Origin: an uncultured virus (IMG/VR IMGVR_UViG_3300033405_000010)
Taxonomy: Duplodnaviria > Heunggongvirae > Uroviricota > Caudoviricetes
Length of the DNA stretch: 64,000 bases
Direction: 5' to 3' (one strand)
Virus record (IMG/VR): IMGVR_UViG_3300033405_000010
The notes under the pieces were generated by a model. That model was not told where the DNA came from. It worked only from the letters and a program-made list of their open reading frames with translations, and made no database searches. The translations under genes and the position numbers were made by a program. How positions within the stretch are numbered: position 1 is the first letter of the stretch; the number at the start of each line of letters is the position of its first letter. Positions 1 through 64,000 of the stretch are shown piece by piece.

Positions 1-213
1 GCCCGAGGCGCCGGTCGACCCGACGATGAGATTGCCGAGGTCGCCAATCGGGACGAACCCCCATGCGAAGTAGCCGACCGCGGCTCCCACCGCTCCGAGG
101 AGGAAGGGGAACCACTTCGACTCGACGAAGGCCGGGTTCTCCTCGGCCTCGTCGAGGAAGGCGAGTTCGTCGTTGTCGATTCCCTTCTTCAGTTCAGCGA
201 GTACATCGCTCAT
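1..213 (-). CDS. Membrane protein (runs off the window edge), similar to 3090-3581
   Basis: Read by hand: MSDVLAELKKGIDNDELAFLDEAEENPAFVESKWFPFLLGAVGAAVGYFAW...; EAEENP followed by a hydrophobic helix. Confidence 0.7.
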   Translation of the reverse strand, partial: MSDVLAELKKGIDNDELAFLDEAEENPAFVESKWFPFLLGAVGAAVGYFAWGFVPIGDLGNLIVGSTGASG

Positions 214-362
214 TTCGTCTCCTTGTGATGCTTGACCTTCCAGTGCTCGAACAGGTCGTCATCGTTCTCGAAAGCGGCCGAACACCTGGGCAAGCCGCAG
301 GTGATGGTCCGCTTCGTGTTCTGGACCTGGACGATGGGCACGTCGTTGAACGGGTTCGGCAT
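210..362 (-). CDS. Small C2H2 zinc-finger protein
   Basis: CGLPRC...FEHWKVKH; start overlaps the upstream stop. Confidence 0.65.
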   Translation of the reverse strand: MPNPFNDVPIVQVQNTKRTITCGLPRCSAAFENDDDLFEHWKVKHHKETK

Positions 363-799
363 CAGTACCACAGCTCCAGGGTGACGTTGCACGTCAGGTC
401 GCCGACCGTCCGCATCATGTAGATGCCGTTCTTCGGCGCGGTCAGGTAGGCGCGGAACTCACCCGGTGCGAAGACGAGGTAGTTCTGCGGCAGCACGGTC
501 GTGCGCTGGAACCATACGAAGATGGGCTTCGAGGAGTTGTTCTTCAGCGCCCATACCTGGAGGCCGTCCGGCATGGGGGACGGGTAGAGCGTCTGGACCT
601 TGTCTCCCGCCGGGCTCGCGCCGTTCACCGGGTACGTGATGAGTTCGGGGGTCGTCGCGGGCGATAGTTGGAACAGGATGCGCTCGAACAGATTGATGAG
701 GTGGTCCTTGTAGGCCACCTTACCAATCCCGGGCCCTCCGGTCTCCGCCAGGGGAATGAGAGGGCCCGCGTCGTCCGTGTCGGCGGCGTTGGTCGCCAT
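362..799 (-). CDS. Putative virion protein (beta-rich C-terminus)
   Basis: Start reassigned to MATNAAD after GGAGGT; LKNNSSKPIFVWF...VTLELWY. Confidence 0.6.
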   Translation of the reverse strand: MATNAADTDDAGPLIPLAETGGPGIGKVAYKDHLINLFERILFQLSPATTPELITYPVNGASPAGDKVQTLYPSPMPDGLQVWALKNNSSKPIFVWFQRTTVLPQNYLVFAPGEFRAYLTAPKNGIYMMRTVGDLTCNVTLELWY

Positions 800-810
800 C
801 GGGCGACCTC

Positions 811-1632
811 CTAGTAGCCCTGCGCCCGGATGTTGCTCTGGTACGAGGCTTCCGCCTGCGCCTGGTAGCCCGGAGAAGGCAGCGAGGGCTGTCCCTGGGC
901 CGGAGGCATGGTCGGAATCGGGGTGTAGGGCCCGGTGCCCACCTGCTTCGGAGTCATCGGGAGGTACTCGACGAACCCGATGTAGAACCGCACGCGGCCG
1001 TAGACGCCGGTCGTGTTCTCGCTGAGCAGGTTGCCCTCGGGCATCGTGAACTGCATCTGGATGGTTCCGACCTTCTGCACGTCGGTGACCGCCCACATGA
1101 ACGCCGGGTTCGGGAACTCGGGGCTCGAAACGAGCCAGTCGATAGGCCCGGAGTCCGACAGTTGGTCGAGGCCCCACCAGGGGGTCTGCGCCGGCTGCTT
1201 CAGTTGAACGCGGAGGGACTCACGGCCGACGATGAAGTTGTCCGTCGTGCCGTTCACCCCGAGCTGGAGCACGCGGGTGTTGTAGTCCCCGCCCCCGGCC
1301 GGGTTGAACGAGTTGACGTTCGTGTAGGTCGTGCCCGTCGCCACGGTGGGCGGCGTGAGGTCCGCGAGGACATCGTCCGGCTGAACGGTCGGCAGCACCA
1401 GGTAGAGGTGGCCGTCGTTCGGCTGGAGCGAGTTGATTTGGTTTGACGCGTACGGCGACGGCGTACCCGCAACGATGGGGTCCTCCGTCACGTACTCGTA
1501 CTCCGAAATCTCGATGTTCCGGACGTAGACGAACTGGCTCTTGCCGCTCGACCGGTAGTCGAGGAGCTTGAGCGTGTCCTCTACGCGGGGGAACACTCGG
1601 CGCCAGGTCTGGTAGTTGATTGGGTCGCTCAT
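811..1632 (-). CDS. Putative virion structural protein (beta-rich, candidate jelly-roll)
   Basis: 273-aa ORF with strong codon bias in a structural-like operon. Confidence 0.55.
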   Translation of the reverse strand: MSDPINYQTWRRVFPRVEDTLKLLDYRSSGKSQFVYVRNIEISEYEYVTEDPIVAGTPSPYASNQINSLQPNDGHLYLVLPTVQPDDVLADLTPPTVATGTTYTNVNSFNPAGGGDYNTRVLQLGVNGTTDNFIVGRESLRVQLKQPAQTPWWGLDQLSDSGPIDWLVSSPEFPNPAFMWAVTDVQKVGTIQMQFTMPEGNLLSENTTGVYGRVRFYIGFVEYLPMTPKQVGTGPYTPIPTMPPAQGQPSLPSPGYQAQAEASYQSNIRAQGY

Positions 1633-1693
1633 CTTCTTCTTCTCCTCTTTTTGTGTGTGTTTCGAGGGAAAGGGTTACAATCGGAGGAGGACC

Positions 1694-2041
1694 CTAAGGG
1701 TCCTCCCCCTCCGTCGGTCCGGACAAGTCCGGGTCGATGGGCTCGTCCCCCGAAAGGGGGGAAGGGGTTTCGTCGTCGCCATCGTCGAGCACTGGCGCTG
1801 CCATGCCCGAAGGGAGGTACTGGAGCACCTCCATGTCGGGCACGTCCGACACCTCGTCGTACCGCGTCACGTCGGGTTCGTGGGCCCACTCGGGCTCGGG
1901 GCCCTTCAACGCGACCACCGCTACGCCCTCTGAGAGGACGTAGTTGACGTGGATGTCCTGCCCCTTGCAGTCGTACTTGGGGTGGACCGGGTCCCGGTAG
2001 GCACCCGTTCCCACAATCGGCATCGCGTATCGGACCGCCAT
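1694..2041 (-). CDS. Hypothetical protein, acidic tail
   Basis: ORF with SD-like GAGGGA and typical codon bias. Confidence 0.65.
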   Translation of the reverse strand: MAVRYAMPIVGTGAYRDPVHPKYDCKGQDIHVNYVLSEGVAVVALKGPEPEWAHEPDVTRYDEVSDVPDMEVLQYLPSGMAAPVLDDGDDETPSPLSGDEPIDPDLSGPTEGEDP

Positions 2042-2048
2042 CGTTCCC

Positions 2049-2432
2049 TCAGTGGTACCACGCCTCGACGTTCACGCTGTACGCCGCGAACGCAGCGGTC
2101 GGCGCTGCTACCGTCAGGCCCGCGCTGACCACGCTGACCGGGAGGGCCCCCGCAGGGGTCGTCCCAATCGACGTGATGGAGGCGAAGCCGATGGTCAGCG
2201 TCGTCGCCGAGTTGATGACGCACGCCGTCGCCGAGTCGATTGCCCGCGCGGGGAACGTCACCGTAGCGACGCCCAACGCGGACGTCGTGACCGCCAGGTT
2301 CGAGAGCCTGGTGTACCGTCGTCCCGGGGACGGGCCCGCGTTGAGCGCGCCCAGGTACGACAGGTACGGTCCGGCGACCGGCGGGGACGTGCCCGCGGCG
2401 TTGACGAAGCGCGAGCTTGCGGGGGTGGTCAT
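2049..2432 (-). CDS. Putative virion protein (Ala/Thr/Val-rich)
   Basis: 127 aa, GGAGGT upstream, beta-strand pattern. Confidence 0.6.
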   Translation of the reverse strand: MTTPASSRFVNAAGTSPPVAGPYLSYLGALNAGPSPGRRYTRLSNLAVTTSALGVATVTFPARAIDSATACVINSATTLTIGFASITSIGTTPAGALPVSVVSAGLTVAAPTAAFAAYSVNVEAWYH

Positions 2433-2446
2433 GGGCTAGACCTCCC

Positions 2447-3076
2447 CTATGCCCGAACCGACGACGCCGTGATGGTCGTTCCCTGCGGCTCCGCCCAGAG
2501 CGTGTAGTGCACGTCGACGACCGGCGCCGCGGCGACCGTGATGAGGTAGTGTCCGATGAGTTCGGACGGTCCCCAAATCGGCTGCTGAAGCGTCGAGCAG
2601 CGCGGGTACTCCCAGCCCAGGATGTCCTGGAGCATCCACCCGGTCTTGATGTTCGACCCCGTCGTGAACTTCCACGCGATTTCGGGTGGGGTTCCGGGGG
2701 TCTGGACCTCAGTTCCGTAGAGGATGAGGAACCGGTCCTGGGGCATCTGTCCCGTCAGGATGGGGTTCCCCGCTCCGTCGAACGTGCCCGAGGTGTCGAC
2801 CCCGGCCTTGGCGGCCGTGATGGACCAGTCGGGTGCGTAGTTGGTCGCTAGGCTCGTGCCCTGGAAGGTGCTCTGGTCGTCACCCGGCAGGAAGGGGCGC
2901 ACGTCGTAGTCCGCGGGGATACCGCCCTTCCCCGTGATTTTGCTCACGAGGTTGCCGTACCCGAGTTCGCGGAAGTAGACGAAGTCGCCGACGTCCCGCA
3001 GCGGGATGAGGACGAAGTACCGCGTGGGGCTGGCCTGGGACTGGCTGGTCAGGGGGCTCGTTGAGACTCCGCTCAT
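2447..3076 (-). CDS. Candidate major capsid protein (single jelly-roll-like, inferred)
   Basis: 209 aa, beta-rich, strong SD, downstream of basic and membrane protein genes; fold not verified. Confidence 0.4.
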   Translation of the reverse strand: MSGVSTSPLTSQSQASPTRYFVLIPLRDVGDFVYFRELGYGNLVSKITGKGGIPADYDVRPFLPGDDQSTFQGTSLATNYAPDWSITAAKAGVDTSGTFDGAGNPILTGQMPQDRFLILYGTEVQTPGTPPEIAWKFTTGSNIKTGWMLQDILGWEYPRCSTLQQPIWGPSELIGHYLITVAAAPVVDVHYTLWAEPQGTTITASSVRA

Positions 3077-3089
3077 GTTCTTCCTCCCC

Positions 3090-3581
3090 TCACACCGTGA
3101 TGGCGCGGTTGCGGCGGGTGATGCCGCCCGGCATCATGTTGGCCGGGGCGTTGCGGATGCTCGTCGCGGGAGCACCGAAGCCCGTGGTCACCAGCGCGTT
3201 CACCAGCGTGCCGACGCCCGCAACGGCGACTCCGATGGAGACACCGTTGATGGCCTTCTTGACCATCTCACCGCGCATCGAGCGGGTGAAGTAGACGAGC
3301 GCCGCAGCGCCCGCAACCTCAACGCCGAACACGATGACGGCAGCCGTGGTGGTCGAGCCGACCGCAGTCACCAACTGCGGCATCAGCCAGCCGTTCAGGA
3401 ACCCGGCAGCGACGAAGCCGACCGCGGCTCCGAAGGCGATGGTCAGGAACTCGCCCAGGAAGCCAGGGTTCTCCTCAGCCTCCGTGACGAGCGAGACCTC
3501 GTCCTCCGGTACCTCCGGTACCAGGTCCACCGGATTGGGGTGCTCCGGCAACACACTCGTCTCTTCGCTTACGGTCTTCAT
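3090..3581 (-). CDS. Membrane protein (about 3 TM helices, basic C-tail)
   Basis: Acidic N-terminus ending EAEENP, three hydrophobic segments. Confidence 0.75.
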   Translation of the reverse strand: MKTVSEETSVLPEHPNPVDLVPEVPEDEVSLVTEAEENPGFLGEFLTIAFGAAVGFVAAGFLNGWLMPQLVTAVGSTTTAAVIVFGVEVAGAAALVYFTRSMRGEMVKKAINGVSIGVAVAGVGTLVNALVTTGFGAPATSIRNAPANMMPGGITRRNRAITV

Positions 3582-3614
3582 GGTTCTGTGGTTTCTCCTT
3601 CTACGGCGGGTGTC

Positions 3615-3815
3615 TCAGTGGCGAAGGCGCCGGAATCCCCCACCGTAGCGGCGGACTCGGCGTGCTCCCTTCTTGGCGGCGCGGCTGTGTCCCGGCGTGT
3701 TGTCGTACCAGGGGTTTCGGCGAGACGCGCCCGGCGCGAAGTGGGCGCACTTGCCGCTCCTCTTGTGCGACGTACAGTGCCGGCGGGTATGCTTGTGCAT
3801 ACGTCCCGTCACCAT
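3615..3815 (-). CDS. Small highly basic protein (candidate genome-condensing protein)
   Basis: Arg/His/Lys-rich 66 aa with RRNP; GAGGT upstream. Confidence 0.6.
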   Translation of the reverse strand: MVTGRMHKHTRRHCTSHKRSGKCAHFAPGASRRNPWYDNTPGHSRAAKKGARRVRRYGGGFRRLRH

Positions 3816-3918
3816 CGTGGGTACCTCGGCGGTCCCACCCGAGCCGTGGTATTTGAAGGAAAATCAGCGCGCTAGCCGGCTGCGGGTTCAAATACCGTCA
3901 GCCGGATGGGACCGGACG

Positions 3919-4164
3919 ATGCGAACGGCTACGCCCGAGGCGCCGAAGGAACAGCGGGAGACCATCGCGGTCCGTCTCCCCTCTCCTCTCGTGAAGTCGT
4001 TCCGCATGGCGGTCCTGGAAGAGCACGGCAGCTACGCGGGCGGATGGCTCGCGTTCGAGACCGAGCGGGCACTTCGGGCGTACCTGCTGCTCGTGCAGCT
4101 TTCGAACGAATCGACGCCGGACGGAGAGGCCGCCCGTCGCACGCTGGAACGAGCAACGGTCTGA
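3919..4164 (+). CDS. Ribbon-helix-helix-like DNA-binding protein
   Basis: ETIAVRLPSPLVKSFR; GGGTTCAAATACC promoter-like element upstream. Confidence 0.6.
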   Translation: MRTATPEAPKEQRETIAVRLPSPLVKSFRMAVLEEHGSYAGGWLAFETERALRAYLLLVQLSNESTPDGEAARRTLERATV

Positions 4165-4202
4165 CCTCAGTCTTAAAGCCCGACTCGTGTGTGAGCCCTT
4201 CG

Positions 4203-7200
4203 ATGCCCGGAATCATCGGCTACTACATCATCACCGAGGAACTGCTCGCGCCCTTTGCGGTGCTGACGAACCCCACCGCCTCACAGACGGTCGCGCAACC
4301 GTTCGGGGTATCGCTCACCTTCTACGACGTGGTCAACTCGCAGCCGTACTTCACGCTCGCACAGGGAGGCTCCATCTCGGGCTCGCCCGTCGTTGGGTTC
4401 TCGGTGCTGTCGAACTTCACGTTCGACTCGGCGGCGAACAACCTCGAACTCGGCGGCATCCCGGTCGTCATCACGGGTCCCGTTGGCTCCGGGCAGGTGC
4501 TCACGTACAACGGTACGGACTGGGTGAACGGCGCGGGCGCATCGGGCGGCGTCACCTCACTGAACACGCTGACCGGCGCGCTGACCATCGCAGCCGGGAC
4601 GGATATTTCGGTCACCCCTTCGGGCGGGAATAAGCTCACCATCGCGTACACGGGCTCGGCGGGAGGCGTGACATCCCTAAACGCGCTGACCGGCGCGCTC
4701 TCACTCACGTCCACCGGTCTCTCGGTCAGCATCAGCCCATCCGGAACGAGCATCGACCTTGAGGTCGCGGAGATTGATGGCGGGACACTCGCCGGGAGCG
4801 CCTTCGACTTCACCCTTCCGCTCTCCTCGGGTCAGTTCCTGAAGTTCAACGGCACGGACTGGGTGAACGCCGCCGGCAGCGGGTCGGCCGGCGTCACGTC
4901 GTTGCAGGGCCTCGCGGGCGACCTCACCCTGACCTCGACCGGAGGTTCCATCACCATCACGCCATCGAGCCCCGACATCGACCTCGAAGTCGCGGAACTC
5001 ATGGGCGGGACGCTGGACGGCGTGGCCTTCGACTTCGGTTCCCTTTCGAGCGGGGACGTCCTGACGTACAACGGGAGCGACTGGGTGAACGCGCCGACCG
5101 CCGCGACCGGCGTCACCTCGCTCAACACCCTGACCGGCGCCCTCGCGCTGACATCCAGCGGGACGACGAGCAACATCAGCATCAGCACGTCGGGGTCGGA
5201 CGTAGTGCTTCAGGTCGCGCACGCGCCCTGGCTCGGCATCACTGACAGCTACGGCACGTTCCTCGATGCGGCGACCGCTGCCTATGGCGGCATCGCCTTC
5301 AAGGGCCTCTCGACGACCTCGGCCGCCACGGGCACGAAGGCGCTCTTCGCCATCGACACTGCGAAGACGGTCTCGACCTGGGATGGTAACAGTTGGCTCA
5401 ACTTCGAGATTGCCGGCACTGAGTACGCCAACTTCGGCTACACCTACCCGAGCAGCGTCCCCAACGTCACGCTCGCGGTGACGGGGAGCGCCACGGCTCT
5501 CAACATCAACGCCAACGGAGCGACCGGGGCCCTCAACCTCAACGCGAGCGGGGCTTCAGGCGCCATCACCCTCAGCACGGAAGGGGCGAACGGCGCAATC
5601 ACGCTCGAAGCGAGCTTCACGAACGGTTACGTCGAGGAGCACGGCAGCGGCTATGAGGGGAACTTCGGCGCCAACGGCTACGACCTGACCGGGTACGGCC
5701 TTACGTTCACCTCGTACGCGCAGTTCAGCAACTACGTCTACACCAAGGAAGACCCCGAAGTTTGGTACGACTTCGTGAACCCGAGCTTCGCCGAAATCAA
5801 GGCCGGGGGCGCCGACCCGTCGTACGTGATGATGACCCTCGACAAGACCACGAACGCGGCCCGCGACACGACCGCTGGGTTCCTCCCGGTCATCGCGGGC
5901 TACACGCTCTGGGTCTCCAACGTCGCGGCGCTGACCAACGTGACGGCGGGCGCGGCCATCCAGGCGGGGACGACGGTCACCGCGGGCACGGACTTCTACG
6001 GCGAAATCGACACCACCAGCCTGGGCGGCGTCGACTTCTCATTCTCGGGCATTTCGTCGGGCGACGTCCTGTACTACAACGGCAGCGACTGGATTAACAC
6101 GAACGCGGCTGCCCTCGCCCCCGTCCAGTCGGTCAGCAACTCCGATGGGTCGCTGAGCATCTCGCCCACGACCGGCGCGGTCGTAGCATCCCTGAACGTC
6201 GGCAACGCGAACTCCTGGACCGCGGAGCAGACGTTCACTGCCGGCGCGGGACCGAACACGAGCATCAGCGTCACGCACGGCGCGGACTTCTCGGGCTACG
6301 GAATCACCATCAGCGCCGGTTCGAACGGGGCGTTCCGCATCGCCAACCCGGCCGCGACGTACATGTACTTCATTCACCCCGCTGCGCTCGCGCAGTCGAC
6401 AACGCTCACTCTGCCGCTCTGCACTGCGGCCACCGACTCCCTCGCCGCTGTGGGCACGGCCCAGACCTGGACCGCGACGCAGACCTACACCCCGAACACG
6501 CCCATCGAGTTCACCATCGGGACGAACACCTACGCGCAGATTGGCATCTCGGGCGACCCCAGCTCGACGGACACGGCCTCCATCAACTGGTTCCGCAACA
6601 ACTCCAACTCGACCGCGTTCGGAATCTACAACGGCAACAGCACGTCGGTCGTCTTCTCCGTCAGCAGTTCGGGGAACGTCAACGCGAGCGGGACCGCCAC
6701 GGCATCCTCCTTCTACGGCGAGATTGACACCACGACCCTCGACGGCGTGGCCTTCTCCTTCACGAGCCTCTCCTCGGGCGACCTGCTTTCGTACAACGGC
6801 TCGAACTGGGTCAACGCGGCCTTGTCGAGCGCCGTCGTCACGTCGCTCAACAGCATGACCGGCGCGCTCACCGTGAACTCGCCCAACTCGACGCTGAACG
6901 TCAACGCCAGCAGCCCGCACCTGGAACTCGACATCAACCTCAACAACGGCAACACTTGGACGGCCACGCAGACGTTCAACTACTACAATCCCGCCATCGA
7001 GTTGCCGGCGCCTACGGGCGGGGGTTCCTCGAACTCACCGGGGATTGCGATTCTCGGGTACACTGGTGCCGTGTCCGTCGGCGTCAACCTCTACGTCAAC
7101 GACACGGGGACGTTCGTCGTAGGGCAGCAAGGGTCGCCGTACTCGAACCTCTTCACGGTTGACCAATCCGGCAACGTCCACGCCGGCGGCGACGTCTACT

Positions 7201-7724
7201 CCAACGACTACTTCTACGGAGGCAACGCCAGCCTCACGGGCGGCCGGCTCATCATCGGAAAGAACTCACAGGTCGGCGCCATTCAGTGGTACTCGACCCC
7301 CGGCGATTTCGACTGGCTCGACGCGGATGGGGCGGGAACTTCGATGGCGCTCTACACGGCCGCGGTCACCATCGCCGCCGGTTACACGCTGTCAATCGCC
7401 GCGGTATCGAACTCCTCGGACTCCCGGCTCAAGCCGGACTGGACCGACTACCCGAACGACCCGTTCGCGGAACTCGATGCGGTTCGCGTGGGCCAATACC
7501 GCCACATGGGAACCCCGGAGAACATGGCGGACCTCGGCAGCTACCGCGCCGGTGTTGCCGCCGAGACCCTGCCCGCTACCGTCAACGAGTACGACCCCGA
7601 GGGATGGGCTCACGTCCGGAGCCCCGACTCGTTCGCGTGGAGCGTGGTCGTGATGAAGGCCCTGCGCGATAAGGTCCGCAATCTCGAAACCGAGGTCGCT
7701 TCCCTCCGAGCGACGAGGAACTGA
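4203..7724 (+). CDS. Spike/fibre protein with C-terminal intramolecular chaperone (peptidase S74-like)
   Basis: Start reassigned to ATG 4203 after CTTAAAG; repeated G(D/Q)xLxYNGxDWVN and GVTSLNxLTGAL motifs; SDSRLK and C-terminal coiled coil. Confidence 0.85.
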   Translation: MPGIIGYYIITEELLAPFAVLTNPTASQTVAQPFGVSLTFYDVVNSQPYFTLAQGGSISGSPVVGFSVLSNFTFDSAANNLELGGIPVVITGPVGSGQVLTYNGTDWVNGAGASGGVTSLNTLTGALTIAAGTDISVTPSGGNKLTIAYTGSAGGVTSLNALTGALSLTSTGLSVSISPSGTSIDLEVAEIDGGTLAGSAFDFTLPLSSGQFLKFNGTDWVNAAGSGSAGVTSLQGLAGDLTLTSTGGSITITPSSPDIDLEVAELMGGTLDGVAFDFGSLSSGDVLTYNGSDWVNAPTAATGVTSLNTLTGALALTSSGTTSNISISTSGSDVVLQVAHAPWLGITDSYGTFLDAATAAYGGIAFKGLSTTSAATGTKALFAIDTAKTVSTWDGNSWLNFEIAGTEYANFGYTYPSSVPNVTLAVTGSATALNINANGATGALNLNASGASGAITLSTEGANGAITLEASFTNGYVEEHGSGYEGNFGANGYDLTGYGLTFTSYAQFSNYVYTKEDPEVWYDFVNPSFAEIKAGGADPSYVMMTLDKTTNAARDTTAGFLPVIAGYTLWVSNVAALTNVTAGAAIQAGTTVTAGTDFYGEIDTTSLGGVDFSFSGISSGDVLYYNGSDWINTNAAALAPVQSVSNSDGSLSISPTTGAVVASLNVGNANSWTAEQTFTAGAGPNTSISVTHGADFSGYGITISAGSNGAFRIANPAATYMYFIHPAALAQSTTLTLPLCTAATDSLAAVGTAQTWTATQTYTPNTPIEFTIGTNTYAQIGISGDPSSTDTASINWFRNNSNSTAFGIYNGNSTSVVFSVSSSGNVNASGTATASSFYGEIDTTTLDGVAFSFTSLSSGDLLSYNGSNWVNAALSSAVVTSLNSMTGALTVNSPNSTLNVNASSPHLELDINLNNGNTWTATQTFNYYNPAIELPAPTGGGSSNSPGIAILGYTGAVSVGVNLYVNDTGTFVVGQQGSPYSNLFTVDQSGNVHAGGDVYSNDYFYGGNASLTGGRLIIGKNSQVGAIQWYSTPGDFDWLDADGAGTSMALYTAAVTIAAGYTLSIAAVSNSSDSRLKPDWTDYPNDPFAELDAVRVGQYRHMGTPENMADLGSYRAGVAAETLPATVNEYDPEGWAHVRSPDSFAWSVVVMKALRDKVRNLETEVASLRATRN

Positions 7725-7727
7725 TGG

Positions 7728-8171
7728 ATGCTCCGCGTCGTCCGTAAGTCGCCGAGGCTCATCGTCCGGCCCGTGCGACAAATGCCGCCACCCCGGGCCA
7801 ATCCCTGGACAGCGGCGGACACCGCGACGCTTACGGGCGGGCTTATTGGAGCCGCCCTTACGCTCGACGTCATGGACAAGGTCACGACGTACATGGCGAT
7901 GGAATACCCGGAGTTGTTCTACGAGAGCAACCCCATCATGGCGAAGACCATCGAGACGGTGGGGCTCCCGGTCGCGGTGTTCATTTGGGCCGTCCTTCCG
8001 CCGCTCGGGGCATGGGCGCTCACCGACTGGTCCGACCCGAAGCATAAGAGCCCCTGGCTCCGGCCGACGGTGTGGGGGATGATGGCCGTCTTCTACGCAT
8101 TTACCATCGGCTCGAACATCTTTCAGACGTTCCAGCCCCTGCCGGCACAAACCTCCCCGGCTCCGCAGTAA
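7728..8171 (+). CDS. Membrane protein (DUF5658-like)
   Basis: DKVTTY...YESNP motif with hydrophobic segments. Confidence 0.6.
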   Translation: MLRVVRKSPRLIVRPVRQMPPPRANPWTAADTATLTGGLIGAALTLDVMDKVTTYMAMEYPELFYESNPIMAKTIETVGLPVAVFIWAVLPPLGAWALTDWSDPKHKSPWLRPTVWGMMAVFYAFTIGSNIFQTFQPLPAQTSPAPQ

Positions 8172-8200
8172 ATAAATAACCCACCCGCCATCCGCCGGCG

Positions 8201-8695
8201 ATGACGCTCCGGCTCAAGTTGAACCTGAACGACTCGTTGGTCGGGATGCTCCGCGACATCGTCACGAGCGAGAAGCAGCGCGAGAAGGGCCTGACCGAGG
8301 AGGTTTGGGTCTTCCGACAGCTACGGCAGCTTGCGGGGAACCACGCCGCGGCGTGGCGCAGCATCGAGGCGAAGGGTTCCTGGGAAGGGTTCGCGGTCGC
8401 CGGTCGGACGATGCAGGTGACCCGCGACGCGCTGCACGAGTTCCCTCTCGACGCGGGGCAGGGAAACTTCGAGGTGCTCCTCGGCGACCGTATCCTGGAC
8501 TCGCTTCAGCACACCTGCGCCCTCGTCGAGGCCACGAACCGCCTGTCGGGGCGGCCCGTGCCCTGGACCACGGCGCACGAGTGGCTCGAACGCTACATCG
8601 AGGAGACCATCATCCTGGGCATGGCGAAGGTCGACAACGAGGACCTTGAGGAAGAGGAGAAGGACCTGACCGATTCCTCGAAGGACGCGCCCTAA
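8201..8695 (+). CDS. Hypothetical protein
   Basis: ORF after TAAATAAATAA element. Confidence 0.7.
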   Translation: MTLRLKLNLNDSLVGMLRDIVTSEKQREKGLTEEVWVFRQLRQLAGNHAAAWRSIEAKGSWEGFAVAGRTMQVTRDALHEFPLDAGQGNFEVLLGDRILDSLQHTCALVEATNRLSGRPVPWTTAHEWLERYIEETIILGMAKVDNEDLEEEEKDLTDSSKDAP

Positions 8696-9051
8696 CCGGC
8701 GACCCCGACAACCTTCCCGAGGGCAGCGAGCGCGGCCCGCAGCCGCGGGTCGCTGCGCGCGGCCTCCAGGATGTGGCGGTTGACCTCGTCCTGCGTGCGG
8801 CCCTTGAACGTCCGAATCTCGACGACCTGGCCGTTCTCGGAGATGGGGATGGACTGCGTGACGCCGAGTGGGTGCGGGTTGTGCTTCAAGTAGGCCCGCA
8901 CGCCGATGCGCTTCGCTTCGAGGGCGGAGTGCGCGGGGACGCGGAAGACCTGCTCGCGGACCCGCACGCGGTACTCGCGGAGCTTCGGCCCGGGGTTCTT
9001 CACCACGGGCTTCGCCTCGACCTTACGGACCTTCAGACGGCGCTTGACCAT
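8692..9051 (-). CDS. Basic hypothetical protein with NP motifs
   Basis: GGAGGG upstream; VKNP and KHNP. Confidence 0.7.
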   Translation of the reverse strand: MVKRRLKVRKVEAKPVVKNPGPKLREYRVRVREQVFRVPAHSALEAKRIGVRAYLKHNPHPLGVTQSIPISENGQVVEIRTFKGRTQDEVNRHILEAARSDPRLRAALAALGKVVGVAG

Positions 9052-9578
9052 GTAGCCGCCCTCCGCCGGAACACCCTCCGGTAGGCTCGGTAGACCTTTG
9101 ACGTCGTCTTCCCGAGAGCGATGCTGAGGCGCATCCGCCCGACCAGGGAAAGGAGAAGCACGAGCACGACGATGAGGAAGGCCGCGCCGAAGTACGTGTA
9201 CATGCCGTCCGCCTTGACGTAGAGGTAGCCGACGGCGCTGCCGAGCACGGCGGCAACGAGCGTCACGACGGTTGTGATGGTCATGTGGACCCGGGAGATG
9301 TCCTCGCTCCGCTGGACGGCGAGCTGGTCGTGGTCACCGCCCTGGCCCGTGTGAGCGTTCCACTTGGCGGTCTCCGTGTCCGTGACGCCCTTGACGATGT
9401 CGGAGACCCGATTCCCGAGCGTCCCGGCGAGGGAGGAGAGGTCCTCCTTGACGTCGCTACGGAACTGCTCCAACTCCCGTTGGACGGCGGCGAGACGGGC
9501 GTTCATGGCAGCCAACTGCTCGCCGGTGTATCGCTCGTGGCTGTGCCGCTCGAACTCGTCCACGGGGTCCTCCACCAT
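9033..9578 (-). CDS. Coiled-coil plus 2-TM membrane protein
   Basis: N-terminal heptads, two hydrophobic helices. Confidence 0.7.
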   Translation of the reverse strand: MVEDPVDEFERHSHERYTGEQLAAMNARLAAVQRELEQFRSDVKEDLSSLAGTLGNRVSDIVKGVTDTETAKWNAHTGQGGDHDQLAVQRSEDISRVHMTITTVVTLVAAVLGSAVGYLYVKADGMYTYFGAAFLIVVLVLLLSLVGRMRLSIALGKTTSKVYRAYRRVFRRRAATWSSAV

Positions 9579-10720
9579 CAGTTGTTCCCCGCCAGGAGTT
9601 CCTGAAGTTCGGTCGCTGATGGCTGGCCGAGGTGCTCCGCCACGATTTCTCCGGCCCTACGCAGTTCGAGGAAGGGGACCCTGGACACGCCGTGCTCCAG
9701 GGAGAGGCTCTTCCCGGGCTCGTTCGTCACATCCACGTTGTGGTACTTGACACCCTTCTCGTCGAGCAGCTTCAACGTGTGGTGGCAGTGGACGCAGTAC
9801 TGCGACGTCCATACCGTCAGGCCGTCGGGCAGGCCGCGCCCATCGACTTCGTTGACGTGGGTGTGAGGCGCCGAGCGGTCGTGGGCGCAGACGCCGCCCG
9901 TGTCGCAGGCGGTCTCGGGAAGGAAGTCGCGGCGGAAGTCGTTGCGTAGGATGCGGACCTCGCCGGCGTCGAGCCTCGGGTTGTCGAGGCACTTCCCGAG
10001 GCGGTCGCAGAACTCCCGGGCCTTCGCGGCCATGTCGGTCATCTTCGCCGACTGGTAGTGCTCGACCAACTCCTCGCAGTGATGCTCCTTGGCGAGCCGC
10101 AGGTGCTTCTGCGTGCACCAGGAGGAGCCCGCGGCGTTCTTCGCCGGGTTCTCCCGGAGGTGCTCCTCGGCAGCCAGGAGGTTGTTCAGGATGCCGTCGG
10201 AGTTGTACTTGACAAGGTGGGCCAGGTCGCCGACCGGCCCCTCGGGCTCGACCTGCACCGGGTTCTCCATCCGGCGGAGCGTGCGCTCGGGATTCGTGGC
10301 GACCATCGGCCGCGGCTGGACCTCCTCCATGTCGAGGATGTAAAGGAACGCGCCGGACTTGTCCGTCGCCAGCACGGCGTCCTGGAACGTCAGGCCGTCC
10401 GCCTTACCGTCGAGCTGGATGTGCTTCAACTCGCCGAGGATGACCATCTCGTCGGCGTTCCGCTTGGGGGCGAGCGTGCAGGCGGTCCCCTTCTCACCCT
10501 CGTAGTCGGTGATGCCGGCCTTCAGGGGACCGTCGAGGAACTTGACGCGGCACAGGATTTGCCACTTCTTCTTCCGCCGGTCGTAGGCGAGCTTCGGCAG
10601 GTTCCTCTCGAACTGATGACGGAAGGCGCCGGTGTCCCGGGCGCAGAGCCCGGCGGTGACCGGAAGCGTGCAAGTGTAGGTGATGGCTCGGATGGAGCCG
10701 AACACCTTAGTCGACTTCAC
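9578..10720 (-). CDS. Multidomain Cys-rich protein with C-terminal glutaredoxin-like domain
   Basis: VWTSQYCVHC...GVSRVPFL (CxxC plus cis-Pro motif); GTG start after GGAGGG. Confidence 0.75.
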   Translation of the reverse strand: MKSTKVFGSIRAITYTCTLPVTAGLCARDTGAFRHQFERNLPKLAYDRRKKKWQILCRVKFLDGPLKAGITDYEGEKGTACTLAPKRNADEMVILGELKHIQLDGKADGLTFQDAVLATDKSGAFLYILDMEEVQPRPMVATNPERTLRRMENPVQVEPEGPVGDLAHLVKYNSDGILNNLLAAEEHLRENPAKNAAGSSWCTQKHLRLAKEHHCEELVEHYQSAKMTDMAAKAREFCDRLGKCLDNPRLDAGEVRILRNDFRRDFLPETACDTGGVCAHDRSAPHTHVNEVDGRGLPDGLTVWTSQYCVHCHHTLKLLDEKGVKYHNVDVTNEPGKSLSLEHGVSRVPFLELRRAGEIVAEHLGQPSATELQELLAGNN

Positions 10721-10759
10721 GCTACCCTCCAATCGGCCCAGGGGTAAAGAGCGTTATCC

Positions 10760-11758
10760 TCATGCCGGGACGGGCGAGGTCCCCATCAGGAGGGCGAAGT
10801 TGTCGGGGGTGGGCTCCGGCGCGGGCTCTCCCGGCACGAGCTTGAGGTGGTGCCGGTAGACGAGGTAGGTCCGCAACTGACGGCCGCTGTCGTCGTCGTT
10901 CCCGAGGAAGAGGATGACGTCCTGCGGGATGGCGAGGTTCGGCGGGCCGAAGATGAGGTCGAACAGTTGCAGGCGGACTGCGTTGTCCAGGTAGGTCGCA
11001 CGGTTCGTGCTGAAGAGCGGGAAGATGTCCAGGGCGTCCTGCTCGTATAGGATTTGGTTGGCGAGCGACCACGCACCCTCGAAGAGTTCGGCGAGCGTCT
11101 TGTACCACACGTTCGGCACCGTCATCGAGCCGCGCCTCGGCCGGGCGGCCTCCAGGATTTCGGGGTAGCCACGGAAGACCGTGGGCGGGTTCCCGTGCGG
11201 GTGCGCGATGTAGCTTCCCGGCTTCAGGATGTTGAAGGTCGCTCCCTTGGCGTACTTGGCCGTAAAGGCGGCGACGTTCTTCGGCGCGGACCTCCACATC
11301 CCTCCCTCGATGGCCTTCTGCTCGACGGCGCGCGCGACCGACGTGGCCAGCGGTAATTGGTCATCGGACCAGTACGCCGGCCCAATCCACCCGTTGGTGA
11401 GGAGACAGTCGATGACGAAGGGGTTCATCGCGTTGCGAATCTTCCACGAGCGCCGAGAGATGAACACCGACCAGAGGTAGAACCAGGGGACCTGCCCCTC
11501 GGGCGGCCCGAGCAGCCCCGCCAGGACTTCGTAGAGTTGGTTGTCGAGGTCTGTCTGGTCCTTGAGGGTCAACTGATTCGCGGACGGGGCCTGAAAGTAG
11601 TAGAGGTAGTTGTTGAGCCCGGGCGTGGACTTCTCGGCGGAGTCCATCGCCCGACTGAGCGACATAATCCACTCGTACGGGGTCTTCGCCACGATGTTAA
11701 GCGAGGCGGCGGGGTTGGGCTCCGGCGTCACCGTAGTGGGACGGACGCGAACGGTCAC
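10760..11758 (-). CDS. Hypothetical protein (332 aa)
   Basis: Long ORF with typical codon bias. Confidence 0.75.
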   Translation of the reverse strand: MTVRVRPTTVTPEPNPAASLNIVAKTPYEWIMSLSRAMDSAEKSTPGLNNYLYYFQAPSANQLTLKDQTDLDNQLYEVLAGLLGPPEGQVPWFYLWSVFISRRSWKIRNAMNPFVIDCLLTNGWIGPAYWSDDQLPLATSVARAVEQKAIEGGMWRSAPKNVAAFTAKYAKGATFNILKPGSYIAHPHGNPPTVFRGYPEILEAARPRRGSMTVPNVWYKTLAELFEGAWSLANQILYEQDALDIFPLFSTNRATYLDNAVRLQLFDLIFGPPNLAIPQDVILFLGNDDDSGRQLRTYLVYRHHLKLVPGEPAPEPTPDNFALLMGTSPVPA

Positions 11759-11794
11759 GTTCCCCCTATCCGGTCGAGAGTATAGGAAGCCTTA

Positions 11795-12241
11795 CTAGGT
11801 GAGAATCTCCGTGCGGAGCCGCGCGTAGACCCGCGGGAGCGCCGCCCATCGGAGCTTGTTGCTACGGATTTGGTCCTCGACGAAGCCCCAGGTGAACCCG
11901 AGGACGCCCATCGAGGCGCCCGCGACGTCCCTCCCGATGGACCAGAAGAACTTCCGAATCAGTTGCAGGATGGCCTCGCGGTCCTGGTCGGTCGGCCGCG
12001 GGTTGGCGGGGAGCGCCGAGACGTCCTGCCGAATGGCCTCGTAGGCGCGCACGATTCCGAGGTGCTTGGCCGGGTCCTGGAACGCCTTTTCGGCGTCGGC
12101 GATGAAACTCCCGGCGAAGTCCTTCGGGATGTCCATCTCGGGGTATTCGAGAATCGCGCGGACGCCTCGGATGAGCCGCTGCTGGATGGCCTTCAGTTCG
12201 GAGGCCGGCACGCGAATCGCGGACTGCGGGACCTGCGCCAT
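11795..12241 (-). CDS. Hypothetical protein
   Basis: Start MAQVPQ overlapping the upstream stop. Confidence 0.7.
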   Translation of the reverse strand: MAQVPQSAIRVPASELKAIQQRLIRGVRAILEYPEMDIPKDFAGSFIADAEKAFQDPAKHLGIVRAYEAIRQDVSALPANPRPTDQDREAILQLIRKFFWSIGRDVAGASMGVLGFTWGFVEDQIRSNKLRWAALPRVYARLRTEILT

Positions 12242-12615
12242 CAGGACTTCGCGGGACCGGGGTCCTTCGGCTTGTGGAACTTCTCGACGACCTCGTCGAG
12301 GCCGGGGTAGTCGTAGTTGGCGCGCTTCTTCGCCTCTTCCGAGCCGCAGACCGGGCAGTGGGTCCACCGCTTGTCGACCGGCGTGCCGCAGTTGCTGCAC
12401 GCATAGCCCGAGAGCACGGCGCGGGTGACCGGGGACTGGAGGAACTGCTCGTGTTCGAGGTCCTCCCGCGCCCTGGGGTCGGTGATGACCGGCGTCGCCG
12501 CCGGCTCCGGAACTTGGGCGGCGGGCGACGCCGGTTGAGCCGGCGGCGCGCTCGCGGGCGCGGTCGGGGCAGCGTTCTCAGCGGGCTTGCTTGGCTTCAC
12601 CGTGACCTTCACCAT
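12241..12615 (-). CDS. Zinc-ribbon protein
   Basis: CSNC...CPVC after an Ala/Pro linker. Confidence 0.7.
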   Translation of the reverse strand: MVKVTVKPSKPAENAAPTAPASAPPAQPASPAAQVPEPAATPVITDPRAREDLEHEQFLQSPVTRAVLSGYACSNCGTPVDKRWTHCPVCGSEEAKKRANYDYPGLDEVVEKFHKPKDPGPAKS

Positions 12616-12616
12616 G

Positions 12617-13810
12617 TTACTGTTCTCCTCGGGGTTTCTTCTTCGGATTCGCCTGGACGTCCTCGCCCTCGCCACTTCCGAAGAGTGACGGGTCGATGCC
12701 ATCGGGGCGCGATGAGTCCCCCTCATCGAGCACCGTCGGCTCCTCGTCGACCTCCTCGGGGGCCGGGGCTGCGGGCTGGGCCGCGGGCTTCCCCGCCGGC
12801 TTCGCTCCGCCCTCGTAGATGGACAGCCGGTCCTTCATCTCCTGAATCTCACGGGCCTGCTGCTCGTTCTGTTGGAGGAGTTGTTGGGCCGCGTACGGGT
12901 TCTGCTGCTGAGGCGGGTAGCCGCCCTGCTGCGGGTAGAAGGGCTGCTGCGGACCCATGCCCGGCATCCCCTGGTCCGGCTCTACGCGGTACCGACCGCC
13001 CTGCCGCTGGGGGAAGACCCCGGGCGGACCCATCGGCTGCTGAGGTCCACCCTGCGGGGCCATCGGGTCGAACGGGCCCTGTGGCTGCTGCTGAAGGTAC
13101 GGCGGGGCAGGTGGCGCCTGACCCTGCATGTAGGGCGGAGCGGGCGGAGCGCCACTCGGGTTCCACGGAACCTGGTAGCCGCCCATGTCACCCTGAACGC
13201 CGGGCATCGACGGGGATGGCGGACCCGAGAGCGGAGGCGGCGGAGCCATGCCGGGCACCCCGCCCTGCTGGTACTGGTTCATCGTCTCGCGCCAGAGCCG
13301 GACGTCCTCGCGCCACCGCTCCGAGGCGCGCTCCTGCGCGGCCTCGGAGACCTTCATCTGGTGGTCGTAGTTCGCCCGCTCGCGCCACGCGGTCGCCATC
13401 TGCGAGACGACCTGGCCGAGGCCCTGACCGAACGTGCCCATGAAGTTCGAGTTGAGGATGGTCTCCATCGGGTTGTCCTTCCCGATGCCGAGTTCGGCGA
13501 GGCCGGTCTGGACCTCCTCGACCTCCTTGAGGGTCTGCCGGATGCGGCCGAGGCTCGACGCCATGCTGCCGGTCGCCGACGGCTGCGCGGTCGCCTGCCG
13601 CGGCTGATTGGCGCGGAGCATGTTCTGGAACTGCTGGTACTCCATCATCTCCATCTGCCGCTTCATCATCTCTCGCATCTCGGGAGTGACGAGAGGCTGG
13701 CTCGGGGTGGAGGTCGGGACCGGGACGGACTCCGGCTCAGCCGGCTCGGCCTCTACGTCGTAGACCGGCGGAGGAGGCGTCCGCTGCTGGGCAGGCCGAG
13801 CGACGGGCAT
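12617..13810 (-). CDS. Pro/Gln-rich, largely disordered protein
   Basis: 397 aa, low-complexity PQGM region. Confidence 0.75.
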   Translation of the reverse strand: MPVARPAQQRTPPPPVYDVEAEPAEPESVPVPTSTPSQPLVTPEMREMMKRQMEMMEYQQFQNMLRANQPRQATAQPSATGSMASSLGRIRQTLKEVEEVQTGLAELGIGKDNPMETILNSNFMGTFGQGLGQVVSQMATAWRERANYDHQMKVSEAAQERASERWREDVRLWRETMNQYQQGGVPGMAPPPPLSGPPSPSMPGVQGDMGGYQVPWNPSGAPPAPPYMQGQAPPAPPYLQQQPQGPFDPMAPQGGPQQPMGPPGVFPQRQGGRYRVEPDQGMPGMGPQQPFYPQQGGYPPQQQNPYAAQQLLQQNEQQAREIQEMKDRLSIYEGGAKPAGKPAAQPAAPAPEEVDEEPTVLDEGDSSRPDGIDPSLFGSGEGEDVQANPKKKPRGEQ

Positions 13811-14278
13811 CTACGTCCCACCCTGGAGGCCCTTCTCGACCTCTCGGAGATAGTCGACGTTCAGGATTTCGGTCCAGTCGATGACCTGCTCACAGGTCTC
13901 GTTCGGGCACTCGGGCTGACCGATGATGAGCGCGTCGCCGCACTTCGGGCAGACGAACACGCGGTCCTCGGGAATCTCCACCTCGGCCACCGTGGCAGGG
14001 GCAGGGGCGGCCGTTGGCGGGTTCTGCGCGACGGGCGGAGCGTGCACCGTTGCGACCGCGGCCTCGATGCCCTTCAGGCGCTCATCGAAGAGCGCCGTCC
14101 GGGAATCCATCGCGGCCTTGACCTTGTCCGGGATGCCGGCCTCGACCTTCTCTAGCTGAGCCTTCAGCTTGTCGAGACGGTCGCAGTCCTCTCCGTGGCA
14201 GGTCTTCAGGGCCTCGTCGATGGCCTTGAGCTTCGTTCGGATTTCGGCGACCACGTCTTCCGGTTCGTCCTTCGCCAT
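13811..14278 (-). CDS. Coiled-coil plus zinc-ribbon protein
   Basis: CPKC...CPNETC. Confidence 0.75.
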   Translation of the reverse strand: MAKDEPEDVVAEIRTKLKAIDEALKTCHGEDCDRLDKLKAQLEKVEAGIPDKVKAAMDSRTALFDERLKGIEAAVATVHAPPVAQNPPTAAPAPATVAEVEIPEDRVFVCPKCGDALIIGQPECPNETCEQVIDWTEILNVDYLREVEKGLQGGT

Positions 14279-14279
14279 G

Positions 14280-14750
14280 TTACTTGCTCCTCAGTGCTTT
14301 CCTGAGCTTCCCCTCTTCCGCCATCCTTTTCCAGAACGGGCTTCGCCGCACGTACTCCAACTCCTGGAGGACGTCGGCCGGAATCTTCACGGGGTTGCTC
14401 GTGGAGGATTGAACGACTTCGGGGCGGAACTCGCCCGCGACCGGCGGCGAGGTAGACGACAGCACGGTCGGCGCCGGGTCCGCCGAGGGAACGGGCGCGG
14501 GCGTGGCGCCGCGCCGGTCCCGGGTTTGCAGTGGCTTGGGCCTCAGTTCAACGCCGCCCTTCGGGTCGAGGCCAACGTAGCGGTAGACCTGCTTCGCCAC
14601 GGCGGCTCGATGCCAGGTGGGGTGCATGACAGCAATCCGGTCGCTGACGTCACTCCGATTGGCCTCGTTGCCCTTGGCAGCCTTGGCCTCTTCGACGGCG
14701 GTGTCGATGGCCTTTCTCCAGCCGGTGTGCCGGACCATCGACGGCACCAC
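14280..14750 (-). CDS. Hypothetical protein
   Basis: ORF after GGGTTCAAATACC (minus strand). Confidence 0.65.
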   Translation of the reverse strand: MVPSMVRHTGWRKAIDTAVEEAKAAKGNEANRSDVSDRIAVMHPTWHRAAVAKQVYRYVGLDPKGGVELRPKPLQTRDRRGATPAPVPSADPAPTVLSSTSPPVAGEFRPEVVQSSTSNPVKIPADVLQELEYVRRSPFWKRMAEEGKLRKALRSK

Positions 14751-14813
14751 CCGGCTCAGGGTATTTGAACCCTAACACGCGGAAGCGGGCTTGCGTGCCA
14801 GCGGGCAGCAGCC

Positions 14814-15293
14814 TCAATCTATGGCGTCGTCGATGGCCCTGTCGGTGACGGAGTCCACCACTTTCGCCATCACCTTCGTCTCCTCGGGCGTCAGCGGCGC
14901 GAGCGCCGGGGGCGGAGGAATCGGGCCCTCCGAATTGGGCGACAGGAACGGCGCGGTACCATCATCGACCGGCCGAATGGGGAACGGCGAGTCCGGGATG
15001 GTCAGGTCGGTGGCCGACACTCCCTCGGACGCGACCGGCGAGAACGACGTCGGCGTCGAGGCCCCGTCGATTGCTGGCAGGGCGGGCGCGCTCACCGCGC
15101 CGCTCCGCTGCATAAGGAAGAACTTCTCCATCAGGTCGCCGGCCTTGCCGAGGATGTCATCGTACTGGTGCGCTCCGAGCGAGTGGTGGAGCAGCGCGAG
15201 CGCCGCCTCACGGTTGAACTTCTCGTCGTTCGGCGGAATGTTGCACGTCTCGCGGATGTCCTGGAGAATCTTGCGGACCTGTTCGTCGACCAT
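14814..15293 (-). CDS. Hypothetical protein
   Basis: Start MVDEQVRK at a TGATG overlap. Confidence 0.65.
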   Translation of the reverse strand: MVDEQVRKILQDIRETCNIPPNDEKFNREAALALLHHSLGAHQYDDILGKAGDLMEKFFLMQRSGAVSAPALPAIDGASTPTSFSPVASEGVSATDLTIPDSPFPIRPVDDGTAPFLSPNSEGPIPPPPALAPLTPEETKVMAKVVDSVTDRAIDDAID

Positions 15294-15796
15294 CAGCGCC
15301 ACCACGGAGGCTGGTACCACCCGACGCGGAGCGCCTCCCGCTCGCGCAGTCGGAGGAGAAGGATTTCGGCGAGATGCTCGTCCCCCAGCGGCACCCGCGA
15401 GAGGCCCGAGAGTTCGAGCCGACCGTTGAAGCGGCCGTGGTCGAAGACCTGGACGGTCTGATGATGCGCGTAGACCCGGTACTCGCGCCCCGGCCACAGC
15501 TTCGAGGGGATGGCGAGGCCCGCCGGGCTTTCGAGCGCCGCCGTGTCCTCGGGCGAGAGCATCCGGCGGCGGAGCGCGATGGCCCGCTTCTTCGCCTCCT
15601 CAGAGGGGGGGTCTCGGATGAACGCCGTGTCACCGGTCGCCATCTTCGGCCCGTCCTTGGCCTTGATGGTCAGGCTTCCGGTGGAGGAGACCGAGATGGT
15701 CGCGCGGTACGCGACGGGGGCCCATATGGCGTCGTAGTAGACGCGCGCCAGGCGGTCGAGGCCCTTGGTCGGCGTGTCGAGGATGACGCTGCTCAC
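15293..15796 (-). CDS. Hypothetical protein, partner of the upstream di-Gly protein
   Basis: VPLGDEHLAEILLL motif. Confidence 0.65.
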   Translation of the reverse strand: MSSVILDTPTKGLDRLARVYYDAIWAPVAYRATISVSSTGSLTIKAKDGPKMATGDTAFIRDPPSEEAKKRAIALRRRMLSPEDTAALESPAGLAIPSKLWPGREYRVYAHHQTVQVFDHGRFNGRLELSGLSRVPLGDEHLAEILLLRLREREALRVGWYQPPWWR

Positions 15797-16113
15797 GAAT
15801 ACCCCGCCTCGCGCCCACCCTGTTGGCGCGGCGCCAGGAAGATGATTTTCATCTCGGGGTCGAACTCGGTTACCTGCTTCCCCTTCTCGAAGAGGTAGCC
15901 CTCGCCCTTGAGGGCGTACGCTTCGAAGCCCGCAGCGATTTTCGCGTCGAACCGTTTCTTCGCCGCGACCACGTCCGGCGGGATGACCTCGGCCGTGACG
16001 GTCGTTTTCTTGATTCGTCGGCGCCGCCAGACGGTCTTGCGGTCGCCCGCCCAGTCGAGTTCGATGAGCGTGCCCGTATCCTCGTCACCCTTCATGCTTG
16101 GTGTCTCCATCAC
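15793..16113 (-). CDS. Small protein with near-terminal Gly-Gly (possible ubiquitin-like)
   Basis: GD..W...A..F...GFxAY...FDP...IIF.P..GG pattern. Confidence 0.55.
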   Translation of the reverse strand: MMETPSMKGDEDTGTLIELDWAGDRKTVWRRRRIKKTTVTAEVIPPDVVAAKKRFDAKIAAGFEAYALKGEGYLFEKGKQVTEFDPEMKIIFLAPRQQGGREAGYS

Positions 16114-16483
16114 CGTTCCCTTCCTCGTCCTTCTTTCGAGCCTCTTCGGTCCGCTTGCGGTAGTCGTCGAACGCCCTGGCCAGCTCGGCCCGCTCCTCGT
16201 CCGTGAGGACTTTATCGGGCTTCGGCATCTTGATGCCCATCGCGTCGAAGAGTTCGCGGAGCGGGTCCATCATGTGCTTCTGGGCCTCCTCGACCGCGTT
16301 CCGCGCTTCCTCCGACCTCCACTTCTCGAAGTCGACCACGAGCGCGTGCTTGAACGACTCGACCGCCATCGCCTCGATGAGCGCCTTGGACGAGGTTTCG
16401 TGATGCTCCGTGAACACGGCGAGGACCTCGGCGTAGGAGTGGTAGGCGAGTTCGGCACGCTCCCGGTGGGTGAGAGCCATCAC
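16085..16483 (-). CDS. Hypothetical helical protein
   Basis: ORF after TAAATAAATAA element. Confidence 0.65.
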   Translation of the reverse strand: MMALTHRERAELAYHSYAEVLAVFTEHHETSSKALIEAMAVESFKHALVVDFEKWRSEEARNAVEEAQKHMMDPLRELFDAMGIKMPKPDKVLTDEERAELARAFDDYRKRTEEARKKDEEGNGDGDTKHEG

Positions 16484-16504
16484 CGTCGGATGCCCTTCGG
16501 TTAT

Positions 16505-16669
16505 TTATTTACTCGCGTCGGGTTCAAAGTGCCCGCCCTTGCCGTCGCAGACGGCGCACTTCGCCATGTTGTACGTCTTCCCGTCCGCCCAGTAGGAGCG
16601 CACCTCCTTCTGCCCGTGGCAGTGCGAGCAGACGACCCATTTGCCCCGCTCGTCGGTGGCCTCGGTCAT
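16505..16669 (-). CDS. Small DnaJ-type zinc-finger protein
   Basis: Read by hand: CSHCHG...CAVCDGKG, 54 aa. Confidence 0.65.
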   Translation of the reverse strand: MTEATDERGKWVVCSHCHGQKEVRSYWADGKTYNMAKCAVCDGKGGHFEPDASK

Positions 16670-17628
16670 TCGGGCTCCTCCGACGGGGGGCTCGATGGTG
16701 CAGTGCTGTAGAGCCCGCCCTGGGGCTCCTCGTCGAAGTCCGCCAGCCGCTTCTGGAACGGCCTAAGCTTCGACTCGATAATCCGCCGGAACTCGGGGTT
16801 GAGTTCGTACGAAACGCTCCTCCGGTCGGTGGCTTTTGCTGCCTGCGCCGTCGTTCCGGTGCCGGCGAACGGGTCCAGGACGAGGTCGTCGACCACCGAG
16901 TACATGCGAATCAACCTCGTCGGCAACTCGCGCGGGAACGGGGCCGGGTGCTGCACGTCGCCGCTCCACTCCTTGGCGGCTCCCGGGAACTCCCACCGCT
17001 CCGAGTAGAACTCCATCCACTCGTCCAGGGTCAGTTTGGACGCCTTCCTTTTGTCGGGGTCGACGTCCGTGCGGGAGTACGTCGGGTTGCCGTCTTCGTC
17101 GGGTAGGCCGGGCTTGCGGAAGACCATGACGTGCTCGGTTTCCCGGCTGACGGCGCCCTCCAGGGGGAGGGGGTAGGAGCCCAAGATGGAGATGGTCTCC
17201 CGGTTGCTCGCGCGGATAGTGCGGGCCGCGAGCCAGATGATGTCGGCCTTCAGGTCCCAGCCCATCTCCAGCCACTTCATTATCGTCTCGTAGGCGAGGG
17301 GCAGAACGCAGTTCCGACCGAAGAGGCGCGAGGCCGTGTGCGGGTTCGCCAGGTTGATGCAGACGTAGCCGCCGGGGACCGTCACGCGCGCCATCTCGGG
17401 GTAGAACTCGAAGAGCCGGTCGCGGAACGTACGGTAGTCGGCCATCGAGAGAACGGGCATCTCGACCTGGTCGGGCAGGTCGTTCCCGGGGCTGGAGTAC
17501 TGGGCGCCGATGCCGTACGGCGGGCTGGTCACGGTCAGCGGGACCGAGTTGTCCTCTAGCTCCGCCATCCTTCGGGAGCTATGAAAGTAGACAACGTGAC
17601 GGCCGTCGTTGCTGCGGATGTCCGGCAC
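16666..17628 (-). CDS. DNA methyltransferase, N4-C/N6-A, beta class
   Basis: TSPPY, HPAPFP, LDPFAGTGTT. Confidence 0.93.
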   Translation of the reverse strand: MPDIRSNDGRHVVYFHSSRRMAELEDNSVPLTVTSPPYGIGAQYSSPGNDLPDQVEMPVLSMADYRTFRDRLFEFYPEMARVTVPGGYVCINLANPHTASRLFGRNCVLPLAYETIMKWLEMGWDLKADIIWLAARTIRASNRETISILGSYPLPLEGAVSRETEHVMVFRKPGLPDEDGNPTYSRTDVDPDKRKASKLTLDEWMEFYSERWEFPGAAKEWSGDVQHPAPFPRELPTRLIRMYSVVDDLVLDPFAGTGTTAQAAKATDRRSVSYELNPEFRRIIESKLRPFQKRLADFDEEPQGGLYSTAPSSPPSEEPE

Positions 17629-17637
17629 GGGACACCG

Positions 17638-17835
17638 TCAGTCGTACTCGTGCGCGATGTACGCGGTGCGCTTCTGCTCGCGCCGATAGAGCGCGAGCGC
17701 GCCCGCGCCCGCGACCACGGCTACGATGGCGGCGGCGACCATGCAGTCCCAGAAGATGGCGCGCAGGAACGTCTGCACGAGTATCTCGGCCACGATGCCG
17801 ATGAGCAGCCCGATGGCGAAGGACGACGACTTCAC
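17638..17835 (-). CDS. Small 2-TM membrane protein
   Basis: Hydrophobic 65 aa. Confidence 0.65.
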   Translation of the reverse strand: MKSSSFAIGLLIGIVAEILVQTFLRAIFWDCMVAAAIVAVVAGAGALALYRREQKRTAYIAHEYD

Positions 17836-18036
17836 CTACGCCCTCCCGCCGCGCATCACGCGCATGTGAGCCGCGTGGCGCTTGCCGCTCTCCGCGCGCT
17901 TCTTCCGCACGGGACCCTTCTCGACCAGGTCCCGCTCTAGCAGGTCGGCGATGTAGGCCGACCGCTTCTTCTCGCCGCGTGACTTCTCCAACCAGTCCCA
18001 TAGACTGTTGGGCAGCGAGACGGAGAAGACGGGCAT
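17836..18036 (-). CDS. Ribbon-helix-helix DNA-binding protein
   Basis: VFSVSLP...RSAYIADLL. Confidence 0.75.
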   Translation of the reverse strand: MPVFSVSLPNSLWDWLEKSRGEKKRSAYIADLLERDLVEKGPVRKKRAESGKRHAAHMRVMRGGRA

Positions 18037-18327
18037 CTACGCGCTCCCCTTCCCGAGGTTGAGGAGCACCTGACGGGTACCCGGGTCTTTCGGGTCGAGC
18101 TTGAGCTTCTCGCAGACGTTCACGTACCGCTCCAGGTCCCACAGGTTCAGTTCGTTCGGCGGGGGTGCGTGCGTCTGCGCCGCCGACCGTGCCCTCTGCT
18201 CCTTGTCCGACTCGATGAAGTAGTCGATGGCCGGCTGCAAGATTTTCGCCAGGTCGCTCGCCTCGTTGGTCTTCACGGCCTGCACCAGTCGGGTCACCGC
18301 GTCCAACGTCTCGGTCGCTTCGCTCAT
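18037..18327 (-). CDS. Hypothetical protein
   Basis: Start MSEATET, coupled to the neighbouring gene. Confidence 0.65.
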   Translation of the reverse strand: MSEATETLDAVTRLVQAVKTNEASDLAKILQPAIDYFIESDKEQRARSAAQTHAPPPNELNLWDLERYVNVCEKLKLDPKDPGTRQVLLNLGKGSA

Positions 18328-18560
18328 GCTTGTGTGTTCACCTTCTTGGAAGGGGTTAGGAACTGACGGAGCTTGACCCGACACCCGTCGCACATATCGA
18401 GGTGCAGCGACGTGTTCGCGCACTCGATTCCGAGCTTGTCATCCTCGTCGCCGTACGGCCCCTCGAACTTGGGCAGCTTCCGGGACATGACCTCGACCTT
18501 GCGCGACTTCTCGACCTCGACGACCTTGCCGCAGATGTCGCAGCGGGTCAGTTGGGTCAT
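18324..18560 (-). CDS. Small zinc-binding protein
   Basis: CDIC...DMCDGC. Confidence 0.7.
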   Translation of the reverse strand: MTQLTRCDICGKVVEVEKSRKVEVMSRKLPKFEGPYGDEDDKLGIECANTSLHLDMCDGCRVKLRQFLTPSKKVNTQA

Positions 18561-18754
18561 GCCGTCACCACCTCGATTCGGACGATGGGTCGCATCGGCA
18601 TGAATGGGTTCCCGATGATGGTCAGCTTCTCCTCGAACTCGACCGTGACGGATTCCCCTTCCTTGACGGTCGGCGCGTCCCATCCGTTCTCCTGGTCCCG
18701 GGCCAACATCAACGGTGGCGAGTTCTCCCCCGTGAGCGTGACCTTCAGTTTCAT
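18557..18754 (-). CDS. Small beta-rich hypothetical protein
   Basis: MKLKVTLTGE..., ATGA overlap with the TROVE stop. Confidence 0.6.
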   Translation of the reverse strand: MKLKVTLTGENSPPLMLARDQENGWDAPTVKEGESVTVEFEEKLTIIGNPFMPMRPIVRIEVVTA

Positions 18755-20322
18755 GCTTCCGCCTCGGGTCGGGCGGAGGAAGGGGTTGGCGCGAGGTGGA
18801 ACCCGCGGACCTCGTCGAGCGCCTTCGGGCCGGCCTTCTCGCAGAGTCGAACGAAGTCCAGCACGCGGTCCGACCAGCCGCCGATGAGGACCGTCTTGGG
18901 GTCGTCCTGCGGCATCTGGGTCGTCCCGTAGCCGGTCAGGTCGAACGAGTAAAACCGCAGGTTCGGGTTGAGCTTGCGGCGGTACTCGCGGACCTGGTCG
19001 GCCACGGTGTGGCTGCTGACCTTGCCGTGGTCCCAGAGCGTCGCGTCGGGCGCGTCTGTTTCCGAAAAGCACTGCATGTCGCTGAACAGAAGCGCGCGGT
19101 CGAACTTCTCGTGCTCCTTGAGCGCCCACTCGAACACGCGGTATGCCATCGTCGACCGCTCACCGACCTCGGCCTTCTTGACGCGCTCCGCGTTCGTGAG
19201 GATGCCGTCCGTCGAGCGGAGGTGCACCACCGCCGCCTTCGACGCGAAGCCCAGGACCACGGAGTCGGCGCAGAGCTTGTGCGACATCGCCCCGAAGAGC
19301 GACGCGATGTCGATGGGCCAGACGTTCGAGAGCGTCGACATCGGCGTCGAGTTCATCGAGCCCGACAGGTCGCAGGCGATGAGCGTGCGGCCCGAGATGT
19401 CGCCGACGTTCTCGGTCGCCAGGAACATGGCGGTCTCAAGAGCGTCGAGGACGCGCGACGCCTTCGCCGAGTCGCTGTTCTCGATGGCCTTGTGGGCCGA
19501 CCAGAACCGGTACGGGAACTGCCGCGAGCGGGCGATGGCCTTCGGGTCCTCCAGCATCCGAACGACGTCCGAAACGTCGACCTTCTTCTCTAGGAGGTTG
19601 CGGAGGTTGCGGATGCGGGCCATGAAGCCCATCTCGGGCAGCACCTCGGTCCACGCCTCCTTGGTCGAGCCCTTGGCCGAGATGACCGTCTCCCAGGTCG
19701 TCGGGGTCTTGAGCGTGCGCTCGTGGATGCGCTTGAACAGCGCCTTCTCCTTGGCGCCCTTCGGCTTCGGGTGGGCGACGTTCATCACGTCGCGGAACTT
19801 GATGGCCGAGGAGTCACGGTCGTACTTGGCGAGGTCGTACTCCGTGAAGCGGTGGAAGCCGTCCGCCAGCGCACCGCGCAGCGAGCGCGGGAGGGCCCCG
19901 CCGAAACGGGCGTTCCAGTACGCGACAGCCTCCGTTAGCTCGTCGGCGCGGACGAGAATCTCCTTGGCGTACGCACGGGCGAACTTCCGAGCCTCCATCG
20001 AGTGGCACGACTCAACGAGCAGGGCCGTCGAGACCGAGCGGAGGTTCAGCACGTTGCGGCAGTAGCGCGCGAGCTGGAGCGGGAACTCGGCGTCGGTCTT
20101 GGCGACCTTCTCGACCAGGGCCGGGATGGCGACCCAGTCGCCCTTCGCCTCGGGGTCGTAGAACTTCGGCTCCCCGAACAGCGTAGACGCCGCACGGAGG
20201 TACAGCTCCATCGCGGGGTCAGTGGAGAACGCGAGGCCGCCCTCGTAGTTGAGGGTGGCCAGAGGGTGCTCCGCGGCCTTGCTCACCTTCGGCGTCTTCG
20301 CCGTCTTCCCGAACTTCGGCAT
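18751..20322 (-). CDS. rsr: Ro60/Rsr-like TROVE-domain RNA-binding protein with vWA domain
   Basis: NYEGGLAF, RADE, YDLAKY, HPKP, TWET, MARIRNLRN, SRQFPYRF; MIDAS DLSGS; FSDMQ; GGWSD. Confidence 0.93.
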   Translation of the reverse strand: MPKFGKTAKTPKVSKAAEHPLATLNYEGGLAFSTDPAMELYLRAASTLFGEPKFYDPEAKGDWVAIPALVEKVAKTDAEFPLQLARYCRNVLNLRSVSTALLVESCHSMEARKFARAYAKEILVRADELTEAVAYWNARFGGALPRSLRGALADGFHRFTEYDLAKYDRDSSAIKFRDVMNVAHPKPKGAKEKALFKRIHERTLKTPTTWETVISAKGSTKEAWTEVLPEMGFMARIRNLRNLLEKKVDVSDVVRMLEDPKAIARSRQFPYRFWSAHKAIENSDSAKASRVLDALETAMFLATENVGDISGRTLIACDLSGSMNSTPMSTLSNVWPIDIASLFGAMSHKLCADSVVLGFASKAAVVHLRSTDGILTNAERVKKAEVGERSTMAYRVFEWALKEHEKFDRALLFSDMQCFSETDAPDATLWDHGKVSSHTVADQVREYRRKLNPNLRFYSFDLTGYGTTQMPQDDPKTVLIGGWSDRVLDFVRLCEKAGPKALDEVRGFHLAPTPSSARPEAEA

Positions 20323-20380
20323 GGTTGCTTCCTTCCTACGGAAGAACTCATGTTACTAGTAGTATTAAAACAGTTGGAGT

Positions 20381-20462
20381 GGACGGGAAGAGCGGGGAGG
20401 GTGACTGCCCTTTCGGGCACTTTCTAGCAGGAAAGAAGTAACCCTCGCCCTATACCGCGTCC
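20381..20462 (-). ncRNA. Y-RNA-like unit 1
   Basis: 5' GGACGCGGUAUAG ... CUCUUCCCGUCC 3' helix with bulged C; UGCCC-GAAA-GGGCA hairpin; TTTTAGTA about 25-30 nt upstream. Confidence 0.75.
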
Positions 20463-20499
20463 GAACCGGAGTAGGACGCGACTAGTACTAAAACTTGGC

Positions 20500-20580
20500 G
20501 GACGGGAAGAGCGCACAGGGAGACTGCCCTTTCGGGCATCATCAGGAATTGGTGAAGTATCCCCGTGCTATACCGCGTCC
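20500..20580 (-). ncRNA. Y-RNA-like unit 2
   Basis: Same termini and GAAA hairpin; TTTAGTA upstream. Confidence 0.75.
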
Positions 20581-20611
20581 ACACCCTCCAGCGCGCACTA
20601 GTACTAAAGGT

Positions 20612-20681
20612 GGACGGGAAGAGCGAGCCCGGATGGTAGCGTCTCCTTTACGGGGAAGTATCCGAACCCTTTACCGCGTCC
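20612..20681 (-). ncRNA. Y-RNA-like unit 3
   Basis: Same terminal helix; GUAA tetraloop hairpin; TTAAAT upstream. Confidence 0.7.
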
Positions 20682-20711
20682 GCACGGCGATGGCGGTGCC
20701 CGATTTAAGGT

Positions 20712-20831
20712 GGACGGGAAAGGTGAGGAGGGTTTTTTTAGTGCTGCCTCAGCCAGCCCCGAAGGGCCGACGGGAATCGAACCCGCTTACTTTCTTTTTC
20801 AGAGAAGGAACCCGTCCTCTATACCGCGTCC
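20712..20831 (-). ncRNA. Y-RNA-like unit 4 with tRNA-like T-arm (YrlA-like)
   Basis: Same terminal helix; GCGGG-UUCGAUU-CCCGU arm at 20770-20786; cUUCGg hairpin. Confidence 0.78.
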
Positions 20832-20877
20832 GAAAAGAAGGAAGGGGTTGGTCTACTTAGAGGTTGGTGCGAGTCGC

Positions 20878-21207
20878 CTAGCTCTGCTTACTCAGCGGTG
20901 GGCCACCGAGTTCCGGCGGTGCCTTAGCGCCGGCGATGCCCAGCACCCATCCGACGTCCCGATTCGCCATCACGCCCGGGAGTCCTGGGAGCCTTCTCTT
21001 GTGGGCTACGAGGTTGATGATTTTCCCGTACGCCAGCTCCAGGCCCGCCAAAAGTGGGGCGAACTCGCGGTCGACCTTGGCCCCCCCGAGGTTGGAGTCG
21101 ACGAAGCTCTGAGCGACTTCCTCCATCGTCTCGTTCAGTTCCCAGAGCTTTTGGTAGAACAGATTGCCCTCCGCTGCGCCACGCTCGGCCGGCTCCATCG
21201 CGCTCAC
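20878..21207 (-). CDS. Hypothetical protein
   Basis: ORF coupled to the upstream RHH gene. Confidence 0.6.
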   Translation of the reverse strand: MSAMEPAERGAAEGNLFYQKLWELNETMEEVAQSFVDSNLGGAKVDREFAPLLAGLELAYGKIINLVAHKRRLPGLPGVMANRDVGWVLGIAGAKAPPELGGPPLSKQS

Positions 21208-21365
21208 CGCCTCTTGGCCCGACGTGCGTCCAGCGCCTCGCGGACCAGGGTGAGAACGACCCTGGTCATCGGGCGGTCCTCCTTTTCCGCGAGGGTCTGG
21301 ATTTGGCGCATGGCCTCGGCGTCGGGGTAGAAGGTGAGCATGTACTTCGCTGTGCTTTTCGCCAT
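21204..21365 (-). CDS. Ribbon-helix-helix protein
   Basis: Read by hand: YMLTFYPD...LAEKEDRPMTRVVLTLVREAL; GGAGGT upstream. Confidence 0.7.
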   Translation of the reverse strand: MAKSTAKYMLTFYPDAEAMRQIQTLAEKEDRPMTRVVLTLVREALDARRAKRR

Positions 21366-21375
21366 CGACTACCTC

Positions 21376-22116
21376 CTAGTCGCCGCCCTCCTTGCGGCGG
21401 GCGGCGGCCACCTCCTCCGGTGTGTGAGACTGCTGCTCGTGCTCTCGGGTCAGTTCCTCGGTGTCCGTTCCGTAGCCGCAGACGGGGCAGTCGTACCACT
21501 TGCCCTTCGGGTCGGGCAGACTAAGCGTGTTCCCGTTTGAGTGCAGGGCGACGGGGTGCAGTTGGGCCAGGGCTTTAGGGACGGCCCTCGTCACCATGTG
21601 GTCTTCCTCGGAGACTCGACCGGCTATCGCAACGACGCGGTTGAGGCTCTTCCGCCGCAGTTCCAGGTAGTCCGACAGGCTCAGCTTGTGGTAGCGTGGC
21701 TCCTCGATGAAACTGTTGCCCTCTGCGGCGACCGCGGGTATCCCGTTCTCGCCGATGTTCTGCACGAAGATGTCGAACTGTACGGGGGCGGAGGTGCGGT
21801 TGTCGATTTCGTCGAGTTGGTCCTCGCCGTTGTGGACGCGGAACCAGTAGAGGGCCGCTATCATCCACCGTCGAATCTCGCCGTTCATCGCGTACGCCGT
21901 CCCGCGGTCCCGGAAACCGTCGGGATTCATCCCGGCCAGCCTCATCACCTCGGACATCGTCGGGTTCTTCCCTTGCTCGAAGACGAGTATTCGAAGCTGC
22001 CGGTAGAAGTTCCTCTGCTTCGCGCGCCTCGGTCCCCGGAAGCCGAGCCTTCGGAGGTACGTGTTCAGCGATTGCTTTCGGATTTCGTCGTCCGCGGGGA
22101 TGTCGGCGGCGCTCAT
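21376..22116 (-). CDS. Hypothetical protein with C-terminal C2H2 zinc finger
   Basis: CPVC...HEQQSH. Confidence 0.7.
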   Translation of the reverse strand: MSAADIPADDEIRKQSLNTYLRRLGFRGPRRAKQRNFYRQLRILVFEQGKNPTMSEVMRLAGMNPDGFRDRGTAYAMNGEIRRWMIAALYWFRVHNGEDQLDEIDNRTSAPVQFDIFVQNIGENGIPAVAAEGNSFIEEPRYHKLSLSDYLELRRKSLNRVVAIAGRVSEEDHMVTRAVPKALAQLHPVALHSNGNTLSLPDPKGKWYDCPVCGYGTDTEELTREHEQQSHTPEEVAAARRKEGGD

Positions 22117-23189
22117 GCTCCGCTCCCCGCGCCGCTCGCCAGGGCCTTCCGCTCGTTGTGGTCCTCGCCCCATCGCTTGACGTTCGCGGGGTCACGCCCG
22201 GCGCGGGCGGTCGCTAGGAGCGCCTGCCCCGCCTCGTAGAGGATGTCCACGGCCTGGGCCCGGGCCTTCGGGTCGTAGAAGGTCTCCAGGTACGTCGCGT
22301 CGAGCTTGCGCGCCATCTCCGCCAGCGCCGTGGCACGGTTCAGCCGGGCCTGGTCGCCCCGGATTTCCCAGGAGATTTGCTTCGACACCTTGCCCTTGTC
22401 GACGAACGCCTTCGCGTCCTCCATCTCGCCCTCGATGACCTTGTCGCTCGCCCGCTCGTCGTCCACTCGCTTCTCGGCGGCCCGAGCGATGCCCTCCGCG
22501 ACCTGCTCCTTGTGCTCGGCCGGGGCGCGCTGGACGAGCGTCACCGCGTCCTCCAACCGGGCCGCGGTCAGTCCGCCGCTGCTCCGGGCCTTGGCGAGCA
22601 CCCGCGCCGCCTTCGGCGAGTCCTTGAGGATGCGGCCGACCTTGACCGTGTCCTTCGGGGACAAATGAGCGATGGCGCTCATTTTCTCGGCGGCCCGCGT
22701 CTCGTGCGCCTGGATGTACTCGCCGAGCGTCTTCTGCGGGATTCCGAAGTCCCTCGCCATCTGCCGGACGCCGCCCTTGTTCCCCGCGCCCGCGCCGACC
22801 TTGCTGTGCTTGTAGTCCTGCTCGAAAATCTTCCCGAGGGCCTCTTCCTTCTCCTCCGCCGTCATCTCCAACCGGTGGAGGTTCTCGACCATCGAGTACC
22901 GGCGCATCTCCCGGTCGTCGAGCGGACGCACGATGACCGCGACCTTCGACGCCTTTCCCATCTTCAGGCCGAGCAGGCGCCGACCGCCGAAGGCCACCTC
23001 GTAGTTCCCGTCCTTCGGACGGACCATGATGGGCGAGAGCACGCCGTCCTTCCGGATGGACTCGGCCATGTCCTTGATTTTCAGTTGGTCGGGCTGGTCC
23101 TCGGGACGGTCGGCGGTCTTCCTCGGGTTGAACGGGTTCGGTCGCAGTCGGCTAATTGCTACCTCTTGATACTTTGCGCTTGCGCTCAT
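22113..23189 (-). CDS. ParB/Spo0J-like protein
   Basis: NPFNPRK, GVLSPIMVR, FGGRR, ENLHR, HTH-like segment. Confidence 0.9.
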   Translation of the reverse strand: MSASAKYQEVAISRLRPNPFNPRKTADRPEDQPDQLKIKDMAESIRKDGVLSPIMVRPKDGNYEVAFGGRRLLGLKMGKASKVAVIVRPLDDREMRRYSMVENLHRLEMTAEEKEEALGKIFEQDYKHSKVGAGAGNKGGVRQMARDFGIPQKTLGEYIQAHETRAAEKMSAIAHLSPKDTVKVGRILKDSPKAARVLAKARSSGGLTAARLEDAVTLVQRAPAEHKEQVAEGIARAAEKRVDDERASDKVIEGEMEDAKAFVDKGKVSKQISWEIRGDQARLNRATALAEMARKLDATYLETFYDPKARAQAVDILYEAGQALLATARAGRDPANVKRWGEDHNERKALASGAGSGA

Positions 23190-23278
23190 GCTGCACCTAC
23201 CCGTGCCATTAAATTACATGCACTTAAGGGCTATGCCCTGCCGCTGTTTATATATGACGGCCTCCCATCCGGGCGGCG

Positions 23279-23560
23279 ATGACGCGGAAGGCGGCCGTAC
23301 CGGACGAGTGCCAGCGGCTCCTGAACGACATTCAGCAGCGCGGAAAGGACCTGAGTCACTTGGCTTGGGACCTCAGCCATGAGGCTTACATCGTGGCTCA
23401 CGGCGACATCGACTGGCCGGCCGTCAAGTCGGCGGGCGAAATCGCCGGGGCGGACGCGCGCTTCAAGAGTAAGCTCGCCACCGTCCAGAGGAAGTTCGAC
23501 GTCCTTGCGCGCGACTGGGCCCGCCTCTTGGCGGCCATCGAGAGGAAGGTCACGAAGTAG
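23279..23560 (+). CDS. Hypothetical protein
   Basis: ORF about 25 nt after TTTATATA. Confidence 0.65.
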   Translation: MTRKAAVPDECQRLLNDIQQRGKDLSHLAWDLSHEAYIVAHGDIDWPAVKSAGEIAGADARFKSKLATVQRKFDVLARDWARLLAAIERKVTK

Positions 23561-23948
23561 TCGGCTCCTCGGCTCCAGGACTGGACTCGAAGTACTCGCG
23601 GAGGTCGCCCAGTGACACCGCGACGACCATGTCGCGCGGGATGCCGAGGTAGGTGAGGCGAATCCATCCGAGCCACTGTGCCGTAGGGGCGGCGGTGCCG
23701 GCCTGGCGGATGACGAGAATGGGAACCTTGCCCTCCTTCTCCGCGCGCTGCTCGGTGGTGCGGTAGAGTTCGAGGATGGACGCGAGCGTCCTGGGGACGT
23801 GCTTCCCTTTCTTCATCTCGAAGTAGAGCCGCTTGTGGAGCGAGTCGCTCCGCGTTTGCTTCGAGTTGCCGCCCGAGAGCGGGGTGCGCGTCGTGCCGAA
23901 GAACTTGGCGAGGACCTGCTCGCCCTTCTTCCAGGTGGACTTGTGCAC
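23550..23948 (-). CDS. Holliday junction resolvase-like PD-(D/E)XK nuclease
   Basis: WKKGE...RTPLSGG...SD...FEMK. Confidence 0.75.
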   Translation of the reverse strand: MHKSTWKKGEQVLAKFFGTTRTPLSGGNSKQTRSDSLHKRLYFEMKKGKHVPRTLASILELYRTTEQRAEKEGKVPILVIRQAGTAAPTAQWLGWIRLTYLGIPRDMVVAVSLGDLREYFESSPGAEEPTTS

Positions 23949-23955
23949 GCCGCCC

Positions 23956-24402
23956 CTACGTCGGTGGGGGTACTTGGACTTCGCCCTTGACCACCGTCTC
24001 GATGGTCTCCGTCACGATGCACTTCACTTTCTTCTCGTGGGGCTCGGGCTTGCCACAGTATGGGCACTTGCCGGGAGCCGCGACCAACTCAGGAATCGGC
24101 TCGCGGGGAAGCGCGTTCTGGATGTTGTGGAGGCCCCGGAAATACTCGATACCCGCACCGCTGAAGCGCGGGACGAAGCCGGTGATGAACCCCTGCTCCT
24201 TCCATCGGCTGATGTACTCGGACAGCGTGTTCATCGGGAAGTCGGCTGGGCCGTCGTACTTGTAATCGACGTGCCCGAGGATGAGCTTCCCCTCCATGAG
24301 GCGCTCGACGATGACCGCCTCCCGCTCGGCACGGCTCTTGAGCCGCCACGCATCGTACTGCTCGTCCGTCATCGACGGGCGCGAGGACTTGGCGCGCGAC
24401 AT
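23956..24402 (-). CDS. Hypothetical protein
   Basis: Start MSRAK at a TAATG overlap; CPYC. Confidence 0.6.
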   Translation of the reverse strand: MSRAKSSRPSMTDEQYDAWRLKSRAEREAVIVERLMEGKLILGHVDYKYDGPADFPMNTLSEYISRWKEQGFITGFVPRFSGAGIEYFRGLHNIQNALPREPIPELVAAPGKCPYCGKPEPHEKKVKCIVTETIETVVKGEVQVPPPT

Positions 24403-25325
24403 TACGGCGCGTCTCCCCACTTCGCGGCGAACTCGGTCAGGGTCGGCACGAGGTTCTTCTTGTGCCCCTCGTTCATCTTGGTGACGAGCAGGCCGTGGGC
24501 GAACTTGAACGCCCCGATGGAGGTGTTCTGCACGGCGATGCGGACCTGGTCGTCGAAGGCCGACTTCCACCGGCGCGGGATTTCGTCGGCGTCCACGAAC
24601 CCACCGTCCACGCTCTGGAAGTAGGTCTTGACGGCCACCTCCAGCCCGGTGAACTTCGACATCGGGTTGAGGTTCCCCGGCGTCCCGAAGCCCGTGAGGA
24701 AGGCGTCGCCGAACTCCTTCAGCGCCGCGTGGTCCTTCGGGCCGAGGGAGGAGAGGGCGTCGAAGAACTTCTGCCGCTCGTCCGCGCTCACGCCGACGCG
24801 CCGCCAGGGTCGGTGCCGGTCGACGTACGCCTTCAGGAGCGAGAGCCCGCTCATGCCCTCTTTGATGGGCCCGGGCCGGAAGGTCACGGTGTACGGGAAG
24901 TCGGACTCCATCATCTCCATGATGGCGATGTGGGCCCGGCGGTTCGTCAGGCGGTCGAGGTTGGTCACGTTCGTGACTCGGTTGACGCGGTCGAAGAGTT
25001 CGATTTCCAGGGCCTCGGTCAGGTGGTCGTAGATGTGGAACTCCACCTCCATGCGGAAGGACGGGTCGTCAGAGAGGACGCGCTTCACGGCCTCCAGTCG
25101 GTGGTTCCCGTCGATGAGGCGGAACCGCTCTCGGCCTCCGCCGCCGACGTCGTTGACGACGAAGCTGCCCTCGAAGGGCTTGCCCGCGCGGGCGACCCGG
25201 ACGAGATGCAGGACGTGGCTCTCGCGCAGCGGTCGCGGGTTCTCCATGCGGGCGAGGGTCTTGATGGTGGTCGAGTTGATGCTGACTCGCCGACTCTTGA
25301 ACGGCAGGTTCTCGGTTGCGCTCAT
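24402..25325 (-). CDS. ParB/Srx-like N-terminal domain protein
   Basis: NPRPL...LIDGNHRLEA...LFDRVN. Confidence 0.75.
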   Translation of the reverse strand: MSATENLPFKSRRVSINSTTIKTLARMENPRPLRESHVLHLVRVARAGKPFEGSFVVNDVGGGGRERFRLIDGNHRLEAVKRVLSDDPSFRMEVEFHIYDHLTEALEIELFDRVNRVTNVTNLDRLTNRRAHIAIMEMMESDFPYTVTFRPGPIKEGMSGLSLLKAYVDRHRPWRRVGVSADERQKFFDALSSLGPKDHAALKEFGDAFLTGFGTPGNLNPMSKFTGLEVAVKTYFQSVDGGFVDADEIPRRWKSAFDDQVRIAVQNTSIGAFKFAHGLLVTKMNEGHKKNLVPTLTEFAAKWGDAP

Positions 25326-25435
25326 GCTGATTCTACCTTCTGGCGCCCTCGGCGCTCAGACAACCTAAGGCGGGGCATAGATAAATAAATATCGCAGGGG
25401 GAAAGGGTTGGCCTGACGGGCCTTCCAGCAGGGCC

Positions 25436-26263
25436 TCAGCCCTCTTCGACCGGAGCTTCGTCCATCTCGTAGACGCCCGACAACTCCTCGGGGAAGGCCA
25501 TCCGCAACGCCTGGGCCCGGGCCACCTTCGAGAGCATGAAGGTCGGCATCTCGGCCCAGGCCCGCGTGAGGTTCCCCTCTCGGTCCTTCTTGGCGAACTC
25601 CTTCCACCGTACGGTCGAGGTGAAGGGGCACCGCTGGCCCTCGACCATCCGATAGACGGTGGCGCTCGCCGAGATGGGGATGTTCTGGTTCTCGGGGTCC
25701 ACGTCGACGGCGACCGGGTCCATGCCGGCGTACTTGCCGGTCCTGGCGGCGATGCTGCTCAGGCCGTCGATGGTGACGAACGGCTCGATGGGCTCGCTGC
25801 GGCTGAACCGCAGGAAGCGGATTTGCTTCTTCAGCGGGCTCAGCCCGAGGCGGTTGGCGACGTTCATCCCGAACGCCATCTCGTTGGGGCTCGCGTCGGG
25901 TGGGAATCGGCCGAGCGACTTGAGGATGGTGACCTGCTCCAGGGTGAGCCGGCCGTGCGTCTTCTTCTCGTCCATCACATCGAGCGCGGTCTTGAAGTCG
26001 GCCTGCTCAGCGGCGGGCTTGGCGACGGCCACCGGCTCCGGGGCCGACTCCGCGGGCTTGCCTCGACCGGGCGGGACCGTGAGGAGGTCCGTGCGGGTGG
26101 GCTTCTCGGGAATTGTCCCGCGCTCGGAGACCCGACGATACTCCTTCACCTCGTCAATCCACGCGCTGGCCTCTTCGAAGCTGAGACCCGAGGGGGTCTC
26201 CTCTACGCCGAGGTCCTTCAGGTAGCCGATTTGTGCCTTCGTCGCGCTTCCCTTCTCAGCCAT
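25436..26263 (-). CDS. RecT/Bet-family single-strand annealing protein
   Basis: GLSPLKKQI, TIDG..IAARTG, W..MP..ML.KVA.AQALR.AFP. Confidence 0.9.
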   Translation of the reverse strand: MAEKGSATKAQIGYLKDLGVEETPSGLSFEEASAWIDEVKEYRRVSERGTIPEKPTRTDLLTVPPGRGKPAESAPEPVAVAKPAAEQADFKTALDVMDEKKTHGRLTLEQVTILKSLGRFPPDASPNEMAFGMNVANRLGLSPLKKQIRFLRFSRSEPIEPFVTIDGLSSIAARTGKYAGMDPVAVDVDPENQNIPISASATVYRMVEGQRCPFTSTVRWKEFAKKDREGNLTRAWAEMPTFMLSKVARAQALRMAFPEELSGVYEMDEAPVEEG

Positions 26264-26737
26264 CTTTCTTCTTCCTCCAGTAGAAGCTGTGGCACCGCGG
26301 GCAGGCGACGGGGTCCTTCTTTCGAGGGACCCACTCGTAACCGCACCGTTGGCACCGGTTCGGCCTCTTCATCGAAACCCGACAGGCTACTGATGATGAT
26401 AAAGCACCCGCCAGAGGTCGTGAAACGGCCTCCGGCACGGTAGGGGTACATAATCTTCGGCGCGAACCCTTATATCGTGACTCCCTTTCCTAGTAATCGG
26501 TCTCGGGCGCCCGCGGAAGTACTCGGCCTCGCTGAGAACATGGCCCGTGGGTGCCCACGCCCCATCGACGAGCGGCTGCGCTGCCACTGGAGCGTAGCAT
26601 ACAAATACCGCGATGCGGTTGGGGCCCTCGCCATGTTCTTTCTAGCAGCGAGCGCGAAAGAAGAAAAGTCGCCTGACCCGGTCATCGCTCTGGCCCTTAC
26701 GGACCGCCCTCGAATCCAACTCTGAGAGGGCGGACGC

Positions 26738-26917
26738 ATGGAGAGCCCGCCTCCGAGGGGAGACTCCCGCGCTTTTTTCAAATGCCCCGACTGCGGGAGC
26801 CCGATTTCTGACGAGTCACGGCCTGAGACGCCGTGCCCCGTCTGCGGCAACATCATTCCAGCCTGCCCGCTCTGCGGGCGGGTCCTGCACGTCGGCCTAC
26901 CGTGCGAGAAGGTATGA
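26738..26917 (+). CDS. Small multi-CxxC zinc protein
   Basis: Read by hand: CPDC, CPVC, CPLC; ATGA overlap with the primase gene. Confidence 0.65.
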   Translation: MESPPPRGDSRAFFKCPDCGSPISDESRPETPCPVCGNIIPACPLCGRVLHVGLPCEKV

Positions 26918-29658
26918 CCCTGCTCGACGCGGCTCTGGAGTACGTGCGCCACGGGTTCCCCGTTTTCCCGTGCAAGCTCGACAAGTCGCCCCTGACGGAA
27001 CATGGGTTCAAAGACCGGACACTCGACACTGACCTGGTCCGCGAGTGGTGGACGCGATGGCCCGACGCCTCCATCGGCGTCCCGACCGGCGACAGCACGG
27101 GCTTCATCGTGGTCGACGAGGACCCACGGCACGGCGGCACGGAGTCACTCGCGGCGCTGACGGCGGAGTTCGGGCCGTTGCCGGACGGTCCGGTCGCTCG
27201 AACGGGCGGCGGTGGCCGACACTTCCTCTTGCAATACCCGGGCGGGCTCGTCAGCAACACGGTCGGTTTTCGGCCGGGGCTCGACCTGCGCGCCGAGGGC
27301 GGTTACATCGTCGTGGCCCCCTCGCCACACCCATCGGGCAACTGCTACGCATGGGAGAAGAGCATCTTCGATACGCGGCTTCCGTTTCCTCCGCCCTGGC
27401 TCCTCAAGGTCCTCGAAGAGAAGCGGAGCCCGACGGGCCGGCAGTTCCCGATGGGGCAGGACGGTCGCATCCCGCACGGTCGGCACCACGACTTCATCGT
27501 CTCGACGGCGGCCTCGCTCGTCTCGCGCATCGCGGGCATCGACGAGGGAACCCTGGTCCGGCAACTTCGCGCCATCGTGCGCGAGTCGCTCGACGACTGG
27601 GAAACGCACGAGGGGGAACTCATCCCTGCGGCGCGGTCGGCGATGCTGAAGTTTTACCGCCCGGCGCCCGAGAGCCCGTCTCCTCCGTCGGGGCCGGCGG
27701 GACCAGGCACCACGCCTGTTCCGGGACTCCCTCCCACGACGACGCGGCCGGAGTCGCCGGCGGCTTCCTGGGGCCGTGACCAGAAGGGCGCATGGCCCAA
27801 GGGAGCAGAAGCGCACGCGATGAAGGATGAACTTCGACGCGCGCTGCTCGCGCTGCCGATTCCTCCCGAGGTCCCGCCGCTCTGGAATGTGGTCGGTGAA
27901 GGCGCGAAGGAACACGAGGAGCCGAATCGGTTGGCCTTCGTGACGGCGCTCCAGAAGACGTACTCCTTCATCACGCTGCGCGACACCGGCGAGGTTCTCC
28001 TCTACGACCGACACGGTGTCTACAACGGCGGGGCCCTCGCGTTCATGGGCGAGTGGATTGAGATGAAGCACCGCGAGAGGGACCGGACCGCGACGCAGCG
28101 GTTCGTCGCGGAGAGCGTTGACTCCGTCAAGCGTTCGACCTACTTGGAGCGCGACTCGCTGAACCCGCCGGGCCGTCTTTGCCTGAACAACGGCGTCCTC
28201 GACCTCGATGTCTCACCGCGGGTGAAGGTCGACCACTCGCCGGACCACCACTTCGTGATGCGGCTGCCCGTCGACTACGACCCCGACGCCACCTGCCCGA
28301 ACTTTCTGAAGTTCCTATCGGAGGTCCTGCCCCAACAGGACAAGCAGGACGTCATTCAGGAGATGTTCGGCTACTGCCTGCGACCGGGGAATCCGTACAA
28401 GGTCGCCTTCTTCCTGATGGGAGAGTTCGACTCGGGGAAGTCCACCCTCCTCGAAGTACTGCGCGGTCTCCTCGGCGACGAGAACACGAGCACGATTGCG
28501 CTTCAGTCGCTGGCCGACAACCGGTTCGCTTCGGCGGGGCTCTTCAGCAAGCTCGCCAACATCTACACCGACCTCTCGCCACGGCTCATCAAAGACGTCG
28601 GCCTGTTCAAGATGCTCACGGGCGGTTCGGACCACGTCCCCGCCGAGAAGAAGTTCCAGGCCCCGTTCGCCTTCGTGAACCCCGCGAAGCTCATCTTCTC
28701 GGCCAACGCGCTGCCCGCCGTTCCCTGGGGGGACGATGCCTTCTTCCGCCGGTGGGTGACCCTGGAGTTCGGCGTCCAAATCCCACAGGACCGTCAGGTT
28801 CCGTTCCTCGAATCGAAACTCCTCGAAGAGGCGCCGGGCATCCTCAACTGGGCGCTGGCCGGACTCGACCGGCTCCTCGCGCGGGGGCGCTTCCCCGACA
28901 CCGGTTCCGTGGAGGAGACTCGGCAGCGGTGGCGCCGCTTGTCGGACTCCCTGGCGTGGTTCGCCGAGGAAGTCATCATTCGGGAGCGCGGGTCGTGGGT
29001 CGCCAAGAACGAGTTCTATGCGACGTACGCCGAGTTCTGCGAGGACCACGGGGTAGAGGCACGGTCTCAGACCGACGTGGGAATCGAACTACCCCACCTT
29101 GTTCCGGGCGTTCATGCGACGGTCGCCAAGCCCGGAGGACGCTCCGGAAAGAGCGTCCGGGTGTGGATGGGGGTGCGATTGAAGGCTTCGGGGCTGGACG
29201 AGCCCGTGCCGGCTCCGAGCCTCGCCGGTTCTACGGGTTCTACCGATACTACACCCATTTCCGGGATAACCCCTACGCGCGTGGAGAGGGGGGTAATGCT
29301 GGGAAAGGATGTAGAACAGGTAGAACACGTAGAACGCGAACCCCCCCGAGCCGACCCTGAGGACCTCTTCGACGGGCAAACGACGCGTGCGGATAGGGCC
29401 CGGGAGCGGCTTGGAGAGGCAGAACCCCCTCCTCCCCCCGCAACCTCGCCCCCATCACCCCCGACCCCTCCGGAGGCTGCCCGGAACATGGTCGGAGGCA
29501 TCCCCGGGACGGGCGATGAATTGGGCGTCAAGACTCCGCCGGTCAATCGGCCGACGCATCCCAACTGCACCCTCTGCACGACCCTGGAGAACCACGTCTG
29601 CTACGCCTGCCCGGCCTGTCGGTGGTACGATTCGCACGGAAAGGACGAGGCTCAGTGA
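26914..29658 (+). CDS. Bifunctional primase-polymerase fused to D5/P4-type SF3 helicase
   Basis: Prim-Pol motifs VVDED, TGGGGRH, DLRAEGGYIVVAPS; Walker A GEFDSGKST; FKMLTGG, FFRRW. Confidence 0.93.
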   Translation: MTLLDAALEYVRHGFPVFPCKLDKSPLTEHGFKDRTLDTDLVREWWTRWPDASIGVPTGDSTGFIVVDEDPRHGGTESLAALTAEFGPLPDGPVARTGGGGRHFLLQYPGGLVSNTVGFRPGLDLRAEGGYIVVAPSPHPSGNCYAWEKSIFDTRLPFPPPWLLKVLEEKRSPTGRQFPMGQDGRIPHGRHHDFIVSTAASLVSRIAGIDEGTLVRQLRAIVRESLDDWETHEGELIPAARSAMLKFYRPAPESPSPPSGPAGPGTTPVPGLPPTTTRPESPAASWGRDQKGAWPKGAEAHAMKDELRRALLALPIPPEVPPLWNVVGEGAKEHEEPNRLAFVTALQKTYSFITLRDTGEVLLYDRHGVYNGGALAFMGEWIEMKHRERDRTATQRFVAESVDSVKRSTYLERDSLNPPGRLCLNNGVLDLDVSPRVKVDHSPDHHFVMRLPVDYDPDATCPNFLKFLSEVLPQQDKQDVIQEMFGYCLRPGNPYKVAFFLMGEFDSGKSTLLEVLRGLLGDENTSTIALQSLADNRFASAGLFSKLANIYTDLSPRLIKDVGLFKMLTGGSDHVPAEKKFQAPFAFVNPAKLIFSANALPAVPWGDDAFFRRWVTLEFGVQIPQDRQVPFLESKLLEEAPGILNWALAGLDRLLARGRFPDTGSVEETRQRWRRLSDSLAWFAEEVIIRERGSWVAKNEFYATYAEFCEDHGVEARSQTDVGIELPHLVPGVHATVAKPGGRSGKSVRVWMGVRLKASGLDEPVPAPSLAGSTGSTDTTPISGITPTRVERGVMLGKDVEQVEHVEREPPRADPEDLFDGQTTRADRARERLGEAEPPPPPATSPPSPPTPPEAARNMVGGIPGTGDELGVKTPPVNRPTHPNCTLCTTLENHVCYACPACRWYDSHGKDEAQ
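29228..29335. repeat. Inverted iteron-like heptamer arrays (candidate origin)
   Basis: GTTCTAC at 29228 and 29237 (degenerate copy at 29246); GTAGAAC at 29311, 29320, 29329; 9-bp period. Confidence 0.65.
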
Positions 29659-31076
29659 CCGACCTCCCGGCGGACCTGAAGCCTCTCATCCTCTGTGGGC
29701 ACGTCATCGACGTACTCCGCTCCCTGCCCGAGAAGTCCGTTCAGTGCGTCGTGACGAGCCCGCCGTACTGGGGGCTCCGCGCGTACGGGACCGAGCCGCA
29801 GGTGTGGGGCGGGGACGCGGAGTGCCAGCACCGATGGCTGGACCCGATTCCCGGTGACGCGAAGGGCGGGTCCGGAACGCCGACCGACAAGAACAATCGC
29901 GGCGAGGACTACGCTCGGGGTTCCGAGCGCGGCGCCTTCTGCGCCTGCGGTGCGTGGCGGGGCGAGTTCGGCCTCGAACCGACTCCCGAGCTATACGTCG
30001 CCCACACGGTCGAAATCTGCCGAGAGATTCGGCGCGTCCTCCGTGACGATGGTGTGATGTGGTGGAACCTGGGCGACTCGTACTTCGCCACCGGCGGGGG
30101 CCAGAAGGACGTGGGGAAGGCGGCCTACTCCCCGGGCGACCGGCCGAGGAAGCACGCGACCCTCAAGCCGAAAGACCTGGTGGGCATCCCGTGGCGGGTC
30201 GCCTTCGCGCTCCAGGACGACGGGTGGTGGCTGCGCTCGGACGTCGTCTGGTCGAAGAACAATCCCATGCCCGAGTCGATAACGGACCGCCCGAGCCGGG
30301 CGCACGAGTACATCTTTCTCCTCACGAAGAGCGAGAGGTATTTCTACGACCAGGACGCCGTGCGGACGGCCCTCGCCCAATCCACCGTGAGGGAAGTCGC
30401 GCAGGGCTACAACGGCACGGCGACCAAACTCTACGAGGGGACGGGGGCCCAGGACCCGAGCGAGACCAAGAGCCGCATCATCGCCAACATGCAACGGAAG
30501 CAGGACGCCCTCGGCAAGAACACGTACACCGGGTTCAACGACCGATACGTCCCGCCGGAGTCCGGCGCGAACTTGCGGACGGTCTGGCAGGTCCCGACCC
30601 AGCCCTACAAAGAGGCGCACTTCGCCACCTTCCCCGAGGAGATTCCTCGGCGGTGCATCCTGCTCGGGACGAGCGAGAAGGGATGCTGCGCCAAGTGTGG
30701 GGCGCCGTACGAACGGGACGTCGACGTCAAACGGCCCGAGGGGTACATGGAGTCGTACGAAGACGTCGACGACTCCTACCTCGACAACAGCGGACGTCGC
30801 GGGGGCTGGGAGCCGAGGACCCTCTCATCCATCTACGGGACGTCCACGGCGACGAAGCGCGAGACGAAGGGATGGTCGCCGACGTGCTCCTGCGAAGCCT
30901 CCGAGCCGACGCCCTGCATCGTACTCGACCCATTCGCCGGCTCTGGTACGACGATGACCGTGGCTCGCGGCCTCGGCCGTCGCTCCATCGGGGTCGAGTT
31001 GAAGGATGAGTACGTGAAGATGGCGCGCAGGCGGTGCTCGGCCGACGTGCCCGACCTCATGTCCTTCAGTGCGTAA
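29655..31076 (+). CDS. DNA methyltransferase, N4/N6 beta class with Cys-containing insertions
   Basis: TSPPYW, HFATFP, LDPFAGSGTT. Confidence 0.93.
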   Translation: MTDLPADLKPLILCGHVIDVLRSLPEKSVQCVVTSPPYWGLRAYGTEPQVWGGDAECQHRWLDPIPGDAKGGSGTPTDKNNRGEDYARGSERGAFCACGAWRGEFGLEPTPELYVAHTVEICREIRRVLRDDGVMWWNLGDSYFATGGGQKDVGKAAYSPGDRPRKHATLKPKDLVGIPWRVAFALQDDGWWLRSDVVWSKNNPMPESITDRPSRAHEYIFLLTKSERYFYDQDAVRTALAQSTVREVAQGYNGTATKLYEGTGAQDPSETKSRIIANMQRKQDALGKNTYTGFNDRYVPPESGANLRTVWQVPTQPYKEAHFATFPEEIPRRCILLGTSEKGCCAKCGAPYERDVDVKRPEGYMESYEDVDDSYLDNSGRRGGWEPRTLSSIYGTSTATKRETKGWSPTCSCEASEPTPCIVLDPFAGSGTTMTVARGLGRRSIGVELKDEYVKMARRRCSADVPDLMSFSA

Positions 31077-31108
31077 GTATTTATTTATCACATGCTCTAG
31101 CACCGGCG

Positions 31109-31837
31109 ATGGGAGAGAAGACGGGAATCGCATGGACGGGCTCGACCTGGAACCCGTGGCGGGGCTGCCATAAGGTCAGCGCGGGCTGCAAGTTCTGCTA
31201 CGCGGAGACGCTCGACCGCCGTTTCGGGCACGACTTCAACCAGGTCCGCCGCGCCTCCCCGGCCACGTTCAGCGCGCCCCTCCGATGGAAGGAGCCCCGG
31301 CGCGTGTTCAGTTGCTCGATGTCGGACTTCTTCCTGGAGGAGGCCGACGCATGGCGGGCTGAGGCATGGGACATCATCCGCCGCTGCCCGCAGCACACGT
31401 TCCAGCTACTGACGAAGCGCCCCGAGCGCATCAGCGAACACCTGCCGGATGACTGGGGGCCAAGCGGATGGCCGAATGTGTGGCTCGGGACGACCGGGGA
31501 GACGCACGACCTGGCGTTCGAGCGTGGAATGTACCTCGGTCAGGTCCCTGCGAGGGTGCACTTCCTCTCGGCGGAGCCGTGGCTGGAGGAGAAGGTCACC
31601 AACGCCGTGGAGTACTTCTACACGGTCCTGAACTTCTATGAGTGGGTCATCGTCGGGGGCGAGAGCGGCGTGCACTGCCGGCCGATGAACCTACAGACGG
31701 CGGCGGCGCTCATCGAGGGATGCCAGCACGCCCATGTGCCGGTGTTCCTGAAGCAGCTTGGCGGGCACCCCGACAAGCGGTCTCACGAGAAGGCCGTCAT
31801 CGACGGCAAGACGTGGACCGAGTTCCCTAAGGGGTAG
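31109..31837 (+). CDS. Phage Gp37/Gp68 (DUF5131) radical-SAM-like protein
   Basis: TWNPWRGCHKVSAGCKFCYA, SMSDFF, LTKRPER, WVIVGGESG, FLKQLG. Confidence 0.92.
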   Translation: MGEKTGIAWTGSTWNPWRGCHKVSAGCKFCYAETLDRRFGHDFNQVRRASPATFSAPLRWKEPRRVFSCSMSDFFLEEADAWRAEAWDIIRRCPQHTFQLLTKRPERISEHLPDDWGPSGWPNVWLGTTGETHDLAFERGMYLGQVPARVHFLSAEPWLEEKVTNAVEYFYTVLNFYEWVIVGGESGVHCRPMNLQTAAALIEGCQHAHVPVFLKQLGGHPDKRSHEKAVIDGKTWTEFPKG

Positions 31838-32180
31838 ACGGCGGCGGCGCGGGGGGCGGCTGCTCCCCGGTCAGCGGGACCTCGCCCTGGCCCTCGACGC
31901 GGCTGTCGAGCACGCGCTTGTGGTAGGTCGTCACCCGCGCGAGCTTCGCCACCTGCTCGATGTGGTGGGCGATTTCCTCGGCCTCGGCCGGGTGCTCCCT
32001 CTTCCAGTGGTCACGGAAGAAGTTGTCCTCGGCCCGCACCGTCTGCTCCGTGATGGCGAGCTTCGCCTGCTCCTCGGTCATGTCGGGGCGAACCGTGCCG
32101 GAGATGGAGACCGTTCGGTGAAAGCCGCAAAGCCGGCACTGCATGTTGAATCGGACCGGTCCGGGCATCGGGACGGACAC
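31827..32180 (-). CDS. Hypothetical zinc-binding protein
   Basis: CRLC...HWKREH; AT-rich promoter-like element upstream. Confidence 0.6.
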   Translation of the reverse strand: MSVPMPGPVRFNMQCRLCGFHRTVSISGTVRPDMTEEQAKLAITEQTVRAEDNFFRDHWKREHPAEAEEIAHHIEQVAKLARVTTYHKRVLDSRVEGQGEVPLTGEQPPPAPPPSTP

Positions 32181-32358
32181 GGCTCCTCAGGTAGATAAAT
32201 AATCGGACTCAGGTCGCGCGGTGCCGCGAGACCGATGTCCAGGGCCGGTGCTTCTGAACGTGCACGCGCCATCCGTACTTGGTGGTCCGAATCCACCGAT
32301 GGCAGTAGCGGCAGTATCGGGTCTTTACCGGGTGCTCCGACTTGACGGCGCCCATCGG

Positions 32359-34818
32359 CTACGACCGCACGCCCCGCATCAGGATGGTCTTCTCCTGGCT
32401 CTTCCCCGCGAGGAGGGCCCGGATTCGGGGGTCGACGAAGCGCGCGAGCCGAGAATCGAGGAGGCTCTGAAGCTCGACCGCCGGAGCGAAGCGCATGGTC
32501 GAGATGAACGCAGGCCGCCCGCCGGACCGGCGTAGCCCTCCGACCACCCGCGCCTCGCGCTGCTGGAGGTCGCCGATGGAGAGCGGCTCGTCGAAGTGCA
32601 CGACGTAGTCCGCGACCTGGAAGTTCTGCCCCTCGCCGCCGGCCGCCGTGCAGAAAAGGACGCGGTGGCGCTGCTCGTTCGTGAACGCTCGGACCACGGC
32701 ATCGCCCTGCGCGTCGGTCTTGCTCCCGTCGAAGAAGAGGGACTGCGACATCACGTATCGGAACTCGGCGTAGTCCTCGTTCGACATCGCGGGGAGCGGC
32801 GTCCGGACGACCTGCTGAAGGAACTGGAAGAGCCGTTGGAACGAGCAGAACACGACGCACTTCGCGCCCCGGCCCTGCTGAAGGAAGTCCGTGAGCCACT
32901 CCATGAGCGCCGAGAGCTTCGAGCCGGGGCTGAGCGCCGTCAGGACGTCCCGGCCAATCTGCAACACGAGCCGGTCGGCTATCTCGCTCCCGCTGCCGGG
33001 GACGAAGCGACCGTAGCCGTCGCGTTGGCTCGCCGAGTAGAGGAGGAGGACGGGGTCCGAGGAGAACATCCGCTCGAAGGCCATCGTGGCGAGCAGGTTG
33101 TGCGAGGCGGCGTCGAAGGCGGCCTGGGCCTCGGCGCGCTGCCGCTCGGTCGGCATCGCCTGCGCCTTCTTCTGGAGCGATTCGAGCGAGTCGAGGAACC
33201 GGAACACCTCGCCCTTGATGACGCGGTAGGCGGCCAACTCCGCCGGCGTCGGGTCGATGACCAGGTTCATGCGCGTGATGGGCGGTAGTTGCAGCCCGAC
33301 GTCCGCGACGGTCCTCGTGTACGTCACGGACGAGAGCACGGCCTGAAGGTCTGCGACCTTGTCGGGGCGGAGCCGTGTTGCTTTCTGCATCGTCCGGCGC
33401 TGGCCCGTGCGCTTGTCGACCCGCGCCGACTGCACGGTCCGCATGTGGAAGTAGGTCCGCGCGAACTCGTTGTAGTTGTTCCAGACGCGCCAACCGAGCA
33501 TCGTCACCGGTCCGTAGACGTCGACCGGCTTGTCGTGGACCATCGTCCCCGTCATCAGGAGGCGGTAGGGCGTCGACCACTGGGGCATCCGCTCGTACTT
33601 GAGGCCCGTCCAGCGCGTCCCTTCGAGCATCTCGAAGATGGCCTTGTGCCGCGCCGTGTCCTGGTTCTTCACTCGGTGGCACTCGTCGATGATGACCATC
33701 GTCCGAGGGCCGAGCAGGCTGGCAAGCCCGATTTGCGCGTCGGCGAGCCGCCAGGTGTCGTAGCGCGTGATGACGTACGGCGAGCGCATCGCGTGGGCAT
33801 ACTGGACCCGGCGCTCCTTCGGCCCGCCGTCGATGACGACGGCCTTCTTGCCGTAGTACATCATCAGGAACCGTTCCCACACGGTCCGCTGGGCCCGGCG
33901 CGGAGAGATGATGACGCAACGGTCAACGGCCCGCTGCGCGAAGAGGGTCTCGGCCGCCGCCAGGCCCGCCATCGTCTTCCCGAGTCCCATTTCCATGTTC
34001 AAAACGAGACGGCGCATCGCCAGGAACTTCGAGACGCCGCCAGCCTGGTACGGGTAGAGTTGGAAGTGCTGCCGCGTGAACGGGTCGCGCCCCGGGAGCG
34101 GGAACGCCTGCGGCGGGTACATCGGATAGTCGAGGCCGATGTCTCGCCGGATTTGCTGCTGCTGAGCCTTGATTTCTGGGAAGAGCCGAGCCACGGCGTC
34201 GACATGGATGGCCGAGACGAACGCCGGGCTCGGCTTCAGGCCGCGTCGCTCGATGAACGTCTCGACCCAGTTGCTCGTGATGGGCTGCGGTGTCCCGCTC
34301 GCCGTCAGGACGAATACGCCAGGGACCTGCCGAAGCTGCTCCCAGATGCGCTCCGAGCAGTGCTCCACGTTGCTGAGTTGGATGAGCGAGCCCGCGGGGA
34401 TGGAGCCGATGGCCTGCGGCACGCGCGTCACCGAGGGGATGATGAAGAGAGGAGGGAACTGATTCAACTCGCGCACGAGCACGGCGACCTGCATCGACGA
34501 AAGCCCGCGCCCGACCCACTCCTGGAGCCACCGCCAGAAGCCCGCGCGGTGCACCTCCGTCCAGGGGAACCAGTGTCGCCCTGTCTTCGCCTCGTAGGTG
34601 AGCGGCCCGTCGGGCAGGTCCGTGGAGACGCGGAGCGTGTCGATGAGACCGTTCGAGCCGGAGACGAGGCGACGCCCGTCCTCACTCTCGCGCGGCTCCC
34701 ACTGAAAGCCGACACCGACCTTGTGCGGGTTCACCGAGTCGTCGATGGCGACGGTGACGTTGAGAAGGACAGTACCGAAGGCCCCGGAGACGTTCCACTG
34801 TCCGAGGAGGGCGGGCAC
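32359..34818 (-). CDS. SNF2-family SF2 helicase
   Basis: MEMGLGKT, DECH, MTGT, AGGEGQNFQ, QREAR. Confidence 0.92.
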   Translation of the reverse strand: MPALLGQWNVSGAFGTVLLNVTVAIDDSVNPHKVGVGFQWEPRESEDGRRLVSGSNGLIDTLRVSTDLPDGPLTYEAKTGRHWFPWTEVHRAGFWRWLQEWVGRGLSSMQVAVLVRELNQFPPLFIIPSVTRVPQAIGSIPAGSLIQLSNVEHCSERIWEQLRQVPGVFVLTASGTPQPITSNWVETFIERRGLKPSPAFVSAIHVDAVARLFPEIKAQQQQIRRDIGLDYPMYPPQAFPLPGRDPFTRQHFQLYPYQAGGVSKFLAMRRLVLNMEMGLGKTMAGLAAAETLFAQRAVDRCVIISPRRAQRTVWERFLMMYYGKKAVVIDGGPKERRVQYAHAMRSPYVITRYDTWRLADAQIGLASLLGPRTMVIIDECHRVKNQDTARHKAIFEMLEGTRWTGLKYERMPQWSTPYRLLMTGTMVHDKPVDVYGPVTMLGWRVWNNYNEFARTYFHMRTVQSARVDKRTGQRRTMQKATRLRPDKVADLQAVLSSVTYTRTVADVGLQLPPITRMNLVIDPTPAELAAYRVIKGEVFRFLDSLESLQKKAQAMPTERQRAEAQAAFDAASHNLLATMAFERMFSSDPVLLLYSASQRDGYGRFVPGSGSEIADRLVLQIGRDVLTALSPGSKLSALMEWLTDFLQQGRGAKCVVFCSFQRLFQFLQQVVRTPLPAMSNEDYAEFRYVMSQSLFFDGSKTDAQGDAVVRAFTNEQRHRVLFCTAAGGEGQNFQVADYVVHFDEPLSIGDLQQREARVVGGLRRSGGRPAFISTMRFAPAVELQSLLDSRLARFVDPRIRALLAGKSQEKTILMRGVRS

Positions 34819-34824
34819 GTTCCC

Positions 34825-35160
34825 CTATTCCGGCGGATGGTCTTGAACCACGCGCTCCAGCATCTCGACGTAGGTCATCGGCTCGTACTCGACGGGGAGG
34901 TCGCCCATCGTGACCACGATGCGCTTGCCCTTTTTGGTCGTCTCGTTCGGCCACTGGTAGATATGCTCATGGCCGGGATTATGCCAATAGCGAAAAACGT
35001 AGACCTTGCACATCGGGCAGTAGCCCTCGGAGACCGGGACCGGTAGCCCGCCCTCGATGAAGACCCAGTACCGCCACTTGACCTTGGCTTCGAGGTCACG
35101 ATGGGCCTGCTCCTCACGGGCCAACGCCATCTTGTCCAGGCGGGGAAGCGCCTTCGTCAC
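34825..35160 (-). CDS. Hypothetical protein
   Basis: GTG start after GGAGGG; CPMC. Confidence 0.6.
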   Translation of the reverse strand: MTKALPRLDKMALAREEQAHRDLEAKVKWRYWVFIEGGLPVPVSEGYCPMCKVYVFRYWHNPGHEHIYQWPNETTKKGKRIVVTMGDLPVEYEPMTYVEMLERVVQDHPPE

Positions 35161-35195
35161 GCCACCCTCCACGCGGAGCCAGCGCGTCCTGAGCG

Positions 35196-35567
35196 TCACG
35201 AGGCCGGGAGGCCGACCTTCTCCCGGATAATCTGCTCGACCCAGGCGCTCATGTTGAAGCTCGGCTTCCGCTTCCGCAGCCGGTCGATTTGGTGGACGAT
35301 GGCCGGGTCGAGTGCGACGGTCGTCACGACGCGGACGGGCCGAGGTACGCCGTCGGGAAGTCGACCGCGGTGCTGGCCGACCGGCCAGTCCGTGCGGCCG
35401 TCCGAGTTCCATCGGCGCCATTCCTCACGAACGAACTCTGAGAGGTTGAAGTCGGGGTGCTTCCCCAGCCACTTCGAGACGTCCTCCGGAAGCTGAATCA
35501 GCCGGGGCGCGGAGTTCTGCTTCTTAGGGCGGGGAGGCTTGGCCGGGGTCTTCATCGCATCGGTCAT
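35196..35567 (-). CDS. Tandem RHH-like regulator, paralog of 54359-54685
   Basis: FNLSEFVRE and FNMSAWV repeats. Confidence 0.7.
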   Translation of the reverse strand: MTDAMKTPAKPPRPKKQNSAPRLIQLPEDVSKWLGKHPDFNLSEFVREEWRRWNSDGRTDWPVGQHRGRLPDGVPRPVRVVTTVALDPAIVHQIDRLRKRKPSFNMSAWVEQIIREKVGLPAS

Positions 35568-35592
35568 GGTTTCACCTTAAATAAATAGTGGG

Positions 35593-36000
35593 TCAGCGCA
35601 CCTCGCGCATCAGCGTGCCGCACCAGGGGCAGTGGACCTTCGCCGGTGGGATGGGCTTCGGACCTTCCTCGACCGTCGGCGGCTCGACCAGCGTGGCCTC
35701 GGCGGGGATGTAGACGTAGAGGTCCTCCGGGTGCGTCCGCGAGTTGAGCCAGCCCCCGGCGGCGACCAACCGGTTCCGAAGGCACTCTCGGCTCGGGCAC
35801 TTGTAGGCGTCAAGGCCGAACCGGTTGGCGAGGCCGTGGACGGTGCAGTACGGCAGGCGCTCCCAGGCCATCATCCGGCGCTTCGGGAGCTTCTTGTAGC
35901 CGCGGACGAGGTGCCCGAGGTAGTCGAACTCCGTCGCAGGCCGCCGGCACTTGTGGCTGCGGCACTTCGTTCCCTTGCGGGGGCGGGGAGGGAGTTTCAT
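35593..36000 (-). CDS. Cys-rich hypothetical protein
   Basis: Several CxxC-like motifs. Confidence 0.6.
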   Translation of the reverse strand: MKLPPRPRKGTKCRSHKCRRPATEFDYLGHLVRGYKKLPKRRMMAWERLPYCTVHGLANRFGLDAYKCPSRECLRNRLVAAGGWLNSRTHPEDLYVYIPAEATLVEPPTVEEGPKPIPPAKVHCPWCGTLMREVR

Positions 36001-36341
36001 GGACTCTGCTCCAGTTCGTGAAATATCATACGGATGGCCCCCGAGAGATACGACCAGGAGCGGCCCATCGGAAGCACGCCGCGGAGGTACGCGCGGTGGC
36101 AGACCTTGGCGACGTAGGCCGCCTTGTCGGTGGCGAGCGGGGTGAAGATGCGTCGCCCGTAGATGTCGGGCTCGTTGTTCGAGAGCCGCGCGAACTCCTG
36201 CCACGTCTCCTTCCAGATGAAGTCCTTCGCCTTCGCGGCGTGGAGTCGTTCCATGAGGCGGTCCGTCCGAAGGGAAGCCGGCGAGGGCTTCCGCAGGGCC
36301 GGGTCCTGCTTCCTCAGAAGGCCGACGCGCCGCACGCGCAT
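35997..36341 (-). CDS. Hypothetical protein
   Basis: Coupled ORF with typical codon bias. Confidence 0.6.
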   Translation of the reverse strand: MRVRRVGLLRKQDPALRKPSPASLRTDRLMERLHAAKAKDFIWKETWQEFARLSNNEPDIYGRRIFTPLATDKAAYVAKVCHRAYLRGVLPMGRSWSYLSGAIRMIFHELEQSP

Positions 36342-36343
36342 GG

Positions 36344-36547
36344 TCACTGGACCGGAGGGGGCAGTTCGTTCGGAATGGGCGACCGAGAAATCGGACAGGC
36401 AGGGCAGCGGCACGTCCACGGGTCGCCCTTGTGGACCCACTGATTATCGCTCGTGAGTCGCCAGCAGGTCTTGCAAGAAGACCCGCAGTCGAAGCACTCG
36501 TGACCAGGGCCCTGCGGCCCGGGAGCCGGGGGTGTGGGGATGCTCAT
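36344..36547 (-). CDS. Small Cys-rich protein
   Basis: GGAGG upstream and TATTTATATA promoter-like element. Confidence 0.6.
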   Translation of the reverse strand: MSIPTPPAPGPQGPGHECFDCGSSCKTCWRLTSDNQWVHKGDPWTCRCPACPISRSPIPNELPPPVQ

Positions 36548-36591
36548 GGTTCCTCCATATTGGACATGGGTTCTGACATATATAAATATGC

Positions 36592-37173
36592 CTACGCGGG
36601 CTCCCAACGGCCGCCCATGTGGACGCCCTTCTCGACCACGTCGGGGTTCCACTTGCCACGGACCCACTTGCCGTCCACGAGGAGTTCGGCCTTCTCCCGG
36701 TCGGCCTGCTGGTACCGGCGCTTCCCGTGCTTGCTCGTCTCCGTGACCCAGTAGTACGGATGGCGCCGAGCGTAGCCGATGCTGCCGCCCCACACGTCGC
36801 AGGTCTTGTCGCAGGCGGGGTCGGCGCAGCCGGACTGGCCCATCTCCCCGTAGCGGGGACCGAGGAAGTGCCCGGCGTAAAAGTGGGTGGCCGGGCGGAC
36901 GAGGCAGTATCGGCACTGCCGACCCTCGTCCTTCAGGCCCATCGCCTTGTAGAGCGCGGTGGCGTTCTCGCTGAGTTGCGCCTGGATGGCGCTCTTGGCA
37001 GTCCGCATCGGGTCGAGCGAGCCGTCCTTCGGGACCATGTAGGTGTTCGGGTCGTCGCCGCGGCTCTCGAAGTACCGGTGGGCCCACAGGTAGGCGGAGA
37101 GGAGCCTCCGATGCTCGTCCCACAGGATTTTCAGACCGTACTCGCGCTGCTGCTTCTTCGTCCACGGCTTCAT
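36592..37173 (-). CDS. Hypothetical protein
   Basis: Coupled to the NADAR gene (ATGA overlap). Confidence 0.7.
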   Translation of the reverse strand: MKPWTKKQQREYGLKILWDEHRRLLSAYLWAHRYFESRGDDPNTYMVPKDGSLDPMRTAKSAIQAQLSENATALYKAMGLKDEGRQCRYCLVRPATHFYAGHFLGPRYGEMGQSGCADPACDKTCDVWGGSIGYARRHPYYWVTETSKHGKRRYQQADREKAELLVDGKWVRGKWNPDVVEKGVHMGGRWEPA

Positions 37174-37625
37174 CGTCGCAACTCCGCTCGAACCCGCATG
37201 AGAATCTGACCGAGGTGGTTTTCCCCTTTCAAGGTGCCCGCCTCGTTCTCGACCATGCCCCAGTACCTGTCGCCCCAGTCGTTGCCCTCGATGAGCACGG
37301 CATCCCCGGTGTCGAGCAGCTTCTGGCGCAGGTCGGCATGGCGGAGGAACTTCGCCTGCACGACGGCGTACATAATGGACCGTCGGACTTCGAGCCAGTC
37401 AAGCCGCCGCGCCGCGCGCCGCCCCATCCGCTTCGCCTCGCCCGGCGTCTTGGCCCTCCGGATGGCCTCCTTCACCTCGGGGTCGCCGGTCTTGGCGGCC
37501 TGGTAGGCGTGCTCGGCCGTCGGGTAGAGCTTCCCACCGTACGGCACGTCCGCCTCGTAGAAGTTCGAGAGAAAGTGGTAGTCACCACGGAACCGGGTGA
37601 TGGCCGGGACCGCGGCAGCCTCCAT
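37170..37625 (-). CDS. NADAR (YbiA-like) ADP-ribose hydrolase / N-glycosidase
   Basis: FLSNFY, TAEHAYQAAK, KF..H, LL.TGD..LIE, DRYWG, GENHLGQILM.VR. Confidence 0.93.
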   Translation of the reverse strand: MEAAAVPAITRFRGDYHFLSNFYEADVPYGGKLYPTAEHAYQAAKTGDPEVKEAIRRAKTPGEAKRMGRRAARRLDWLEVRRSIMYAVVQAKFLRHADLRQKLLDTGDAVLIEGNDWGDRYWGMVENEAGTLKGENHLGQILMRVRAELRR

Positions 37626-37645
37626 GATTAGGCTCAGGTAGCGTG

Positions 37646-37658
37646 ATATATAAATAGG
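37646..37658. promoter_or_regulatory. Bidirectional TATA-like element between the NADAR and ART-like genes
   Basis: ATATATAAATAGG, the only AT-rich island in the spacer. Confidence 0.65.
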
Positions 37659-37704
37659 TCGCGGCGGCGCGGGTCTTGAATAGTCCGGGCCTCCTGGCCT
37701 CAGG

Positions 37705-38400
37705 GTGCGGCTGACTCCCCAGCAGGTCCTCGTCATCGACGCCCTCTCGCGCCGCGTCAACGAGGTCGCCGACGAACGCTTCCAGGAGTTCCATCAGCAG
37801 ACGCAGGAGGGCTTCCGCAAGCTCGCCGAGATGGACCCGAAGCTGAAGGAACAGTACGCGAAGGCCGGGACGACCATCGAGGAGGCGCAGCAGCACGAGA
37901 TGGACATGCCCTTCCAGGAGGGCTACTCCGGGCTCCGCTCGTTTCTCCTCCAGGGACTTCGGCCGCAAATCAAGGAGCAGTGGGTCCGTTACAACCTCGT
38001 CCCGTTGGTCGACGCGATGCAGCCGACCTGGTTCCAGCATGGGAAGTTCAACAAGCTCCCCGCCGACCTCAAGCCCGCCGTCATGCAACTTGCGACCTTC
38101 GAGCGCGACGAGCCGATGCTCATCTACCGGGAGCAGCCGCGCTTCCTCGACACGAAGGCCGGCCGGACGTTGAAGTGCGAGCGCCCGGTCTCCTGGAGCG
38201 CCTCGGAGAAGGCCGTCATGGGCGAGACCACGCTCATCTGCTCGACCCGCTACGGCACGAACGTCTCCATCCTCTCCCAGTACATCGGCGAGGGCGAGGT
38301 CATCTCGTTCAGCAAGGCGGGCTACCTCGTGACCCAGGTCGAGGACCGTTCGTTCATGGGGCGGCGCACCCGACGGGTCGTGCGGCTCCGCGACCGTTAA
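37705..38400 (+). CDS. Putative ADP-ribosyltransferase (R-S-E type)
   Basis: LIYR ... VSWS ... GEGEV in the expected order. Confidence 0.6.
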   Translation: MRLTPQQVLVIDALSRRVNEVADERFQEFHQQTQEGFRKLAEMDPKLKEQYAKAGTTIEEAQQHEMDMPFQEGYSGLRSFLLQGLRPQIKEQWVRYNLVPLVDAMQPTWFQHGKFNKLPADLKPAVMQLATFERDEPMLIYREQPRFLDTKAGRTLKCERPVSWSASEKAVMGETTLICSTRYGTNVSILSQYIGEGEVISFSKAGYLVTQVEDRSFMGRRTRRVVRLRDR

Positions 38401-38467
38401 GTAGCGGGAGCCCGTTCATCCCCTCGTGACGCCCCGCATACGCGACGGTCCGCTGATTCGGCCGAGC

Positions 38468-38541
38468 GGGCGCGTCGCATAGTGGTCTTGCTCCAGCCTT
38501 ATAAGCTGACGTAGACGCGAGTTCGATTCTCGCCGCGCCCA
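38468..38541 (+). tRNA. tRNA-Ile(UAU)
   Basis: GGGCGCG/CGCGCCC acceptor; loop CT-TAT-AA; TTCGATT T-loop. Confidence 0.85.
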
Positions 38542-38554
38542 TTCGCATCGCAAC

Positions 38555-38625
38555 GGGCCCGTCGTCTAACGGCAGGACACCATTCTGATAAATTGGAGAA
38601 GGGGGTTCGACTCTCCCCGGGCCTA
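38555..38625 (+). tRNA. tRNA-Ile(GAU)
   Basis: Cloverleaf; loop CT-GAT-AA; one U-U pair in the anticodon stem. Confidence 0.85.
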
Positions 38626-38675
38626 CCTCTCCATCGACCTAGGGCTCAAATAGCGTCAACCGGGTGGAGGAGACG

Positions 38676-39284
38676 ATGTCGTCGGCTGTTGATACGCCCG
38701 GCGGGGGAGCGGGGGAGAGGGCCGTTGTTTCGCCCGGGCCCAGCCTGGCTGCAAAGGGGAACGTGAGTGCCCATCTGAACCTCGTGTGCCGTGACGCGGA
38801 CGGTAAGGTCACGAGCACGTTCGACAAGGAGTGCGACATGACGCTGCTCCAGTCGGCGCAGTTCTTTGTCGTCAGCCAGCTCAACGTCTCCGGGCTGTCC
38901 TTCAAGGACACGAGCGGGGCGTCGCACGCGCAGACCGCGCAGGTCCTCGCGGGCACCCCGGCCATCGCGTTCGGCACGAACGGCACCGCGGCGACGTGGT
39001 CCGACTACGTCATCGGCACGTCGGCCGGCGGCGCCACCAACCCGGTCGGCGCCTCCGTCACGGCCATCGTCGCGGGCGGCGCGAGCGGTACGTTCACCGT
39101 CACCGCGACCTGGAACAACACCACGGCCGGAACCGTCACCATCACCGAGCTTGCCCTCTACATCACGACGACGGCGGGCATGGCGAGCAACTCGACCTTC
39201 GCCATCACCCACGACGTCTTCACGGGTCAGGCCGTCTCCGCGAGCGGAACCGCCGCGGCGACCCTCACCTACACCTGGAGCTGA
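38676..39284 (+). CDS. Putative virion protein (Thr/Ala-rich, beta)
   Basis: GGAGG upstream; TITELALY, TLTYTW. Confidence 0.7.
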   Translation: MSSAVDTPGGGAGERAVVSPGPSLAAKGNVSAHLNLVCRDADGKVTSTFDKECDMTLLQSAQFFVVSQLNVSGLSFKDTSGASHAQTAQVLAGTPAIAFGTNGTAATWSDYVIGTSAGGATNPVGASVTAIVAGGASGTFTVTATWNNTTAGTVTITELALYITTTAGMASNSTFAITHDVFTGQAVSASGTAAATLTYTWS

Positions 39285-39286
39285 AC

Positions 39287-39589
39287 ATGCCGCACAAGGC
39301 CATCCCCGCAGAAGCCCCGAGCCTCCCCCCCGAAGCGTGGACCGGTTCGGCCCCCGCCCCAGTCGACGGCGCCACCGGACGGAAGTTCGCGTGGACGAAG
39401 GTCGCGGGGACGGCGGTCGCCGCGACCCAGACCGAGGACGGCTCCATGAAGGGCAAGGCGATTTGGCGCATCACTGCCGACTGCCCGAAGTGCTCGGACA
39501 CCATCTCCATCATCGGCTCGACGGAGCACGGCGACGCCCCGGTGCGTTGCTACTGCTCTCCCGCGCGCGTCTTCCTGGTGACCTGGTGA
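39287..39589 (+). CDS. Small zinc-ribbon protein
   Basis: CPKC...CYC. Confidence 0.6.
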   Translation: MPHKAIPAEAPSLPPEAWTGSAPAPVDGATGRKFAWTKVAGTAVAATQTEDGSMKGKAIWRITADCPKCSDTISIIGSTEHGDAPVRCYCSPARVFLVTW

Positions 39590-39590
39590 G

Positions 39591-39947
39591 ATGGCTTACA
39601 ATCCGGACTTCCAGCAACTGTTCCCGGGCTCCGAGGAAGACTACATCGGTCTTCCGCCGGACTCCACCGGCAAGAAGATGCGAACGCGGCTGTGGATTAT
39701 CTTCGACCCTGTCGTGGGCGCCTACAACTACGAGGAGGCCGAGGTCGTTCACCTCGGCGACCCGAACGCGCCGAACAACCTCGCCTACGTCAGCAACCTG
39801 GGCGAGCTTCACGTCGACCCGTACCAGCAGCGGGCGATGCAGGAGGAGATTTTCCTCACGCAGTTCGACCGACGTTACACAGAGGATGTGGTCAAGGTTC
39901 AAAAGGCCCGGGAGTATCTCCGGACCGGGACGTCCATTCGACGGTGA
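39591..39947 (+). CDS. Hypothetical protein (virion-associated?)
   Basis: LPPDSTGKKMRT motif; within a structural-like operon. Confidence 0.7.
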   Translation: MAYNPDFQQLFPGSEEDYIGLPPDSTGKKMRTRLWIIFDPVVGAYNYEEAEVVHLGDPNAPNNLAYVSNLGELHVDPYQQRAMQEEIFLTQFDRRYTEDVVKVQKAREYLRTGTSIRR

Positions 39948-39958
39948 GGTGGTGAAAG

Positions 39959-40618
39959 ATGGTTCTAGCGGAAGGCGTCGTTGGTGAGCAGCAACTGGGC
40001 ATCGGTTCTCCGGGCGCGGCCCGTATGGACCAGCAGGGCGGCGTCGTGGCCGCGAACGACCACGGATGGCGCTTCACCGGCAACTACAACAACCGTCTCT
40101 ACACGGTGGCGAACCAGTCCGTGCAGGCGCTGACCCTCATCGGCGCGACGACGTACACCGGGCTCGCGCTCTGGAATCCCCCGGGGTCCGCGGTCATCGC
40201 GTCCGTCGACGAGTGCACGGTCAACGTGGCGACGCTGCCCACGGCGGCGGCCGCCATCCTGCTCTTCGAAATCACGAGCACCCCCTCCGCGTTCACCACG
40301 GCGCAGGTCACCTACGCCGCGAAGGTGCAGCCGTCCATCCAGGGCTCGTCCAACGCCTCGAAGTGCGCTGGCTACACGGCCCTCACCCTGGCGGCGGCCC
40401 CCGACGCTGCCACCGCGCCCATCATCCGGGCGCTCGCGTCCTACCTCGGCGTGACCACGGACGCCACCTCCATCCAGGGCGTCGTGACGAAGGCCATCGA
40501 GGGCAGCATCATCCTCGAACCCGGCACGGGCGTCGGCATCGTCGCCGCCACCACCGCCATCACCGTCATCGGGTCGTTCACCTGGGAAGAACTGCCCCTC
40601 TCCATCTACCCCGGATAG
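39959..40618 (+). CDS. Putative virion protein, paralog A
   Basis: TGLALWNPPGS, IILEPGT, FTWEE. Confidence 0.8.
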   Translation: MVLAEGVVGEQQLGIGSPGAARMDQQGGVVAANDHGWRFTGNYNNRLYTVANQSVQALTLIGATTYTGLALWNPPGSAVIASVDECTVNVATLPTAAAAILLFEITSTPSAFTTAQVTYAAKVQPSIQGSSNASKCAGYTALTLAAAPDAATAPIIRALASYLGVTTDATSIQGVVTKAIEGSIILEPGTGVGIVAATTAITVIGSFTWEELPLSIYPG

Positions 40619-40630
40619 GGAGGACGAGAC

Positions 40631-41293
40631 ATGGTGCTGGTCGAGGGCGTCGTTGGCGAACAACAGCTTGGCATCGGTTCGCCCGGTGCGTTCCGTCTCG
40701 ACCAGCAGGGCGGCATCATCTACGTCAACGACCACGGGATGCAGTTCACCACGAACTACAACAACCGTCTCTTCAACGTCGCCCATCAGGCCGCGACGGC
40801 GTTATCGCTGGCGTCCACCACGACGTACACCGGGCTCGCGCTCTGGAATCCGCCGGGGTCCGCCGTCATCGCATCGGTCCTGGAGGTCACGGCCACGGCG
40901 AACGCGATGCCAGCCGCCGCCGCCCTCATCGTCCTGTTCGAAATCACGACAACCCCTACGTTCGGCACGGCGGTGGTGACCTACGCCTCGAAGGTCCAGC
41001 CCAACATCCAGGGCTCGTCGAACGCCTCGAAGTGCGCTGCCTACGCGGGACTGACGCTGACCACGGGCGCGAACCCTGGAACGGCGACGGCCCCCATCAT
41101 CCGGGGAGTGCAGTCCTACCTGGGCATCACGACCAACGAGACGGAGCTTCAGGACAACGCGACGAAGGCGCTCGATGGCTCCATCATCCTGGAGCCCGGA
41201 ACGGGCGTCGGGATGGTCGCGGTCACCACGGCGGTCACCGTCTTCGGGTCTTTTACGTGGGAAGAGCTACCCATCTCCATCTTCCCCGGGTGA
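40631..41293 (+). CDS. Putative virion protein, paralog B
   Basis: Full-length tandem duplicate of 39959-40618. Confidence 0.8.
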   Translation: MVLVEGVVGEQQLGIGSPGAFRLDQQGGIIYVNDHGMQFTTNYNNRLFNVAHQAATALSLASTTTYTGLALWNPPGSAVIASVLEVTATANAMPAAAALIVLFEITTTPTFGTAVVTYASKVQPNIQGSSNASKCAAYAGLTLTTGANPGTATAPIIRGVQSYLGITTNETELQDNATKALDGSIILEPGTGVGMVAVTTAVTVFGSFTWEELPISIFPG

Positions 41294-41298
41294 GCAAC

Positions 41299-41532
41299 AT
41301 GGCGGAGCGCGAGATACCAGAGGGCGACATCCAACGGACGCAGACGGTCGTCTTCACGAAGCTCGGCCCCGGCCGCTACCGTTTCGCCGTCCGCGGCGAC
41401 TTCTCCTCCGAGGAGTTGACCTTCGCGCTCGACCAGCTCAAGGCGGTGCTCCAGGGCGTGGCGACCCACGTCGGACGGACCTCCACCACGCTCGCCCCGA
41501 CGGTCGAGCCACCCCCGGCCGCCACACATTAG
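41299..41532 (+). CDS. Hypothetical protein
   Basis: Start MAEREIP; typical codon bias. Confidence 0.55.
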   Translation: MAEREIPEGDIQRTQTVVFTKLGPGRYRFAVRGDFSSEELTFALDQLKAVLQGVATHVGRTSTTLAPTVEPPPAATH

Positions 41533-41552
41533 CGCCTCGGAGGTAGACTCCG

Positions 41553-43931
41553 ATGGCGGATGCGTGGAAAATCTGGGACCTCACCGGCTATGAGTACTTC
41601 GTCAGCGGCGCGGAGTTCGTAGCCGAGGTCGGAGTCGCCTACGCGGGGGCCCGTGGGGTCGGCACCGAGCTAATCGCCGAGACCTACAGCCTCGTCGTCT
41701 CCGAGAAACCTACCGGCGTCGAACTCGTCAGCGAAACCGGCGTTTCGGTCACGTCCGAGAAGCCCACCGGCGCGGAGCACGTAGCCGAGGCCGGCGTCTC
41801 GGTCACGTCGGAGAAGCCCACTGGCGCCGAGCACGTTGCTGAATCCGGCGTATCCGTCACCTCTGAGGTAGTCGTCGGCGCGGAGCACGTAGCCGAGGCC
41901 GGCGTTTCGGTCACGTCGGAGAAGCCCACCGGCGCGGAACACGTCGCCGAAACGGGAGTCTCTGTCACGTCGGAGAAACCGACGGGTGCTGAGCACGTCG
42001 CGGAGGTCGGCGTTTCGGTCACCTCCGAGGCCCCTACTGGCGCAGAGCACGTAGCCGAGACCGGCGTCTCCGTCACGTCGGAGAAGCCCACTGGCGCGGA
42101 ACACGTCGCCGAGGTGGGGGTCTCGGTTACGTCGGAGGCGCCCACCGGCGCGGAGCACGTCGCCGAAACGGGCGTCTCGGTGACGTCGGAGAAGCCCACC
42201 GGCGCGGAACACATCGCGGAGACGGGTGTCTCCGTCACGTCGGAGAAACCGACGGGTGCTGAGCACGTCGCGGAGGTCGGCGTTTCGGTCACCTCCGAGG
42301 CCCCTACTGGCGCAGAGCACGTAGCCGAGACCGGCGTCTCCGTCACGTCGGAGGTTGTCGCCGGTGCGGAGCACGTCGCTGAGGCCGGCGCGGCTATCGG
42401 CAAGAACCCGGTCACCGGGACCGAGCAGGTCTCCGAGACCGGGGTCTCCGTCACGTCGGAGAAGCCCACCGGCGCGGAGCAGGTTTCTGAGACCGGCGTT
42501 GCCATCGGCACGTCGGTCGTTTCCGGTGCGGAGCATGTCGCGGAATCCGGCGTCTCCGTCACCTCGGAGAAGCCGACCGGAACGGAGCAGGTCTCCGAGA
42601 CCGGGGTCTCGGTCACGTCGGAGAAGCCGACGGGAGCCGAGCACGTCGCCGAGGTCGGTGTCTCGGTCACCTCGGAGGTAGTCACCGGGGCGGAGGCCAT
42701 CACTGAGACGTCCTACGTGGTGGTATCGGAGAAGCCGACCGGCACCGAGCAGGTCCAGGAGACGTTCAGCATCGTCTACTCTCAGGCCGTCCAGGGGACC
42801 GAGACCGTCTACGAGACGGGCGTGGCCGGCGCCGGGTTCAAACCGGTCGGCGAAGAAGCGGTCAACGTACACGGTGTCATCACGACCAGCATCGGCCTGC
42901 CCGTACTGGAAATCGTCGGCGAGGCGGGGGTCGTCTTCGTCCCGTCCCGCCCGACAGGCGCCGAGGCGGTCGCCGAGGTCGCAACCTCCCAAGTAGTCAT
43001 CCCCGTCACGGGGGCCGAGGAGGTCCAGGAAACCGGCACCGCCTTTGCCGGGGCGGTCGCCACCGGCACGGAGGCCGTCTCCGAGACCTTCGAACTCATC
43101 GTCTCCGAGTATCCGAAGGTCTCCGAGTTCGTCACGGAGTTCGGGCGCGCCGTCGCATACGGCGCGGCCACCGCCTACGGCCGCATCGCCGAGGTCGTCG
43201 GCCTGACGGTCTCCGGCCCGGTCTCCGGCTCCGGCACCATCTTCGAGTCGGGCATCGTCCAGACCGGTCACTTCGTCACCGGCACGGAGGCCGTGGATGA
43301 GGTTGCGAGTCTGAAGGTCGCCAGCGGAATCGCCGGCGCGGAGGCCATCCTCGACGCGGCGAATCTCGTGGTCTCCGTCCGGCCCGCTGTGCAGGGCACG
43401 GTCGGAGAGACCGCGACGCTCGTCGTCGTGAACCCGCCCCGACCCTCGGGCGGAGGCGGTGGAGGCGGTGGCTACTACCCCTACCAGTACGACCGGTGGC
43501 CCGCCGAGACCCAGGCGTACTTCGACCAGACCATCGGCAACATGGAACGCTCCTACGTCAAGCGGAACTACCCGCCGGCGTACATCCTGGTCCAACCCCC
43601 CGAGCAGGCGGTCTCCGAGGCCATCGCGTTCGCCGAGCCGCCCACGGCCATGCCAGCCGTCAGCGGAACGGCCATCCCGACGTGGGCGATTGCGCTCGCG
43701 GGTGTCGCCGTTGGCGCCGCGGCCACCATCGGAATCCTGTGGGCCGCCTCGCGCTGGAACTTCGGGCCGCGCCCTCGCCCGCAGCCACCTGAGGGCCCTG
43801 CGCCGCGGCCACTCCCTCCCAGGACGAACCCACGGAAGAAGCGCCGCCCGCGGGGCCGGCGGGCTCGGCAAGCCCTTCCGAAGGTCGCGCTGAAGCGGCG
43901 CAGGTCTTATCAGACCGGAGCCGGATGGTAG
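41553..43931 (+). CDS. Membrane-anchored 18-aa tandem-repeat stalk protein
   Basis: About 20 conserved EKPTGAEHVAETGVSVTS repeats; C-terminal TM helix and basic tail. Confidence 0.85.
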   Translation: MADAWKIWDLTGYEYFVSGAEFVAEVGVAYAGARGVGTELIAETYSLVVSEKPTGVELVSETGVSVTSEKPTGAEHVAEAGVSVTSEKPTGAEHVAESGVSVTSEVVVGAEHVAEAGVSVTSEKPTGAEHVAETGVSVTSEKPTGAEHVAEVGVSVTSEAPTGAEHVAETGVSVTSEKPTGAEHVAEVGVSVTSEAPTGAEHVAETGVSVTSEKPTGAEHIAETGVSVTSEKPTGAEHVAEVGVSVTSEAPTGAEHVAETGVSVTSEVVAGAEHVAEAGAAIGKNPVTGTEQVSETGVSVTSEKPTGAEQVSETGVAIGTSVVSGAEHVAESGVSVTSEKPTGTEQVSETGVSVTSEKPTGAEHVAEVGVSVTSEVVTGAEAITETSYVVVSEKPTGTEQVQETFSIVYSQAVQGTETVYETGVAGAGFKPVGEEAVNVHGVITTSIGLPVLEIVGEAGVVFVPSRPTGAEAVAEVATSQVVIPVTGAEEVQETGTAFAGAVATGTEAVSETFELIVSEYPKVSEFVTEFGRAVAYGAATAYGRIAEVVGLTVSGPVSGSGTIFESGIVQTGHFVTGTEAVDEVASLKVASGIAGAEAILDAANLVVSVRPAVQGTVGETATLVVVNPPRPSGGGGGGGGYYPYQYDRWPAETQAYFDQTIGNMERSYVKRNYPPAYILVQPPEQAVSEAIAFAEPPTAMPAVSGTAIPTWAIALAGVAVGAAATIGILWAASRWNFGPRPRPQPPEGPAPRPLPPRTNPRKKRRPRGRRARQALPKVALKRRRSYQTGAGW
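41670..42760 (+). repeat. 54-bp coding tandem repeat
   Basis: Recurrent GAGAAGCCCACCGGCGCGGAGCACGT-like units. Confidence 0.9.
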
Positions 43932-43946
43932 GCCGACGGAGCCCTG

Positions 43947-44723
43947 ATGCCGACCATAACAAATTGGGCCGTTGGGTCGAGTGACACCGGAACGACAAGC
44001 GTTGACATCACCTGCACCACCGGGGAGTCGGTCTACGTCTTCGTCGGCGGCGACGCGACCGGAGGCATCGGCCCGAGCGCGGTCACGGACGACCAATCGC
44101 CGCCCAACGTCTACACGCGCATCGACGGAAGCAACATCCAACAGGGCACCAGCACCGTCTGCCTCTTCGCGTACTACTGCGACAACGTCCAGTGCCCCGG
44201 GGGCAGTCTCAACGTCACCGTGACGATGGGTGCGCTGAACTTCACGGGCATCGTGTCCGCCGCCGCCCTCAGCGGGACCGTCACCCCCTCCCTCGATGCG
44301 TTTGCCCTTTCCACAAGGATGACGGGGACCGGCGCTGTCCAGGCCATCGGCCCGTGCGACCTCGGCATTACCCAGGGCGGCGAACTCGCCTTCGTCTTCG
44401 CTGTTGCCGGCGACAGTGCCGCGTTCCTGCCCGGCGCTCAGACCCTCTCTCCACCGCTCACCGGCGGGACCGAGGTGATGGACACGGATGCGAACGGTTT
44501 TTACGACCTCGTTGTCGCGTACGACCCGAACCCAATTCCCGGGAGGATGGCCTACAACGGCACCTCGAACGAGGGCGCAGCGAATGGCGTCGTTCAGATG
44601 ATGGGCGTGAGCATCATGGGCCCGCCAGTCGTCGCCGGCACGACCAACACGAACCCGCTCTCCTACTACGGCTACTCCCCCGAGACGATGTTCGGGTTCC
44701 GGCAGGAGCCGACCGAAGGGTAG
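43947..44723 (+). CDS. Beta-rich putative virion/adhesion protein
   Basis: 258 aa, Gly/Thr-rich. Confidence 0.65.
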   Translation: MPTITNWAVGSSDTGTTSVDITCTTGESVYVFVGGDATGGIGPSAVTDDQSPPNVYTRIDGSNIQQGTSTVCLFAYYCDNVQCPGGSLNVTVTMGALNFTGIVSAAALSGTVTPSLDAFALSTRMTGTGAVQAIGPCDLGITQGGELAFVFAVAGDSAAFLPGAQTLSPPLTGGTEVMDTDANGFYDLVVAYDPNPIPGRMAYNGTSNEGAANGVVQMMGVSIMGPPVVAGTTNTNPLSYYGYSPETMFGFRQEPTEG

Positions 44724-44828
44724 CACCCATTAAATCCCGGGACGCGCGTAGCGGATTCGCCATGCGGTTCGGGCGAACGCGATGTACTACCTGTCCCGGC
44801 ACACCGGGTCGGTAGACCATTCGCCCCT

Positions 44829-44903
44829 GCCGCTCTAGTTCAATCCGCAGAATCCCGGTCTTGTAAATCGGGGATGCCGGTTCAAATCCGACGAGCGGCT
44901 CCA
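44829..44903 (+). tRNA. tRNA-Thr(UGU), CCA encoded
   Basis: Cloverleaf; loop CT-TGT-AA. Confidence 0.88.
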
Positions 44904-44904
44904 T

Positions 44905-44975
44905 GCCGCTGTAGGATAACGGCAGTCCAGGACTTTCGTAAAGTCCGAGCGGGGGTTCGACTCCCTCTAGCGGCT
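44905..44975 (+). tRNA. tRNA-Thr(CGU)
   Basis: GGACT/AGTCC stem; loop TT-CGT-AA. Confidence 0.88.
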
Positions 44976-44976
44976 T

Positions 44977-45047
44977 GCCCCAGGGGCAGGTCGGATACGC
45001 GACGGTCCGCAAAATCGTCCAAGAGGGTTCAACTCCCTCCTGGGGCT
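44977..45047 (+). tRNA. tRNA-Cys(GCA), atypical
   Basis: Loop CC-GCA-AA; U73; weak D arm; G8. Confidence 0.75.
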
Positions 45048-45054
45048 CTCACAT

Positions 45055-45125
45055 GCCACCGCAGTTCGGCGGACGAATCCCAGCATGGTAAGTTGGGGAT
45101 GCGGGTTCAACTCCTGCCGGTGGCT
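45055..45125 (+). tRNA. tRNA-Thr(GGU)
   Basis: Loop AT-GGT-AA; C8. Confidence 0.83.
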
Positions 45126-45160
45126 CTATATTTATATATCGGAGAGACCTAATCGTCTCT

Positions 45161-45240
45161 GCCGGGCGGCTATGAAAGCAGCCTCTGAGGGGCTCGACAC
45201 CCTCTTGGGTCGCGGAGGGGTCGAGCCCTCCCCGTTCGGC
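45161..45240 (+). ncRNA. Putative tRNA-like structured RNA / leader of the RNA ligase gene
   Basis: Starts about 25 nt after TTTATATA; 9-bp closing helix with G-U pairs; three internal hairpins. Confidence 0.45.
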
Positions 45241-45257
45241 TGCTCGATTGAGGAAAG

Positions 45258-46340
45258 ATGCCGACACTCCTGACGCGCGAGGAGTTCCGCGAGGCGGTCT
45301 TCGAACGCGATGACAAGACCTGCGTCGTCCCGGGCTGCGGGTACGCCCAGGAGGTCGAGGCAGGCCACGAGGTCGAGGTCGTCGCTCACCACATCATCGA
45401 GCGACGGCTCTGGACCGCCGCGGGCGAGGAGGCCGGTTACTTCGTCGAGAACGGCGCCACCCTCTGTCCGTTCCACCACCTATGGGGGGCGGAAACCTGC
45501 ACGCTTCAACCCGACGTCCTCCGCTACTGGGCCGAAATCGAGGACGTCGTCCTGCCGTCCGGATGGGACCCGGCCCAACGGTACGACAAGTGGGGCGTCG
45601 TGCTCAAGCAGCCGAACCGGGAGCGCGTGAAGTACCCCTCCACGCCGTACCTCCCCATGAGCCCGGGCGTGGAGGAGAACGACATCAACCTCCCCGACCT
45701 GAAGCCGTTCGTCCACCAGCCGCTCTGCATCACCATCAAGATGGACGGCGGCAACACGCTCCTGACGCGCGACCTGGTCGCGGCGCGGAACGGACACTCC
45801 GCGGACCACGCCTCGTTCGACTGGCTGAAGGCGGCACACGCCGGGTTCGCTAAGCAAATCCCCGAGGGCGTCCAAATCTTCGGAGAGAACCTCTACGCGC
45901 GGCACTCCATCCACTACACCGGGAAGCTCCAGCTCGACTCGCTGTTCATGGTCTTTGGCGTCTACGACCAGAAGGAGCAGATGTTCGGCTCCTGGCCGCA
46001 CGTCGTGCAGGCCGCGAAGCTCATCGGCTTCCCGACGGTCCCGGTCCTGGAGTACGGGAAGGAGTACCCGAACGAGGATGCGCTCCGCGTCCGGCTCTTC
46101 CGCCTCGCCAACGACGTCATCAAGCGCGGCCACGAGGGAATCGTCGTCCGCCTCGCGTACCCGTACGTGTTCGGGATGCACGAGGGTTACGAAAGTCGTA
46201 ACTCCAACAGCGGAGAAACATGGCGCGTCAACGCCATAGCTAAGTACGTCCGCGAGGGCCACGTCCAGAGCGAGGAGCGGTGGGACCACGTCCCCATCGT
46301 CAAGAACGAGGTCAAACCGGGGAAGCCGTTCCAGCGGTAG
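45258..46340 (+). CDS. HNH-like domain fused to an RNA ligase (nucleotidyltransferase) domain
   Basis: VFERD..CVVPGC...AHHIIER...NGATLC..HH; KYPSTPYLP, KMDG, FGEN, FGV, HEGIVVR, KYVR. Confidence 0.88.
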   Translation: MPTLLTREEFREAVFERDDKTCVVPGCGYAQEVEAGHEVEVVAHHIIERRLWTAAGEEAGYFVENGATLCPFHHLWGAETCTLQPDVLRYWAEIEDVVLPSGWDPAQRYDKWGVVLKQPNRERVKYPSTPYLPMSPGVEENDINLPDLKPFVHQPLCITIKMDGGNTLLTRDLVAARNGHSADHASFDWLKAAHAGFAKQIPEGVQIFGENLYARHSIHYTGKLQLDSLFMVFGVYDQKEQMFGSWPHVVQAAKLIGFPTVPVLEYGKEYPNEDALRVRLFRLANDVIKRGHEGIVVRLAYPYVFGMHEGYESRNSNSGETWRVNAIAKYVREGHVQSEERWDHVPIVKNEVKPGKPFQR

Positions 46341-46348
46341 GCGTTGCG

Positions 46349-47185
46349 ATGACCTGGGATAGCTACCCCCCCGCCATCCATCAAAAGGCGTTGGACCTGT
46401 ATTCGAAGGGCAACACGGCGAAGCAGGTTGGAATCACATTACAGCTTCCCAAGTCTACCGTTCTCCTATGGGTCCATCGGGCAGGACTGCCAAGCCATAA
46501 GCCGAAAAGGAAACTCTCCAACCGGGAGCTTCGTCAGGCCCACGCGGAGTACATCAACGACCGTCTCTCCGCCGAAGCAGTTGGCCGCAAGTACGGGATG
46601 TCGCTGGCCGGAATCCTGAAGAGCTTCAGACGTGCCGGCCTTCGAATCCGTGGGCACGGAGAGAGCCTCGAACTCGATGAATGGACTGCTTCATCCGCCG
46701 TATCGTTCTACAGACATGGACTGTCCGTAGAGGCCACCGGACGACGACTGGGCATTAGCCCCAGCGCCGTCAACAAACTGGCTCACGCGGCCGGGGTCGT
46801 ACGGAACCGGTACGAAACTCGTCGGCGCGTTCGACCCGCGGTGAGGGAACAGTTCTGGAGGATGGTTGAAGCGGGAAGGACGAAGGCAGCAGCCGGCCGC
46901 ACTCTCGGGCTGAGCGCACAGCAGACGTGGAATCTCGTACGGTCGTCTAGGGCCAAGCCCAGCGAAAATAACCGCGCGGGAGGCGGGCTCAACGTTACGG
47001 ACAGGGCGGCTGTGGAGTCTGCCCACCGGGACTATGTTGAATCGGGCGACAGTCTCAAGCGAGTCGCAGCGCGGCATGGATTGTCGGCGACCGGCCTGAC
47101 CTGCGCGTTTCAACGTCTGGGTCTGCCCACCCGGTCTCCCAAGGAAGCGCAACGCCTCCTCGCCAGGAAGCGTTTGATGCCCTAG
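46349..47185 (+). CDS. Multi-HTH repeat DNA-binding protein
   Basis: About five LY..G.S...V...LG-type units; weaker codon bias than its neighbours. Confidence 0.75.
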   Translation: MTWDSYPPAIHQKALDLYSKGNTAKQVGITLQLPKSTVLLWVHRAGLPSHKPKRKLSNRELRQAHAEYINDRLSAEAVGRKYGMSLAGILKSFRRAGLRIRGHGESLELDEWTASSAVSFYRHGLSVEATGRRLGISPSAVNKLAHAAGVVRNRYETRRRVRPAVREQFWRMVEAGRTKAAAGRTLGLSAQQTWNLVRSSRAKPSENNRAGGGLNVTDRAAVESAHRDYVESGDSLKRVAARHGLSATGLTCAFQRLGLPTRSPKEAQRLLARKRLMP

Positions 47186-47258
47186 TGGACCCCCCGGGAC
47201 TCGAACCCGGAATCTCCCACATGCCAAGCGGGTGCGTTTCCGATTGCGCCAGGAGCCC
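47186..47258 (-). tRNA. tRNA-Ala(GGC)
   Basis: Cloverleaf with G3:U70. Confidence 0.9.
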
Positions 47259-47310
47259 GAGTTCCTAGTAATCGCGCAGGTTCAAATATCTGCGGGTGCA
47301 TCCCGTGAGC

Positions 47311-47381
47311 AGCGGGATACCACGAAGGTCGTGGGCCGGCCTCATAAGCCGGGAGCCCAGGTTCGATTCCTGGTTCCGCTA
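47311..47381 (+). tRNA. tRNA-Met(CAU) (A1:U72, initiator-like acceptor)
   Basis: AGCGGGA acceptor; loop CT-CAT-AA; lacks the full GGG/CCC anticodon-stem signature. Confidence 0.85.
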
Positions 47382-47436
47382 TCCGCCGATGGCGCTCACG
47401 AGGAGACGAGGGAAAGTCGGTCGACACGCCGGCGAT

Positions 47437-47511
47437 GCCCTCGTACCTTAGCCTGGACAAAGGAGCCGCCTTCTAAGCGGTGCGTCGTGAGTTCGAATCT
47501 CACCGAGGGCG
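47437..47511 (+). tRNA. tRNA-Arg(UCU)
   Basis: Cloverleaf; loop CT-TCT-AA. Confidence 0.92.
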
Positions 47512-47517
47512 TTCGAC

Positions 47518-47588
47518 GCGCCCGTGGTCTACCGGCATGACGCCACGTTGCCAACGTGGCAGAGCGAGTTCAACTCTCGCCGGGCGCA
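47518..47588 (+). tRNA. tRNA-Gly(GCC)
   Basis: GCG acceptor; loop TT-GCC-AA; A73. Confidence 0.92.
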
Positions 47589-47752
47589 CTGAACGTCCGA
47601 AGTTCGAGGTCATCGTCCGCCGCCCTGGACTCGATGGGTCGTACGCGCTGGGGCCATTCACTCGCCGACGGGCGGCGGAGGTCGTCGCGCTCCTGAAGAT
47701 GCTCACGTTCCCTCCGGACGAGTACGAAATCCGTCCGCTTCCCCCGCTCAAA

Positions 47753-47824
47753 CGCCGCGGGCAGGAGTCGAACCTGCGAACCTCCGGTTAACAGCCGGGC
47801 GCTTAGCCGTTCAGCTTCCGCGGC
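47753..47824 (-). tRNA. tRNA-Asn(GUU)
   Basis: Loop CT-GTT-AA; G73; A8. Confidence 0.88.
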
Positions 47825-47834
47825 AAATGTGAGG

Positions 47835-47908
47835 TGCGGACGCCGGGATTTGAACCCAGACCGTCGGCTTGGAAGGCCGTCGTGCTGCCGGATTGACACC
47901 ACGTCCGC
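47835..47908 (-). tRNA. tRNA-Gly(UCC)
   Basis: Loop CT-TCC-AA. Confidence 0.92.
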
Positions 47909-47909
47909 A

Positions 47910-47981
47910 TAGCCCGAGAGGGAGTCGAACCCCCGCCGAGAACTTGTAGGGTTCCCATGCTCGCCGTTACACCACCGGGCT
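47910..47981 (-). tRNA. tRNA-Val(UAC)
   Basis: Loop CC-TAC-AA (C33). Confidence 0.85.
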
Positions 47982-47992
47982 GTCGGAGTGAA

Positions 47993-48064
47993 TGGACCTG
48001 GCGCGAGTTGAACGCGCAATTCGGAGTTGCGGGCTCCGGAGGTTTCCGATTACCGCACAGGCCC
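47993..48064 (-). tRNA. tRNA-Ala(CGC)
   Basis: G3:U70; loop CC-CGC-AA (C33). Confidence 0.85.
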
Positions 48065-48201
48065 ACGCCCGACGCCCGGTCCCCGATTCGTGGGACCGAG
48101 TTCGGCTACTGCTGCTGCGGCCTCCTGCCGTGCGTGCGCCATTACCCCACCCACGCTCGCACTAGTTCTTAATTCCTCGCTCGTGGGTGGAGGGGCCTGA
48201 T

Positions 48202-48621
48202 ATGAGCTTCCCCAAGGTTCGACTGAAGCACCCACCGCCCGTCCGCCCGAATCCGGAGGAGATGAAGCCGCCCAAGGCCGCGGTCGACCTGCCGCTCGAA
48301 GTCGTACTCCCCGAGAAGATTTACATGGTGACGGAGGCGAACATCCGCGTCCCGCAGGAGGTTCCCGCGGTCTACGAAGACCCGCTCGGACCTGGGCCCG
48401 GCGCCGACCCGAAGACCTACCAGCGGTTGGCAGCCTACCGTCGCGGATGGGTGGACGCGCTCCAGTCGCTGGCCCGGGAACTCGGCTACGAATGGGAGGA
48501 CCTCATCCAGGTCGGTCAGGAGGAGGACAACATGGAGCGCGATGCGCTCATCGACCGCATCGTCAAGCGCCTCCGCGCCGAGAACGAAATGGTCAGCGGG
48601 TTGTCCGCGCTCTTCGGTTGA
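48202..48621 (+). CDS. Hypothetical protein
   Basis: GGAGG upstream; typical codon bias. Confidence 0.7.
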   Translation: MSFPKVRLKHPPPVRPNPEEMKPPKAAVDLPLEVVLPEKIYMVTEANIRVPQEVPAVYEDPLGPGPGADPKTYQRLAAYRRGWVDALQSLARELGYEWEDLIQVGQEEDNMERDALIDRIVKRLRAENEMVSGLSALFG

Positions 48622-48623
48622 GG

Positions 48624-48695
48624 GGCCTCCGCCGAGGGTTGAACTCGGCCCCGCGGCTTCACAGACCGCTGTGCACCCGCTACACTACGGAGGCC
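48624..48695 (-). tRNA. tRNA-His(GUG)
   Basis: Encoded G-1 and C73; loop CT-GTG-AA. Confidence 0.9.
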
Positions 48696-48713
48696 ACGCG
48701 AATGGGTTCTCCA

Positions 48714-48785
48714 TAGCCCCGCCCGGAGTCGAACCGAGTTCTGCACTTTCAAGGAGTGCCGAGATTGCCGTCTCTCCCCGGGGCT
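48714..48785 (-). tRNA. tRNA-Gln(UUG)
   Basis: A1:U72; loop CC-TTG-AA (C33); G8. Confidence 0.85.
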
Positions 48786-48787
48786 GC

Positions 48788-48864
48788 TGGTAGCCCCGGG
48801 AGGATTCGAACCCCCACAATCCTCGGCCAGAACGAGGTAGCCTTTCCGATTAGCCAACGGGGCT
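48788..48864 (-). tRNA. tRNA-Gln(CUG), CCA encoded
   Basis: A1:U72; loop TT-CTG-GC. Confidence 0.88.
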
Positions 48865-48946
48865 ATGTTCAGCAGCTATGCTGAAGGCCGCGCTGTTGGC
48901 CGGGGTCGGAACGGCGGAACGCCATCGTCCACCCATGACCGCACGA

Positions 48947-48958
48947 GGGCTTAAATCC
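48947..48958 (+). promoter_or_regulatory. Promoter-like motif GGGCTTAAATCC (also 49800-49811, 50972-50983)
   Basis: Identical 12-mer 20-23 nt before three consecutive start codons. Confidence 0.75.
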
Positions 48959-48978
48959 ATAGGGTCCGCTCACCGGGC

Positions 48979-49794
48979 GTGGTCGGCAAGTTCAAGCTCG
49001 GCAAGAAACCGAAGCGCGTAGACCCGCGAACACTCCAACTGAAGAAGTACCTGAAGCCCGAGGCTTTGCCCGCGCCCCCGGCTTCCGTCGACTGGTCCGA
49101 GAAGATGGGACCGCTCGGCGCGATGCTCAACGACACGCTTGGCGACTGCACCTGCGCGGCCGTCGGGCACTGCATCCAGGAGTGGACGTCCGACACCGAG
49201 GCGGCACCGGTCATCCTGCCCGACTCGACCATCCTGTCGTTCTACGAGGCGGTCAGCGGCTACAACCCCACGACGGGCGCGAACGACGACGGAGCGGTCG
49301 TCCTCGACGTCCTGAACTACTGGCGTCAGAACGGCGTCGGCGGCGACACGCTCAACGCCTACGCGGAGGTCGAGGTCGACCAACAGATGGTCGAGACGGC
49401 CACGGACATCTTCGGCAACACCTACCTCGGGCTCCAGATGCCGTTGTCGGCCCAGGGCCAGACGACATGGACGGTTCCACCCGGTGGGGCCACGGGCAAC
49501 GGGGCTCCCGGCTCCTGGGGCGGACATGCGGTCCCGGTCGTCGCCTACGACGCGAACGGGGTCACGGTCATCTCCTGGGGAGCACGGTATCAGGCGACCT
49601 GGGCGTTCGTTACGACGTACTGTGACGAAGCGTACGCGCTCATCGACACGGATTGGCTCGCTCAGGGCGAAGCGCCCTCCGGCGTCGACCTCGCCCAACT
49701 TCAGTCCGACCTCTCAGCGGTCACCGAGAGTCCGGCCGAGTCCTGGTGGGCTGCCATCGTCCGCTTCATCAAGTGGCTGTTCAGTTGGGTCTGA
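48979..49794 (+). CDS. Papain-like (C1-related) cysteine peptidase A
   Basis: NDTLGDCTCAAVGH ... GGHAVPVVAYD ... ISWG ... DEAYA. Confidence 0.8.
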   Translation: MVGKFKLGKKPKRVDPRTLQLKKYLKPEALPAPPASVDWSEKMGPLGAMLNDTLGDCTCAAVGHCIQEWTSDTEAAPVILPDSTILSFYEAVSGYNPTTGANDDGAVVLDVLNYWRQNGVGGDTLNAYAEVEVDQQMVETATDIFGNTYLGLQMPLSAQGQTTWTVPPGGATGNGAPGSWGGHAVPVVAYDANGVTVISWGARYQATWAFVTTYCDEAYALIDTDWLAQGEAPSGVDLAQLQSDLSAVTESPAESWWAAIVRFIKWLFSWV

Positions 49795-49832
49795 GACCAG
49801 GGCTTAAATCCGCCGAACCGGGTGGCTGGGTC

Positions 49833-50972
49833 ATGCCACCGAAGTTCCGCCTGGGCAAGAAGCCACCCCGCCTCGACAAGCGGACCCTGAAGTTCGGAAA
49901 GTACCTCACCGCGGCCCTTCCTTCTCCGCCCGCGACGGTCACGTACTACACGGCGGTCTCGACATGGCCCATGATGGGGAACGACACCTACGGCGACTGC
50001 ACCTGCGCCGCTGCGGGCCACCTTGTCGAACAGTGGACACAGCAGGCCGACGGGACGCCGGAAATCATCCCCGATGCCGACATCCTCGCGGCGTACAACG
50101 TCGTGGACGGTGGCGTGGACCAAGGCGCGGACATGCTGACGGTCCTCCAGTACTGGCAGAACACGGGCATCCCGACCACGACCACGCCGGACAAGATTGG
50201 TGCGTACGCTTCCGTCACTGTCAGCAATCAGACCGAGGTCCAGGACGCCGTCGCCATCTTCGGCGGCTGCTACATCGGCCTCGCCCTCCCCGACTACGCG
50301 GTCAATCCGCCGGACGGGAACCTCCTCGACGTGGACTGGACCGCGGTCCCCGCCGGAGGCTTCGCTGCGAACCCGCCCGACCCGGACAACGGCCACTGCG
50401 TCCCCATCGTCGGCTACGACGCGAACAACGTCTACGTCATCACATGGGGCACGGTGAAGGCGATGTCCTGGGCCTTCTTCTACGCCTACGCGGACGAGGC
50501 GTACGCCATCCTCTCGCCCGACTGGCTGAGCGCGCAGGGCACGTCCATCGAGGGGTTCAACATGGCCCAACTCCAGGCCGACCTCGCGGCGATTGGCTCC
50601 GCCCCGCCGGTCGTCACACCGCCGGCGCCCACACCCACGCCGACCCCCACACCGACGCCGGGGCCTACGCCCCCCATCACACCCCCGGCCTCTGTCGTCT
50701 CGAACACGGCCTACGTCAAGGAGACGCCCACCACCGGCGGGACGTCAAGCATCCGCATCCGGCTGAGGCCGCGCACAGTCGGACCTACGGGCGGCGAAGT
50801 CGTGGTCACAGCGACCACCAACCTCCCCGACGGGACGACCCTGAACGTCCTGGTGAACGGCGTCCAGAGCGGGACCGCGACCGTGTCCGAGGGAGTTGCC
50901 CTGTTCGCCGTGACCATTCCCGCCAGCACGGCGCAAAGTACGGTCGACATCCCCGTCGTGGTCACGAACTAG
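49833..50972 (+). CDS. Papain-like cysteine peptidase B with Pro/Thr linker and C-terminal beta domain
   Basis: NDTYGDCTCAAAGH ... GHCVPIVGYD ... TWG; PTPTPTP linker. Confidence 0.8.
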   Translation: MPPKFRLGKKPPRLDKRTLKFGKYLTAALPSPPATVTYYTAVSTWPMMGNDTYGDCTCAAAGHLVEQWTQQADGTPEIIPDADILAAYNVVDGGVDQGADMLTVLQYWQNTGIPTTTTPDKIGAYASVTVSNQTEVQDAVAIFGGCYIGLALPDYAVNPPDGNLLDVDWTAVPAGGFAANPPDPDNGHCVPIVGYDANNVYVITWGTVKAMSWAFFYAYADEAYAILSPDWLSAQGTSIEGFNMAQLQADLAAIGSAPPVVTPPAPTPTPTPTPTPGPTPPITPPASVVSNTAYVKETPTTGGTSSIRIRLRPRTVGPTGGEVVVTATTNLPDGTTLNVLVNGVQSGTATVSEGVALFAVTIPASTAQSTVDIPVVVTN

Positions 50973-51006
50973 GGCTTAAATCCCGGAGACCGGGTGGGAG
51001 GGGCGT

Positions 51007-51294
51007 ATGGCAGCCCCTGGCTCAGTCCTCAGCAACGTCGTGACGGTGACAGAAGCAGCGGCCCCGTTCACCATCGCCATCACCGCGACCCCGCTCACGC
51101 TCCCGTACACGGGCGGTGCCGTCACCATCCTAGTGACGACCAACCTCCCCGATGGGACGACCCTCAACCTACTGGCGAACGGCGCTCAGATTGACAGCAC
51201 CACTTCGACTGGCGGAGCGGCGGCTTTCACGGAAACAGTCGCGGCCAACACCACGACCACGGCGATTTCGATTGCCTATCAGGTCACGAACTAG
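51007..51294 (+). CDS. Stand-alone copy of the peptidase B C-terminal beta domain
   Basis: Shared TGG.V...TTNLPDGTTLN.L.NG...VTN. Confidence 0.75.
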   Translation: MAAPGSVLSNVVTVTEAAAPFTIAITATPLTLPYTGGAVTILVTTNLPDGTTLNLLANGAQIDSTTSTGGAAAFTETVAANTTTTAISIAYQVTN

Positions 51295-51303
51295 GCTCGG
51301 CCG

Positions 51304-51510
51304 ATGGCCGTCGCGTCCAACGTCGTGACCGTGACGCTGGAAGCCGGGCCGGAGTCCGACCGGCAAATCCTGCTGCGGGTCATCCACCTGCTGCGGAACA
51401 TCGCGCGCTACATCCGTAACCACCCCGAGGACATCGACCGGGCGAAAATCCTGGAGGCCCTGGACAAGGTCGAGGAAGTCCTCAAGCGGTTGGCCGATAG
51501 CGAAGGATAA
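51304..51510 (+). CDS. Small hypothetical protein
   Basis: Shares SNVVTVT with the upstream gene. Confidence 0.6.
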   Translation: MAVASNVVTVTLEAGPESDRQILLRVIHLLRNIARYIRNHPEDIDRAKILEALDKVEEVLKRLADSEG

Positions 51511-52609
51511 CGCCGAGGCCCCCGAAGCCCTTCAGGAACTCCGCGCCCGACGCGCCCTCCTCAGCGAGGAGGTGCACCGGCACGCCCTGGCCCACGGCGA
51601 CATCCACCACGTCGTGGAATCGGGAGTCGACGCCTTCGTAGAGGACGAGCGCGCTCGCGCGCCGCTCTTCGAGGGCCCGCAGCACCTCAGCATGGCCGTA
51701 CTCGGCCAGCCCCTGGCGCACCGCATCTGCGAACTTCGTCACTACGATTTGGTCCTTTTGTAGTGACAAATGTGCGAGAAGGTCTCCCGCGGAGCGGACC
51801 AACTCCTGGAGCCCGAACTCGTTGGTGTAGCTGACGTCCACGAGCGGGCGGAGAACCTTCCGGACCAGGCGGTAGTCCATAAACTCACCTTCCGCCCACT
51901 GACGCTTTGTGTCCCCGGGTCCGCCGATGAGCACCCCGTCCAGCCTGTCGACCTGGTCGAGGAACGAGCGGTTCGCCATGTCCCCGATTTTCACGAAGAA
52001 CTCGTGCGCCGCCTGCTCCGTCTGCCGTTCCCACCGGTGCTGGGACTGGCCTCCCGCGTCGTGCTTCGGCGGGACGTGGCTCTCCTTCGAGTCCAACTCG
52101 ATGACCCGCGAGCCGCGGAGGAGCCCGAGCGTGACCTCCTTCCGGTCGAGGACGATGAGAGCGTACTGTGCCTTATCCTCCAACTGCTCGCGCAGCGGGT
52201 CGAGCATGAACTTCGGACCGCAGAAGTAGACCTCCCGAAGGAATGGCTCGGACGGCTCCACGACACGGACCGATTCGGGGCTCGCGTAGACGGCGAGGCC
52301 GTTCGAGGGAGTAAAGCGGTACTGACGCAGGGTCGAGAGGACCTTCTGGAGGGAGTCAAGGACGCCCATCCGCGTGGTGCGGCTCTTGATGTTCGCCGCC
52401 TGGGTCAGTTCGTCGGCGATACGCTTCTGCGCGTCGAGGATGTTGCGCGTGGGCGGCAGGACAAGCGAGACCAGTTCGGTCGCCCGTCCCTCCTCCGACT
52501 CAAGGTCGTGGAGGAGGCGGCGGAGTCAGATGCGACCGCGGGCGTCCGTGGCGTCGGGAGGCATCCCGGGCCCTTTGGCGGAGCCCTGCCGATTCGGCTC
52601 TGAACTCAT
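51482..52609 (-). CDS. prf1: Archaeal-type class-1 peptide chain release factor (aRF1) with in-frame UGA at 52526-52528
   Basis: One frame: MSSEPN...RGRI*LRRLLHDLESEEGRATELVSLVLPP...AANIKS...YFCGPKF...AGGQS...GFGGLGVILRY. Confidence 0.88.
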
Positions 52610-52678
52610 CGTTCCTGTGCCTCCCGATTCAGGATGGCCCTCGCAATATATAAATATCACCGGGCCGATGGTCGAGTA

Positions 52679-52793
52679 GGCACGGCCGCGGTCCGCAAGG
52701 CAACAAAGGTAGGTTCGACTAGTAGCTCCAAGCCGAGTCGAGCGGACCGAGAGGAGGATGGGCTCCGCGGGGCGGCTCCTCCGAAGCTGTGCC
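52679..52793 (+). ncRNA. Putative three-way-junction ncRNA divergent from aRF1
   Basis: GGCACGGC/GCTGTGCC, CGGTCCGC/GCGGACCG, TCGACT/AGTCGA and GAGGAG/CTCCTC helices; starts about 23 nt after TATATAAATA. Confidence 0.5.
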
Positions 52794-52835
52794 CGCCCCC
52801 ACGCTCTTATAGCGAGAGGTGGGTAGCGCCGGCCG

Positions 52836-53441
52836 ATGGCGTCTCTCAGTCGCTTCAAGGATTACGCTCTCGCCGCAGGTGTGATTGCCGCCCTGATTCT
52901 CGGGGGCATCGGAACGTATGCTTACGCGAACCCGGGCACACACCAGACGAACACCGTGAACACGGTTTGGGACAATCAGACCATCCAGCACAACTCGACC
53001 GTCTATCGCAACACGACGGTCAACACGACGACGCCGATTTGGCACAACACCACGGTCTGGGTCAACACGACGCACTGGGACAACACGACCAACACGGTCT
53101 ACCGCAACAGCACGGTCTACGTCAACACGACCATCATCGAACTCATCCCGGTGGTCAACGTGACGGGCATCTTCGTGAACTACACGAACGCCACGCTCGG
53201 CGTCAACGCGACCGTGCCGATTCCCGAGAACTACTCGCTCCCGGTCGGGACGGTGACCTGGGTCCTCGTGACTGTCAACGTGACCAAGTGCTGCCCGCAG
53301 TACGACATCACGGTCAACGCGCCCTGGGTCCTGCTCTCCGACCGCGACTGCTCCACGCCTGAGACCATCACGGTCGACGTCCTGCTGGGCGTTCCGTACT
53401 GGCCCGGGACCTACCCCATCGACCTGACGGTGTCGAAGTGA
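52836..53441 (+). CDS. Membrane-anchored, N-glycosylation-sequon-rich surface protein
   Basis: N-terminal hydrophobic helix; 15 NxT/S sequons in 201 aa. Confidence 0.8.
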   Translation: MASLSRFKDYALAAGVIAALILGGIGTYAYANPGTHQTNTVNTVWDNQTIQHNSTVYRNTTVNTTTPIWHNTTVWVNTTHWDNTTNTVYRNSTVYVNTTIIELIPVVNVTGIFVNYTNATLGVNATVPIPENYSLPVGTVTWVLVTVNVTKCCPQYDITVNAPWVLLSDRDCSTPETITVDVLLGVPYWPGTYPIDLTVSK

Positions 53442-53719
53442 TGAAGTGGAACCCGCTGGACCCCGAACTCCTCGCGCAGGAGGTCCACGGCGCCATCGGG
53501 TTCGGCTTCCTGGTCGCGGTCTACTACCGTGTCTTTCACCCGTACGGGATGACGTGGTTCGTGGCCGCCATCGCGGCCCTGCTCATCGTCGTGCTCGTCA
53601 AGGAAGCGTTCTGGGACCCGGTCCACGAACAGGACCAACCGTTCTGGCCCGAGGGCGTCCAGGACTTCACGTTCTACGTGATTGGAATCCTCATCGGCCT
53701 CCTCTTCGTCATGCTATGA
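53438..53719 (+). CDS. Small 3-TM membrane protein
   Basis: Hydrophobic; VKEAFWD motif. Confidence 0.7.
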   Translation: MMKWNPLDPELLAQEVHGAIGFGFLVAVYYRVFHPYGMTWFVAAIAALLIVVLVKEAFWDPVHEQDQPFWPEGVQDFTFYVIGILIGLLFVML

Positions 53720-54064
53720 CCAGCCGATGGATGGTCCCCAACCCGGCGACGCGCCGGCGCGACCGCTACGTCCTCTTCGCGCTCGGCATCGCGGGCGTGC
53801 TGCTGATTGCGGTCGCCTACCTCTACCCCTGAAGCTCTATATCCCAGGAGTCGAATAGAGTCGCTGCATGGCGCAAGCCCGCGAACCTACGCGGTTATCG
53901 AAACGATAACCCGTAGGTGAGGACAAACGAGCGGCGCGCGAAGGCACTACAAGACGTTCTGTTCCCGACTGAACCGGTACGTGAAGTACCGGAACCCGAA
54001 GGGCCACCCGAACCCCAAGGCCCCCTGCCGGCGTAACCACAAGGGTCGGGAGGTGCGCCCGTAG

Positions 54065-54343
54065 ATGTTCGGGCGTCGCCTCCGCCAGGCGCAGCGCATC
54101 GCGCGGCACCGGTACTGCGTGCAGCTATGGCCGTACCTCTACCGTACGATGCCGGCCGACTTCAACCCGTACCGCCGCCAGGTTGTGGGATTCGCGGTGC
54201 TGCGGTGGACGACCACGCCGGTCGGTCACTACCGCAAGTCCAACGGCGCGCACGGCCGGTGGTGCTGCACCGCCGCCGAGTACGCGAAGATGAAGGGGTG
54301 GCGGAAGCGTCGCGCGATGTGGCTCCGCGCGATGGTGGAGTAG
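54065..54343 (+). CDS. Basic hypothetical protein
   Basis: GGAGGT upstream. Confidence 0.6.
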   Translation: MFGRRLRQAQRIARHRYCVQLWPYLYRTMPADFNPYRRQVVGFAVLRWTTTPVGHYRKSNGAHGRWCCTAAEYAKMKGWRKRRAMWLRAMVE

Positions 54344-54358
54344 TATCCCAAGAGGATA

Positions 54359-54685
54359 CTAGTAGCCGAGGTTCGGGAACTGCTCGCGCATCCTCTCGGT
54401 GAGCGCCCGCGCGACCCACCGCGAGAAGTTGAACCCCGGCATCGCGTTCCGGACCGCATCCATGTCGTCGGCGGTCCCGCGGTCGAGCGACACCGTCGTC
54501 CGCTTGAGCGGGACGTTCGCCGAGGTCATCCCGGTCGGCCAGTCGCGCCGCATCGAGTGGCGGTCCTCGTACCATGCTCGCCGGATGAACTCGGACAGGT
54601 TGAGTTGCCCCTGGAAGTACTGCAAGGTCTGCCAGTAGGGCAGCGGAAGCATCACTGTCCGCTGAATCCCGCCGGCGCCTCTCAT
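54359..54685 (-). CDS. Tandem RHH-like regulator, paralog of 35196-35567
   Basis: LNLSEFIRRAW...RDWP.G...TTVSLD...FNFSRWV. Confidence 0.7.
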   Translation of the reverse strand: MRGAGGIQRTVMLPLPYWQTLQYFQGQLNLSEFIRRAWYEDRHSMRRDWPTGMTSANVPLKRTTVSLDRGTADDMDAVRNAMPGFNFSRWVARALTERMREQFPNLGY

Positions 54686-55158
54686 CGCTTCTTGCGGTAC
54701 TTCCGCCGGCCGATGTGCTCGCCGCGGCCCTCTTCGAGGACGGGTGGCTCCACGGCGACGCCCGGGAACGCCCGCTCGACCGCTTTGCGGATGACGACGC
54801 CCACCGGCTGGCCCAGGGCCGCGGCCTCCTGCCGGACCCTGTCGGCGACCTCCTGCTTCAGGTAGATGCCCATCTTCAGTGAGCCCTGGCCGACGTCGGG
54901 CCCGGGCTCTCCGAAGAGCCTCTCCAGCGGACCGCGGGGAGGCTCGGCCATGCCTGGGGGCATCATGTCCATCTCCCTCGGACCGGGGAAGTTAAAGTAT
55001 CTGCACTTCGACGAATCGAACCAGAACTCGGCCCGCGGTTGGCCCGTGGCGGGACTGCTCCTCGCCCCGGCCCGGCACCCGCAGGGCGCGTCGCAGTAGG
55101 ACCCCTCGTCGGCTACGGTCGCGCTCGGTTCCCTCGGTCTCAGGACCACTTTCACCAT
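54682..55158 (-). CDS. Protein with C-terminal RHH-like motif
   Basis: KMGIYLKQEVADRVRQEA...VGVVIRKAVE. Confidence 0.65.
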   Translation of the reverse strand: MVKVVLRPREPSATVADEGSYCDAPCGCRAGARSSPATGQPRAEFWFDSSKCRYFNFPGPREMDMMPPGMAEPPRGPLERLFGEPGPDVGQGSLKMGIYLKQEVADRVRQEAAALGQPVGVVIRKAVERAFPGVAVEPPVLEEGRGEHIGRRKYRKKR

Positions 55159-55159
55159 T

Positions 55160-55651
55160 TCATTTCTCCTGTATCCTTCGGTGTGCGTGCTCGACGTGAT
55201 AGCCGAGCCCGTGGCGCATCTCGTCGAAGTACTCGAACTTGGAGGGGTCGTAGCCGCAGACCGGGCACGGCGGTCCCTCGCCGGTCTTGGGCAGGTCGTC
55301 CAGGGCCTTCAGCGCGTCCTCGAAGACCTTCTGCTCCTCGGGCGTCTTCGTCCGCTCGATGACGCGGTGCAGTTCGTGCTTCCGCAGGTCCGACAGGGGG
55401 AACGTCTCCTTCATCGGGTCCGGGTGGTCGACGTCGACCAGTCCGCCCCGGAACTTGGCCTCCGCCTCCGCCGCGATGGGAGCCGCCTCGTCCCGAAGCT
55501 CGGCCATGACCTCATGCGTGTCCGGGTCCGGGCAGGGAGAGCCCTTCGCCTGTTGGCTCTCGCACGAGCGGACGTCCCAGTCCACGATGGCGTGGAACCG
55601 ACGTATGAGTTCGCCGCGGCGCTCGATTTCAGTCTCCGGTGTGTCGGTCAT
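55160..55651 (-). CDS. Hypothetical protein with C-terminal zinc finger
   Basis: CPVC...HVEHAH. Confidence 0.65.
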   Translation of the reverse strand: MTDTPETEIERRGELIRRFHAIVDWDVRSCESQQAKGSPCPDPDTHEVMAELRDEAAPIAAEAEAKFRGGLVDVDHPDPMKETFPLSDLRKHELHRVIERTKTPEEQKVFEDALKALDDLPKTGEGPPCPVCGYDPSKFEYFDEMRHGLGYHVEHAHRRIQEK

Positions 55652-57927
55652 CAGTTCACATGCGCGCGGTAACGCGCGCGACGCGGGCAGGGCTTGCCGC
55701 GTCCCTGGTTCGGGTAGTCGCATCCGTAACGGCGTTCGGGGTGCCCGGGCGGAAGCCACCGCACCTCGACGTACGGCCGCTCGGGCGTGGCGAGGTACCG
55801 GACCGCGTACGAGACGTGGCCGGCGCAGTAGAAGTGGCTCATACCAGGTCCTCCCCGCGGGCATGGGCGAGCGCGCGGCGCAGCACTCGGTTGGACCACC
55901 ACATGGCGAGGTTGAAGCCAACGAGGAACGCGACCACGAGGCCCAGGATGTACGGAAGGAGCGATAGCCAGTCGGTCACTTCCCCTCCTTCACCTCGGTC
56001 CGGACCAGCTCGTAGGCTTCCTGAAGCAGGTCGGCCAGGTCGTGGCGTGCCTCGACCACGAGCCTGCGTTTGCCCACCTCGAACTCGACCCAGGTCCGCC
56101 CCGGGGGAATCGACATGGCGACGGTGTACGAGACGCCGTCGATTTCGCCCGACGCGACCTGTTCCCGCAGCATCAGCGGGACCTCCTTCGGCTTGTCCAT
56201 GTACCCCAGTCGCTGCACCGTCTCGGGCATCACTTCACCCCCAACGCTTCGCGCAGTTCCTTCGCACAAAGCCGGACCGCTGCCGCGGCGTGCGCGCCGA
56301 GGTAGGTGCCCGGGTACTGGGCCGCTTCGGAGTCCCACTTCTCGGGGAGCTTCTTGATGTCTTCGAGCTTCATCGCGTGGTGGTTGAGGCAGCGGTAGAA
56401 GTTGGTCTGCGCGATTCGCTCGGTCGGCCCACCGCAGCCAGGGCAGCGCGTCTGCCCTTTCGGAAGTGGGAAGCCCATCACCGCTCGTCCCCCTTCATGC
56501 TGAAGAACTGCATGATGGCGCCGACCCGCTGCCAGTGCTCGCGCTCGACGCGCTCGTGGACGCGGCGGTTGAGGTCGCCCATGCGCTTCATCAGCGGGCA
56601 GTCGGGCCGCCCCCCGCAGTCGTAACCCTTCACCCAGTCCCGGCGCAGCGCCTCGAACTCGCGGCGCTCGGAGGGCTTGAGGTCAATCACGGTTCTCCTC
56701 CGCCTTCAGGTGGCACTCGGTGCAGACCTTCCAGACCACCTCGGGCTGCTTGCTGTACGGCCTGAAGTCGTACCTGTCGCCGTCCGCGAAGGGCTTCCAG
56801 CACCTCTTGCACCTGGGCACCCCGAGCATGTACGACCGTTGCTTGTACGCCCGCTCGTCGTAGTCCGGGACCTCCGCTCGAATCCGCTGCTCGTTGCGGA
56901 CGAAGTCGATGAACCGTTGGTTGTCTTCGAACTCCGACTGCATGTCGTCGTTCGCGTGGCTGACGTAGTAGAGCACGCCCGCCCATCCGTACTGGCGGAA
57001 CAGTGCGGCCAACTCGGGGAGCTTCTCGTCGGGAACGTACTCGCCCCATGCGCTCCCCCAGCACCACACGTCGTTCTGGTTGAGCGTCTGCCGGTTCTTC
57101 TTCCGCTCTTCCTCGGTCTCGTCCGGGTCGGCCTCGTCCGGCTTTCCGTTGTCGTAGAAGAGGCCCGCCCGGGCCAGCAGGTCGTGCGCCTTCTCTTGCT
57201 CCTCGTTCATTTCCGCTCCGTAGGCTCGCCGCAGAGCGAGCAGTCCTCACGCCCCGGGAGATAGCGGCAAAGGTGGTCGGGCGATTTGGGGCACCACCAG
57301 CCCAGGTCGTCCCCGCAGTTGGAGCAATAAGCAGAGTCGCCGCTCCGCTTCACCGCGTGGACCTTACAGGCGGCCTTGATGCTGCCAATCTCGCGGTCTA
57401 GCCTATCCCGTTCGGTCAGCAGCGTCCTGAGCCGGGGGTTCTCAATCGTCCGCGGAGTCATGCGCTCACCCAGTGGTCCTTCGGGCACTCGTACCATGTA
57501 TCGTAGCCGGAGGATGACGCGCGCTCGCGCTCGGTCATGAACTCGACCGGGCCTCCGCACCGACCGCACTTCTTGTCGTACCAGTGCGTCTTGTTCTCGC
57601 CGAAGGAACTGAGCGGCGGCTTGTCCGGGTGGTTGCGCGCCGTCCCGACGTCCGCGTACGGGTCGAACCGAATCCCGCACTTGCAGCGCGGGCGCTCGTC
57701 CTTCTCGCGCTCGGTCACGGATTCCTCCAGCCCGGGTGGATGGCGTCCATCAGTTCCATGTCCAGCGCGCAGATGCGACACTCCTTCGGCTGCGGTGCGA
57801 CGTGACCCTTCCACGGACCCTCGATGAAAATCCCGAGGTTGTCTCCGTGGACCGGGTGCGCGTCGCGGTGCTCGACCATCAGTGCGGCCTCGGCGCGGAC
57901 GAGCAGACTCTTCACGTCGTCCCTCAC
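55651..57927 (-). other. Operon of about 9 small overlapping ORFans, many Cys-rich (e.g. 55651-55842, 55976-56230, 56230-56481, 56478-56690, 56683-57210, 57207-57461, 57458-57718, 57715-57927)
   Basis: Chained ATGA/GTGA overlaps, SD-like motifs, TATTTATA-like element near 58143-58152. Confidence 0.65.
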
Positions 57928-58252
57928 AACTCACTTCCCTTCGCCATCTTCCTTCCCCTCCCGTACGAACTTGACGAGCCGCATCGAGTAGTGCGTTCCT
58001 TCCCAGTGCGGTCGAATCGTCGGAGGGCAAACCGTGCAGATGTTTCCGCGCAGGCTCTCACGCTCACGCTCGCGCGCCCGCGCACCCGCCCCCACACCCC
58101 CACGGTCCGCTTCACCTCCGCACATATGTGCACGCATATGCAATATAAATAATGGTTTGGGCCCGGAATCCGCCCCGCCCGGGCAGGGTCCGCGACGTCG
58201 TCACGTTTATGATTTGACTATCCTTCAGGTAGTCAAGCCTCCGAGGTCATTT

Positions 58253-58921
58253 GTGTCAGGTGCGATTCCCCACGGCGATGCCAGCGAAGGATTCTCTGAC
58301 GAGGAAGTCGCGGCCATCCTGGACTCCGCCGACCGGACGACCGCCTGGCTCGTCGGCCGAGGAGACGACCCCGAGTTCATGGGTCGGTTGCTGCGCGTCC
58401 TCCTCTACACTGGGATTCACATCTCCAACCTGTGCGGGCGCCGCGCCCAGGAACGGGGACGCTGGAAGGACGGGACCCGGATAGCGACCGTCAAGGCTCA
58501 CCGGATTCCGTCGCTCACCTCGGAGGACATCATCGAGACGACCAAGGACGGGAAGGTCATCCGGCTCCTGGTCTTCCGACGTGTCAAGAAGAAACGGGAC
58601 AACGTGACCCATGTGCCCATCTCAAAGAACCTGTGGCCGTGGCTGCCCGAGTTCCTGGACCAGAAGAAGCCCCACACTCGTGCCCGCTACCATCAGATGC
58701 TACGAGCCCTGGAGCAGGACGTCCTCGACCGACATGGGTTGAGGCTTCACCTGAACCCGAAGAGATTCCGTCACACCTGCATGAGGCTCCTGCACGATGA
58801 GTTCGGCTTCCCCCTGGCCGACATCACCCGAATCATGGCGACGACCGAGAGCACCCTCCGAAGATACGCCGAGAGGACGCCTCGCCAAATCGCCGAAGAG
58901 TTGGCCGAGAAGGGTTGGTGA
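58253..58921 (+). CDS. Tyrosine recombinase-like protein with substituted catalytic residues
   Basis: LLYTGIHISNL, PKRFRHT, LRRYA; start inferred at GTG after GAGGT. Confidence 0.75.
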   Translation: MSGAIPHGDASEGFSDEEVAAILDSADRTTAWLVGRGDDPEFMGRLLRVLLYTGIHISNLCGRRAQERGRWKDGTRIATVKAHRIPSLTSEDIIETTKDGKVIRLLVFRRVKKKRDNVTHVPISKNLWPWLPEFLDQKKPHTRARYHQMLRALEQDVLDRHGLRLHLNPKRFRHTCMRLLHDEFGFPLADITRIMATTESTLRRYAERTPRQIAEELAEKGW

Positions 58922-59158
58922 GGCCGACCCTGGCCCAGGGTCGTCTCATCTCGGAGCTGCAAGCTCCAAGCTCGCAAGCTCGGGCGTGAGGGCCCTGGGC
59001 CCAGGGCGGGTCGACGGGGGCGGGTCGAGCGAGGGCCCCGTGTCGGCCGAGGGAGGCGGGTCGGACGGCTCGCGCCCTTCTAGAAGGGGGTAAGGGGGAG
59101 GGCCCCCGGGCGGGCCTAGGCCCCCCTCGGCCTAGGCGCGCGGGCCCCCTCGTGAGTA

Positions 59159-59218
59159 TATTTATATATCTCCCGAGACATATCTTACTTGCCCGTGAGG
59201 GCGCAGGAGAGAAAGATG
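59159..59218 (+). promoter_or_regulatory. Promoter-leader module copy 1
   Basis: TATTTATATATCTC...CATATC...CTTGCCC-GTGA-GGGCG..CAGGAGAGAAA.ATG. Confidence 0.8.
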
Positions 59219-59254
59219 CAAGCGAGAGAGACGGGCGAGGCGGGGGTGGCCTAG

Positions 59255-59584
59255 ATGGCCCGAGGCGCCCTGCCCGAGAGATACGTGACCTTCGCCAAGT
59301 GTGCCGACTGTGGGTCGGCCGACGTCTACGTCATGGTTGACAAGGGAGTTCGGACCCCGGCTCGGCCCGTCTGTCACGAGTGCGAGTCTGTCGCGGCGGC
59401 CGACGGCGGCCCCCTCGCCTGGGTTCTGACCGAACGATGCGACGAGGCGACCGAGGTCCTGGGCGTCTTTTCGACCAAGGTTAAGGCCGACAAGGCCAAG
59501 GCCGACGTCGAGGCTCGGCGCGAGTTCACCGACGGGCTCAACGTCCTGGCCTTCCCCGTCGACTTGCTCAAGGTGGTGGCGTAG
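59255..59584 (+). CDS. Zinc-binding hypothetical protein
   Basis: CADC...CHEC. Confidence 0.7.
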   Translation: MARGALPERYVTFAKCADCGSADVYVMVDKGVRTPARPVCHECESVAAADGGPLAWVLTERCDEATEVLGVFSTKVKADKAKADVEARREFTDGLNVLAFPVDLLKVVA

Positions 59585-60157
59585 ATGGGGCTCGCCGAGC
59601 AGATTCCCGCGTCGTGCGACTTCGACAAACCCCGACGGAGCCACTGGGGTCAGTCCGAGAAGTGCACGTTCAAGCCTCTCTGGGTTCGGGACGACATCTT
59701 CCACCAAGGCAAGAAGCTCGTTGCCTGCGGGTATCACTTTGCCATCGAGAAGCGCAAGCGATTCCACTTTGACGCCAAGGACTGGCACACCCTCGACCCC
59801 AACGGCTGCCCCATCTGCGGGAAGCCCTGCCGAGTGACGTCGGTCGGCCGAGTCTGTCGGGACCAGGCCAAGTGCGGGTGGGACGAACACGAGGCCAAGA
59901 CTCAGGCCGAGCAGCAAGAGCGCGAAGAGAAGGAAGAGAACGCCCGACGGGACGCCAGGACCAAGCAGTGTCCCTTCGACCCCGCGGACGTCGACAAGAA
60001 GGCGATGGCGCTTGAGGAGGCGGCCAAGGACGTCCGCTCGATTCTGTCTTCCTACCTGTACTGGGAGGCAGCCGAGTGGGACGCGGACTTCAAGGCCAAG
60101 ATGGCCCGACTCCGGCAGGCGTTCGACGGCCTGACCCAGGCCAAGGGGTTGGTCTGA
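59585..60157 (+). CDS. Cys-rich hypothetical protein
   Basis: Abuts the upstream stop; CPIC. Confidence 0.7.
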   Translation: MGLAEQIPASCDFDKPRRSHWGQSEKCTFKPLWVRDDIFHQGKKLVACGYHFAIEKRKRFHFDAKDWHTLDPNGCPICGKPCRVTSVGRVCRDQAKCGWDEHEAKTQAEQQEREEKEENARRDARTKQCPFDPADVDKKAMALEEAAKDVRSILSSYLYWEAAEWDADFKAKMARLRQAFDGLTQAKGLV

Positions 60158-60475
60158 ATGTGTGACGTCTGTTGCGCCGACCAAGCCCTGACCGAGACCA
60201 AGTCGACGCGCCGCGGCTACGCCGTCTTCGACTGGGACGAGACGGACACCCGGGTCGACGTGCGGGCCGAGGGCAAGGGCCCCGAGTTCAAGCCCTGCCG
60301 TTACCAGGTCCGCCGACCCGGCGAGCCCTGGCCCGCCGAGTGGACCGAGACGAAGGACCTCGCTGGGAGCATGATGCACTGGGGCTTCGACGTCAAGTGG
60401 CAGTACGTGCCCCTGGCCGTCCGAAACTACCTGATGGGTCGGGGGCGCAAGCCTGACGTGGAGGTGCGAGCCTGA
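60158..60475 (+). CDS. Hypothetical protein
   Basis: Abuts the upstream stop. Confidence 0.7.
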   Translation: MCDVCCADQALTETKSTRRGYAVFDWDETDTRVDVRAEGKGPEFKPCRYQVRRPGEPWPAEWTETKDLAGSMMHWGFDVKWQYVPLAVRNYLMGRGRKPDVEVRA

Positions 60476-60481
60476 GATACT

Positions 60482-60542
60482 TATTTATATATCTCAGGCG
60501 CATATCATTCTTGCCCGAAAGGGCGAGCAGGAGAGAAACATG
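60482..60542 (+). promoter_or_regulatory. Promoter-leader module copy 2
   Basis: TATTTATATATCTC...CATATC...CTTGCCC-GAAA-GGGCG..CAGGAGAGAAA.ATG. Confidence 0.8.
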
Positions 60543-60923
60543 AGCAACCGACGCGGGAGAAACAAGCGGGCCGAAACGGCCGGCGAGACTCTGAACGGCA
60601 TGGCGACTGAACTTGAGGAAGACGCCGACGAGATGCACTTCGACCTCGGCGAAGTCCGCCGCAAACTCCGGGCTCTGGGCAAGCAGGCACGGCGGGTCCA
60701 GGCGCTTGCCGAGAAACTGACTGACAAGGAAGACGACGCCCGACTGCGGGGAATCGAGCAGGCCGCGGCCAAGGCAGGCGAGCGGGACGACGTGCGGGAC
60801 ATCCTGCACGGAGCCCGCCAGCTTTACAAGGCCGCCCTCAAGGCCAACATCCTCCGAGCGTGGGAAGTCGGCGACTATGGCCGACTCTTCCGAGTCCCGA
60901 AGGACCAGCGGGAGGCGGCGTAG
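60540..60923 (+). CDS. Coiled-coil hypothetical protein
   Basis: First gene after the promoter module. Confidence 0.75.
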   Translation: MSNRRGRNKRAETAGETLNGMATELEEDADEMHFDLGEVRRKLRALGKQARRVQALAEKLTDKEDDARLRGIEQAAAKAGERDDVRDILHGARQLYKAALKANILRAWEVGDYGRLFRVPKDQREAA

Positions 60924-61286
60924 ATGGCGCGCAAGAAGACGGGGATGGAAATCAGCGAGAGCGACCGCGAGGTCGAACGGCGCCGCAAGGACTACGACGC
61001 GACGCCGCCCCTGACCCGGACCGAGGCGGGGGCCATCAAGGTCATCGCCTACGGGATGGGCTACGCCTGGCGGAACGCCGAACGGACGCAGGACGGCGGA
61101 TGGGAAGGCGGGCGCAACCTCCTTCACCAGACCGAAGAGTGGGAGCCGTTCCTCGCGGCGCTCAAGGCCGACCGCCCCGAAATCGGGGCGGCGCTACAGC
61201 GGGTCCACGACTCCTCCGACGAAGGGGGCGACTTCATGGAAGCCTACCGAGCCCTGTGCGACCTTCTGCACCAGGAGGTGGAGTAG
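60924..61286 (+). CDS. Hypothetical protein
   Basis: TAG-ATG junction; GGAGG upstream. Confidence 0.7.
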   Translation: MARKKTGMEISESDREVERRRKDYDATPPLTRTEAGAIKVIAYGMGYAWRNAERTQDGGWEGGRNLLHQTEEWEPFLAALKADRPEIGAALQRVHDSSDEGGDFMEAYRALCDLLHQEVE

Positions 61287-63160
61287 ATGGCGGTTCGGAT
61301 GGCAAAGGACGAGACGCTCCCCGCGACGGCCGACGACGCGGCCAAGCTCGGCATGATGGTCTTCGCGGGCTCCTTCCCCGGCGGCATGTCGCGCCGGCCT
61401 GAGGAATGGGCAGACCGAGTGACGGCGGCCAAGCGGGTCCTGAAGAACCTCGACCGCCAGGGCTACAACGCCATCGGAATCGACGGGGTCATCCTGGCGC
61501 TCCTCGCGCTCCGCGGGAGGGAGTAAGATGACCGGCGGCGCATACCTTCCGGGACCGGTCTACGACAACTACATCCGGACGATGGTCTGCCCGGCGTACG
61601 TCCTGGAGGTGTTCGTCCCGGGGCAGCAGGTCCCGGGCAAGTCGGTAGGTCAGCGGGGCTGGTGGCGGAACGGCCGATGGCAGGCCGTCGCGGGCCTGAC
61701 GCCCGAAATGGCCTCGGCCCTGGCGACCAAGGGTCACGAGTGGGAAGGCCCGGACCCGGACGGGAAGCACACCCGGCGAATCCGGGTTCGCAAGGTTCGC
61801 CGAACGGAGGTCATCGCATGGCGCCAGTGAGCGGCCGTGAGTACCACCTCTGGGTAGCCACCGACGGCGAGGTCCGCGCAGCCACCGAGATTCCCGAGCC
61901 GCGAATCCGGGGCATGACCCGGTGGCTGCCGAGCGGCGAGCGATTCACCGAGGAAGAGGCGCGCGACGCGATGACGCTGATTTGCAACCTCAGCCGGTAC
62001 GACAACAAGACGATGTACCTGAACGGGGCGAGCATCATCGGCGGGCCGTGGCCCACGAGCCGGACGATGGAACTACTGGACCGGTTCGAAATGGACGTCA
62101 AGCGGGCAGTCCAGCGGAGGGACGGATGAAGGCCGTCAAGCCCACCAAGGCACAACTCGCCAGGGCCGTCCCCCTGGTCTACTGCAACAAGCCGACCAAG
62201 GACGGACCGTGCGACCGCGAACCCGGCCACAAGGGCCGGTGCCGGGGGTTCTGATGGCGCAGGAGACCTTCGTCGAGTACCTGGCGCGGCTCGACCCGCA
62301 GACCGGAGGCGCGTTCGGCGGAATCGGTCAGCCGACCGAGTACCGGGACGCGAAGGGCTTCCCGGTCTACCCCGCCGGCGGAGAGGGAGGCTTCCCGCTC
62401 GCATGGTGGGGAGCCTCGCTCAAGACCCGCGATACGACCATCTGCTCTCTCACCCCGGAGGAGCTTGGCTGCGACCCCGGCGAACGCCTCGGCCCGGACG
62501 AGCGATGGGAGATGGAACTCCCGTACGAGGTGGATGAATGACGCTCGTGCACGCGGTTCCGGACTACGACCTGGCCGAGGGCCTAATCGTGACCGCTCTC
62601 GAAGGCGGGTCGAACTACTGGTACTTTCTGCCCGACATCACGATGATACCGAAGCTGGTCGACCGCCCGAACGGCGACTGCTTGAGCATCCGAATCGCCA
62701 AGGCGGTATGGGACGGCGCCACGGTCCCGGTCCAGGACATCGAGGACCGGAGCCCGCTCGGGTCCATCACGAAGGACGGAATCCTCGCCGCGCTCGACCG
62801 CATGTACGCATCCAAGTACACGCAGTGCGCGAGCCGAATCGTCGCCGAGGATTACGACGCGGACGACGCGGACGCTTGGTTCCAGTGTGCGGTGATGGGG
62901 AAGGTGGTGTACGGATGACGTGGGTTCAGTACGTCGGAATCGCGTTGGGCGCCATCGGCGTCATCGACTTCGTCGCAAGCGCGACCGCCACGAGCCAGTC
63001 CTGCATCTTCACGGGAGCGCAGTGGGCCTGCCAAACGGTCGCGGACCCATCTACGGTCGGTATGCTCGTCGGCGCCGTGCTGGTCCTTTGCGGAATCATC
63101 TGCATAACGGACAAGCCGAAGAAGGCCGCCCAGCCCGAGGTCCCGCAGGGGGCGGCGTAG
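61287..63160 (+). other. Run of small coupled ORFans (61287-61526, 61528-61830, 61827-62129, 62126-62254, 62254-62541, 62538-62918, 62915-63160)
   Basis: Chained overlaps with GGAGG/GAGGT motifs; the last is a 2-TM protein. Confidence 0.7.
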
Positions 63161-63961
63161 ATGACGTTCGAGGTCGAGCGGGGCTGCGGATACCGCAAGC
63201 CCCACGGCATGTACCTCATCACCCTGGGCCCGGGCGTTTCCTGCGACCGGCTGCCGGTCCCCATCGCTCCATGTGAGTGCTGCGGGTTCGAGCCGAAGCA
63301 GTTCCGCAGTTTCACCTGGGTGCCGGGCAACTGGCTCGGCGACCACCGCGGAGCGGTCGGGACGGTGGACGGCAAGTCCAGCAACCGGCACCGCGGACCG
63401 CGCTGCCCGGACAAGAAGACCGACCCGGTCTGCTCCGGCTCTGGCGAGCCGCGACTGCTCATGTGGGTCGGCCGCAAGTTCTACTCGCCGGACGAGTTCG
63501 CGGCCGAGGCTGCGAAGCTCGGAATCTCGAAGCGCATCCCCGACATCCCGGACGGGCTCGTGGTCGGGAAGACGTGGGTCTTCATGGGTCACCCCGACGC
63601 CTGTCAGGAACCGCTCTCGTGGGCCATGCACTGGCTGTTCGAAGACGGCGAGGTCTACCGGGCGCCCGGCATCTTCCAGGCGTTCGTCCCGCAGGCCATC
63701 GAAATCATCCTGTTCGAGTCCGAGGCGACCGCCGAGCGCATCGCCAAGGAGGAGGCTCGCGGTGTCAAGGTCGTCATCATCCCTGACGGCGCACCGGACG
63801 CGCGAGTGTCCTGGCGGCCCGGGGAGCCGAAGCCGGACCTGACGAATCACGTCCCCATCGACGCACCGCCCCTACCCCCGGTCGCCCCGGTCCCGTCCGA
63901 CCCGGCTGCCGCGAACGAAGGGCTCGCGCCCACCCAGGACTCGACCGCGGAGGTCGAGTGA
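63161..63961 (+). CDS. Hypothetical protein (Cys-containing)
   Basis: RGCGYRK..G.YL, LMWVG..FYS..F..EA..GISKRIP. Confidence 0.75.
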   Translation: MTFEVERGCGYRKPHGMYLITLGPGVSCDRLPVPIAPCECCGFEPKQFRSFTWVPGNWLGDHRGAVGTVDGKSSNRHRGPRCPDKKTDPVCSGSGEPRLLMWVGRKFYSPDEFAAEAAKLGISKRIPDIPDGLVVGKTWVFMGHPDACQEPLSWAMHWLFEDGEVYRAPGIFQAFVPQAIEIILFESEATAERIAKEEARGVKVVIIPDGAPDARVSWRPGEPKPDLTNHVPIDAPPLPPVAPVPSDPAAANEGLAPTQDSTAEVE

Positions 63962-64000
63962 CCATGACCCATCACGATGCCCAGACCCGGAGCCGGGAAC

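Follow-up and report, generated by a model that had tools for sequence, protein, structure and literature searches.

The 64,000-nucleotide stretch analysed here (the window) carries on its minus strand a Ro60/TROVE gene preceded by four small units with common ends. A preliminary description had read these as individually promoted Y-RNA-like genes of an archaeal virus, with a non-canonical Ro60-binding helix. Particles of Ro60 and Y RNA have been described in animals, bacteria and phages, and the locus raises the question of whether its units represent a new class of Ro60 partner RNA or a known class in a new setting. Our analysis favors the known class: judged from sequence, the four units are, with a probability of about 0.8, divergent members of the bacterial and phage Yrl (YrlA/YrlB) family. 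Both the RNA class and the system as a whole are known already, and the novelty lies solely in the setting, which is likely archaeal.

The Ro60 gene and its four upstream units

The Ro60/TROVE gene (18751..20322, minus strand) encodes a protein of 523 aa in which a TROVE domain (Pfam, 3.2e-28) is followed by a vWA domain (vWA_Ro60, 5.8e-8) with the DxSxS metal-site motif, here DLSGS, which lines up with the DVSGS of the Ro60 of Thermus phage phiLo. The same open reading frame matches the RNA-binding protein family phrog_850 in PHROGs (3.6e-47), and the nearest solved structures in the PDB are those of phiLo Ro60 (9KOP/9L5Y, 5.7e-34); the other matches are D. radiodurans Rsr (2NVO, 7.7e-8) and, among Xenopus and human Ro60 proteins, 9NEN (1.6e-5) and 1YVP (1.3e-4). 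The best viral relative is found in HGTV-1 (33% identity, among 106 phage records with a Ro60 match). Against the NCBIfam model for bacterial Rsr equivalogs, NF041674, the score is 46.1 bits, which falls short of the cutoff of 900 bits. By its sequence, the protein is a member of the family, yet no equivalog-level ortholog of bacterial Rsr. The Ro60 stop codon overlaps (ATGA) the start of a 65-codon ORF (18557..18754, minus strand), which is kept 3' of Ro60 in the relative L012 at about 85% identity and is followed, again with an ATGA overlap, by a 78-codon ORF (18324..18560, minus strand) that is also conserved in L012; no known family was found for the first in Pfam, PHROGs and similar collections, nor for the second.

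The four units adjoin Ro60 on the same strand, 59-509 nt upstream of its ATG, and the same holds in L012. Unit 1 (20381..20462, minus strand, 82 nt) and unit 2 (20500..20580, minus strand, 81 nt) are predicted short Y-like RNAs, each with a GCCC-GAAA-GGGC hairpin (fold z-scores -3.7 and -3.8; 71.6 and 77.8 bits with the covariance model R2, described below). Unit 3 (20612..20681, minus strand, 70 nt) is likewise a short Y-like RNA, scoring 76.2 bits with R2, and unit 4 (20712..20831, minus strand, 120 nt) is a YrlA-like Y RNA with a predicted fold of -47.2 kcal/mol (z -2.7; 54.1 bits with model R3). With an energy z-score of -0.6, the fold of unit 3 taken by itself does not surpass that of shuffled sequences. 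Pfam thus confirms the gene, and all four units lie where the preliminary description had placed them.

All four units open with GGACGCGGUA and close with UUCCCGUCC. The exact 10-mer GGACGCGGTA occurs four times in the 64 kb, solely at the four unit starts, and four of the nine occurrences of TTCCCGTCC (1.43 expected) fall at unit ends. In the predicted fold of every unit, GGACG pairs with CGUCC, C6 is unpaired and GG/CC follows, so that the common ends, terminal helix and single bulged C described for these 70-120 nt units are present in four of four. The scaffold common to all begins with this terminal helix (7 bp, with the single bulged C), continues through an internal loop of 4/6 nt into a second helix of 9-10 bp, and then reaches UACUUC. 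The interiors differ: units 1 and 2 contain two hairpins, unit 3 contains one small hairpin, and in unit 4, which contains a reduced tRNA-like domain of the YrlA type, the scaffold encloses a T-arm together with three hairpins: a small one, a UUCG hairpin and a D-like one of minimal size. The tetraloops noticed earlier recur as GAAA, GUAA(A) and UUCG. The T-arm of unit 4, GCGGG-UUCGAUU-CCCGU, has a 5-bp stem and the loop UUCGAUU, in agreement with the tRNA-like module claimed for it; a 6-bp UUCG hairpin takes the AS position, and the D-like arm is minimal (GCUG-AGG-CAGC, 4-bp stem and 3-nt loop). No Rfam tRNA match to unit 4 was obtained at E<=10.

Two relatives, L011 and L012, which are identical to each other across the RNA region, have a Ro60 that is 87% identical and the same four units in front of it, with diverged spacers and with the order of units 2 and 3 swapped. 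Unit lengths in the window and in L012 are 82/81, 81/83, 70/69 and 120/118 nt. The unit 1 ortholog (L012 2857-2937) replaces G-C by A-U in the upper helix and GCCC/GGGC by GUCC/GGAC in the hairpin, the unit 2 ortholog (2635-2717) carries two compensatory pairs, and the unit 3 ortholog (2749-2817) shows a compensatory A-U to G-C change in the upper helix; the unit 4 ortholog lies at 2479-2596. In the six short units, both partners vary at six of the nine pairs of the upper helix, and pairing holds in 94.8% of cells, a level reached in 0 of 500 shuffles and compared with 46-67% in slid controls, this close covariation coming from one relative lineage (L011/L012). The window's stretch itself occurs in six peat-metagenome DNA runs and in no RNA run among those listed; in the DNA contigs of four of these six, one co-occurring variant with the L012-type unit order was found, and no new variants.

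Probable membership of the units in the Yrl family

At the Rfam gathering threshold, neither YrlA nor Y_RNA is found in the window or in 20 TROVE loci, where the only hits are to tRNA. The best score of any unit against YrlA (RF02553, gathering score 69) is that of unit 4, with 16.4 bits over model positions 31-62, so the proposed Infernal search yields a sub-threshold YrlA match and nothing for the metazoan Y_RNA model, which has no match at E<=10 within 19800-21400 and none at the gathering threshold in the window. The YrlA consensus nevertheless agrees with the unit scaffold, its 5' end reading gGCGAAUG, followed by the second helix and CUA. The Yrl 5' motif in the end-paired stem is given as GNCGAAN0-1G in the available part of PMC4201824, and its placement on the units rests on the Rfam consensus together with the family alignment. 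Positions 2-8 of the units, GACGCGG, keep G2-N-C4-G5 and G8, with AA replaced by the bulged C and a paired G. In alignment, each position of the terminal helix has a counterpart in the Ro-binding module of Yrl RNAs, which occur beside many bacterial and phage TROVE genes, and the claim of a non-canonical binding helix is therefore abandoned. What is conserved at the bulge is the position and not the base, which outside the window lineage is A in 13, U in 5, C in 3 and G in 1 of 22 units.

Further features of the scaffold follow the same family, with one departure. UACUUC or UCCUUC follows the second helix in 8/8 units of the lineage and in 30/30 aligned relatives. A conserved UA (YUAY) is described after the second helix at about nt 22-25 of Yrl RNAs (PMC4201824; bioRxiv 10.1101/312249; both available in part), and the UA at positions 23-24 of unit 1 corresponds to the conserved UA of YrlA at nt 23-24. 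Unit 4 also shows the domain order V-T-AS-D that the accessible text of PMC4201824 gives for YrlA. The 5' internal loop is UA(U/A/C)A and not CGAA, the latter being present in 0 of 8 lineage units vs 11 of 22 others; in phiLo Yrls the CGAA motif is said to aid protein contact (PMC12135203, available in part).

Covariance models built from the units, as the preliminary description had proposed, find related RNAs beside most of the other TROVE genes searched. R1, built from six short units with unit 4 left out, finds unit 4 with 44.6 bits (E 6e-8) and gives weak matches in front of three distant TROVE genes; these share the layout of the units, including UACUUC and a GCUC..UUC 3' loop. R2, the R1 alignment with two of these three matches added, gives 40 matches at E<=1, none of them on the strand opposite to TROVE. 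In an alignment of 30 R2 matches, which is fitted to the model, covariation is seen at 13 of 16 pairs, and 91.9% of cells are paired vs 40-53% when slid. The covariation sought in homologous loci is present both here and in the upper helix of the short units. R3 gives 118 matches at E<=0.1, its 30 training rows included, which lie in 38 of 51 sources, up to six per locus, and all 118 are on the TROVE strand. In a control on a 2.3-Mb Acidimicrobiia chromosome, R3 finds only three places at E<=0.01, all directly upstream of its TROVE gene. E-values of R1-R3 are rough. Of the nine YrlA matches that Rfam gives in the TROVE loci below the gathering score (27-41 bits, maximum 41.4), seven fall inside R3 matches, and at least two R3 matches enclose full tRNA calls (L032 586-713 and L079 2271-2412). 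Most loci with homologous arrays are bacterial or phage (Acidimicrobiia, actinophages), and some of these may already be among the 355 YrlAs reported in PMC4201824. Since tandem arrays of 4-6 such RNAs are frequent beside TROVE genes, the four copies in the window are not special. MAFFT alignments with long units misplaced the 3' strand and were kept out of model building, as was one further alignment containing one partial and one antisense match.

Pattern searches produced chance hits: four viral_contigs loci from an exact end-to-end pattern had interiors unlike the units (17-23 bits with R1), and none of 23 loci from a looser 5' pattern scored better than E 0.26 with R1. A megablast search of 12 kb against phages gave no match.

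Two readings would deny that the units are free RNAs serving Ro60. They could be cis-acting structures of the Ro60 mRNA leader, for example autoregulatory decoy sites, as their place directly upstream on the same strand, with the last unit ending 58 nt before the ATG, would allow. This reading is very improbable, given that homologous units elsewhere are found as far as about 2 kb upstream, among tRNA genes or downstream of the TROVE gene (phiLo, Atuin), that unit order is shuffled between close relatives, and that a separate promoter-like box stands between unit 1 and the ATG. A 121-codon ORF with a TTG start runs across units 2-4 on the opposite strand and could suggest that the units are coding sequence, or else repeats unrelated to Ro60. 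We give this almost no credence: orthologous units differ in length by 1 or 2 nt and in order, helix changes are compensatory, and the restriction of model matches to the TROVE strand, and in the genome-wide control to places beside a TROVE gene, speaks against it. Membership in the Yrl family accordingly stays the preferred reading of the units.

Promoter-like boxes and the host of the element

The preliminary description had assigned a TATA-like box to each unit, and an A/T-rich box does end 21-23 nt upstream of the G1 of each unit, here and in L012; the boxes are strong at units 1 and 2 (TTT(T)AGTACTAGT) and weak at units 3 and 4. All lie on the minus strand. The box TTTTAGTACTAGT (20481..20493) ends 18 nt upstream of unit 1 and recurs before L012 units B and D, and TTTAGTACTAGT (20597..20608), as read in the sequence, ends 16 nt upstream of unit 2. 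The weak box CCTTAAAT (20703..20710) lies 21 nt upstream of unit 3, with CTTAAGAA before unit C of L012, and TCTAAGTA (20854..20861) lies 22 nt upstream of unit 4, with the L012 match TTCAAGTA at the same spacing. A box of the same class, TTTTAATACTACTAGT (20355..20370, minus strand), was read about 32 nt before the Ro60 ATG, and its L012 counterpart, ATTAAATACTAGT, is in the same place. TACTAGT occurs seven times in the window vs 0.68 expected, four of these at the Ro60/RNA locus. Elsewhere in the window, nine A/T boxes of the same geometry stand 18-23 nt before the ATGs of ORFs of at least 60 aa.

Whether each unit has its own promoter can be set against the possibility that all are cut from one precursor, perhaps running into the Ro60 mRNA, which we consider somewhat unlikely. 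The weakness of the boxes of units 3 and 4 in both genomes is in its favor, a hairpin-plus-U terminator was seen after none of the four units, and the available text of PMC4201824 describes YrlA and YrlB of M. smegmatis as processed from a single precursor. Individual promoters are favored by one box class (TTTARTACTAGT) that precedes units 1 and 2, units B and D of L012, and Ro60 at an unchanging distance, by the divergence of the remainder of each spacer while the box was kept, by a spacing equal to that of other promoters in the window, and by the T-runs of 3-4 that trail several units.

The host bears on the setting and not on the module, since the same Ro60-Y RNA module could belong to a phage or plasmid of a high-GC peat bacterium such as an actinobacterium or acidobacterium. 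Consistent with this are the closest cellular TROVE genes found, which are in Acidimicrobiia and other bacterial MAGs (28-32% identity), the homologous RNA arrays in Streptomyces and Arthrobacter phages, the SD-like sequences before many ORFs, the GC content of 65%, the non-acidic proteins, and the weaker Pfam matches of a release-factor-like protein to the bacterial baeRF/acVLRF1 families. That protein, however, matches the aRF1 equivalog with 314 bits (NCBI cutoff 234.7) and acVLRF1 with only 37 bits. Its gene has no phage match and no relative in viral_contigs. The ATGs behind the nine A/T boxes are mostly without SD. A bacterial -10 box lies about 7 nt from the start; because the boxes here lie 18-23 nt from the ATG, they fit an archaeal TATA box and leaderless mRNAs. 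The rank of HGTV-1 among the Ro60-bearing phage records and the mostly archaeal nearest Atlas clusters also argue against a bacterial host, which we regard as unlikely. The genes for tRNA-Gln (two), tRNA-Val and tRNA-Met begin with A1:U72, which we take to mark archaeal tRNA-Gln.

An archaeal host is thus likely from the sequence, and the mobile element, which comes from peat, is probably an archaeal virus. The claim of an archaeal virus is plausible in view of aRF1, the boxes and HGTV-1, while its viral half is unproven since no capsid, portal, terminase or other structural or packaging family was found among 47 ORFs (PHROGs). The primase-helicase says nothing on the host because its tblastn matches are to bacterial phages alone, at <33% identity. 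A haloarchaeal host was rejected because the proteins are not acidic (Ro60 pI 8.8) and the samples in which the stretch was found are peat.

Proposed working of the module and comparison with known systems

On our reading, the mobile element, probably the virus of a peat archaeon, carries Ro60 and Y RNAs as one module, the four units being separate small RNA genes of the Yrl family. The paired 5' and 3' ends of each RNA, forming helix, one-base bulge, helix, internal loop and helix, would serve as the Ro60-binding module, and each RNA would offer a different inner module. If Deinococcus, Salmonella and Thermus phage phiLo are a guide, the RNA may sit on the outer face of the Ro60 ring, where the inner module could tether or gate other factors, and a set of four RNAs would then yield as many kinds of Ro60 particle. 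To our knowledge, a PNPase partner is not to be expected in most archaea, and in an archaeon without PNPase our guess would be tRNA-handling enzymes or the exosome. That the RNAs are expressed, that each is transcribed on its own, that the window's Ro60 binds them and that any partner takes part is what we infer.

It is tempting, though doubtful, to see here the first Y RNAs working inside an archaeal cell: a virus-borne Ro60 with four adaptor RNAs under a dedicated archaeal-type promoter class, one particle per RNA, the ring being coupled to archaeal machines, with the exosome in place of PNPase and, via unit 4, RNase P, CCA-adding or tRNA-modifying enzymes. For an element that is probably archaeal, the locus supplies RNA candidates open to experiment, whose ends are defined and whose motifs can be mutated, and because CGAA is absent, the lineage could help to map the RNA features read by Ro60. 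More broadly, Yrl-type arrays accompany most TROVE genes of the clade yet miss the Rfam YrlA gathering score, so their annotation could be improved.

Among known systems, the metazoan Ro60-Y particles share with the window a TROVE plus vWA ring protein (the ring being predicted for the window's Ro60 from its family) and RNAs of 70-120 nt whose terminal helix has a bulge on the 5' strand; they differ in that no Rfam Y_RNA match is found and the protein match is distant (1YVP). In D. radiodurans, the available text of PMC4201824 has the Y RNA tethering Ro60 to the exonuclease and gating the ring (Rsr-Yrn1-PNPase), which serves as our working model; Yrn1 itself belongs to a separate lineage.

Ro60-like genes also occur on other viruses or extrachromosomal elements of archaea, namely HGTV-1 (gp129), the Asgard 'Nidhogg' viruses (bioRxiv 10.1101/2021.07.29.454249) and the Borgs (PMC9605863, PMC11208441). 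In the accessible parts of the Nidhogg and Borg reports only the protein is named and no partner RNA is described, and in the literature, as far as available, we found no Y RNAs described for archaeal elements, though Ro60 genes were noted there. Among viruses confirmed as archaeal, HGTV-1 alone has a related Ro60. Ahead of its TROVE gene lies a stretch that contains GGAUACUUC and looks similar in layout by eye, but it gives no significant match to R1-R3 (R1, 5.3 bits, and R2, 7.6 bits, filters off; R3, none), its MFE fold does not show the expected scaffold, and we regard it as a lead only.

Thermus phage phiLo (PMC12135203, available in part; 9KOP, 9L5Y) likewise encodes a Ro60 with adjacent Y-like RNAs, Yrl1 and Yrl2, and the R2 scaffold is matched beside its Ro60 gene with 31.4 bits, while R3 has no match at the phiLo locus at E<=0.1. 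As described in the accessible text, phiLo has two RNAs with CGAA, a bacterial host, and binding and PNPase complexes established by experiment; for the window's module such properties are predictions from sequence.

The closest parallels are with YrlA/YrlB (RF02553; PMC4201824, in its available part). In both, at least two RNAs per locus adjoin Ro60 on the same strand, base pairing of the two ends gives a helix with the 5' motif, kept in part in the window, UA comes after the second helix at about nt 23-24, and one RNA has T-, AS- and D-like arms while the others are short hairpin RNAs; in addition, the covariance models tie the units to loci whose RNAs give YrlA matches. The window's units differ in scoring below the Rfam gathering score, in the motif (G-A-C-G-C-G-G vs GNCGAA(N)G), in a UANA 5' loop instead of CGAA and in the minimal D-like arm, and the window itself differs in its promoter-like boxes of archaeal geometry and its probably archaeal host.

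The Ro60 gene and its four RNA units

The ORF at 18751-20322 (minus strand) encodes a 523-aa Ro60/TROVE protein (Pfam TROVE 3.2e-28; Ro60-type vWA 5.8e-8; PHROGs phrog_850 'RNA-binding protein', 3.6e-47). Its nearest solved structure is the Ro60 of the Thermus phage phiLo (9KOP/9L5Y, E 5.7e-34), followed by weaker matches to D. radiodurans Rsr and then to Xenopus and human Ro60; its top viral match is that of the archaeal virus HGTV-1 (33% identity). Upstream on the same strand lie four units, exactly where the preliminary description had placed them: unit 4 at 20831-20712, unit 3 at 20681-20612, unit 2 at 20580-20500 and unit 1 at 20462-20381 (all minus strand). The 10-mer GGACGCGGTA is confined, within the 64 kb, to the four unit starts, and TTCCCGTCC occurs nine times in the window (1.43 expected), four of them at unit ends. 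The minimum free energy (MFE) folds share a scaffold of 5 bp, an unpaired C6 and 2 bp, then an internal loop (4 nt on the 5' side, 6 nt on the 3' side), a 9-10 bp helix, UACUUC or UCCUUC, and a variable interior; the terminal helix with one bulged C is thus predicted for all four. Fold energy beats that of shuffled sequences for units 1, 2 and 4 (z -3.7, -3.8 and -2.7) and is no better for unit 3 (z -0.6). In its interior, unit 4 carries the tRNA T-arm recognized earlier, with a 5-bp stem and the loop UUCGAUU; a small hairpin precedes this arm, and two more follow it, a UUCG hairpin of 6 bp and one reading GCUG-AGG-CAGC.

When metagenome contigs were scanned with the protein as guide, two loci emerged, L011 and L012, whose Ro60 is 87% identical to that of the window; they are identical across the RNA region and are counted as one lineage. 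In both, four units have the ends seen in the window and the tRNA-like one comes first, but those corresponding to units 2 and 3 have changed places. The ortholog lengths (window/L012) are 82/81, 81/83, 70/69 and 120/118 nt for units 1 to 4, and these 1-2 nt differences, together with the shuffled order, exclude protein-coding sequence. The spacers are poorly conserved except for an A/T-rich box ahead of each unit. When the six short units are aligned, the terminal helix is invariant and the upper helix shows both-side changes in six of nine pairs; 94.8% of cells pair, a level reached by none of 500 shuffles, against 46-67% in slid registers. The inner hairpin GCCC-GAAA-GGGC becomes GUCC-GAAA-GGAC in one ortholog.

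The RNA array of L012 adjoins the homolog of window 23580-23954, while ParB (22113-23189) and the ORFs at 21376-22173 and 20878-21207 stand between array and position 23580 in the window only. Comparison of L012 with window 20878-23579 therefore sets the left-hand limit of the conserved Ro60-RNA module at the unit 4 box. Two small ORFs linked to Ro60 by ATGA overlaps (translational coupling), both kept in L012, are candidate extra components of the module. The Ro60 leader contains a short hairpin, CUUCC-GUA-GGAAG in the window (20323-20350, minus strand) and CCUUC-GGA-GAAGG in L012 (2975-3000), which overlaps the SD-like GGAAGGAAG or GGAGAAGGA.

A wider family of Yrl-type RNAs

A first covariance model (R1), built from the six short units of the window and L012 lineage, matches unit 4, which was outside the training set, over its full length (44.6 bits, E 6e-8). 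It also gives weak matches immediately before three distant TROVE genes (protein identity 27-32%). These have the layout of the units: NGNCG, one unpaired base and two pairs lead through a 4-nt loop into a 9-bp helix, after which come UACUUC, GCUC..UUC and a closing strand. Adding two of these three to the R1 set gave R2, with 40 matches at E<=1 in 50 sources, including Acidimicrobiia genomes; all are on the TROVE strand and nearly all upstream. In an alignment of 30 R2 matches, both-side changes occur in 13 of 16 pairs, and 91.9% of cells pair compared with 40-53% in slid registers, a favourable figure since the alignment is model-fitted. R3, built from these 30, finds 118 matches at E<=0.1 (training rows included), all on the TROVE strand; the scan near other TROVE genes proposed in the preliminary description thereby locates the scaffold in 38 of 51 sources, some of which are one contig in two collections. 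Most of the 13 sources with no match have little or no upstream sequence, HGTV-1 and phiLo being the exceptions. The E-values of R1-R3 are rough. As a test of specificity, R3 was run on an entire 2.3-Mb Acidimicrobiia chromosome; its matches at E<=0.01 are confined to three sites, each immediately upstream of the TROVE gene there.

Tandem copies per locus reach six (L005, L032 and L046; five in L028). These loci and L003, L016 and L079 carry four to six Yrl-type RNAs upstream of TROVE genes of bacteria or phages; most are interspersed with tRNA arrays, and none scores as high as the Rfam YrlA gathering threshold. At least two R3 matches enclose full tRNA calls, and truncated tRNA matches lacking the acceptor stem occur in or near some arrays (L026 2771-2833; L016 2708-2764). 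In HGTV-1 (L001), the intergenic region before the TROVE gene (2835-2943) lies behind a TTTAAGTA box and includes UGCGAGGGAGUCGGAUACUUC ... CCGACUUCC; it resembles the Yrl scaffold by eye and is not significant with R1, R2 or R3.

The Rfam search for YrlA, the tRNA-like type of Yrl RNA, gives no match at the gathering threshold in the window or in 20 TROVE loci; below it, unit 4 scores 16.4 bits over the T and AS parts only. With E-value reporting, relatives' loci give nine YrlA matches (27-41 bits), seven of them nested in R3 matches, with the tRNA-like core inside and the scaffold as flanking stems. In the sole full-length YrlA alignment, the Rfam consensus has a terminal helix with gGCGAAUG, an internal loop, a second helix and CUA, which correspond to the GNCGAAN0-1G motif and conserved YUAY/UA described for Yrl RNAs in PMC4201824 (23UA24 in bioRxiv 10.1101/312249). 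That motif falls on positions 2-8 of the family alignment, where the window reads GACGCGG and keeps G2, C4, G5 and G8; the helix earlier called 'non-canonical' aligns in this way with the known motif. The base at position 6 is left unpaired (A 13, U 5, C 3, G 1 among the 22 units outside the window lineage), and position 7 is paired and covarying. What really sets the window lineage apart is the 5' internal loop: it reads UA(U/A/C)A in all eight units, against CGAA, the motif linked to protein contact in the phiLo study (PMC12135203), in 11 of 22 relatives.

Promoter-like boxes and the probable host

A/T boxes of type TATTTATTTA or TATATAAATA recur in the window (65% GC), at 8167-8180, 16500-16513, 23208-23257, 25377-25393, 31074-31090, 32192-32204, 35576-35589, 36576-36590, 37644-37657, 45125-45140, 52644-52659, 58141-58154, 59155-59171 and 60477-60494. 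Nine end 18-23 nt ahead of the ATG of an ORF no shorter than 60 aa, and an SD is missing in most of these cases; the spacing fits leaderless transcription from an archaeal TATA box rather than a bacterial -10 box. An AT-rich box does precede every unit in the window and in L012, its end lying 21-23 nt upstream of G1. One class, TTTARTACTAGT, precedes units 1 and 2, the Ro60 gene and, in L012, units B and D, which suggests co-regulation; TACTAGT occurs seven times in the window (0.68 expected). The boxes ahead of units 3 and 4 are weak, so the individual promotion claimed for all four units is plausible for at least two. The paralogous plus-strand leaders at 59155-59215 and 60477-60540 combine a strong A/T box, cuuGCCCGUGAGGGC or cuuGCCCGAAAGGGC, GGAGAGAAA and ATG, and both contain a GCCC-GNRA-GGGC hairpin, the same as in units 1 and 2.

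Besides 17 tRNAs, the window codes for DNA methylases, ParB, RecT, a primase-helicase, an SNF2 helicase and an RNA ligase. A PHROGs scan of 47 ORFs gave no match to any family of capsid, portal or terminase proteins. The stretch belongs to a mobile element that is probably a virus. An archaeal host, to which we assign a probability of roughly 0.7, is favoured by an aRF1 equivalog match above the NCBI cutoff, mostly archaeal closest Atlas clusters and A1:U72 in both tRNA-Gln genes, which we take to be an archaeal mark, as well as by the promoter geometry and HGTV-1 as top viral Ro60 match. Against it stand SD-like leaders ahead of many ORFs, the non-acidic proteins, incompatible with a salt-in haloarchaeon, and the mostly bacterial or phage relatives of the RNA family. 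The stretch is present in peat-metagenome DNA runs.

The 17 tRNA genes form three clusters in 38468-48864 (14 confirmed by Rfam), with the RNA ligase gene (45258-46340; Pfam RNA_ligase, phrog_24030) between clusters; several begin A1:U72 and none has a suppressor anticodon. The aRF1 gene (51482-52609, minus strand) starts at ATG 52609 with an SD-like GGGAGG and runs 27 codons to an in-frame TGA (52526-52528), directly after which the conserved body (NIKS and GGQ motifs) begins. Including the stretch after the TGA raises the TIGR03676 score from 246 to 314 bits, and no ATG, GTG or TTG occurs after the TGA until Met 52369 is reached. With 7 of 17 confident genes terminated by it, TGA is an ordinary stop in the window. 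The arrangement may reflect readthrough-dependent autoregulation, like that of bacterial prfB, or a pseudogene.

Relation to known Ro60-Y RNA systems

Full-text searches of the literature find Ro60/TROVE genes named for HGTV-1, Borgs and Asgard viruses, and the passages covered describe no partner RNA. What makes the locus of interest is mainly that its setting is likely archaeal and that it brings to light a wider RNA family that is under-annotated. In D. radiodurans and Salmonella, according to PMC4201824, Y RNAs bind Ro60 via their stem and tether it to PNPase; phiLo Ro60, according to PMC12135203, binds its two Yrl RNAs and complexes with host PNPase. By analogy, each of the four RNAs would load onto the Ro60 ring via the common scaffold and would offer a different inner module for recruiting host factors. 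Of the viral Ro RNP with Y-like RNAs first envisaged, the Ro60-Y RNA module is real but of an already known type, and its carrier only probably a virus. Unit 4 keeps the published V-T-AS-D order of YrlA, although its D arm is much reduced. On the strength of this order, the scaffold models, the nested YrlA matches and the motif alignment, we place all four among the Yrl-type Y RNAs as divergent members, of which one is of the YrlA type and three are short.

Follow-up and report, generated by a model that had tools for sequence, protein, structure and literature searches.

In jumbo phages, tRNA arrays, RNA ligases and TROVE proteins have been explained as a means of countering the host's attacks on translation (Iyer et al, 2021, PMC7824862), and tRNA protection was proposed by the authors describing the Borgs of Methanoperedens, archaeal giant elements with a core RNA ligase, a TROVE protein and 5–23 tRNAs (PMC11208441). 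The idea of combining tRNA provisioning, RNA repair and TROVE has already been published for both. The window analyzed here, that is, the whole 64-kb stretch of DNA, shares with the jumbo-phage repertoire tRNA arrays, an ATP-dependent RNA ligase, a NADAR/Macro component and a ROT/TROVE protein whose partner RNA is tRNA-like. However, that survey covers bacteriophages, whereas the window has archaeal affinities and carries aRF1; the survey's accessible text names PTH2 for ribosome rescue and has ‘release factor’ only in a reference title. It also reports that kinases and phosphoesterases generally accompany the ligases, whereas no end-healing enzyme was found here. Borgs are not viruses, and neither ‘release factor’ nor ‘aRF1’ occurs in the main text of PMC11208441. 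Halogranum tailed virus 1 (HGTV-1, NC_021328) is an archaeal virus of 143.9 kb with a Ro60 (33% identity), a homolog of the HNH-RNA ligase (35% identity) and tRNA genes. Unlike the window, it encodes RtcB, a tRNA nucleotidyltransferase and, close to Ro60, a nucleotidyltransferase; it lacks aRF1, and no Y-like RNA could be recognized up to 6 kb from its Ro60.

The initial annotation had described seven components of one integrated unit for RNA repair and translation rescue, an interpretation that is partly supported. Six components (Ro60, Y-like RNAs, RNA ligase, 17 tRNAs, aRF1 and NADAR) were found at or near where it had placed them. The seventh, extra ncRNAs, was not recovered: Rfam over the whole window (E ≤ 1) yielded only tRNAs and sub-threshold matches overlapping tRNAs. 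Our own fold scan flagged a few structured intergenic stretches and nothing more. It is plausible that all parts are carried by one element with a genome of at least 98 kb, given an even GC content of 62–70% throughout the window and a longest contig of 98,235 bp in the own-cluster rows of aRF1 and Ro60. The parts do not form a single unit within it, as they span 34 kb on both strands, with replication genes between them and two or more types of promoter box. We lean towards the reading that the span holds separately transcribed auxiliary modules that keep the element's protein synthesis running.

The large mobile element is probably a virus of a peat archaeon or, more broadly, an uncultivated virus or extrachromosomal element of a non-halophilic archaeon. 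Archaeal affinity is indicated by aRF1, which scores above its equivalog cut-off and has its nearest named homologs in Thermoplasmata and Methanobacteriales (33–37% identity), and by the A1–U72 pair in both tRNA-Gln and in tRNA-Met; in contrast, the phage tRNA-Gln of L002 has U1–A72. It is further indicated by AT-rich boxes centered 24.5–27.5 nt upstream of every Y-RNA 5′ stem (positions read off the sequence), by HGTV-1, which supplied the best Ro60 match and one of the best ligase matches among 50,697 phage records, and by an Aenigmatarchaeota MAG protein, the sole homolog with a named source in the list of 120 Ro60 matches. A GC content of 65% and SD-like leaders would fit a bacterial host too. 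With a median pI of 5.7, the predicted proteins lack the strong acidity seen in a haloarchaeal virus. Genes for capsid, portal or terminase were not recognized in the 64 kb, so the element's viral nature is putative.

Ro60 (18751–20322, minus strand, 523 aa) consists of a TROVE ring and a vWA domain (Pfam TROVE 99.5 bits, vWA_Ro60 33.3 bits; phrog_850 E 3.6e-47) and contains the D-L-S-G-S (DxSxS) motif. Four tandem Y-like RNA units (20377–20834) lie immediately upstream on the same strand: Y1 (20708–20834, 127 nt), Y2 (20608–20684, 77 nt), Y3 (20496–20583, 88 nt) and Y4 (20377–20465, 89 nt). In Y1, a closing stem carrying a bulged C leads to a multibranch domain that includes a T-arm mimic and a subsequent hairpin (MFE −48.7 kcal/mol, z −2.64). 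Y1 reached 73.9 bits with model R1; its match to Rfam YrlA is partial (model positions 31–62, 16.4 bits, E 1.8, against a gathering score of 69). Y2 has the closing stem, bulged C and internal loop of Y1, and its second stem shows covariation. In the alignment, 98.2% of cells were paired over 14 consensus pairs, and slid registers paired only 48–68%. Covariation was seen in 4/7 pairs of stem 2, with a score matched by 0/500 shuffles, a count that rests on four sequences, all paralogs of one genome.

As in bacterial and phage Rsr-YrlA systems (Chen et al, 2014, PMC4201824; RF02553), Ro60 is accompanied by at least one small RNA no more than 4 kb away on its own strand, a tRNA-like domain is present in one or more of the RNAs, and the 5′ and 3′ ends are paired in a stem. 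In contrast to those systems, no unit reaches the Rfam score, a D-arm mimic was not found, the 5′ motif is GACGCGG rather than GNCGAAN0–1G, and four tandem units occur, with TATA-like boxes ~25 nt upstream. The word ‘archaea’ is absent from the main text of PMC4201824. A Y-RNA array with archaeal-style TATA spacing looks new. In this first module, each Y RNA would apparently have its own promoter, and the Ro60-Y RNP would bind misfolded or broken RNAs, by analogy with bacterial Rsr/YrlA. Nothing supports a functional tie between Ro60 and the ligase: the nearest tRNA is 18 kb from Ro60, and the box type of Ro60 and its Y RNAs differs from the 11-nt box of ligase, aRF1 and NADAR. In five distant viral Ro60 loci, tRNA genes lay within 10 kb of Ro60 in 5/5, and homologs of ligase, aRF1, NADAR and the ADP-ribosyltransferase described below were absent from the flanks (0/5).

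The aRF1 gene (51482–52609, minus strand) starts at ATG 52609, or at 52564, is interrupted by an in-frame TGA at 52526–52528 and continues for 347 codons. The ATG-started ORF (51482–52369) is only its 3′ part, as homology including NIKS extends upstream to the TGA. The product after the TGA scored 314 bits with TIGR03676 (cut-off 234.7) and contains NIKS, YxCxxxF and GGQ; no homolog was found in the 50,697 phage records. Because the stop-codon-reading motifs NIKS and YxCxxxF are present, aRF1 is, judging by its sequence, a canonical termination factor and not the translation-rescue factor of the initial annotation. The genetic code has not been reassigned, since TGA is an ordinary stop in 34/63 genes of the element. 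A decaying or N-terminally truncated gene, yielding only a 295-aa product from ATG 52369 (a codon-blind GGQ hydrolase) or none, would agree with the public gene calls, which are 295-aa products (P0001, P0002), and with Pfam, which on the ATG-started ORF recognizes only eRF1 domains 2 and 3, along with weaker acVLRF1 and baeRF matches. We nevertheless regard this as improbable. The TGA lies at the identical position in the related contigs L007 and L008 at 74% protein identity, contigs from three further runs are identical to the window across the site, and the 52 codons between the TGA and ATG 52369 are under purifying selection by sequence comparison (10 synonymous vs 4 non-synonymous changes), with NIKS kept in both lineages. 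No ATG, GTG or TTG occurs in this stretch.

A predicted hairpin (52489–52517, minus strand) starts 8 nt after the UGA; the fold of 52460–52540 had an MFE of −36 kcal/mol (z only −1.99). The hairpin sequence is identical in both lineages, hence no covariation is available, and the TGA with the next 12 codons is the longest stretch over which this gene has the same codons in the window as in L008. The conserved internal stop resembles a self-regulating switch. Initiating at the upstream ATG, ribosomes would reach UGA-C 27 codons later (7 codons in the relative); high release-factor activity would lead to termination there, and low activity to readthrough into full-length aRF1, so that the aRF1 level would be set by feedback. 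Autoregulation is likewise known for bacterial class-I release factor genes. A viral aRF1/eRF1-type gene broken by an in-frame UGA that needs readthrough is also described for Mimivirus and Megavirus eRF1, with the same UGA-C context at the Mimivirus site (PMC3521657), and by the same logic either product would sense its own stop. However, the giant-virus genes need both a frameshift and readthrough (PMC3521657), whereas aRF1 here has only one in-frame stop, close to the 5′ end and with the putative hairpin behind it, and the setting is prokaryotic. An in-frame UGA-C followed by a hairpin in aRF1 appears to be new.

NADAR (37170–37760, minus strand; Pfam 115 bits against a cut-off of 35.1; TIGR02464 105 bits) probably starts at ATG 37625. 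Its divergent neighbor (37705–38400, plus strand, 231 aa) is an ADP-ribosyltransferase (ART) of the R-S-ExE type by fold and motifs. It had an Atlas feature score of 0.96 and a TM of ~0.5 to ADPrib_exo_Tox/ART clusters. Its AF2 model reached a pLDDT of 88.3, PDB matches at E ≤ 0.001 numbered 96, and all those listed were ADP-ribosyltransferases or ART-type toxins or effectors, including the ART-ARH pair 8za7. Y141-R142-E143, S165 and E196-x-E198 were invariant in 9/9 aligned homologs. NADARs reverse guanine ADP-ribosylation (PMC11543638, PMC11125620), and the arrangement is similar to DarT-NADAR and ART-ARH pairs, in which an ADP-ribosyltransferase adjoins an ADP-ribose-removing enzyme family. 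Unlike in those pairs, the genes are divergent and form no operon, and the ART belongs to the R-S-ExE (C3/iota-like) fold class and not to DarT. The back-to-back position with this ART places NADAR outside RNA repair, to which it had been assigned. The two would form a third module, a writer and an eraser of ADP-ribosylation, unrelated to RNA ligation.

An exact 11-nt AT-rich box, TATTTATATAT, occurs six times in the window (0.01 expected), ahead of the NADAR, ligase and aRF1 genes and of three further units. The copies lie at 37646–37656, inside the long NADAR ORF and 20 nt upstream of ATG 37625, at 45129–45139 (plus strand) upstream of the ligase, and at 52646–52656 (minus strand) upstream of aRF1; the box also precedes ligase and aRF1 in L007 and aRF1 in L008. 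Sharing one exact promoter-like box, the three genes are probably switched on together. This common box would also suit a take-over of the host rather than a defense, in which the ART, perhaps with other genes of the element, shuts down the host's translation or RNA, and insensitive substitutes (the tRNAs, aRF1 and ligase) sustain viral translation alone. ART toxins that modify tRNA anticodon loops exist (PMC13617354), and the active-looking ART, which adjoins NADAR in a back-to-back arrangement, has two tRNA genes directly downstream. We consider such a take-over very unlikely, as the ART context is thin, with only 15 homologs among 1.84 billion representatives, and nothing points to modified host factors.

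ARAGORN called 17 tRNA genes in four clusters (38468–48864), 14 of which reached the Rfam tRNA gathering score. They comprise tRNA-Ile(UAU) and -Ile(GAU) (38468–38627, plus strand); tRNA-Thr(UGU), -Thr(CGU), -Cys(GCA) and -Thr(GGU) (44829–45126, plus strand), all four also in L007; a mixed-strand island of Ala(GGC)−, Met(CAU)+, Arg(UCU)+, Gly(GCC)+, Asn(GUU)−, Gly(UCC)−, Val(UAC)− and Ala(CGC)− (47185–48065), of which 6/8 were called in L007 with order kept; and tRNA-His(GUG), -Gln(UUG) and -Gln(CUG) (48622–48864, minus strand). According to the most widely accepted account of phage tRNAs, codon compensation (PMC10264068), they would supplement codons poorly decoded by the host, with aRF1 increasing the capacity for termination during a fast lytic burst and Ro60 and ligase being unrelated housekeeping. 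Such plain optimization of translation is decidedly unlikely here. While 11/17 tRNAs read codons often used by the element, those of the other six are rare in its own genes (1–16% of their amino acid), and AUA, ACA, AGA and GUA, each with a tRNA, make up only 1–4%; the reference is the element's genes and not the host's codon usage. Because six tRNAs read codons the element hardly uses, we prefer replacement over supplementation: the viral tRNAs would replace lost host tRNAs.

The ATP-dependent RNA ligase (45258–46340, plus strand, 360 aa; PF09414 81.8 bits; phrog_24030 E 1.1e-73) has an N-terminal Cys/His HNH-like domain, with a weak HNH_2 match under the cut-off (E 0.021), and K161-x-D-G is invariant in 41/41 aligned sequences. 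Its AF2 model (pLDDT 92.8) shows the nucleotidyltransferase fold common to DNA and RNA ligases with no clear subfamily, and this fold does not discriminate RNA from DNA as substrate. Between the ligase and the tRNA island lies a 301-aa protein with repeated helix-turn-helix motifs (46280–47185, plus strand; HTH_23 E 1.3e-09); 46340–47278 gave no tblastx match in L007. L007 is otherwise colinear with the window from 52.7 to 44.4 kb (aRF1 74%, ligase 86% identity, 13 tRNAs), so gene order in the tRNA-ligase-aRF1 block (44.8–52.7 kb) is kept in one relative. In this second module, tRNA islands with an embedded HNH-RNA ligase and aRF1 2.6 kb beyond, the ligase would reseal 3′-OH/5′-P nicks and aRF1 would add termination capacity.

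A single pathway against host anticodon nucleases, in which cleaved tRNAs are bound by the Ro60-Y RNP and passed on to the ligase, viral tRNAs cover the shortfall in the meantime and stalled ribosomes are released by aRF1, is unlikely as a whole. An ATP-dependent ligase requires an end-healed substrate (PMC7824862), and the window revealed neither a polynucleotide kinase nor a phosphatase/phosphoesterase, RtcB or CCA-adding enzyme, which argues against integrated RNA repair; the parts lie 18–32 kb apart under different promoter boxes, aRF1, by its motifs, serves termination and not codon-independent rescue, and NADAR belongs with the ART. In favor of the pathway, the T-arm of a tRNA is mimicked in Y1, Y RNAs of Salmonella are discussed alongside the rtcBA repair operon (PMC7790460), and TROVE, RNA ligase and tRNAs recur together in HGTV-1, Nidhogg viruses and Borgs (PMC11208441 for Borgs). 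Also in its favor, two related lineages seem to keep Ro60, ligase and aRF1 jointly, judging by contig-length labels of 91,814 and ~29 kb. Against it, in the phage collection, with Ro60 in 106 records and the ligase family in 27, both occur in only 4 records from 3 viruses, among 64 distinct Ro60 rows listed, and most Ro60-carrying phages lack this ligase family. In the modular reading that we favor, the modules would jointly sustain the element's translation when the host's RNAs or factors run short or suffer damage.

The release factor gene was called as an eRF1-like open reading frame at 51482-52369 (minus strand), with its ATG at 52369. The N domain of aRF1, including NIKS, continues in frame upstream of 52369 up to a TGA at 52526-52528 that interrupts the frame. 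Two in-frame ATGs (52564 and 52609) precede this TGA, and no ATG, GTG or TTG lies between it and 52369. The 347 aa following the TGA scored 314.4 bits against TIGR03676 (cut-off 234.7), and the Pelota score of the same product was only 47.6 versus 177.65. The translation contains AANIKSR, YFCGPKF and AGGQSQ, which correspond to the NIKS, YxCxxxF and GGQ motifs of aRF1. An assembly slip does not account for the TGA, since contigs of three further runs were identical across the site. Moreover, L007 and L008, two loci of a related lineage, have a TGA at the identical position of aRF1, seven codons after an ATG. In a third lineage (P0003, 68% identity) the gene call starts inside the N domain, which is only suggestive of an in-frame stop there as well. 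Normal starts were seen in the cellular homologs P0007 and P0011, in an unnamed 352-aa homolog (P0004) and at a further locus (L009). The main rival reading is that the gene is decaying, or is N-truncated with its start at the called ATG at 52369, downstream of the in-frame TGA. Against this stands the NIKS-bearing segment between the TGA and 52369, in which two lineages differ by 10 synonymous versus 4 non-synonymous changes, so that this segment is translated.

The surroundings of the TGA are consistent with recoding. Over the whole aRF1 gene 47.6% of codons differ, and its longest unchanged stretch consists of the TGA and the next 12 codons; by a naive estimate, 14 codons in a row would be unchanged at a given site with a probability of about 1e-4. 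A hairpin begins 8 nt after the in-frame UGA, with a modest MFE z-score of -1.99. The early in-frame UGA-C, a weak-termination context, is kept in the window and in L007/L008. Genome-wide reassignment of TGA was rejected, because TGA is the commonest ordinary stop (34/63 genes) and none of the 17 tRNA anticodons reads a stop, which also disposes of a suppressor tRNA. Selenocysteine at the UGA is unlikely: matches to tRNA-Sec were sub-threshold only (window and L003, a distant viral Ro60 locus), and no evident function suggests itself for selenocysteine in the N-terminal helix. Programmed readthrough with feedback is the reading to which, judged from sequence comparison, we would give even odds at best. 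The tRNAs Cys-GCA and Arg-UCU are near-cognate to UGA, and the element's own tRNAs, these two among them, could set the efficiency of stop-codon reading during infection. The same leaky tetranucleotide, UGA-C, is described for the eRF1 genes of Mimivirus and Megavirus, which need readthrough and a frameshift and for which autoregulation in the manner of bacterial release factors was proposed (Jeudy et al. 2012, PMC3521657).

Homologs of this aRF1 were absent from 50,697 phage and archaeal-virus records, and no relatives were found in the viral contig collection; the genome contig collection returned cellular aRF1s only (33-40%), and neither collection pointed to a host. A literature search found no paper on an aRF1 of a prokaryotic virus. 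According to a 2021 review, the recoding demonstrated in Archaea comprises readthrough for selenocysteine and for pyrrolysine as well as -1 frameshifting, and -1/+1 frameshifting has been reported in some haloarchaeal viruses (PMC8211752).

Gene calls were based on third-position GC, and 78 ORFs were scanned against Pfam and PHROGs. GC per 2 kb was even across the window, at 62-70%. Between the parts of the proposed toolkit, Pfam identified common genes of replication and modification, namely two DNA methylases, ParB, RecT, a PrimPol-D5 primase, DUF5131 and an SNF2 helicase; most remaining ORFs had no match in Pfam or PHROGs. Among the other observations were a 384-aa protein (9578-10732, minus strand) whose C-terminal domain is glutaredoxin/thioredoxin-like (Pfam E 5.9e-08) and a 54-aa ORF resembling a DnaJ-type zinc finger (16505-16669, below cut-off). 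Because PHROGs (E<=1e-5, and E<=0.05 for 22 proteins) revealed neither a capsid nor a portal or terminase gene in the window, we infer only from gene content that the element is a virus. Megablast of 24 kb of the window gave no DNA-level relatives among phages. The longest contig in the element's own clusters of aRF1 and Ro60 measures 98,235 bp; the element extends past the window. The stretch was present in six public runs labelled peat metagenome, none of them listed as an RNA run.

Several lines of evidence make an archaeal host quite probable. Apart from the type of its release factor, the first pair is A1-U72 in both tRNA-Gln and tRNA-Met of the window, and likewise in tRNA-Gln of L007, whereas the phage tRNA-Gln of the distant locus L002 has U1-A72; A1-U72 is a mark of archaeal tRNA-Gln. 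Among 50,697 phage records, the best Ro60 match was the haloarchaeal virus HGTV-1 (Halogranum tailed virus 1, 33% identity), which was also among the best ligase matches (35% identity). The sole named Ro60 homolog among the 120 matches listed belongs to an Aenigmatarchaeota MAG (42% identity). Many genes of the window are preceded by AT-rich boxes that, in our judgement, resemble the archaeal TATA box consensus. A bacterial host would also suit the GC content of 65% and the frequent GGAGG-like leaders. A salt-in halophile was rejected as host: the median pI was 5.7 over 33 proteins, many of them basic. In four runs, other contigs matched the element only at 51971-52054, the stretch with the GGQ motif, at ~80% identity; their depth was 4-8 times that of the contig of the element. 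Presumably they represent cellular aRF1 genes of archaea that are abundant in the same samples, and they might point to candidate hosts.

The Ro60 ribonucleoprotein is known from animals, bacteria and phages. In the window, the Ro60 gene at 18751-20322 (minus strand) encodes both the TROVE HEAT-repeat ring (PF05731, 99.5 bits, cut-off 23) and a C-terminal Ro60-type vWA domain (PF25045, 33.3 bits, cut-off 27.7), and its translation shows D-L-S-G-S, which fits the metal-site motif DxSxS. Four tandem units lie upstream of it on the same strand, within 556 nt and 55-512 nt from its ATG: Y1 (20834-20708), Y2 (20684-20608), Y3 (20583-20496) and Y4 (20465-20377). They share an invariant closing stem of 5 + 2 pairs with one bulged C, followed inward by an internal loop, a second stem and a variable apical part. 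The alignment of the four units has 14 consensus pairs, 98.2% paired, and pairing falls to 48-68% when the partner is slid by 1-3 columns. In the second stem, 4 of the 7 pairs are changed on both sides, and the covariation score was reached by 0 of 500 shuffles, both figures being derived from only four paralogs of one genome. AT-rich boxes are centred 24.5-27.5 nt upstream of the predicted 5' G of each unit, and T-runs follow each 3' stem. The predicted 5' G residues of Y1-Y4 lie at 20831, 20681, 20580 and 20462. Such box spacing is expected for independent archaeal transcription units, and the Y units therefore fit that description. Adjacency and RNA structure make the Y-like RNAs candidate partners of Ro60.

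The arrangement agrees with what Chen et al. (2014, PMC4201824) report for the YrlA-like RNAs that accompany Ro60 in 254 bacteria and 22 phages, namely location on the same strand within 4 kb and one or more tRNA-like RNAs in every species; the main text of that paper does not contain the word 'archaea'. Here the tRNA-like part is found in Y1, which has a T-arm mimic, a 5-bp stem with the 7-nt loop UUCGAUU, followed by a hairpin and aligned to the corresponding part of the YrlA model. No D-arm mimic was seen in Y1. The best score against Rfam YrlA (RF02553) was 16.4 bits (E 1.8), far from the gathering threshold of 69 bits; the match of Y1 covered model positions 31-62 only, and YrlA had no match at E<=1 over the whole window. 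The Y-like RNAs of the initial annotation therefore hold up as four tandem units next to Ro60 with a T-arm mimic in Y1, but not as members of the YrlA family by score. All four units contain GACGCGG, which agrees only at G-N-C-G..G with GNCGAAN0-1G, the 5' motif presumed to contact Ro60 (PMC4201824). In Y2-Y4, the 5' strand of the second stem is followed by GG(A/U)UACUUC, which also occurs in RNAs upstream of the Ro60 homologs of the distant loci L002, L003 and L005, where YrlA matches were sub-threshold at 28-41 bits; the L003 copy can be aligned with the YrlA consensus. R1, a covariance model derived from the four units, recovered only Y1-Y4 in the window. Outside it, R1 gave one weak match (E 0.058), directly upstream of the L002 Ro60 in a stretch that folds with a z-score of -4.76, and none in HGTV-1, L003-L006 or L007/L008.

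ARAGORN detected 17 tRNA genes in four clusters (38468-38627, 44829-45126, 47185-48065 and 48622-48864), 14 of which were also above the Rfam tRNA threshold. By codon counts over 43 genes, six of the 17 serve codons that the element itself seldom uses, with shares of their amino acid of 1% for AGA, 3% for AUA, 4% each for ACA and GUA, 12% for GGA and 16% for CAA. For this reason replacement of lost host tRNAs is mildly favoured over supplementation of codons. Two distant Ro60 loci carry further RNA genes found by ARAGORN. Two tRNAs with CUA anticodons (called tRNA-Pyl) occur at 6373-6571 (minus strand) of L004, a viral contig with a Ro60 homolog; as amber suppressors they hint at stop-codon recoding in that phage. 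In L006, a permuted tmRNA with a tag peptide lies at 15674-16188 (plus strand), ~4 kb from the Ro60 homolog and among eight tRNA genes. The extra non-coding RNAs proposed for the window found no support in Rfam, which at E<=1 over its whole length gave only tRNAs and sub-threshold matches overlapping them. A fold scan of 20 intergenic gaps against mononucleotide shuffles gave z-scores of about -4 at 53839-53938 and 45159-45258 and a best value of -5.6 at 26503-26602. Structured intergenic stretches of this kind may be promoters, terminators or an origin; the strongest, on the plus strand where the genes for RecT and PrimPol diverge, might serve as an origin or a control region.

The predicted RNA ligase at 45258-46340 (plus strand) matched PF09414 (81.8 bits) and phrog_24030 (E 1.1e-73), and 577 full-length homologs were found. 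Its nucleotidyltransferase motif KxDG is intact, with K161, D163 and G164 invariant in 41/41 aligned sequences, as are E210, E293-G294, K329 and seven Cys/His within the first 75 positions. The accessory domain is this N-terminal, HNH-like Cys/His module; its HNH_2 match is weak (E 0.021, below cut-off), and the HGTV-1 homolog is annotated with an HNH domain. No meaningful PDB sequence match was obtained. The confident structural model (pLDDT 92.8) matched DNA- and RNA-ligase folds mixed, at E about 1e-5 and TM 0.25-0.38. ASFV DNA ligase, Naegleria Rnl, archaeal Rnl3, T4 Rnl2 and Trl1 were about equal in the match of their nucleotidyltransferase domains, so that the fold favours no single subfamily, nor an RNA over a DNA substrate. 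In contrast to T4-type tRNA repair, no end-healing kinase or phosphatase was found alongside the ligase; the window likewise gave no RtcB or CCA-adding enzyme (78 + 19 ORFs against Pfam, 15 against NCBIfam). Such end-healing enzymes are described as generally accompanying ATP-dependent RNA ligases in jumbo phages, the reason offered being that many RNases leave ends that a ligase cannot use (Iyer et al. 2021, PMC7824862). The 10.2-kb locus L007 is colinear with the window from 52.7 to 44.4 kb, with identities of 74% for aRF1, 82% for a phrog_19005 protein, 71% for a 144-aa protein and 86% for the ligase, and with 13 tRNAs in the same order. L008 carries the colinearity on to 56.7 kb. Conservation of this block reflects shared descent and not independent co-occurrence. 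In the gap between the ligase and the tRNA island, the window encodes a 301-aa protein (46280-47185, plus strand) with repeated helix-turn-helix motifs (HTH_23, E 1.3e-09) that has no counterpart in L007.

An exact 11-mer, TATTTATATAT, occurs six times in the window versus 0.01 expected. It precedes NADAR, the ligase, aRF1 and three units of unknown genes, and L007/L008 retain it in front of aRF1 and the ligase. Its distribution suggests that the genes behind it form one temporal expression class. Ro60 and the Y RNAs have a different box. Separately, a 22-nt motif, GGGTTCAAATACC.T.A.CCGG, was found in three copies with <=3 mismatches (0.00 expected), at 3884-3905 (plus), 14751-14772 (minus) and 38642-38663 (plus). 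Without exception the copies stop right at a start codon, that of a single gene or of an operon; the products concerned are proteins of 1272 and 156 aa and a series of acidic proteins poor in Lys/Arg. The arrangement resembles a second class of promoters that give leaderless mRNAs, perhaps of late or structural genes.

The NADAR gene at 37170-37760 (minus strand) scored 115 bits against Pfam NADAR (cut-off 35.1) and 67.5 against the anti-phage NADAR model NF053876, for which 240 is required. Divergent from it, at 37705-38400 (plus strand), lies a gene whose product was recognised as an ADP-ribosyltransferase of the R-S-ExE type from atlas, alignment and fold model. The atlas match had a feature score of 0.96 and a TM of about 0.5 to ART clusters, and the family is very small, with 15 homologs among 1.84 billion representatives. 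Y-R-E, the serine of S-x-S and G-E-x-E were invariant in nine aligned sequences, so that Arg, Ser and ExE are all present. All fold matches listed for the model (pLDDT 88.3) were ADP-ribosyltransferases or ART-type toxins/effectors, including toxin/immunity pairs; the Pfam ART score was below cut-off (E 0.17). Two tRNA-Ile genes directly follow the ART gene, and the protein downstream of NADAR (36592-37173) had no usable atlas match. Because its divergent neighbour is an ADP-ribosyltransferase, NADAR is half of a writer-eraser pair and not an RNA-repair enzyme, and it drops out of the RNA toolkit in which it had been placed.

Regarding the toolkit as a whole, the inventory of the initial annotation (Ro60, RNA ligase, 17 tRNAs, aRF1 and NADAR in one element) was reproduced by ARAGORN, Pfam, PHROGs and NCBIfam. 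Its interpretation as an integrated defence survives as a theme, support of translation under attack or shut-off, but not as an integrated machine. Beyond the colinear block of L007, and judged by matching contig-length labels, a 91,814-bp relative appears to have Ro60 (74%), ligase (75%) and aRF1 (68%) on one contig, a closer relative also seems to combine the three, and a 64,920-bp contig probably has ligase (62%) and Ro60 (40%). The five distant IMG/VR Ro60 loci all have tRNA genes within 10 kb of Ro60, but their flanks contain no ligase, aRF1, NADAR or ART. Across the phage collection, Ro60 was present in 106 records and the ligase family in 27; at least four records (three viruses) had both, among 64 distinct Ro60 records of the 106. 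TROVE, RNA ligase and tRNAs occur together in HGTV-1, and the combination is reported to recur in Borgs, extrachromosomal elements of Methanoperedens (PMC11208441), and in Nidhogg viruses of Asgard archaea. The toolkit concept is already published (PMC7824862, PMC11208441), and the value of the present analysis therefore lies in its new content, namely the recoded gene for aRF1 and the Y-RNA array of archaeal style. Taken as one claim, that an archaeal mobile element has a class-I release factor of its own, tuned by programmed readthrough of an early UGA-C with a hairpin, and also carries a Y-RNA array, this is a tentative proposal to which we give slightly less than an even chance.

The finding places an archaeal/eukaryotic-type release factor on a prokaryotic mobile element, and the conserved internal stop in its gene makes translational feedback in Archaea concretely testable at little cost. 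If true, it would be the first archaeal stop-codon readthrough without selenocysteine or pyrrolysine, and a prokaryotic counterpart to the feedback loops of Mimivirus eRF1 and bacterial RF2. The Y-like units, if true, would be the first Y-RNA array with archaeal promoter spacing; together with Ro60, these four candidate Y RNAs in an archaeal context would widen the range of a known ribonucleoprotein, and Y1-Y4 supply defined RNAs for binding studies. Finally, that four unrelated archaeal elements (the window, HGTV-1, Nidhogg viruses and Borgs) all combine TROVE, RNA ligase and tRNAs suggests that attacks on tRNA are of importance in the conflict between archaeal viruses and their hosts as well.

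Follow-up and report, generated by a model that had tools for sequence, protein, structure and literature searches.

An archaeal class-I release factor (aRF1) gene, carried on what is best explained as a virus-like mobile element belonging to Thermoplasmata of peat, is interrupted near its beginning by an in-frame UGA codon. The reading that we favor, on balance, is that this gene depends on programmed readthrough of the UGA, a design that would give the element a self-limiting supply of release factor. Since the UGA is early, conserved and interrupts the gene, production of the factor probably requires readthrough of the stop. The features of the locus are listed below by their positions in the window, meaning the whole 64-kb stretch of DNA that was analysed, which is part of a contig perhaps about 98 kb long.

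52647-52654, minus strand: TATA box TTTATATA of the aRF1 promoter, a motif enriched in the window (GATATTTATATATTGCG is also found upstream of the gene in the relative L001/L002)
52620-52625, minus strand: GGGAGG, Shine-Dalgarno-like, 10 nt before the ATG, as read from the sequence
51482-52609, minus strand: aRF1 gene, with one internal in-frame TGA at codon 28
52529-52609, minus strand: upstream segment of 27 sense codons beginning with ATG (52607-52609) and ending at the internal stop
52526-52528, minus strand: in-frame TGA at codon 28, in the context AUC UGA CUC, the candidate readthrough site
52489-52517, minus strand: possible hairpin, CCUCCUCC (52510-52517) with GGAGGAGG (52489-52496), 8 nt downstream of the UGA, not statistically significant
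52370-52525, minus strand: stretch of 52 codons with no start codon, encoding helix 1, the GRATEL loop and NIKS (52382-52393)
51485-52369, minus strand: 295-aa ORF as gene-called, encoding what remains of the N domain, then the M domain (GGQ at 52046-52054) and the C domain
51482-51484, minus strand: true stop, TGA-G, following a C terminus (...LRYRPTA) identical in L002
Predicted read-through junction peptide: ...DARGRI-X-LRRLLHDLESEEGR, where X is the residue at the stop codon

A release factor gene with one internal stop

The minus-strand translation of 51482-52609 begins MSSEPNRQGSAKGPGMPPDATDARGRI, meets its one internal stop, resumes with LRRLLHDLESEEGRATELVSL and runs on through NIKS and GGQ to RPTA and the terminal stop. 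A previous sequence-only reading of this DNA had described just such a frame, open upstream of the 295-aa ORF, via NIKS, to a single TGA at 52526-52528 and then through 27 more codons to an ATG with GGGAGG and a TATA element, and the description holds. It also holds that no ATG, GTG or TTG lies between the stop and NIKS, which falls within the 52 start-less codons. The first ATG, GTG or TTG past the internal TGA is the ATG at 52369, with which the 295-aa ORF begins. Upstream of the gene, the TATA box belongs to a family of similar sequences: allowing at most one mismatch, TTTATATA occurs 15 times in the window, compared with 1.03 expected, and none of 100 shuffles reached 15. It therefore looks like the promoter motif of the element.

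The protein has the three domains of its family. Pfam matches to eRF1_1 (4.1e-06), eRF1_2 (7.3e-35) and eRF1_3 (5.3e-09) all lie above the curated cut-offs, and the match to eRF1_1 begins only 3 residues past the internal stop. The functional motifs, said by the sequence-only reading to be intact, are indeed all present: GGQ (within HDAGGQSQHR), and the stop-recognition elements ANIKS, YFCGPKF (of the form Y-x-C-x-x-x-F) and GRATEL (a GTS-type loop). Amongst 50 sequences, G186 and G187 of the GGQ motif and N73, I74, K75, Y128, C130 and F134 of the recognition elements are invariant, and Q188, T44 and E45 are nearly so.

Homology to other release factors extends across the stop. When the read-through protein was compared by phmmer, the alignment with Halobacterium aRF1 (4af1) started from residue 23 and that with human eRF1 from 17-18, with the stop opposite E; in other aRF1 proteins, the codon aligns with E, S or M. 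For example, MEDVERLM-LKR of P0004 aligns with TDARGRI-stop-LRR of the window, and the last 7 codons before the stop (TDARGRI) are homologous to MDAASRL of L002 as well as to the N termini of other aRF1s. AlphaFold2 models the read-through product with a mean pLDDT of 86.8, predicting residues 1-16 to be disordered and helix 1 to occupy residues 23-38, thus spanning position 28. The best PDB match found by Foldseek for the model is again aRF1 4af1 (E 7.3e-34, TM 0.83). These similarities are best explained if the product of the gene is a class-I release factor of the archaeal type, short (~375 aa) but complete.

Reality and conservation of the internal stop

Two trivial explanations of the stop, both raised in the sequence-only reading, are ruled out. 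The first is sequencing error. Contigs from three other peat runs (X3 record 1, spanning 51400-52740; X4 record 4, spanning 52137-52800; and X5 record 11, spanning 52421-52576) show 0 differences from the window across the TGA, though as contigs rather than raw reads they would not reveal rare variants; a further set, X6, gives no cover at the TGA. The second is a recent mutation from CGA to TGA. The same TGA-CTC is present in the relative L001/L002, whose protein is 74% identical and whose DNA is 86% identical to that of the window (dS 0.65). The gene there begins ATG GAC GCT GCG TCT CGC TTG TGA CTC, so that the stop occupies the same codon, and the ATG lies in frame 7 codons before it despite an indel of 65 nt in the leader relative to the window. 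L002, too, has no start codon for 52 codons behind the stop. It lacks GGGAGG, and the spacing of 22 nt from its TATA box to the ATG suggests that the mRNA is leaderless.

The sequence behind the stop has been preserved as protein. Comparison with L002 over the 52 start-less codons gives a dN/dS of 0.165 (11 synonymous and 6 non-synonymous differences), equal to the value for the rest of the N domain and the M domain, and the other two frames of the same stretch give values greater than 3. The dS of the first 52 codons is 0.33, as compared with 0.68 later in the gene, a difference that is suggestive and is based on 11 differences. Elsewhere in the window, every other in-frame stop junction has a start codon within 7 codons. 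Judging from sequence comparison, purifying selection acts in frame on the stretch that follows the stop, and the comparisons show a stop that is real, conserved and set inside ancestral coding sequence, with no canonical start behind it, and a downstream sequence that is translated in frame.

Internal stops in other aRF1 genes

A similar arrangement is found in L063, a distant short aRF1 (34% identity, GC 38%), which consists of an ATG, 45 codons, TGA-C and then the body of aRF1. Its stop lies 2 codons off the equivalent site and is followed by 22 codons, before the conserved SLYIP strand, that contain no start codon. In all three cases (the window, L001/L002 and L063), the base in the +4 position of the internal stop is C. 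A tree test rejected neither the grouping of L063 with a clade of 6 members (p-AU 0.67) nor a clade comprising only the genes that bear the TGA (p-AU 0.105).

Two other mobile-element copies have ordinary starts. L077 and P0004, close members of the clade, start in the ordinary way with no internal stop, so the stop is unnecessary for function. It is absent at 18 of the 21 loci examined, all 18 with an ordinary N terminus: an in-frame Met is evident in 17, and L009, with no Met in the stretch shown, probably starts with GTG or TTG. The six loci inspected in Thermoplasmata genomes all start normally, and the second aRF1 matches in five Thermoplasmata genomes consist of contig-end fragments plus one frameshifted pair. 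N-truncated gene calls appear in other clusters of short aRF1 (P0003, P0113, P0117 with 3 contigs, P0127 with 3 contigs, P0059 and P0219) and offer a hint, drawn from the calls themselves, that the same design may be found there. A scan of viral_contigs with a single protein and a tblastn search of the phage collection brought out no relatives, nor did scanning viral_contigs with P0113 and P0117 produce any match.

The element carrying the gene

The sequence-only reading took the gene to be viral, and this stands only in part. The window contains replication and mobile-element genes and 17 tRNAs, and the aRF1 copy sits on this mobile element beside tRNA arrays. Capsid, portal and terminase genes, on the other hand, were sought in the 64-kb window amongst 43 ORFs compared with PHROGs and 61 ORFs (25 + 36) compared with Pfam, and none was found. 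The related gene L077 sits in a contig of the IMG/VR collection. The carrier is best explained, as stated at the outset, as virus-like.

How readthrough could limit the supply of release factor

According to the model that we favor, the ATG of 52607-52609 would serve as the start (its counterpart in the relative being the ATG that precedes the stop by 7 codons and is probably leaderless), and codon 28 would bring ribosomes to the UGA. In most cases a release factor would terminate translation there, yielding a peptide of 27 residues, but in a fraction of ribosomes a near-cognate tRNA would decode the UGA, yielding full-length aRF1. With termination and readthrough in competition at the UGA codon, output would track release-factor activity: when the total activity (that of the host plus that of the element) is high, output would fall, and when it is low, output would rise. 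The result would be a self-limiting supply of the factor. By analogy with Mimivirus R726 or bacterial prfB, this UGA probably serves as a sensor of release-factor activity; we infer the near-cognate decoding, the identity of the inserted residue and the feedback on release-factor level. Autoregulation of the kind put forward in the sequence-only reading, with full-length aRF1 made only when host aRF1 is depleted, is likewise conjectural. Self-feedback, moreover, needs an element aRF1 that recognises UGA.

Some considerations count against the model. Nothing known sets this UGA apart as leakier than others. The sequence-only reading had called UGA-C a leaky context, an argument that goes unsupported here, since TGA-C closes 11 of 56 ORFs and is the commonest true stop tetranucleotide of the element; a C in the +4 position is by itself no mark of leakiness. 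Nor did stimulatory RNA structure after the UGA prove significant: z was -1.42 (101 nt) and -1.92 (window), 6 of 200 shuffles folded equally well, and the downstream sequences of the relatives gave -1.54 (L002) and -1.42 (L063, with a different hairpin), likewise not significant. The possible hairpin of the window is identical in L002, as are the 42 bases after the TGA, but neither is exceptional in two genes whose DNA is so similar overall. A search of the whole window at the Rfam gathering score found tRNAs only. Finally, a suppressor tRNA or some other factor may lie outside the 64-kb window.

Alternative explanations

All of the evidence for readthrough applies equally to a UGA that acts only as a constitutive attenuator, read through in a few percent of initiations so as to keep a potentially harmful factor low, with no meaningful feedback. 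This would fit if the element's aRF1 were inactive on UGA or always a minor share of release-factor activity. Its stop-recognition motifs depart from those of cellular proteins (QAANIKS rather than QSSNIKS, with A for S; YFCGPKF rather than YRCDSTF, with G for D), and altered codon specificity is therefore possible. However, any stop in competition with release factors will be somewhat sensitive to their level, and a weak promoter or a weak start would be a simpler way to lower expression. Internal stops also recur in release-factor genes (prfB, Mimivirus, this clade and L063), as selection for sensing would give. We consider attenuation without feedback to be rather unlikely.

It is less probable still that the UGA serves to end a short upstream ORF (27 codons in the window, 7 in the relative) and that aRF1 is made by reinitiation, or from a non-canonical start, just downstream. 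Termination-reinitiation is common in archaea at overlapping or abutting genes. Furthermore, in L079, a mobile-element aRF1, just 9 residues precede the G-x-x-T-E-L loop, and part of helix 1 may thus be dispensable. But reinitiating ribosomes would meet no in-frame ATG, GTG or TTG for the 52 codons noted in the window and L002, or for the 22 in L063, and the only GTG nearby in L002 is out of frame and reaches a stop after 9 codons. The residues before the stop, moreover, resemble and are homologous to aRF1 N termini, and their frame is kept across three different leaders. A mere upstream ORF needs neither.

Or perhaps UGA is a sense codon, owing to a dedicated tRNA or variant code (in the host, in the part of the element outside the window, or at some stage of infection), and the gene is uninterrupted in vivo. 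Phages with recoded stops that carry release factors are known, and the window covers just 64 kb of the element. In L063, none of the ~9 genes ends in TGA, and a gene for tRNA-Trp(CCA) lies 900 nt upstream. A Hirsh-type A24 was sought in that tRNA, however, and position 24 proved to be the usual G; the anticodon is CCA, and Trp is encoded in L063 by TGG. In the window, TGA ends 27 of the 56 coding-like ORFs, so the code is standard; ORFs as long as 1272 aa contain no TGA; and none of the 17 tRNAs has the anticodon UCA. Contigs of matching GC that resemble peat Thermoplasmata also end genes in TGA, their own aRF1 genes among them. A sense UGA thus seems quite improbable.

There is little to recommend the view that the gene is decaying or inactive, or that just the N-truncated 295-aa product, lacking the stop-recognition elements, is made from the ATG at 52369. 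Gene callers do give only the 295-aa ORF (P0001, P0002), and the C domain is relaxed, with a dN/dS of 0.555. Against this stand the intact motifs and a dN/dS that is low throughout the 52 codons leading up to that ATG. The initial Met is Ser in the relative P0003, so it is not a conserved start, and no motif resembling a Shine-Dalgarno sequence precedes it.

Lastly, insertion of selenocysteine, for which UGA is the codon, is extremely improbable, as the site varies between E, S and M and lies where the first helix, in a protein with no redox role, is exposed to solvent, no Rfam match with an E-value of 1 or less was found in 51100-52900 (though Rfam may hold no archaeal SECIS model), and a tRNA-Sec model passed its cut-off in just 2 of 151 sampled Thermoplasmata genomes, a model shown to be unspecific by its matching all 14 control genomes.

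Comparison with known systems

Release-factor genes whose own expression requires passing a stop within them are textbook examples of feedback in translation. The gene for RF2, prfB, has an early in-frame UGA-C, and low activity of the UGA-reading factor that it encodes lets ribosomes pass (summarised in PMC3521657). In prfB, this is accomplished by a +1 shift on CUU UGA C with an upstream stimulator resembling a Shine-Dalgarno sequence, and the protein family is unrelated to aRF1. The gene in the window does not follow that scheme: the frame of the upstream ATG is the aRF1 frame, and the +1 frame does not encode aRF1. With the two parts in one frame, no shift is needed, unlike the case of prfB. 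To our knowledge, release-factor genes with a self-passed stop have so far come from bacteria (prfB) and two giant viruses.

The giant viruses provide a close parallel, and the sequence-only reading was apt in drawing it. According to the available part of Jeudy et al. 2012 (PMC3521657), the class-I release-factor genes R726 of Mimivirus and mg280 of Megavirus need readthrough of a conserved UGA-C, and readthrough of the Mimivirus stop has been shown experimentally in E. coli. As here, a virus-borne factor of the eRF1/aRF1 type has a conserved in-frame UGA-C in the 5' part of its gene, orthologues have retained the stop despite their divergence, no other gene of the genome was seen to be recoded, and the arrangement was interpreted as buffering the level of release factor. 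The same account describes a second stop that needs a frameshift, eukaryotic hosts and a separate deep clade, whereas the gene in the window has a single stop and no frameshift, is preceded by an archaeal promoter and encodes a protein that nests close to the aRF1 of Thermoplasmata. UGA-C at true gene ends is, by that account, rare in Mimivirus and is commonest here, and readthrough here is proposed from sequence. The plant eRF1-1 circuit (PMC5397192, as described in the part available) likewise controls the level of an eRF1-family protein through stop readthrough, but it does so at the gene's own terminal stop and is coupled to NMD via the 3' UTR rather than making use of an internal stop near the start.

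The archaeal recoding events on record, in the available parts of a 2021 review (PMC8211752) and of PMC8037382, are the insertion of Sec and Pyl and -1 frameshifting in fucA and in some haloarchaeal tailed viruses. Insertion of Sec and Pyl resembles the event proposed here in being a context-dependent redefinition of a stop, but it uses dedicated tRNAs and machinery. No dedicated tRNA or element was found in the window, which implies near-cognate readthrough. The available text of the review does not list near-cognate readthrough for Archaea, only Sec and Pyl. Programmed readthrough of the near-cognate kind is so far without demonstration in Archaea, and this counts against our reading.

The closest cellular relatives are the aRF1 proteins of Thermoplasmata (35-43% identity), with which the protein shares the three eRF1 domains, NIKS, GGQ and YxCxxxF. 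It differs from them in lacking the zinc-ribbon insert and one loop of the N domain, and the cellular genes have no internal stop. The shortness of the protein, without the zinc-ribbon insert in the C domain, is shared with the solved aRF1 of the crenarchaeon Aeropyrum (3agk, 373 aa).

If the model is true, then the same solution arose on a factor of archaeal/eukaryotic type in a prokaryotic setting, and the gene would be the first candidate for readthrough in Archaea independent of Sec and Pyl. The roughly 60 nt around the UGA would constitute a compact, testable sequence bearing on the leakiness of archaeal stop codons. The locus itself shows that termination factors travel on viruses or plasmids of archaea, next to tRNA arrays and genes for RNA repair, on which a literature search found no report, and such genes are hidden by systematic truncation at the hands of gene callers. 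We suggest, tentatively, that archaeal mobile elements evolved a UGA-gated aRF1, perhaps more than once and perhaps widely. This would be the first archaeal case of near-cognate programmed readthrough and the third independent circuit by which a release factor senses itself, after prfB and the Mimiviridae.

The aRF1 gene and its internal stop

The aRF1 gene occupies a single frame on the minus strand, from 52609 to 51482: an ATG, 26 more sense codons, a TGA, 347 sense codons, and a final TGA. At its 5' end lie:

52526-52528, minus strand, internal in-frame TGA (context ATC TGA CTC)
52620-52625, minus strand, GGGAGG, 5' of the upstream ATG
52647-52654, minus strand, TTTATATA promoter box, 5' of the upstream ATG

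The 347 residues past the internal stop match the Pfam families eRF1_1, eRF1_2, and eRF1_3, the first match starting three residues past the stop, and GRATEL, ANIKS, YFCGPKF, and GGQ are all present in the protein. The next ATG, GTG, or TTG in frame is the ATG at 52369, so gene callers give a 295-aa protein (record P0001) without NIKS. Allowing at most one mismatch, the window has 15 copies of TTTATATA where 1.03 are expected, and none of 100 shuffles reaches 15; it is therefore the element's archaeal-type promoter box. The sequence-only reading, which had described the in-frame TGA, the start-less codons as far as NIKS, the ATG with its GGGAGG and TATA element, and the intact motifs, was right in every detail.

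A convergent 68-aa ORF (51304-51510, plus strand) shares the gene's final 29 bases. Past the aRF1 stop, the DNA shows high conservation in the related metagenome contig L002, as would fit a coding sequence on the opposite strand.

The stop is real and old

Two trivial sources of the TGA had been entertained, and both are excluded. It is not a sequencing error, since contigs from three further peat metagenome runs cover it with no differences (X3, 51400-52740; X4, 52137-52800; X5, 52421-52576), a comparison of contigs, at which level minor variants are invisible. Nor is it a recent mutation, since the same TGA-CTC is found at the same codon in L001 and L002, two metagenome contigs that are mutually identical across the stretch read. 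Their gene is 74% identical to the window's in protein and 86% in DNA, and the downstream tRNA order is the same.

The L001/L002 gene reads ATG GAC GCT GCG TCT CGC TTG TGA CTC CGC ..., with the in-frame ATG just seven codons 5' of the stop. Because this ATG in L002 lies 22 nt past the same TATA box as the window's, the L001/L002 mRNA is probably leaderless. A 65-nt indel separates the two leaders, and an in-frame ATG is kept in both. The seven codons 5' of the stop are homologous (TDARGRI in the window, MDAASRL in L002).

Coding on both sides of the stop

Over the 52 start-less codons past the stop, window and L002 differ by 11 synonymous and 6 non-synonymous changes, giving a dN/dS of 0.165; the remainder of the N and M domains has an equal value, and in each of the two other frames it exceeds 3. 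The dN/dS downstream of the stop, proposed as a check by the sequence-only reading, thus points to translation of this stretch in the aRF1 frame. The Met that opens the 295-aa ORF is Ser in P0003 (a 68% identical aRF1 record), so that start is not conserved.

By phmmer, homology of the read-through product begins at residue 23 with Halobacterium aRF1 (structure 4af1) and at residues 17-18 with human eRF1, in both cases before position 28, where the stop aligns with the Glu of YEF. In other relatives this residue is E, S, or M. The internal stop thus appears to sit within ancestral coding sequence. An AlphaFold2 model of the read-through product (TGA read as W, 50 aligned sequences; mean pLDDT 86.8) has residues 1-16 disordered and a first helix, residues 23-38, that spans the stop position. 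Its best structural match is aRF1 4af1 (TM 0.83).

Reach among relatives

A stop at the same position was found, among 21 aRF1 loci examined, in L001 and L002; in L063, a 128-kb metagenome contig of 38% G+C, it sits two codons 5' of the equivalent site. Of the remaining 18 loci, 17 have a Met in frame within a few codons on the 5' side; in the other, L009, Met is absent from the stretch examined, and the start is probably GTG or TTG, as in records of the P0005 type.

The L063 gene consists of an ATG, 45 codons, TGA CAG, and then a short aRF1 body (359 aa past the stop, 34% identical to the window's). Its first start codon past the stop is a TTG within the conserved SLYIP strand. In the locus of about nine genes, this is the sole in-frame TGA seen; no gene ends in TGA, and Trp is TGG. 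A tRNA-Trp(CCA) gene with an ordinary G24 lies at 2998-3072, about 900 nt upstream. At the edge of the DNA examined, a methyltransferase-like ORF (3-746) has an in-frame TGA five codons from the edge, too near the end to be interpreted, followed by about 80 codons with no Met.

The tree contains a fully supported clade of {window, L002, P0003}, {L077, P0059}, and P0004, of which L077 (an IMG/VR collection contig) and P0004 have ordinary starts. L063 is on a long, unresolved branch. Neither joining it to the window clade (p-AU 0.67) nor a clade of stop-bearers only (p-AU 0.105) is rejected, so the stop may have had a single origin followed by losses, or two origins.

An aRF1 match was found in 375 of 401 Thermoplasmata genomes searched, including three unpublished ones (G101, G215, G305) that enter this count alone. 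All six loci inspected have a normal start; three flagged as containing one TGA have it just upstream of the ATG. One cellular Thermoplasmata aRF1 (L184/L178, G307:C181:7961-8898) appears to be in two abutting pieces in different frames, which may reflect a frameshift or an assembly error.

Among the best 150 of 2037 representatives, the gene calls of several short aRF1 clusters lack the N-terminal helix or NIKS: P0113 (beginning at VPP), P0117/P0257/P0258 (an identical 326-aa call on three contigs, beginning at the M of TEMVTLY), P0127/P0260/P0261 (an identical 298-aa call on three contigs), P0059, P0219, and P0003. P0219, on a contig of only 1368 nt, is 58% identical to L063 and begins at the same TTG-encoded L. 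These recurring calls hint that there could be further interrupted genes.

Signals, genetic code, and the element

UGA-C had been taken as a leaky context. TGA-C is, however, the commonest genuine stop tetranucleotide in the window (11 of 56 ORFs, none with TGA-CT), so the +4 C does not set the internal TGA apart. A hairpin, CCUCCUCC/GGAGGAGG, starts 8 nt past the UGA. L002 has the identical hairpin, but against shuffles it is not significant (z -1.4 to -1.9); L063 has a different hairpin past its stop, equally weak. No Rfam family matches in the region of the gene.

The 56 coding-like window ORFs end in TGA (27), TAG (21), or TAA (8), and ORFs of up to 1272 aa have no internal TGA. When the window was scanned for other in-frame stops with coding-like sequence on either side, the only hits were genes that abut, and all of these have a start codon at most seven codons away. 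Peat contigs of matching G+C with cellular Thermoplasmata-type aRF1 also have TGA gene ends, some aRF1 genes included. Since TGA is an ordinary stop in both, a variant code in the element seems unlikely.

The window (65% G+C, genes tightly packed) is present in six peat metagenome runs. It encodes a PrimPol-D5 primase-helicase, RecT, two ParB-like proteins, two DNA methylases, an SNF2 helicase, DUF5131, and 17 tRNA genes in four clusters (38468-48864), among them tRNA-Ile(UAU), as well as:

18751-20322, minus strand, Ro60/TROVE with vWA domain
45258-46340, plus strand, RNA ligase
37170-37760, minus strand, NADAR domain protein
3906-7724, plus strand, 1272-aa ORF, neither PHROG nor Pfam match
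41553-43931, plus strand, 792-aa ORF, no PHROG match, short Pfam match to PF02512 (2.6e-06, residues 337-370)

The first three, with the tRNAs and aRF1, look like a set for RNA repair and translation maintenance; no Y-RNA-like family was found in the window (Rfam, gathering score). The last two may be structural or tail proteins. The tRNA order is conserved in L001. The predicted tRNA-Cys(GCA) has the anticodon loop CCGCAAA, with C rather than the usual U at position 33, and no Rfam call. The window belongs to a mobile element whose promoters are archaeal; that it is a virus is only plausible, because PHROGs and Pfam scans of its ORFs gave no match to a capsid, portal, or terminase family. Among cellular aRF1s, those of Thermoplasmata come closest (35-43% identity).

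Mechanism and known systems

The sequence evidence best supports programmed readthrough of the early UGA. Because both sides of the stop are in one frame, this would take no frameshift. Termination and readthrough would compete there, providing feedback on release-factor activity, and autoregulation by release-factor level is plausible. Perhaps the UGA is instead a constitutive attenuator without feedback, which we consider unlikely; somewhat less likely still, ribosomes might reinitiate at a non-canonical codon to make aRF1. A dedicated decoder, or a variant code, beyond the visible part is improbable, given the many genuine TGA ends and the lack of anticodon UCA among the window's 17 tRNA genes. 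Gene decay or an N-truncated product is very doubtful in view of the low dN/dS in the start-less codons and the Ser of P0003. Selenocysteine at the UGA is highly improbable.

Readthrough would share with bacterial prfB, where recoding at an early stop is known, the logic of a release-factor gene with an early UGA to be passed. Passages of a 2021 review (PMC8211752) list, as recoding events of Archaea and archaeal viruses, only selenocysteine and pyrrolysine insertion and -1 frameshifting, with one suggested +1 case. A survey published in 2021 on archaeal tailed viruses brings up release factors solely as the target of a methylase partner, and the literature searched held no report of one encoded by an archaeal virus, though papers beyond it may exist. 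If readthrough is real, the gene would add a new variant to a familiar class of circuit and be the first such case in Archaea. Mimivirus R726, according to passages of Jeudy et al. 2012 (PMC3521657), has experimentally shown UGA-C readthrough and frameshifting. The logic of an early UGA-C is the same, but R726 also frameshifts and the window gene would not. The same passages describe UGA-C as rare at true gene ends in Mimivirus, whereas in the window's element it is the commonest stop, and propose the Mimivirus tRNA-Trp as reader of its release-factor UGA; L063, too, carries a tRNA-Trp, though one with the ordinary G24.
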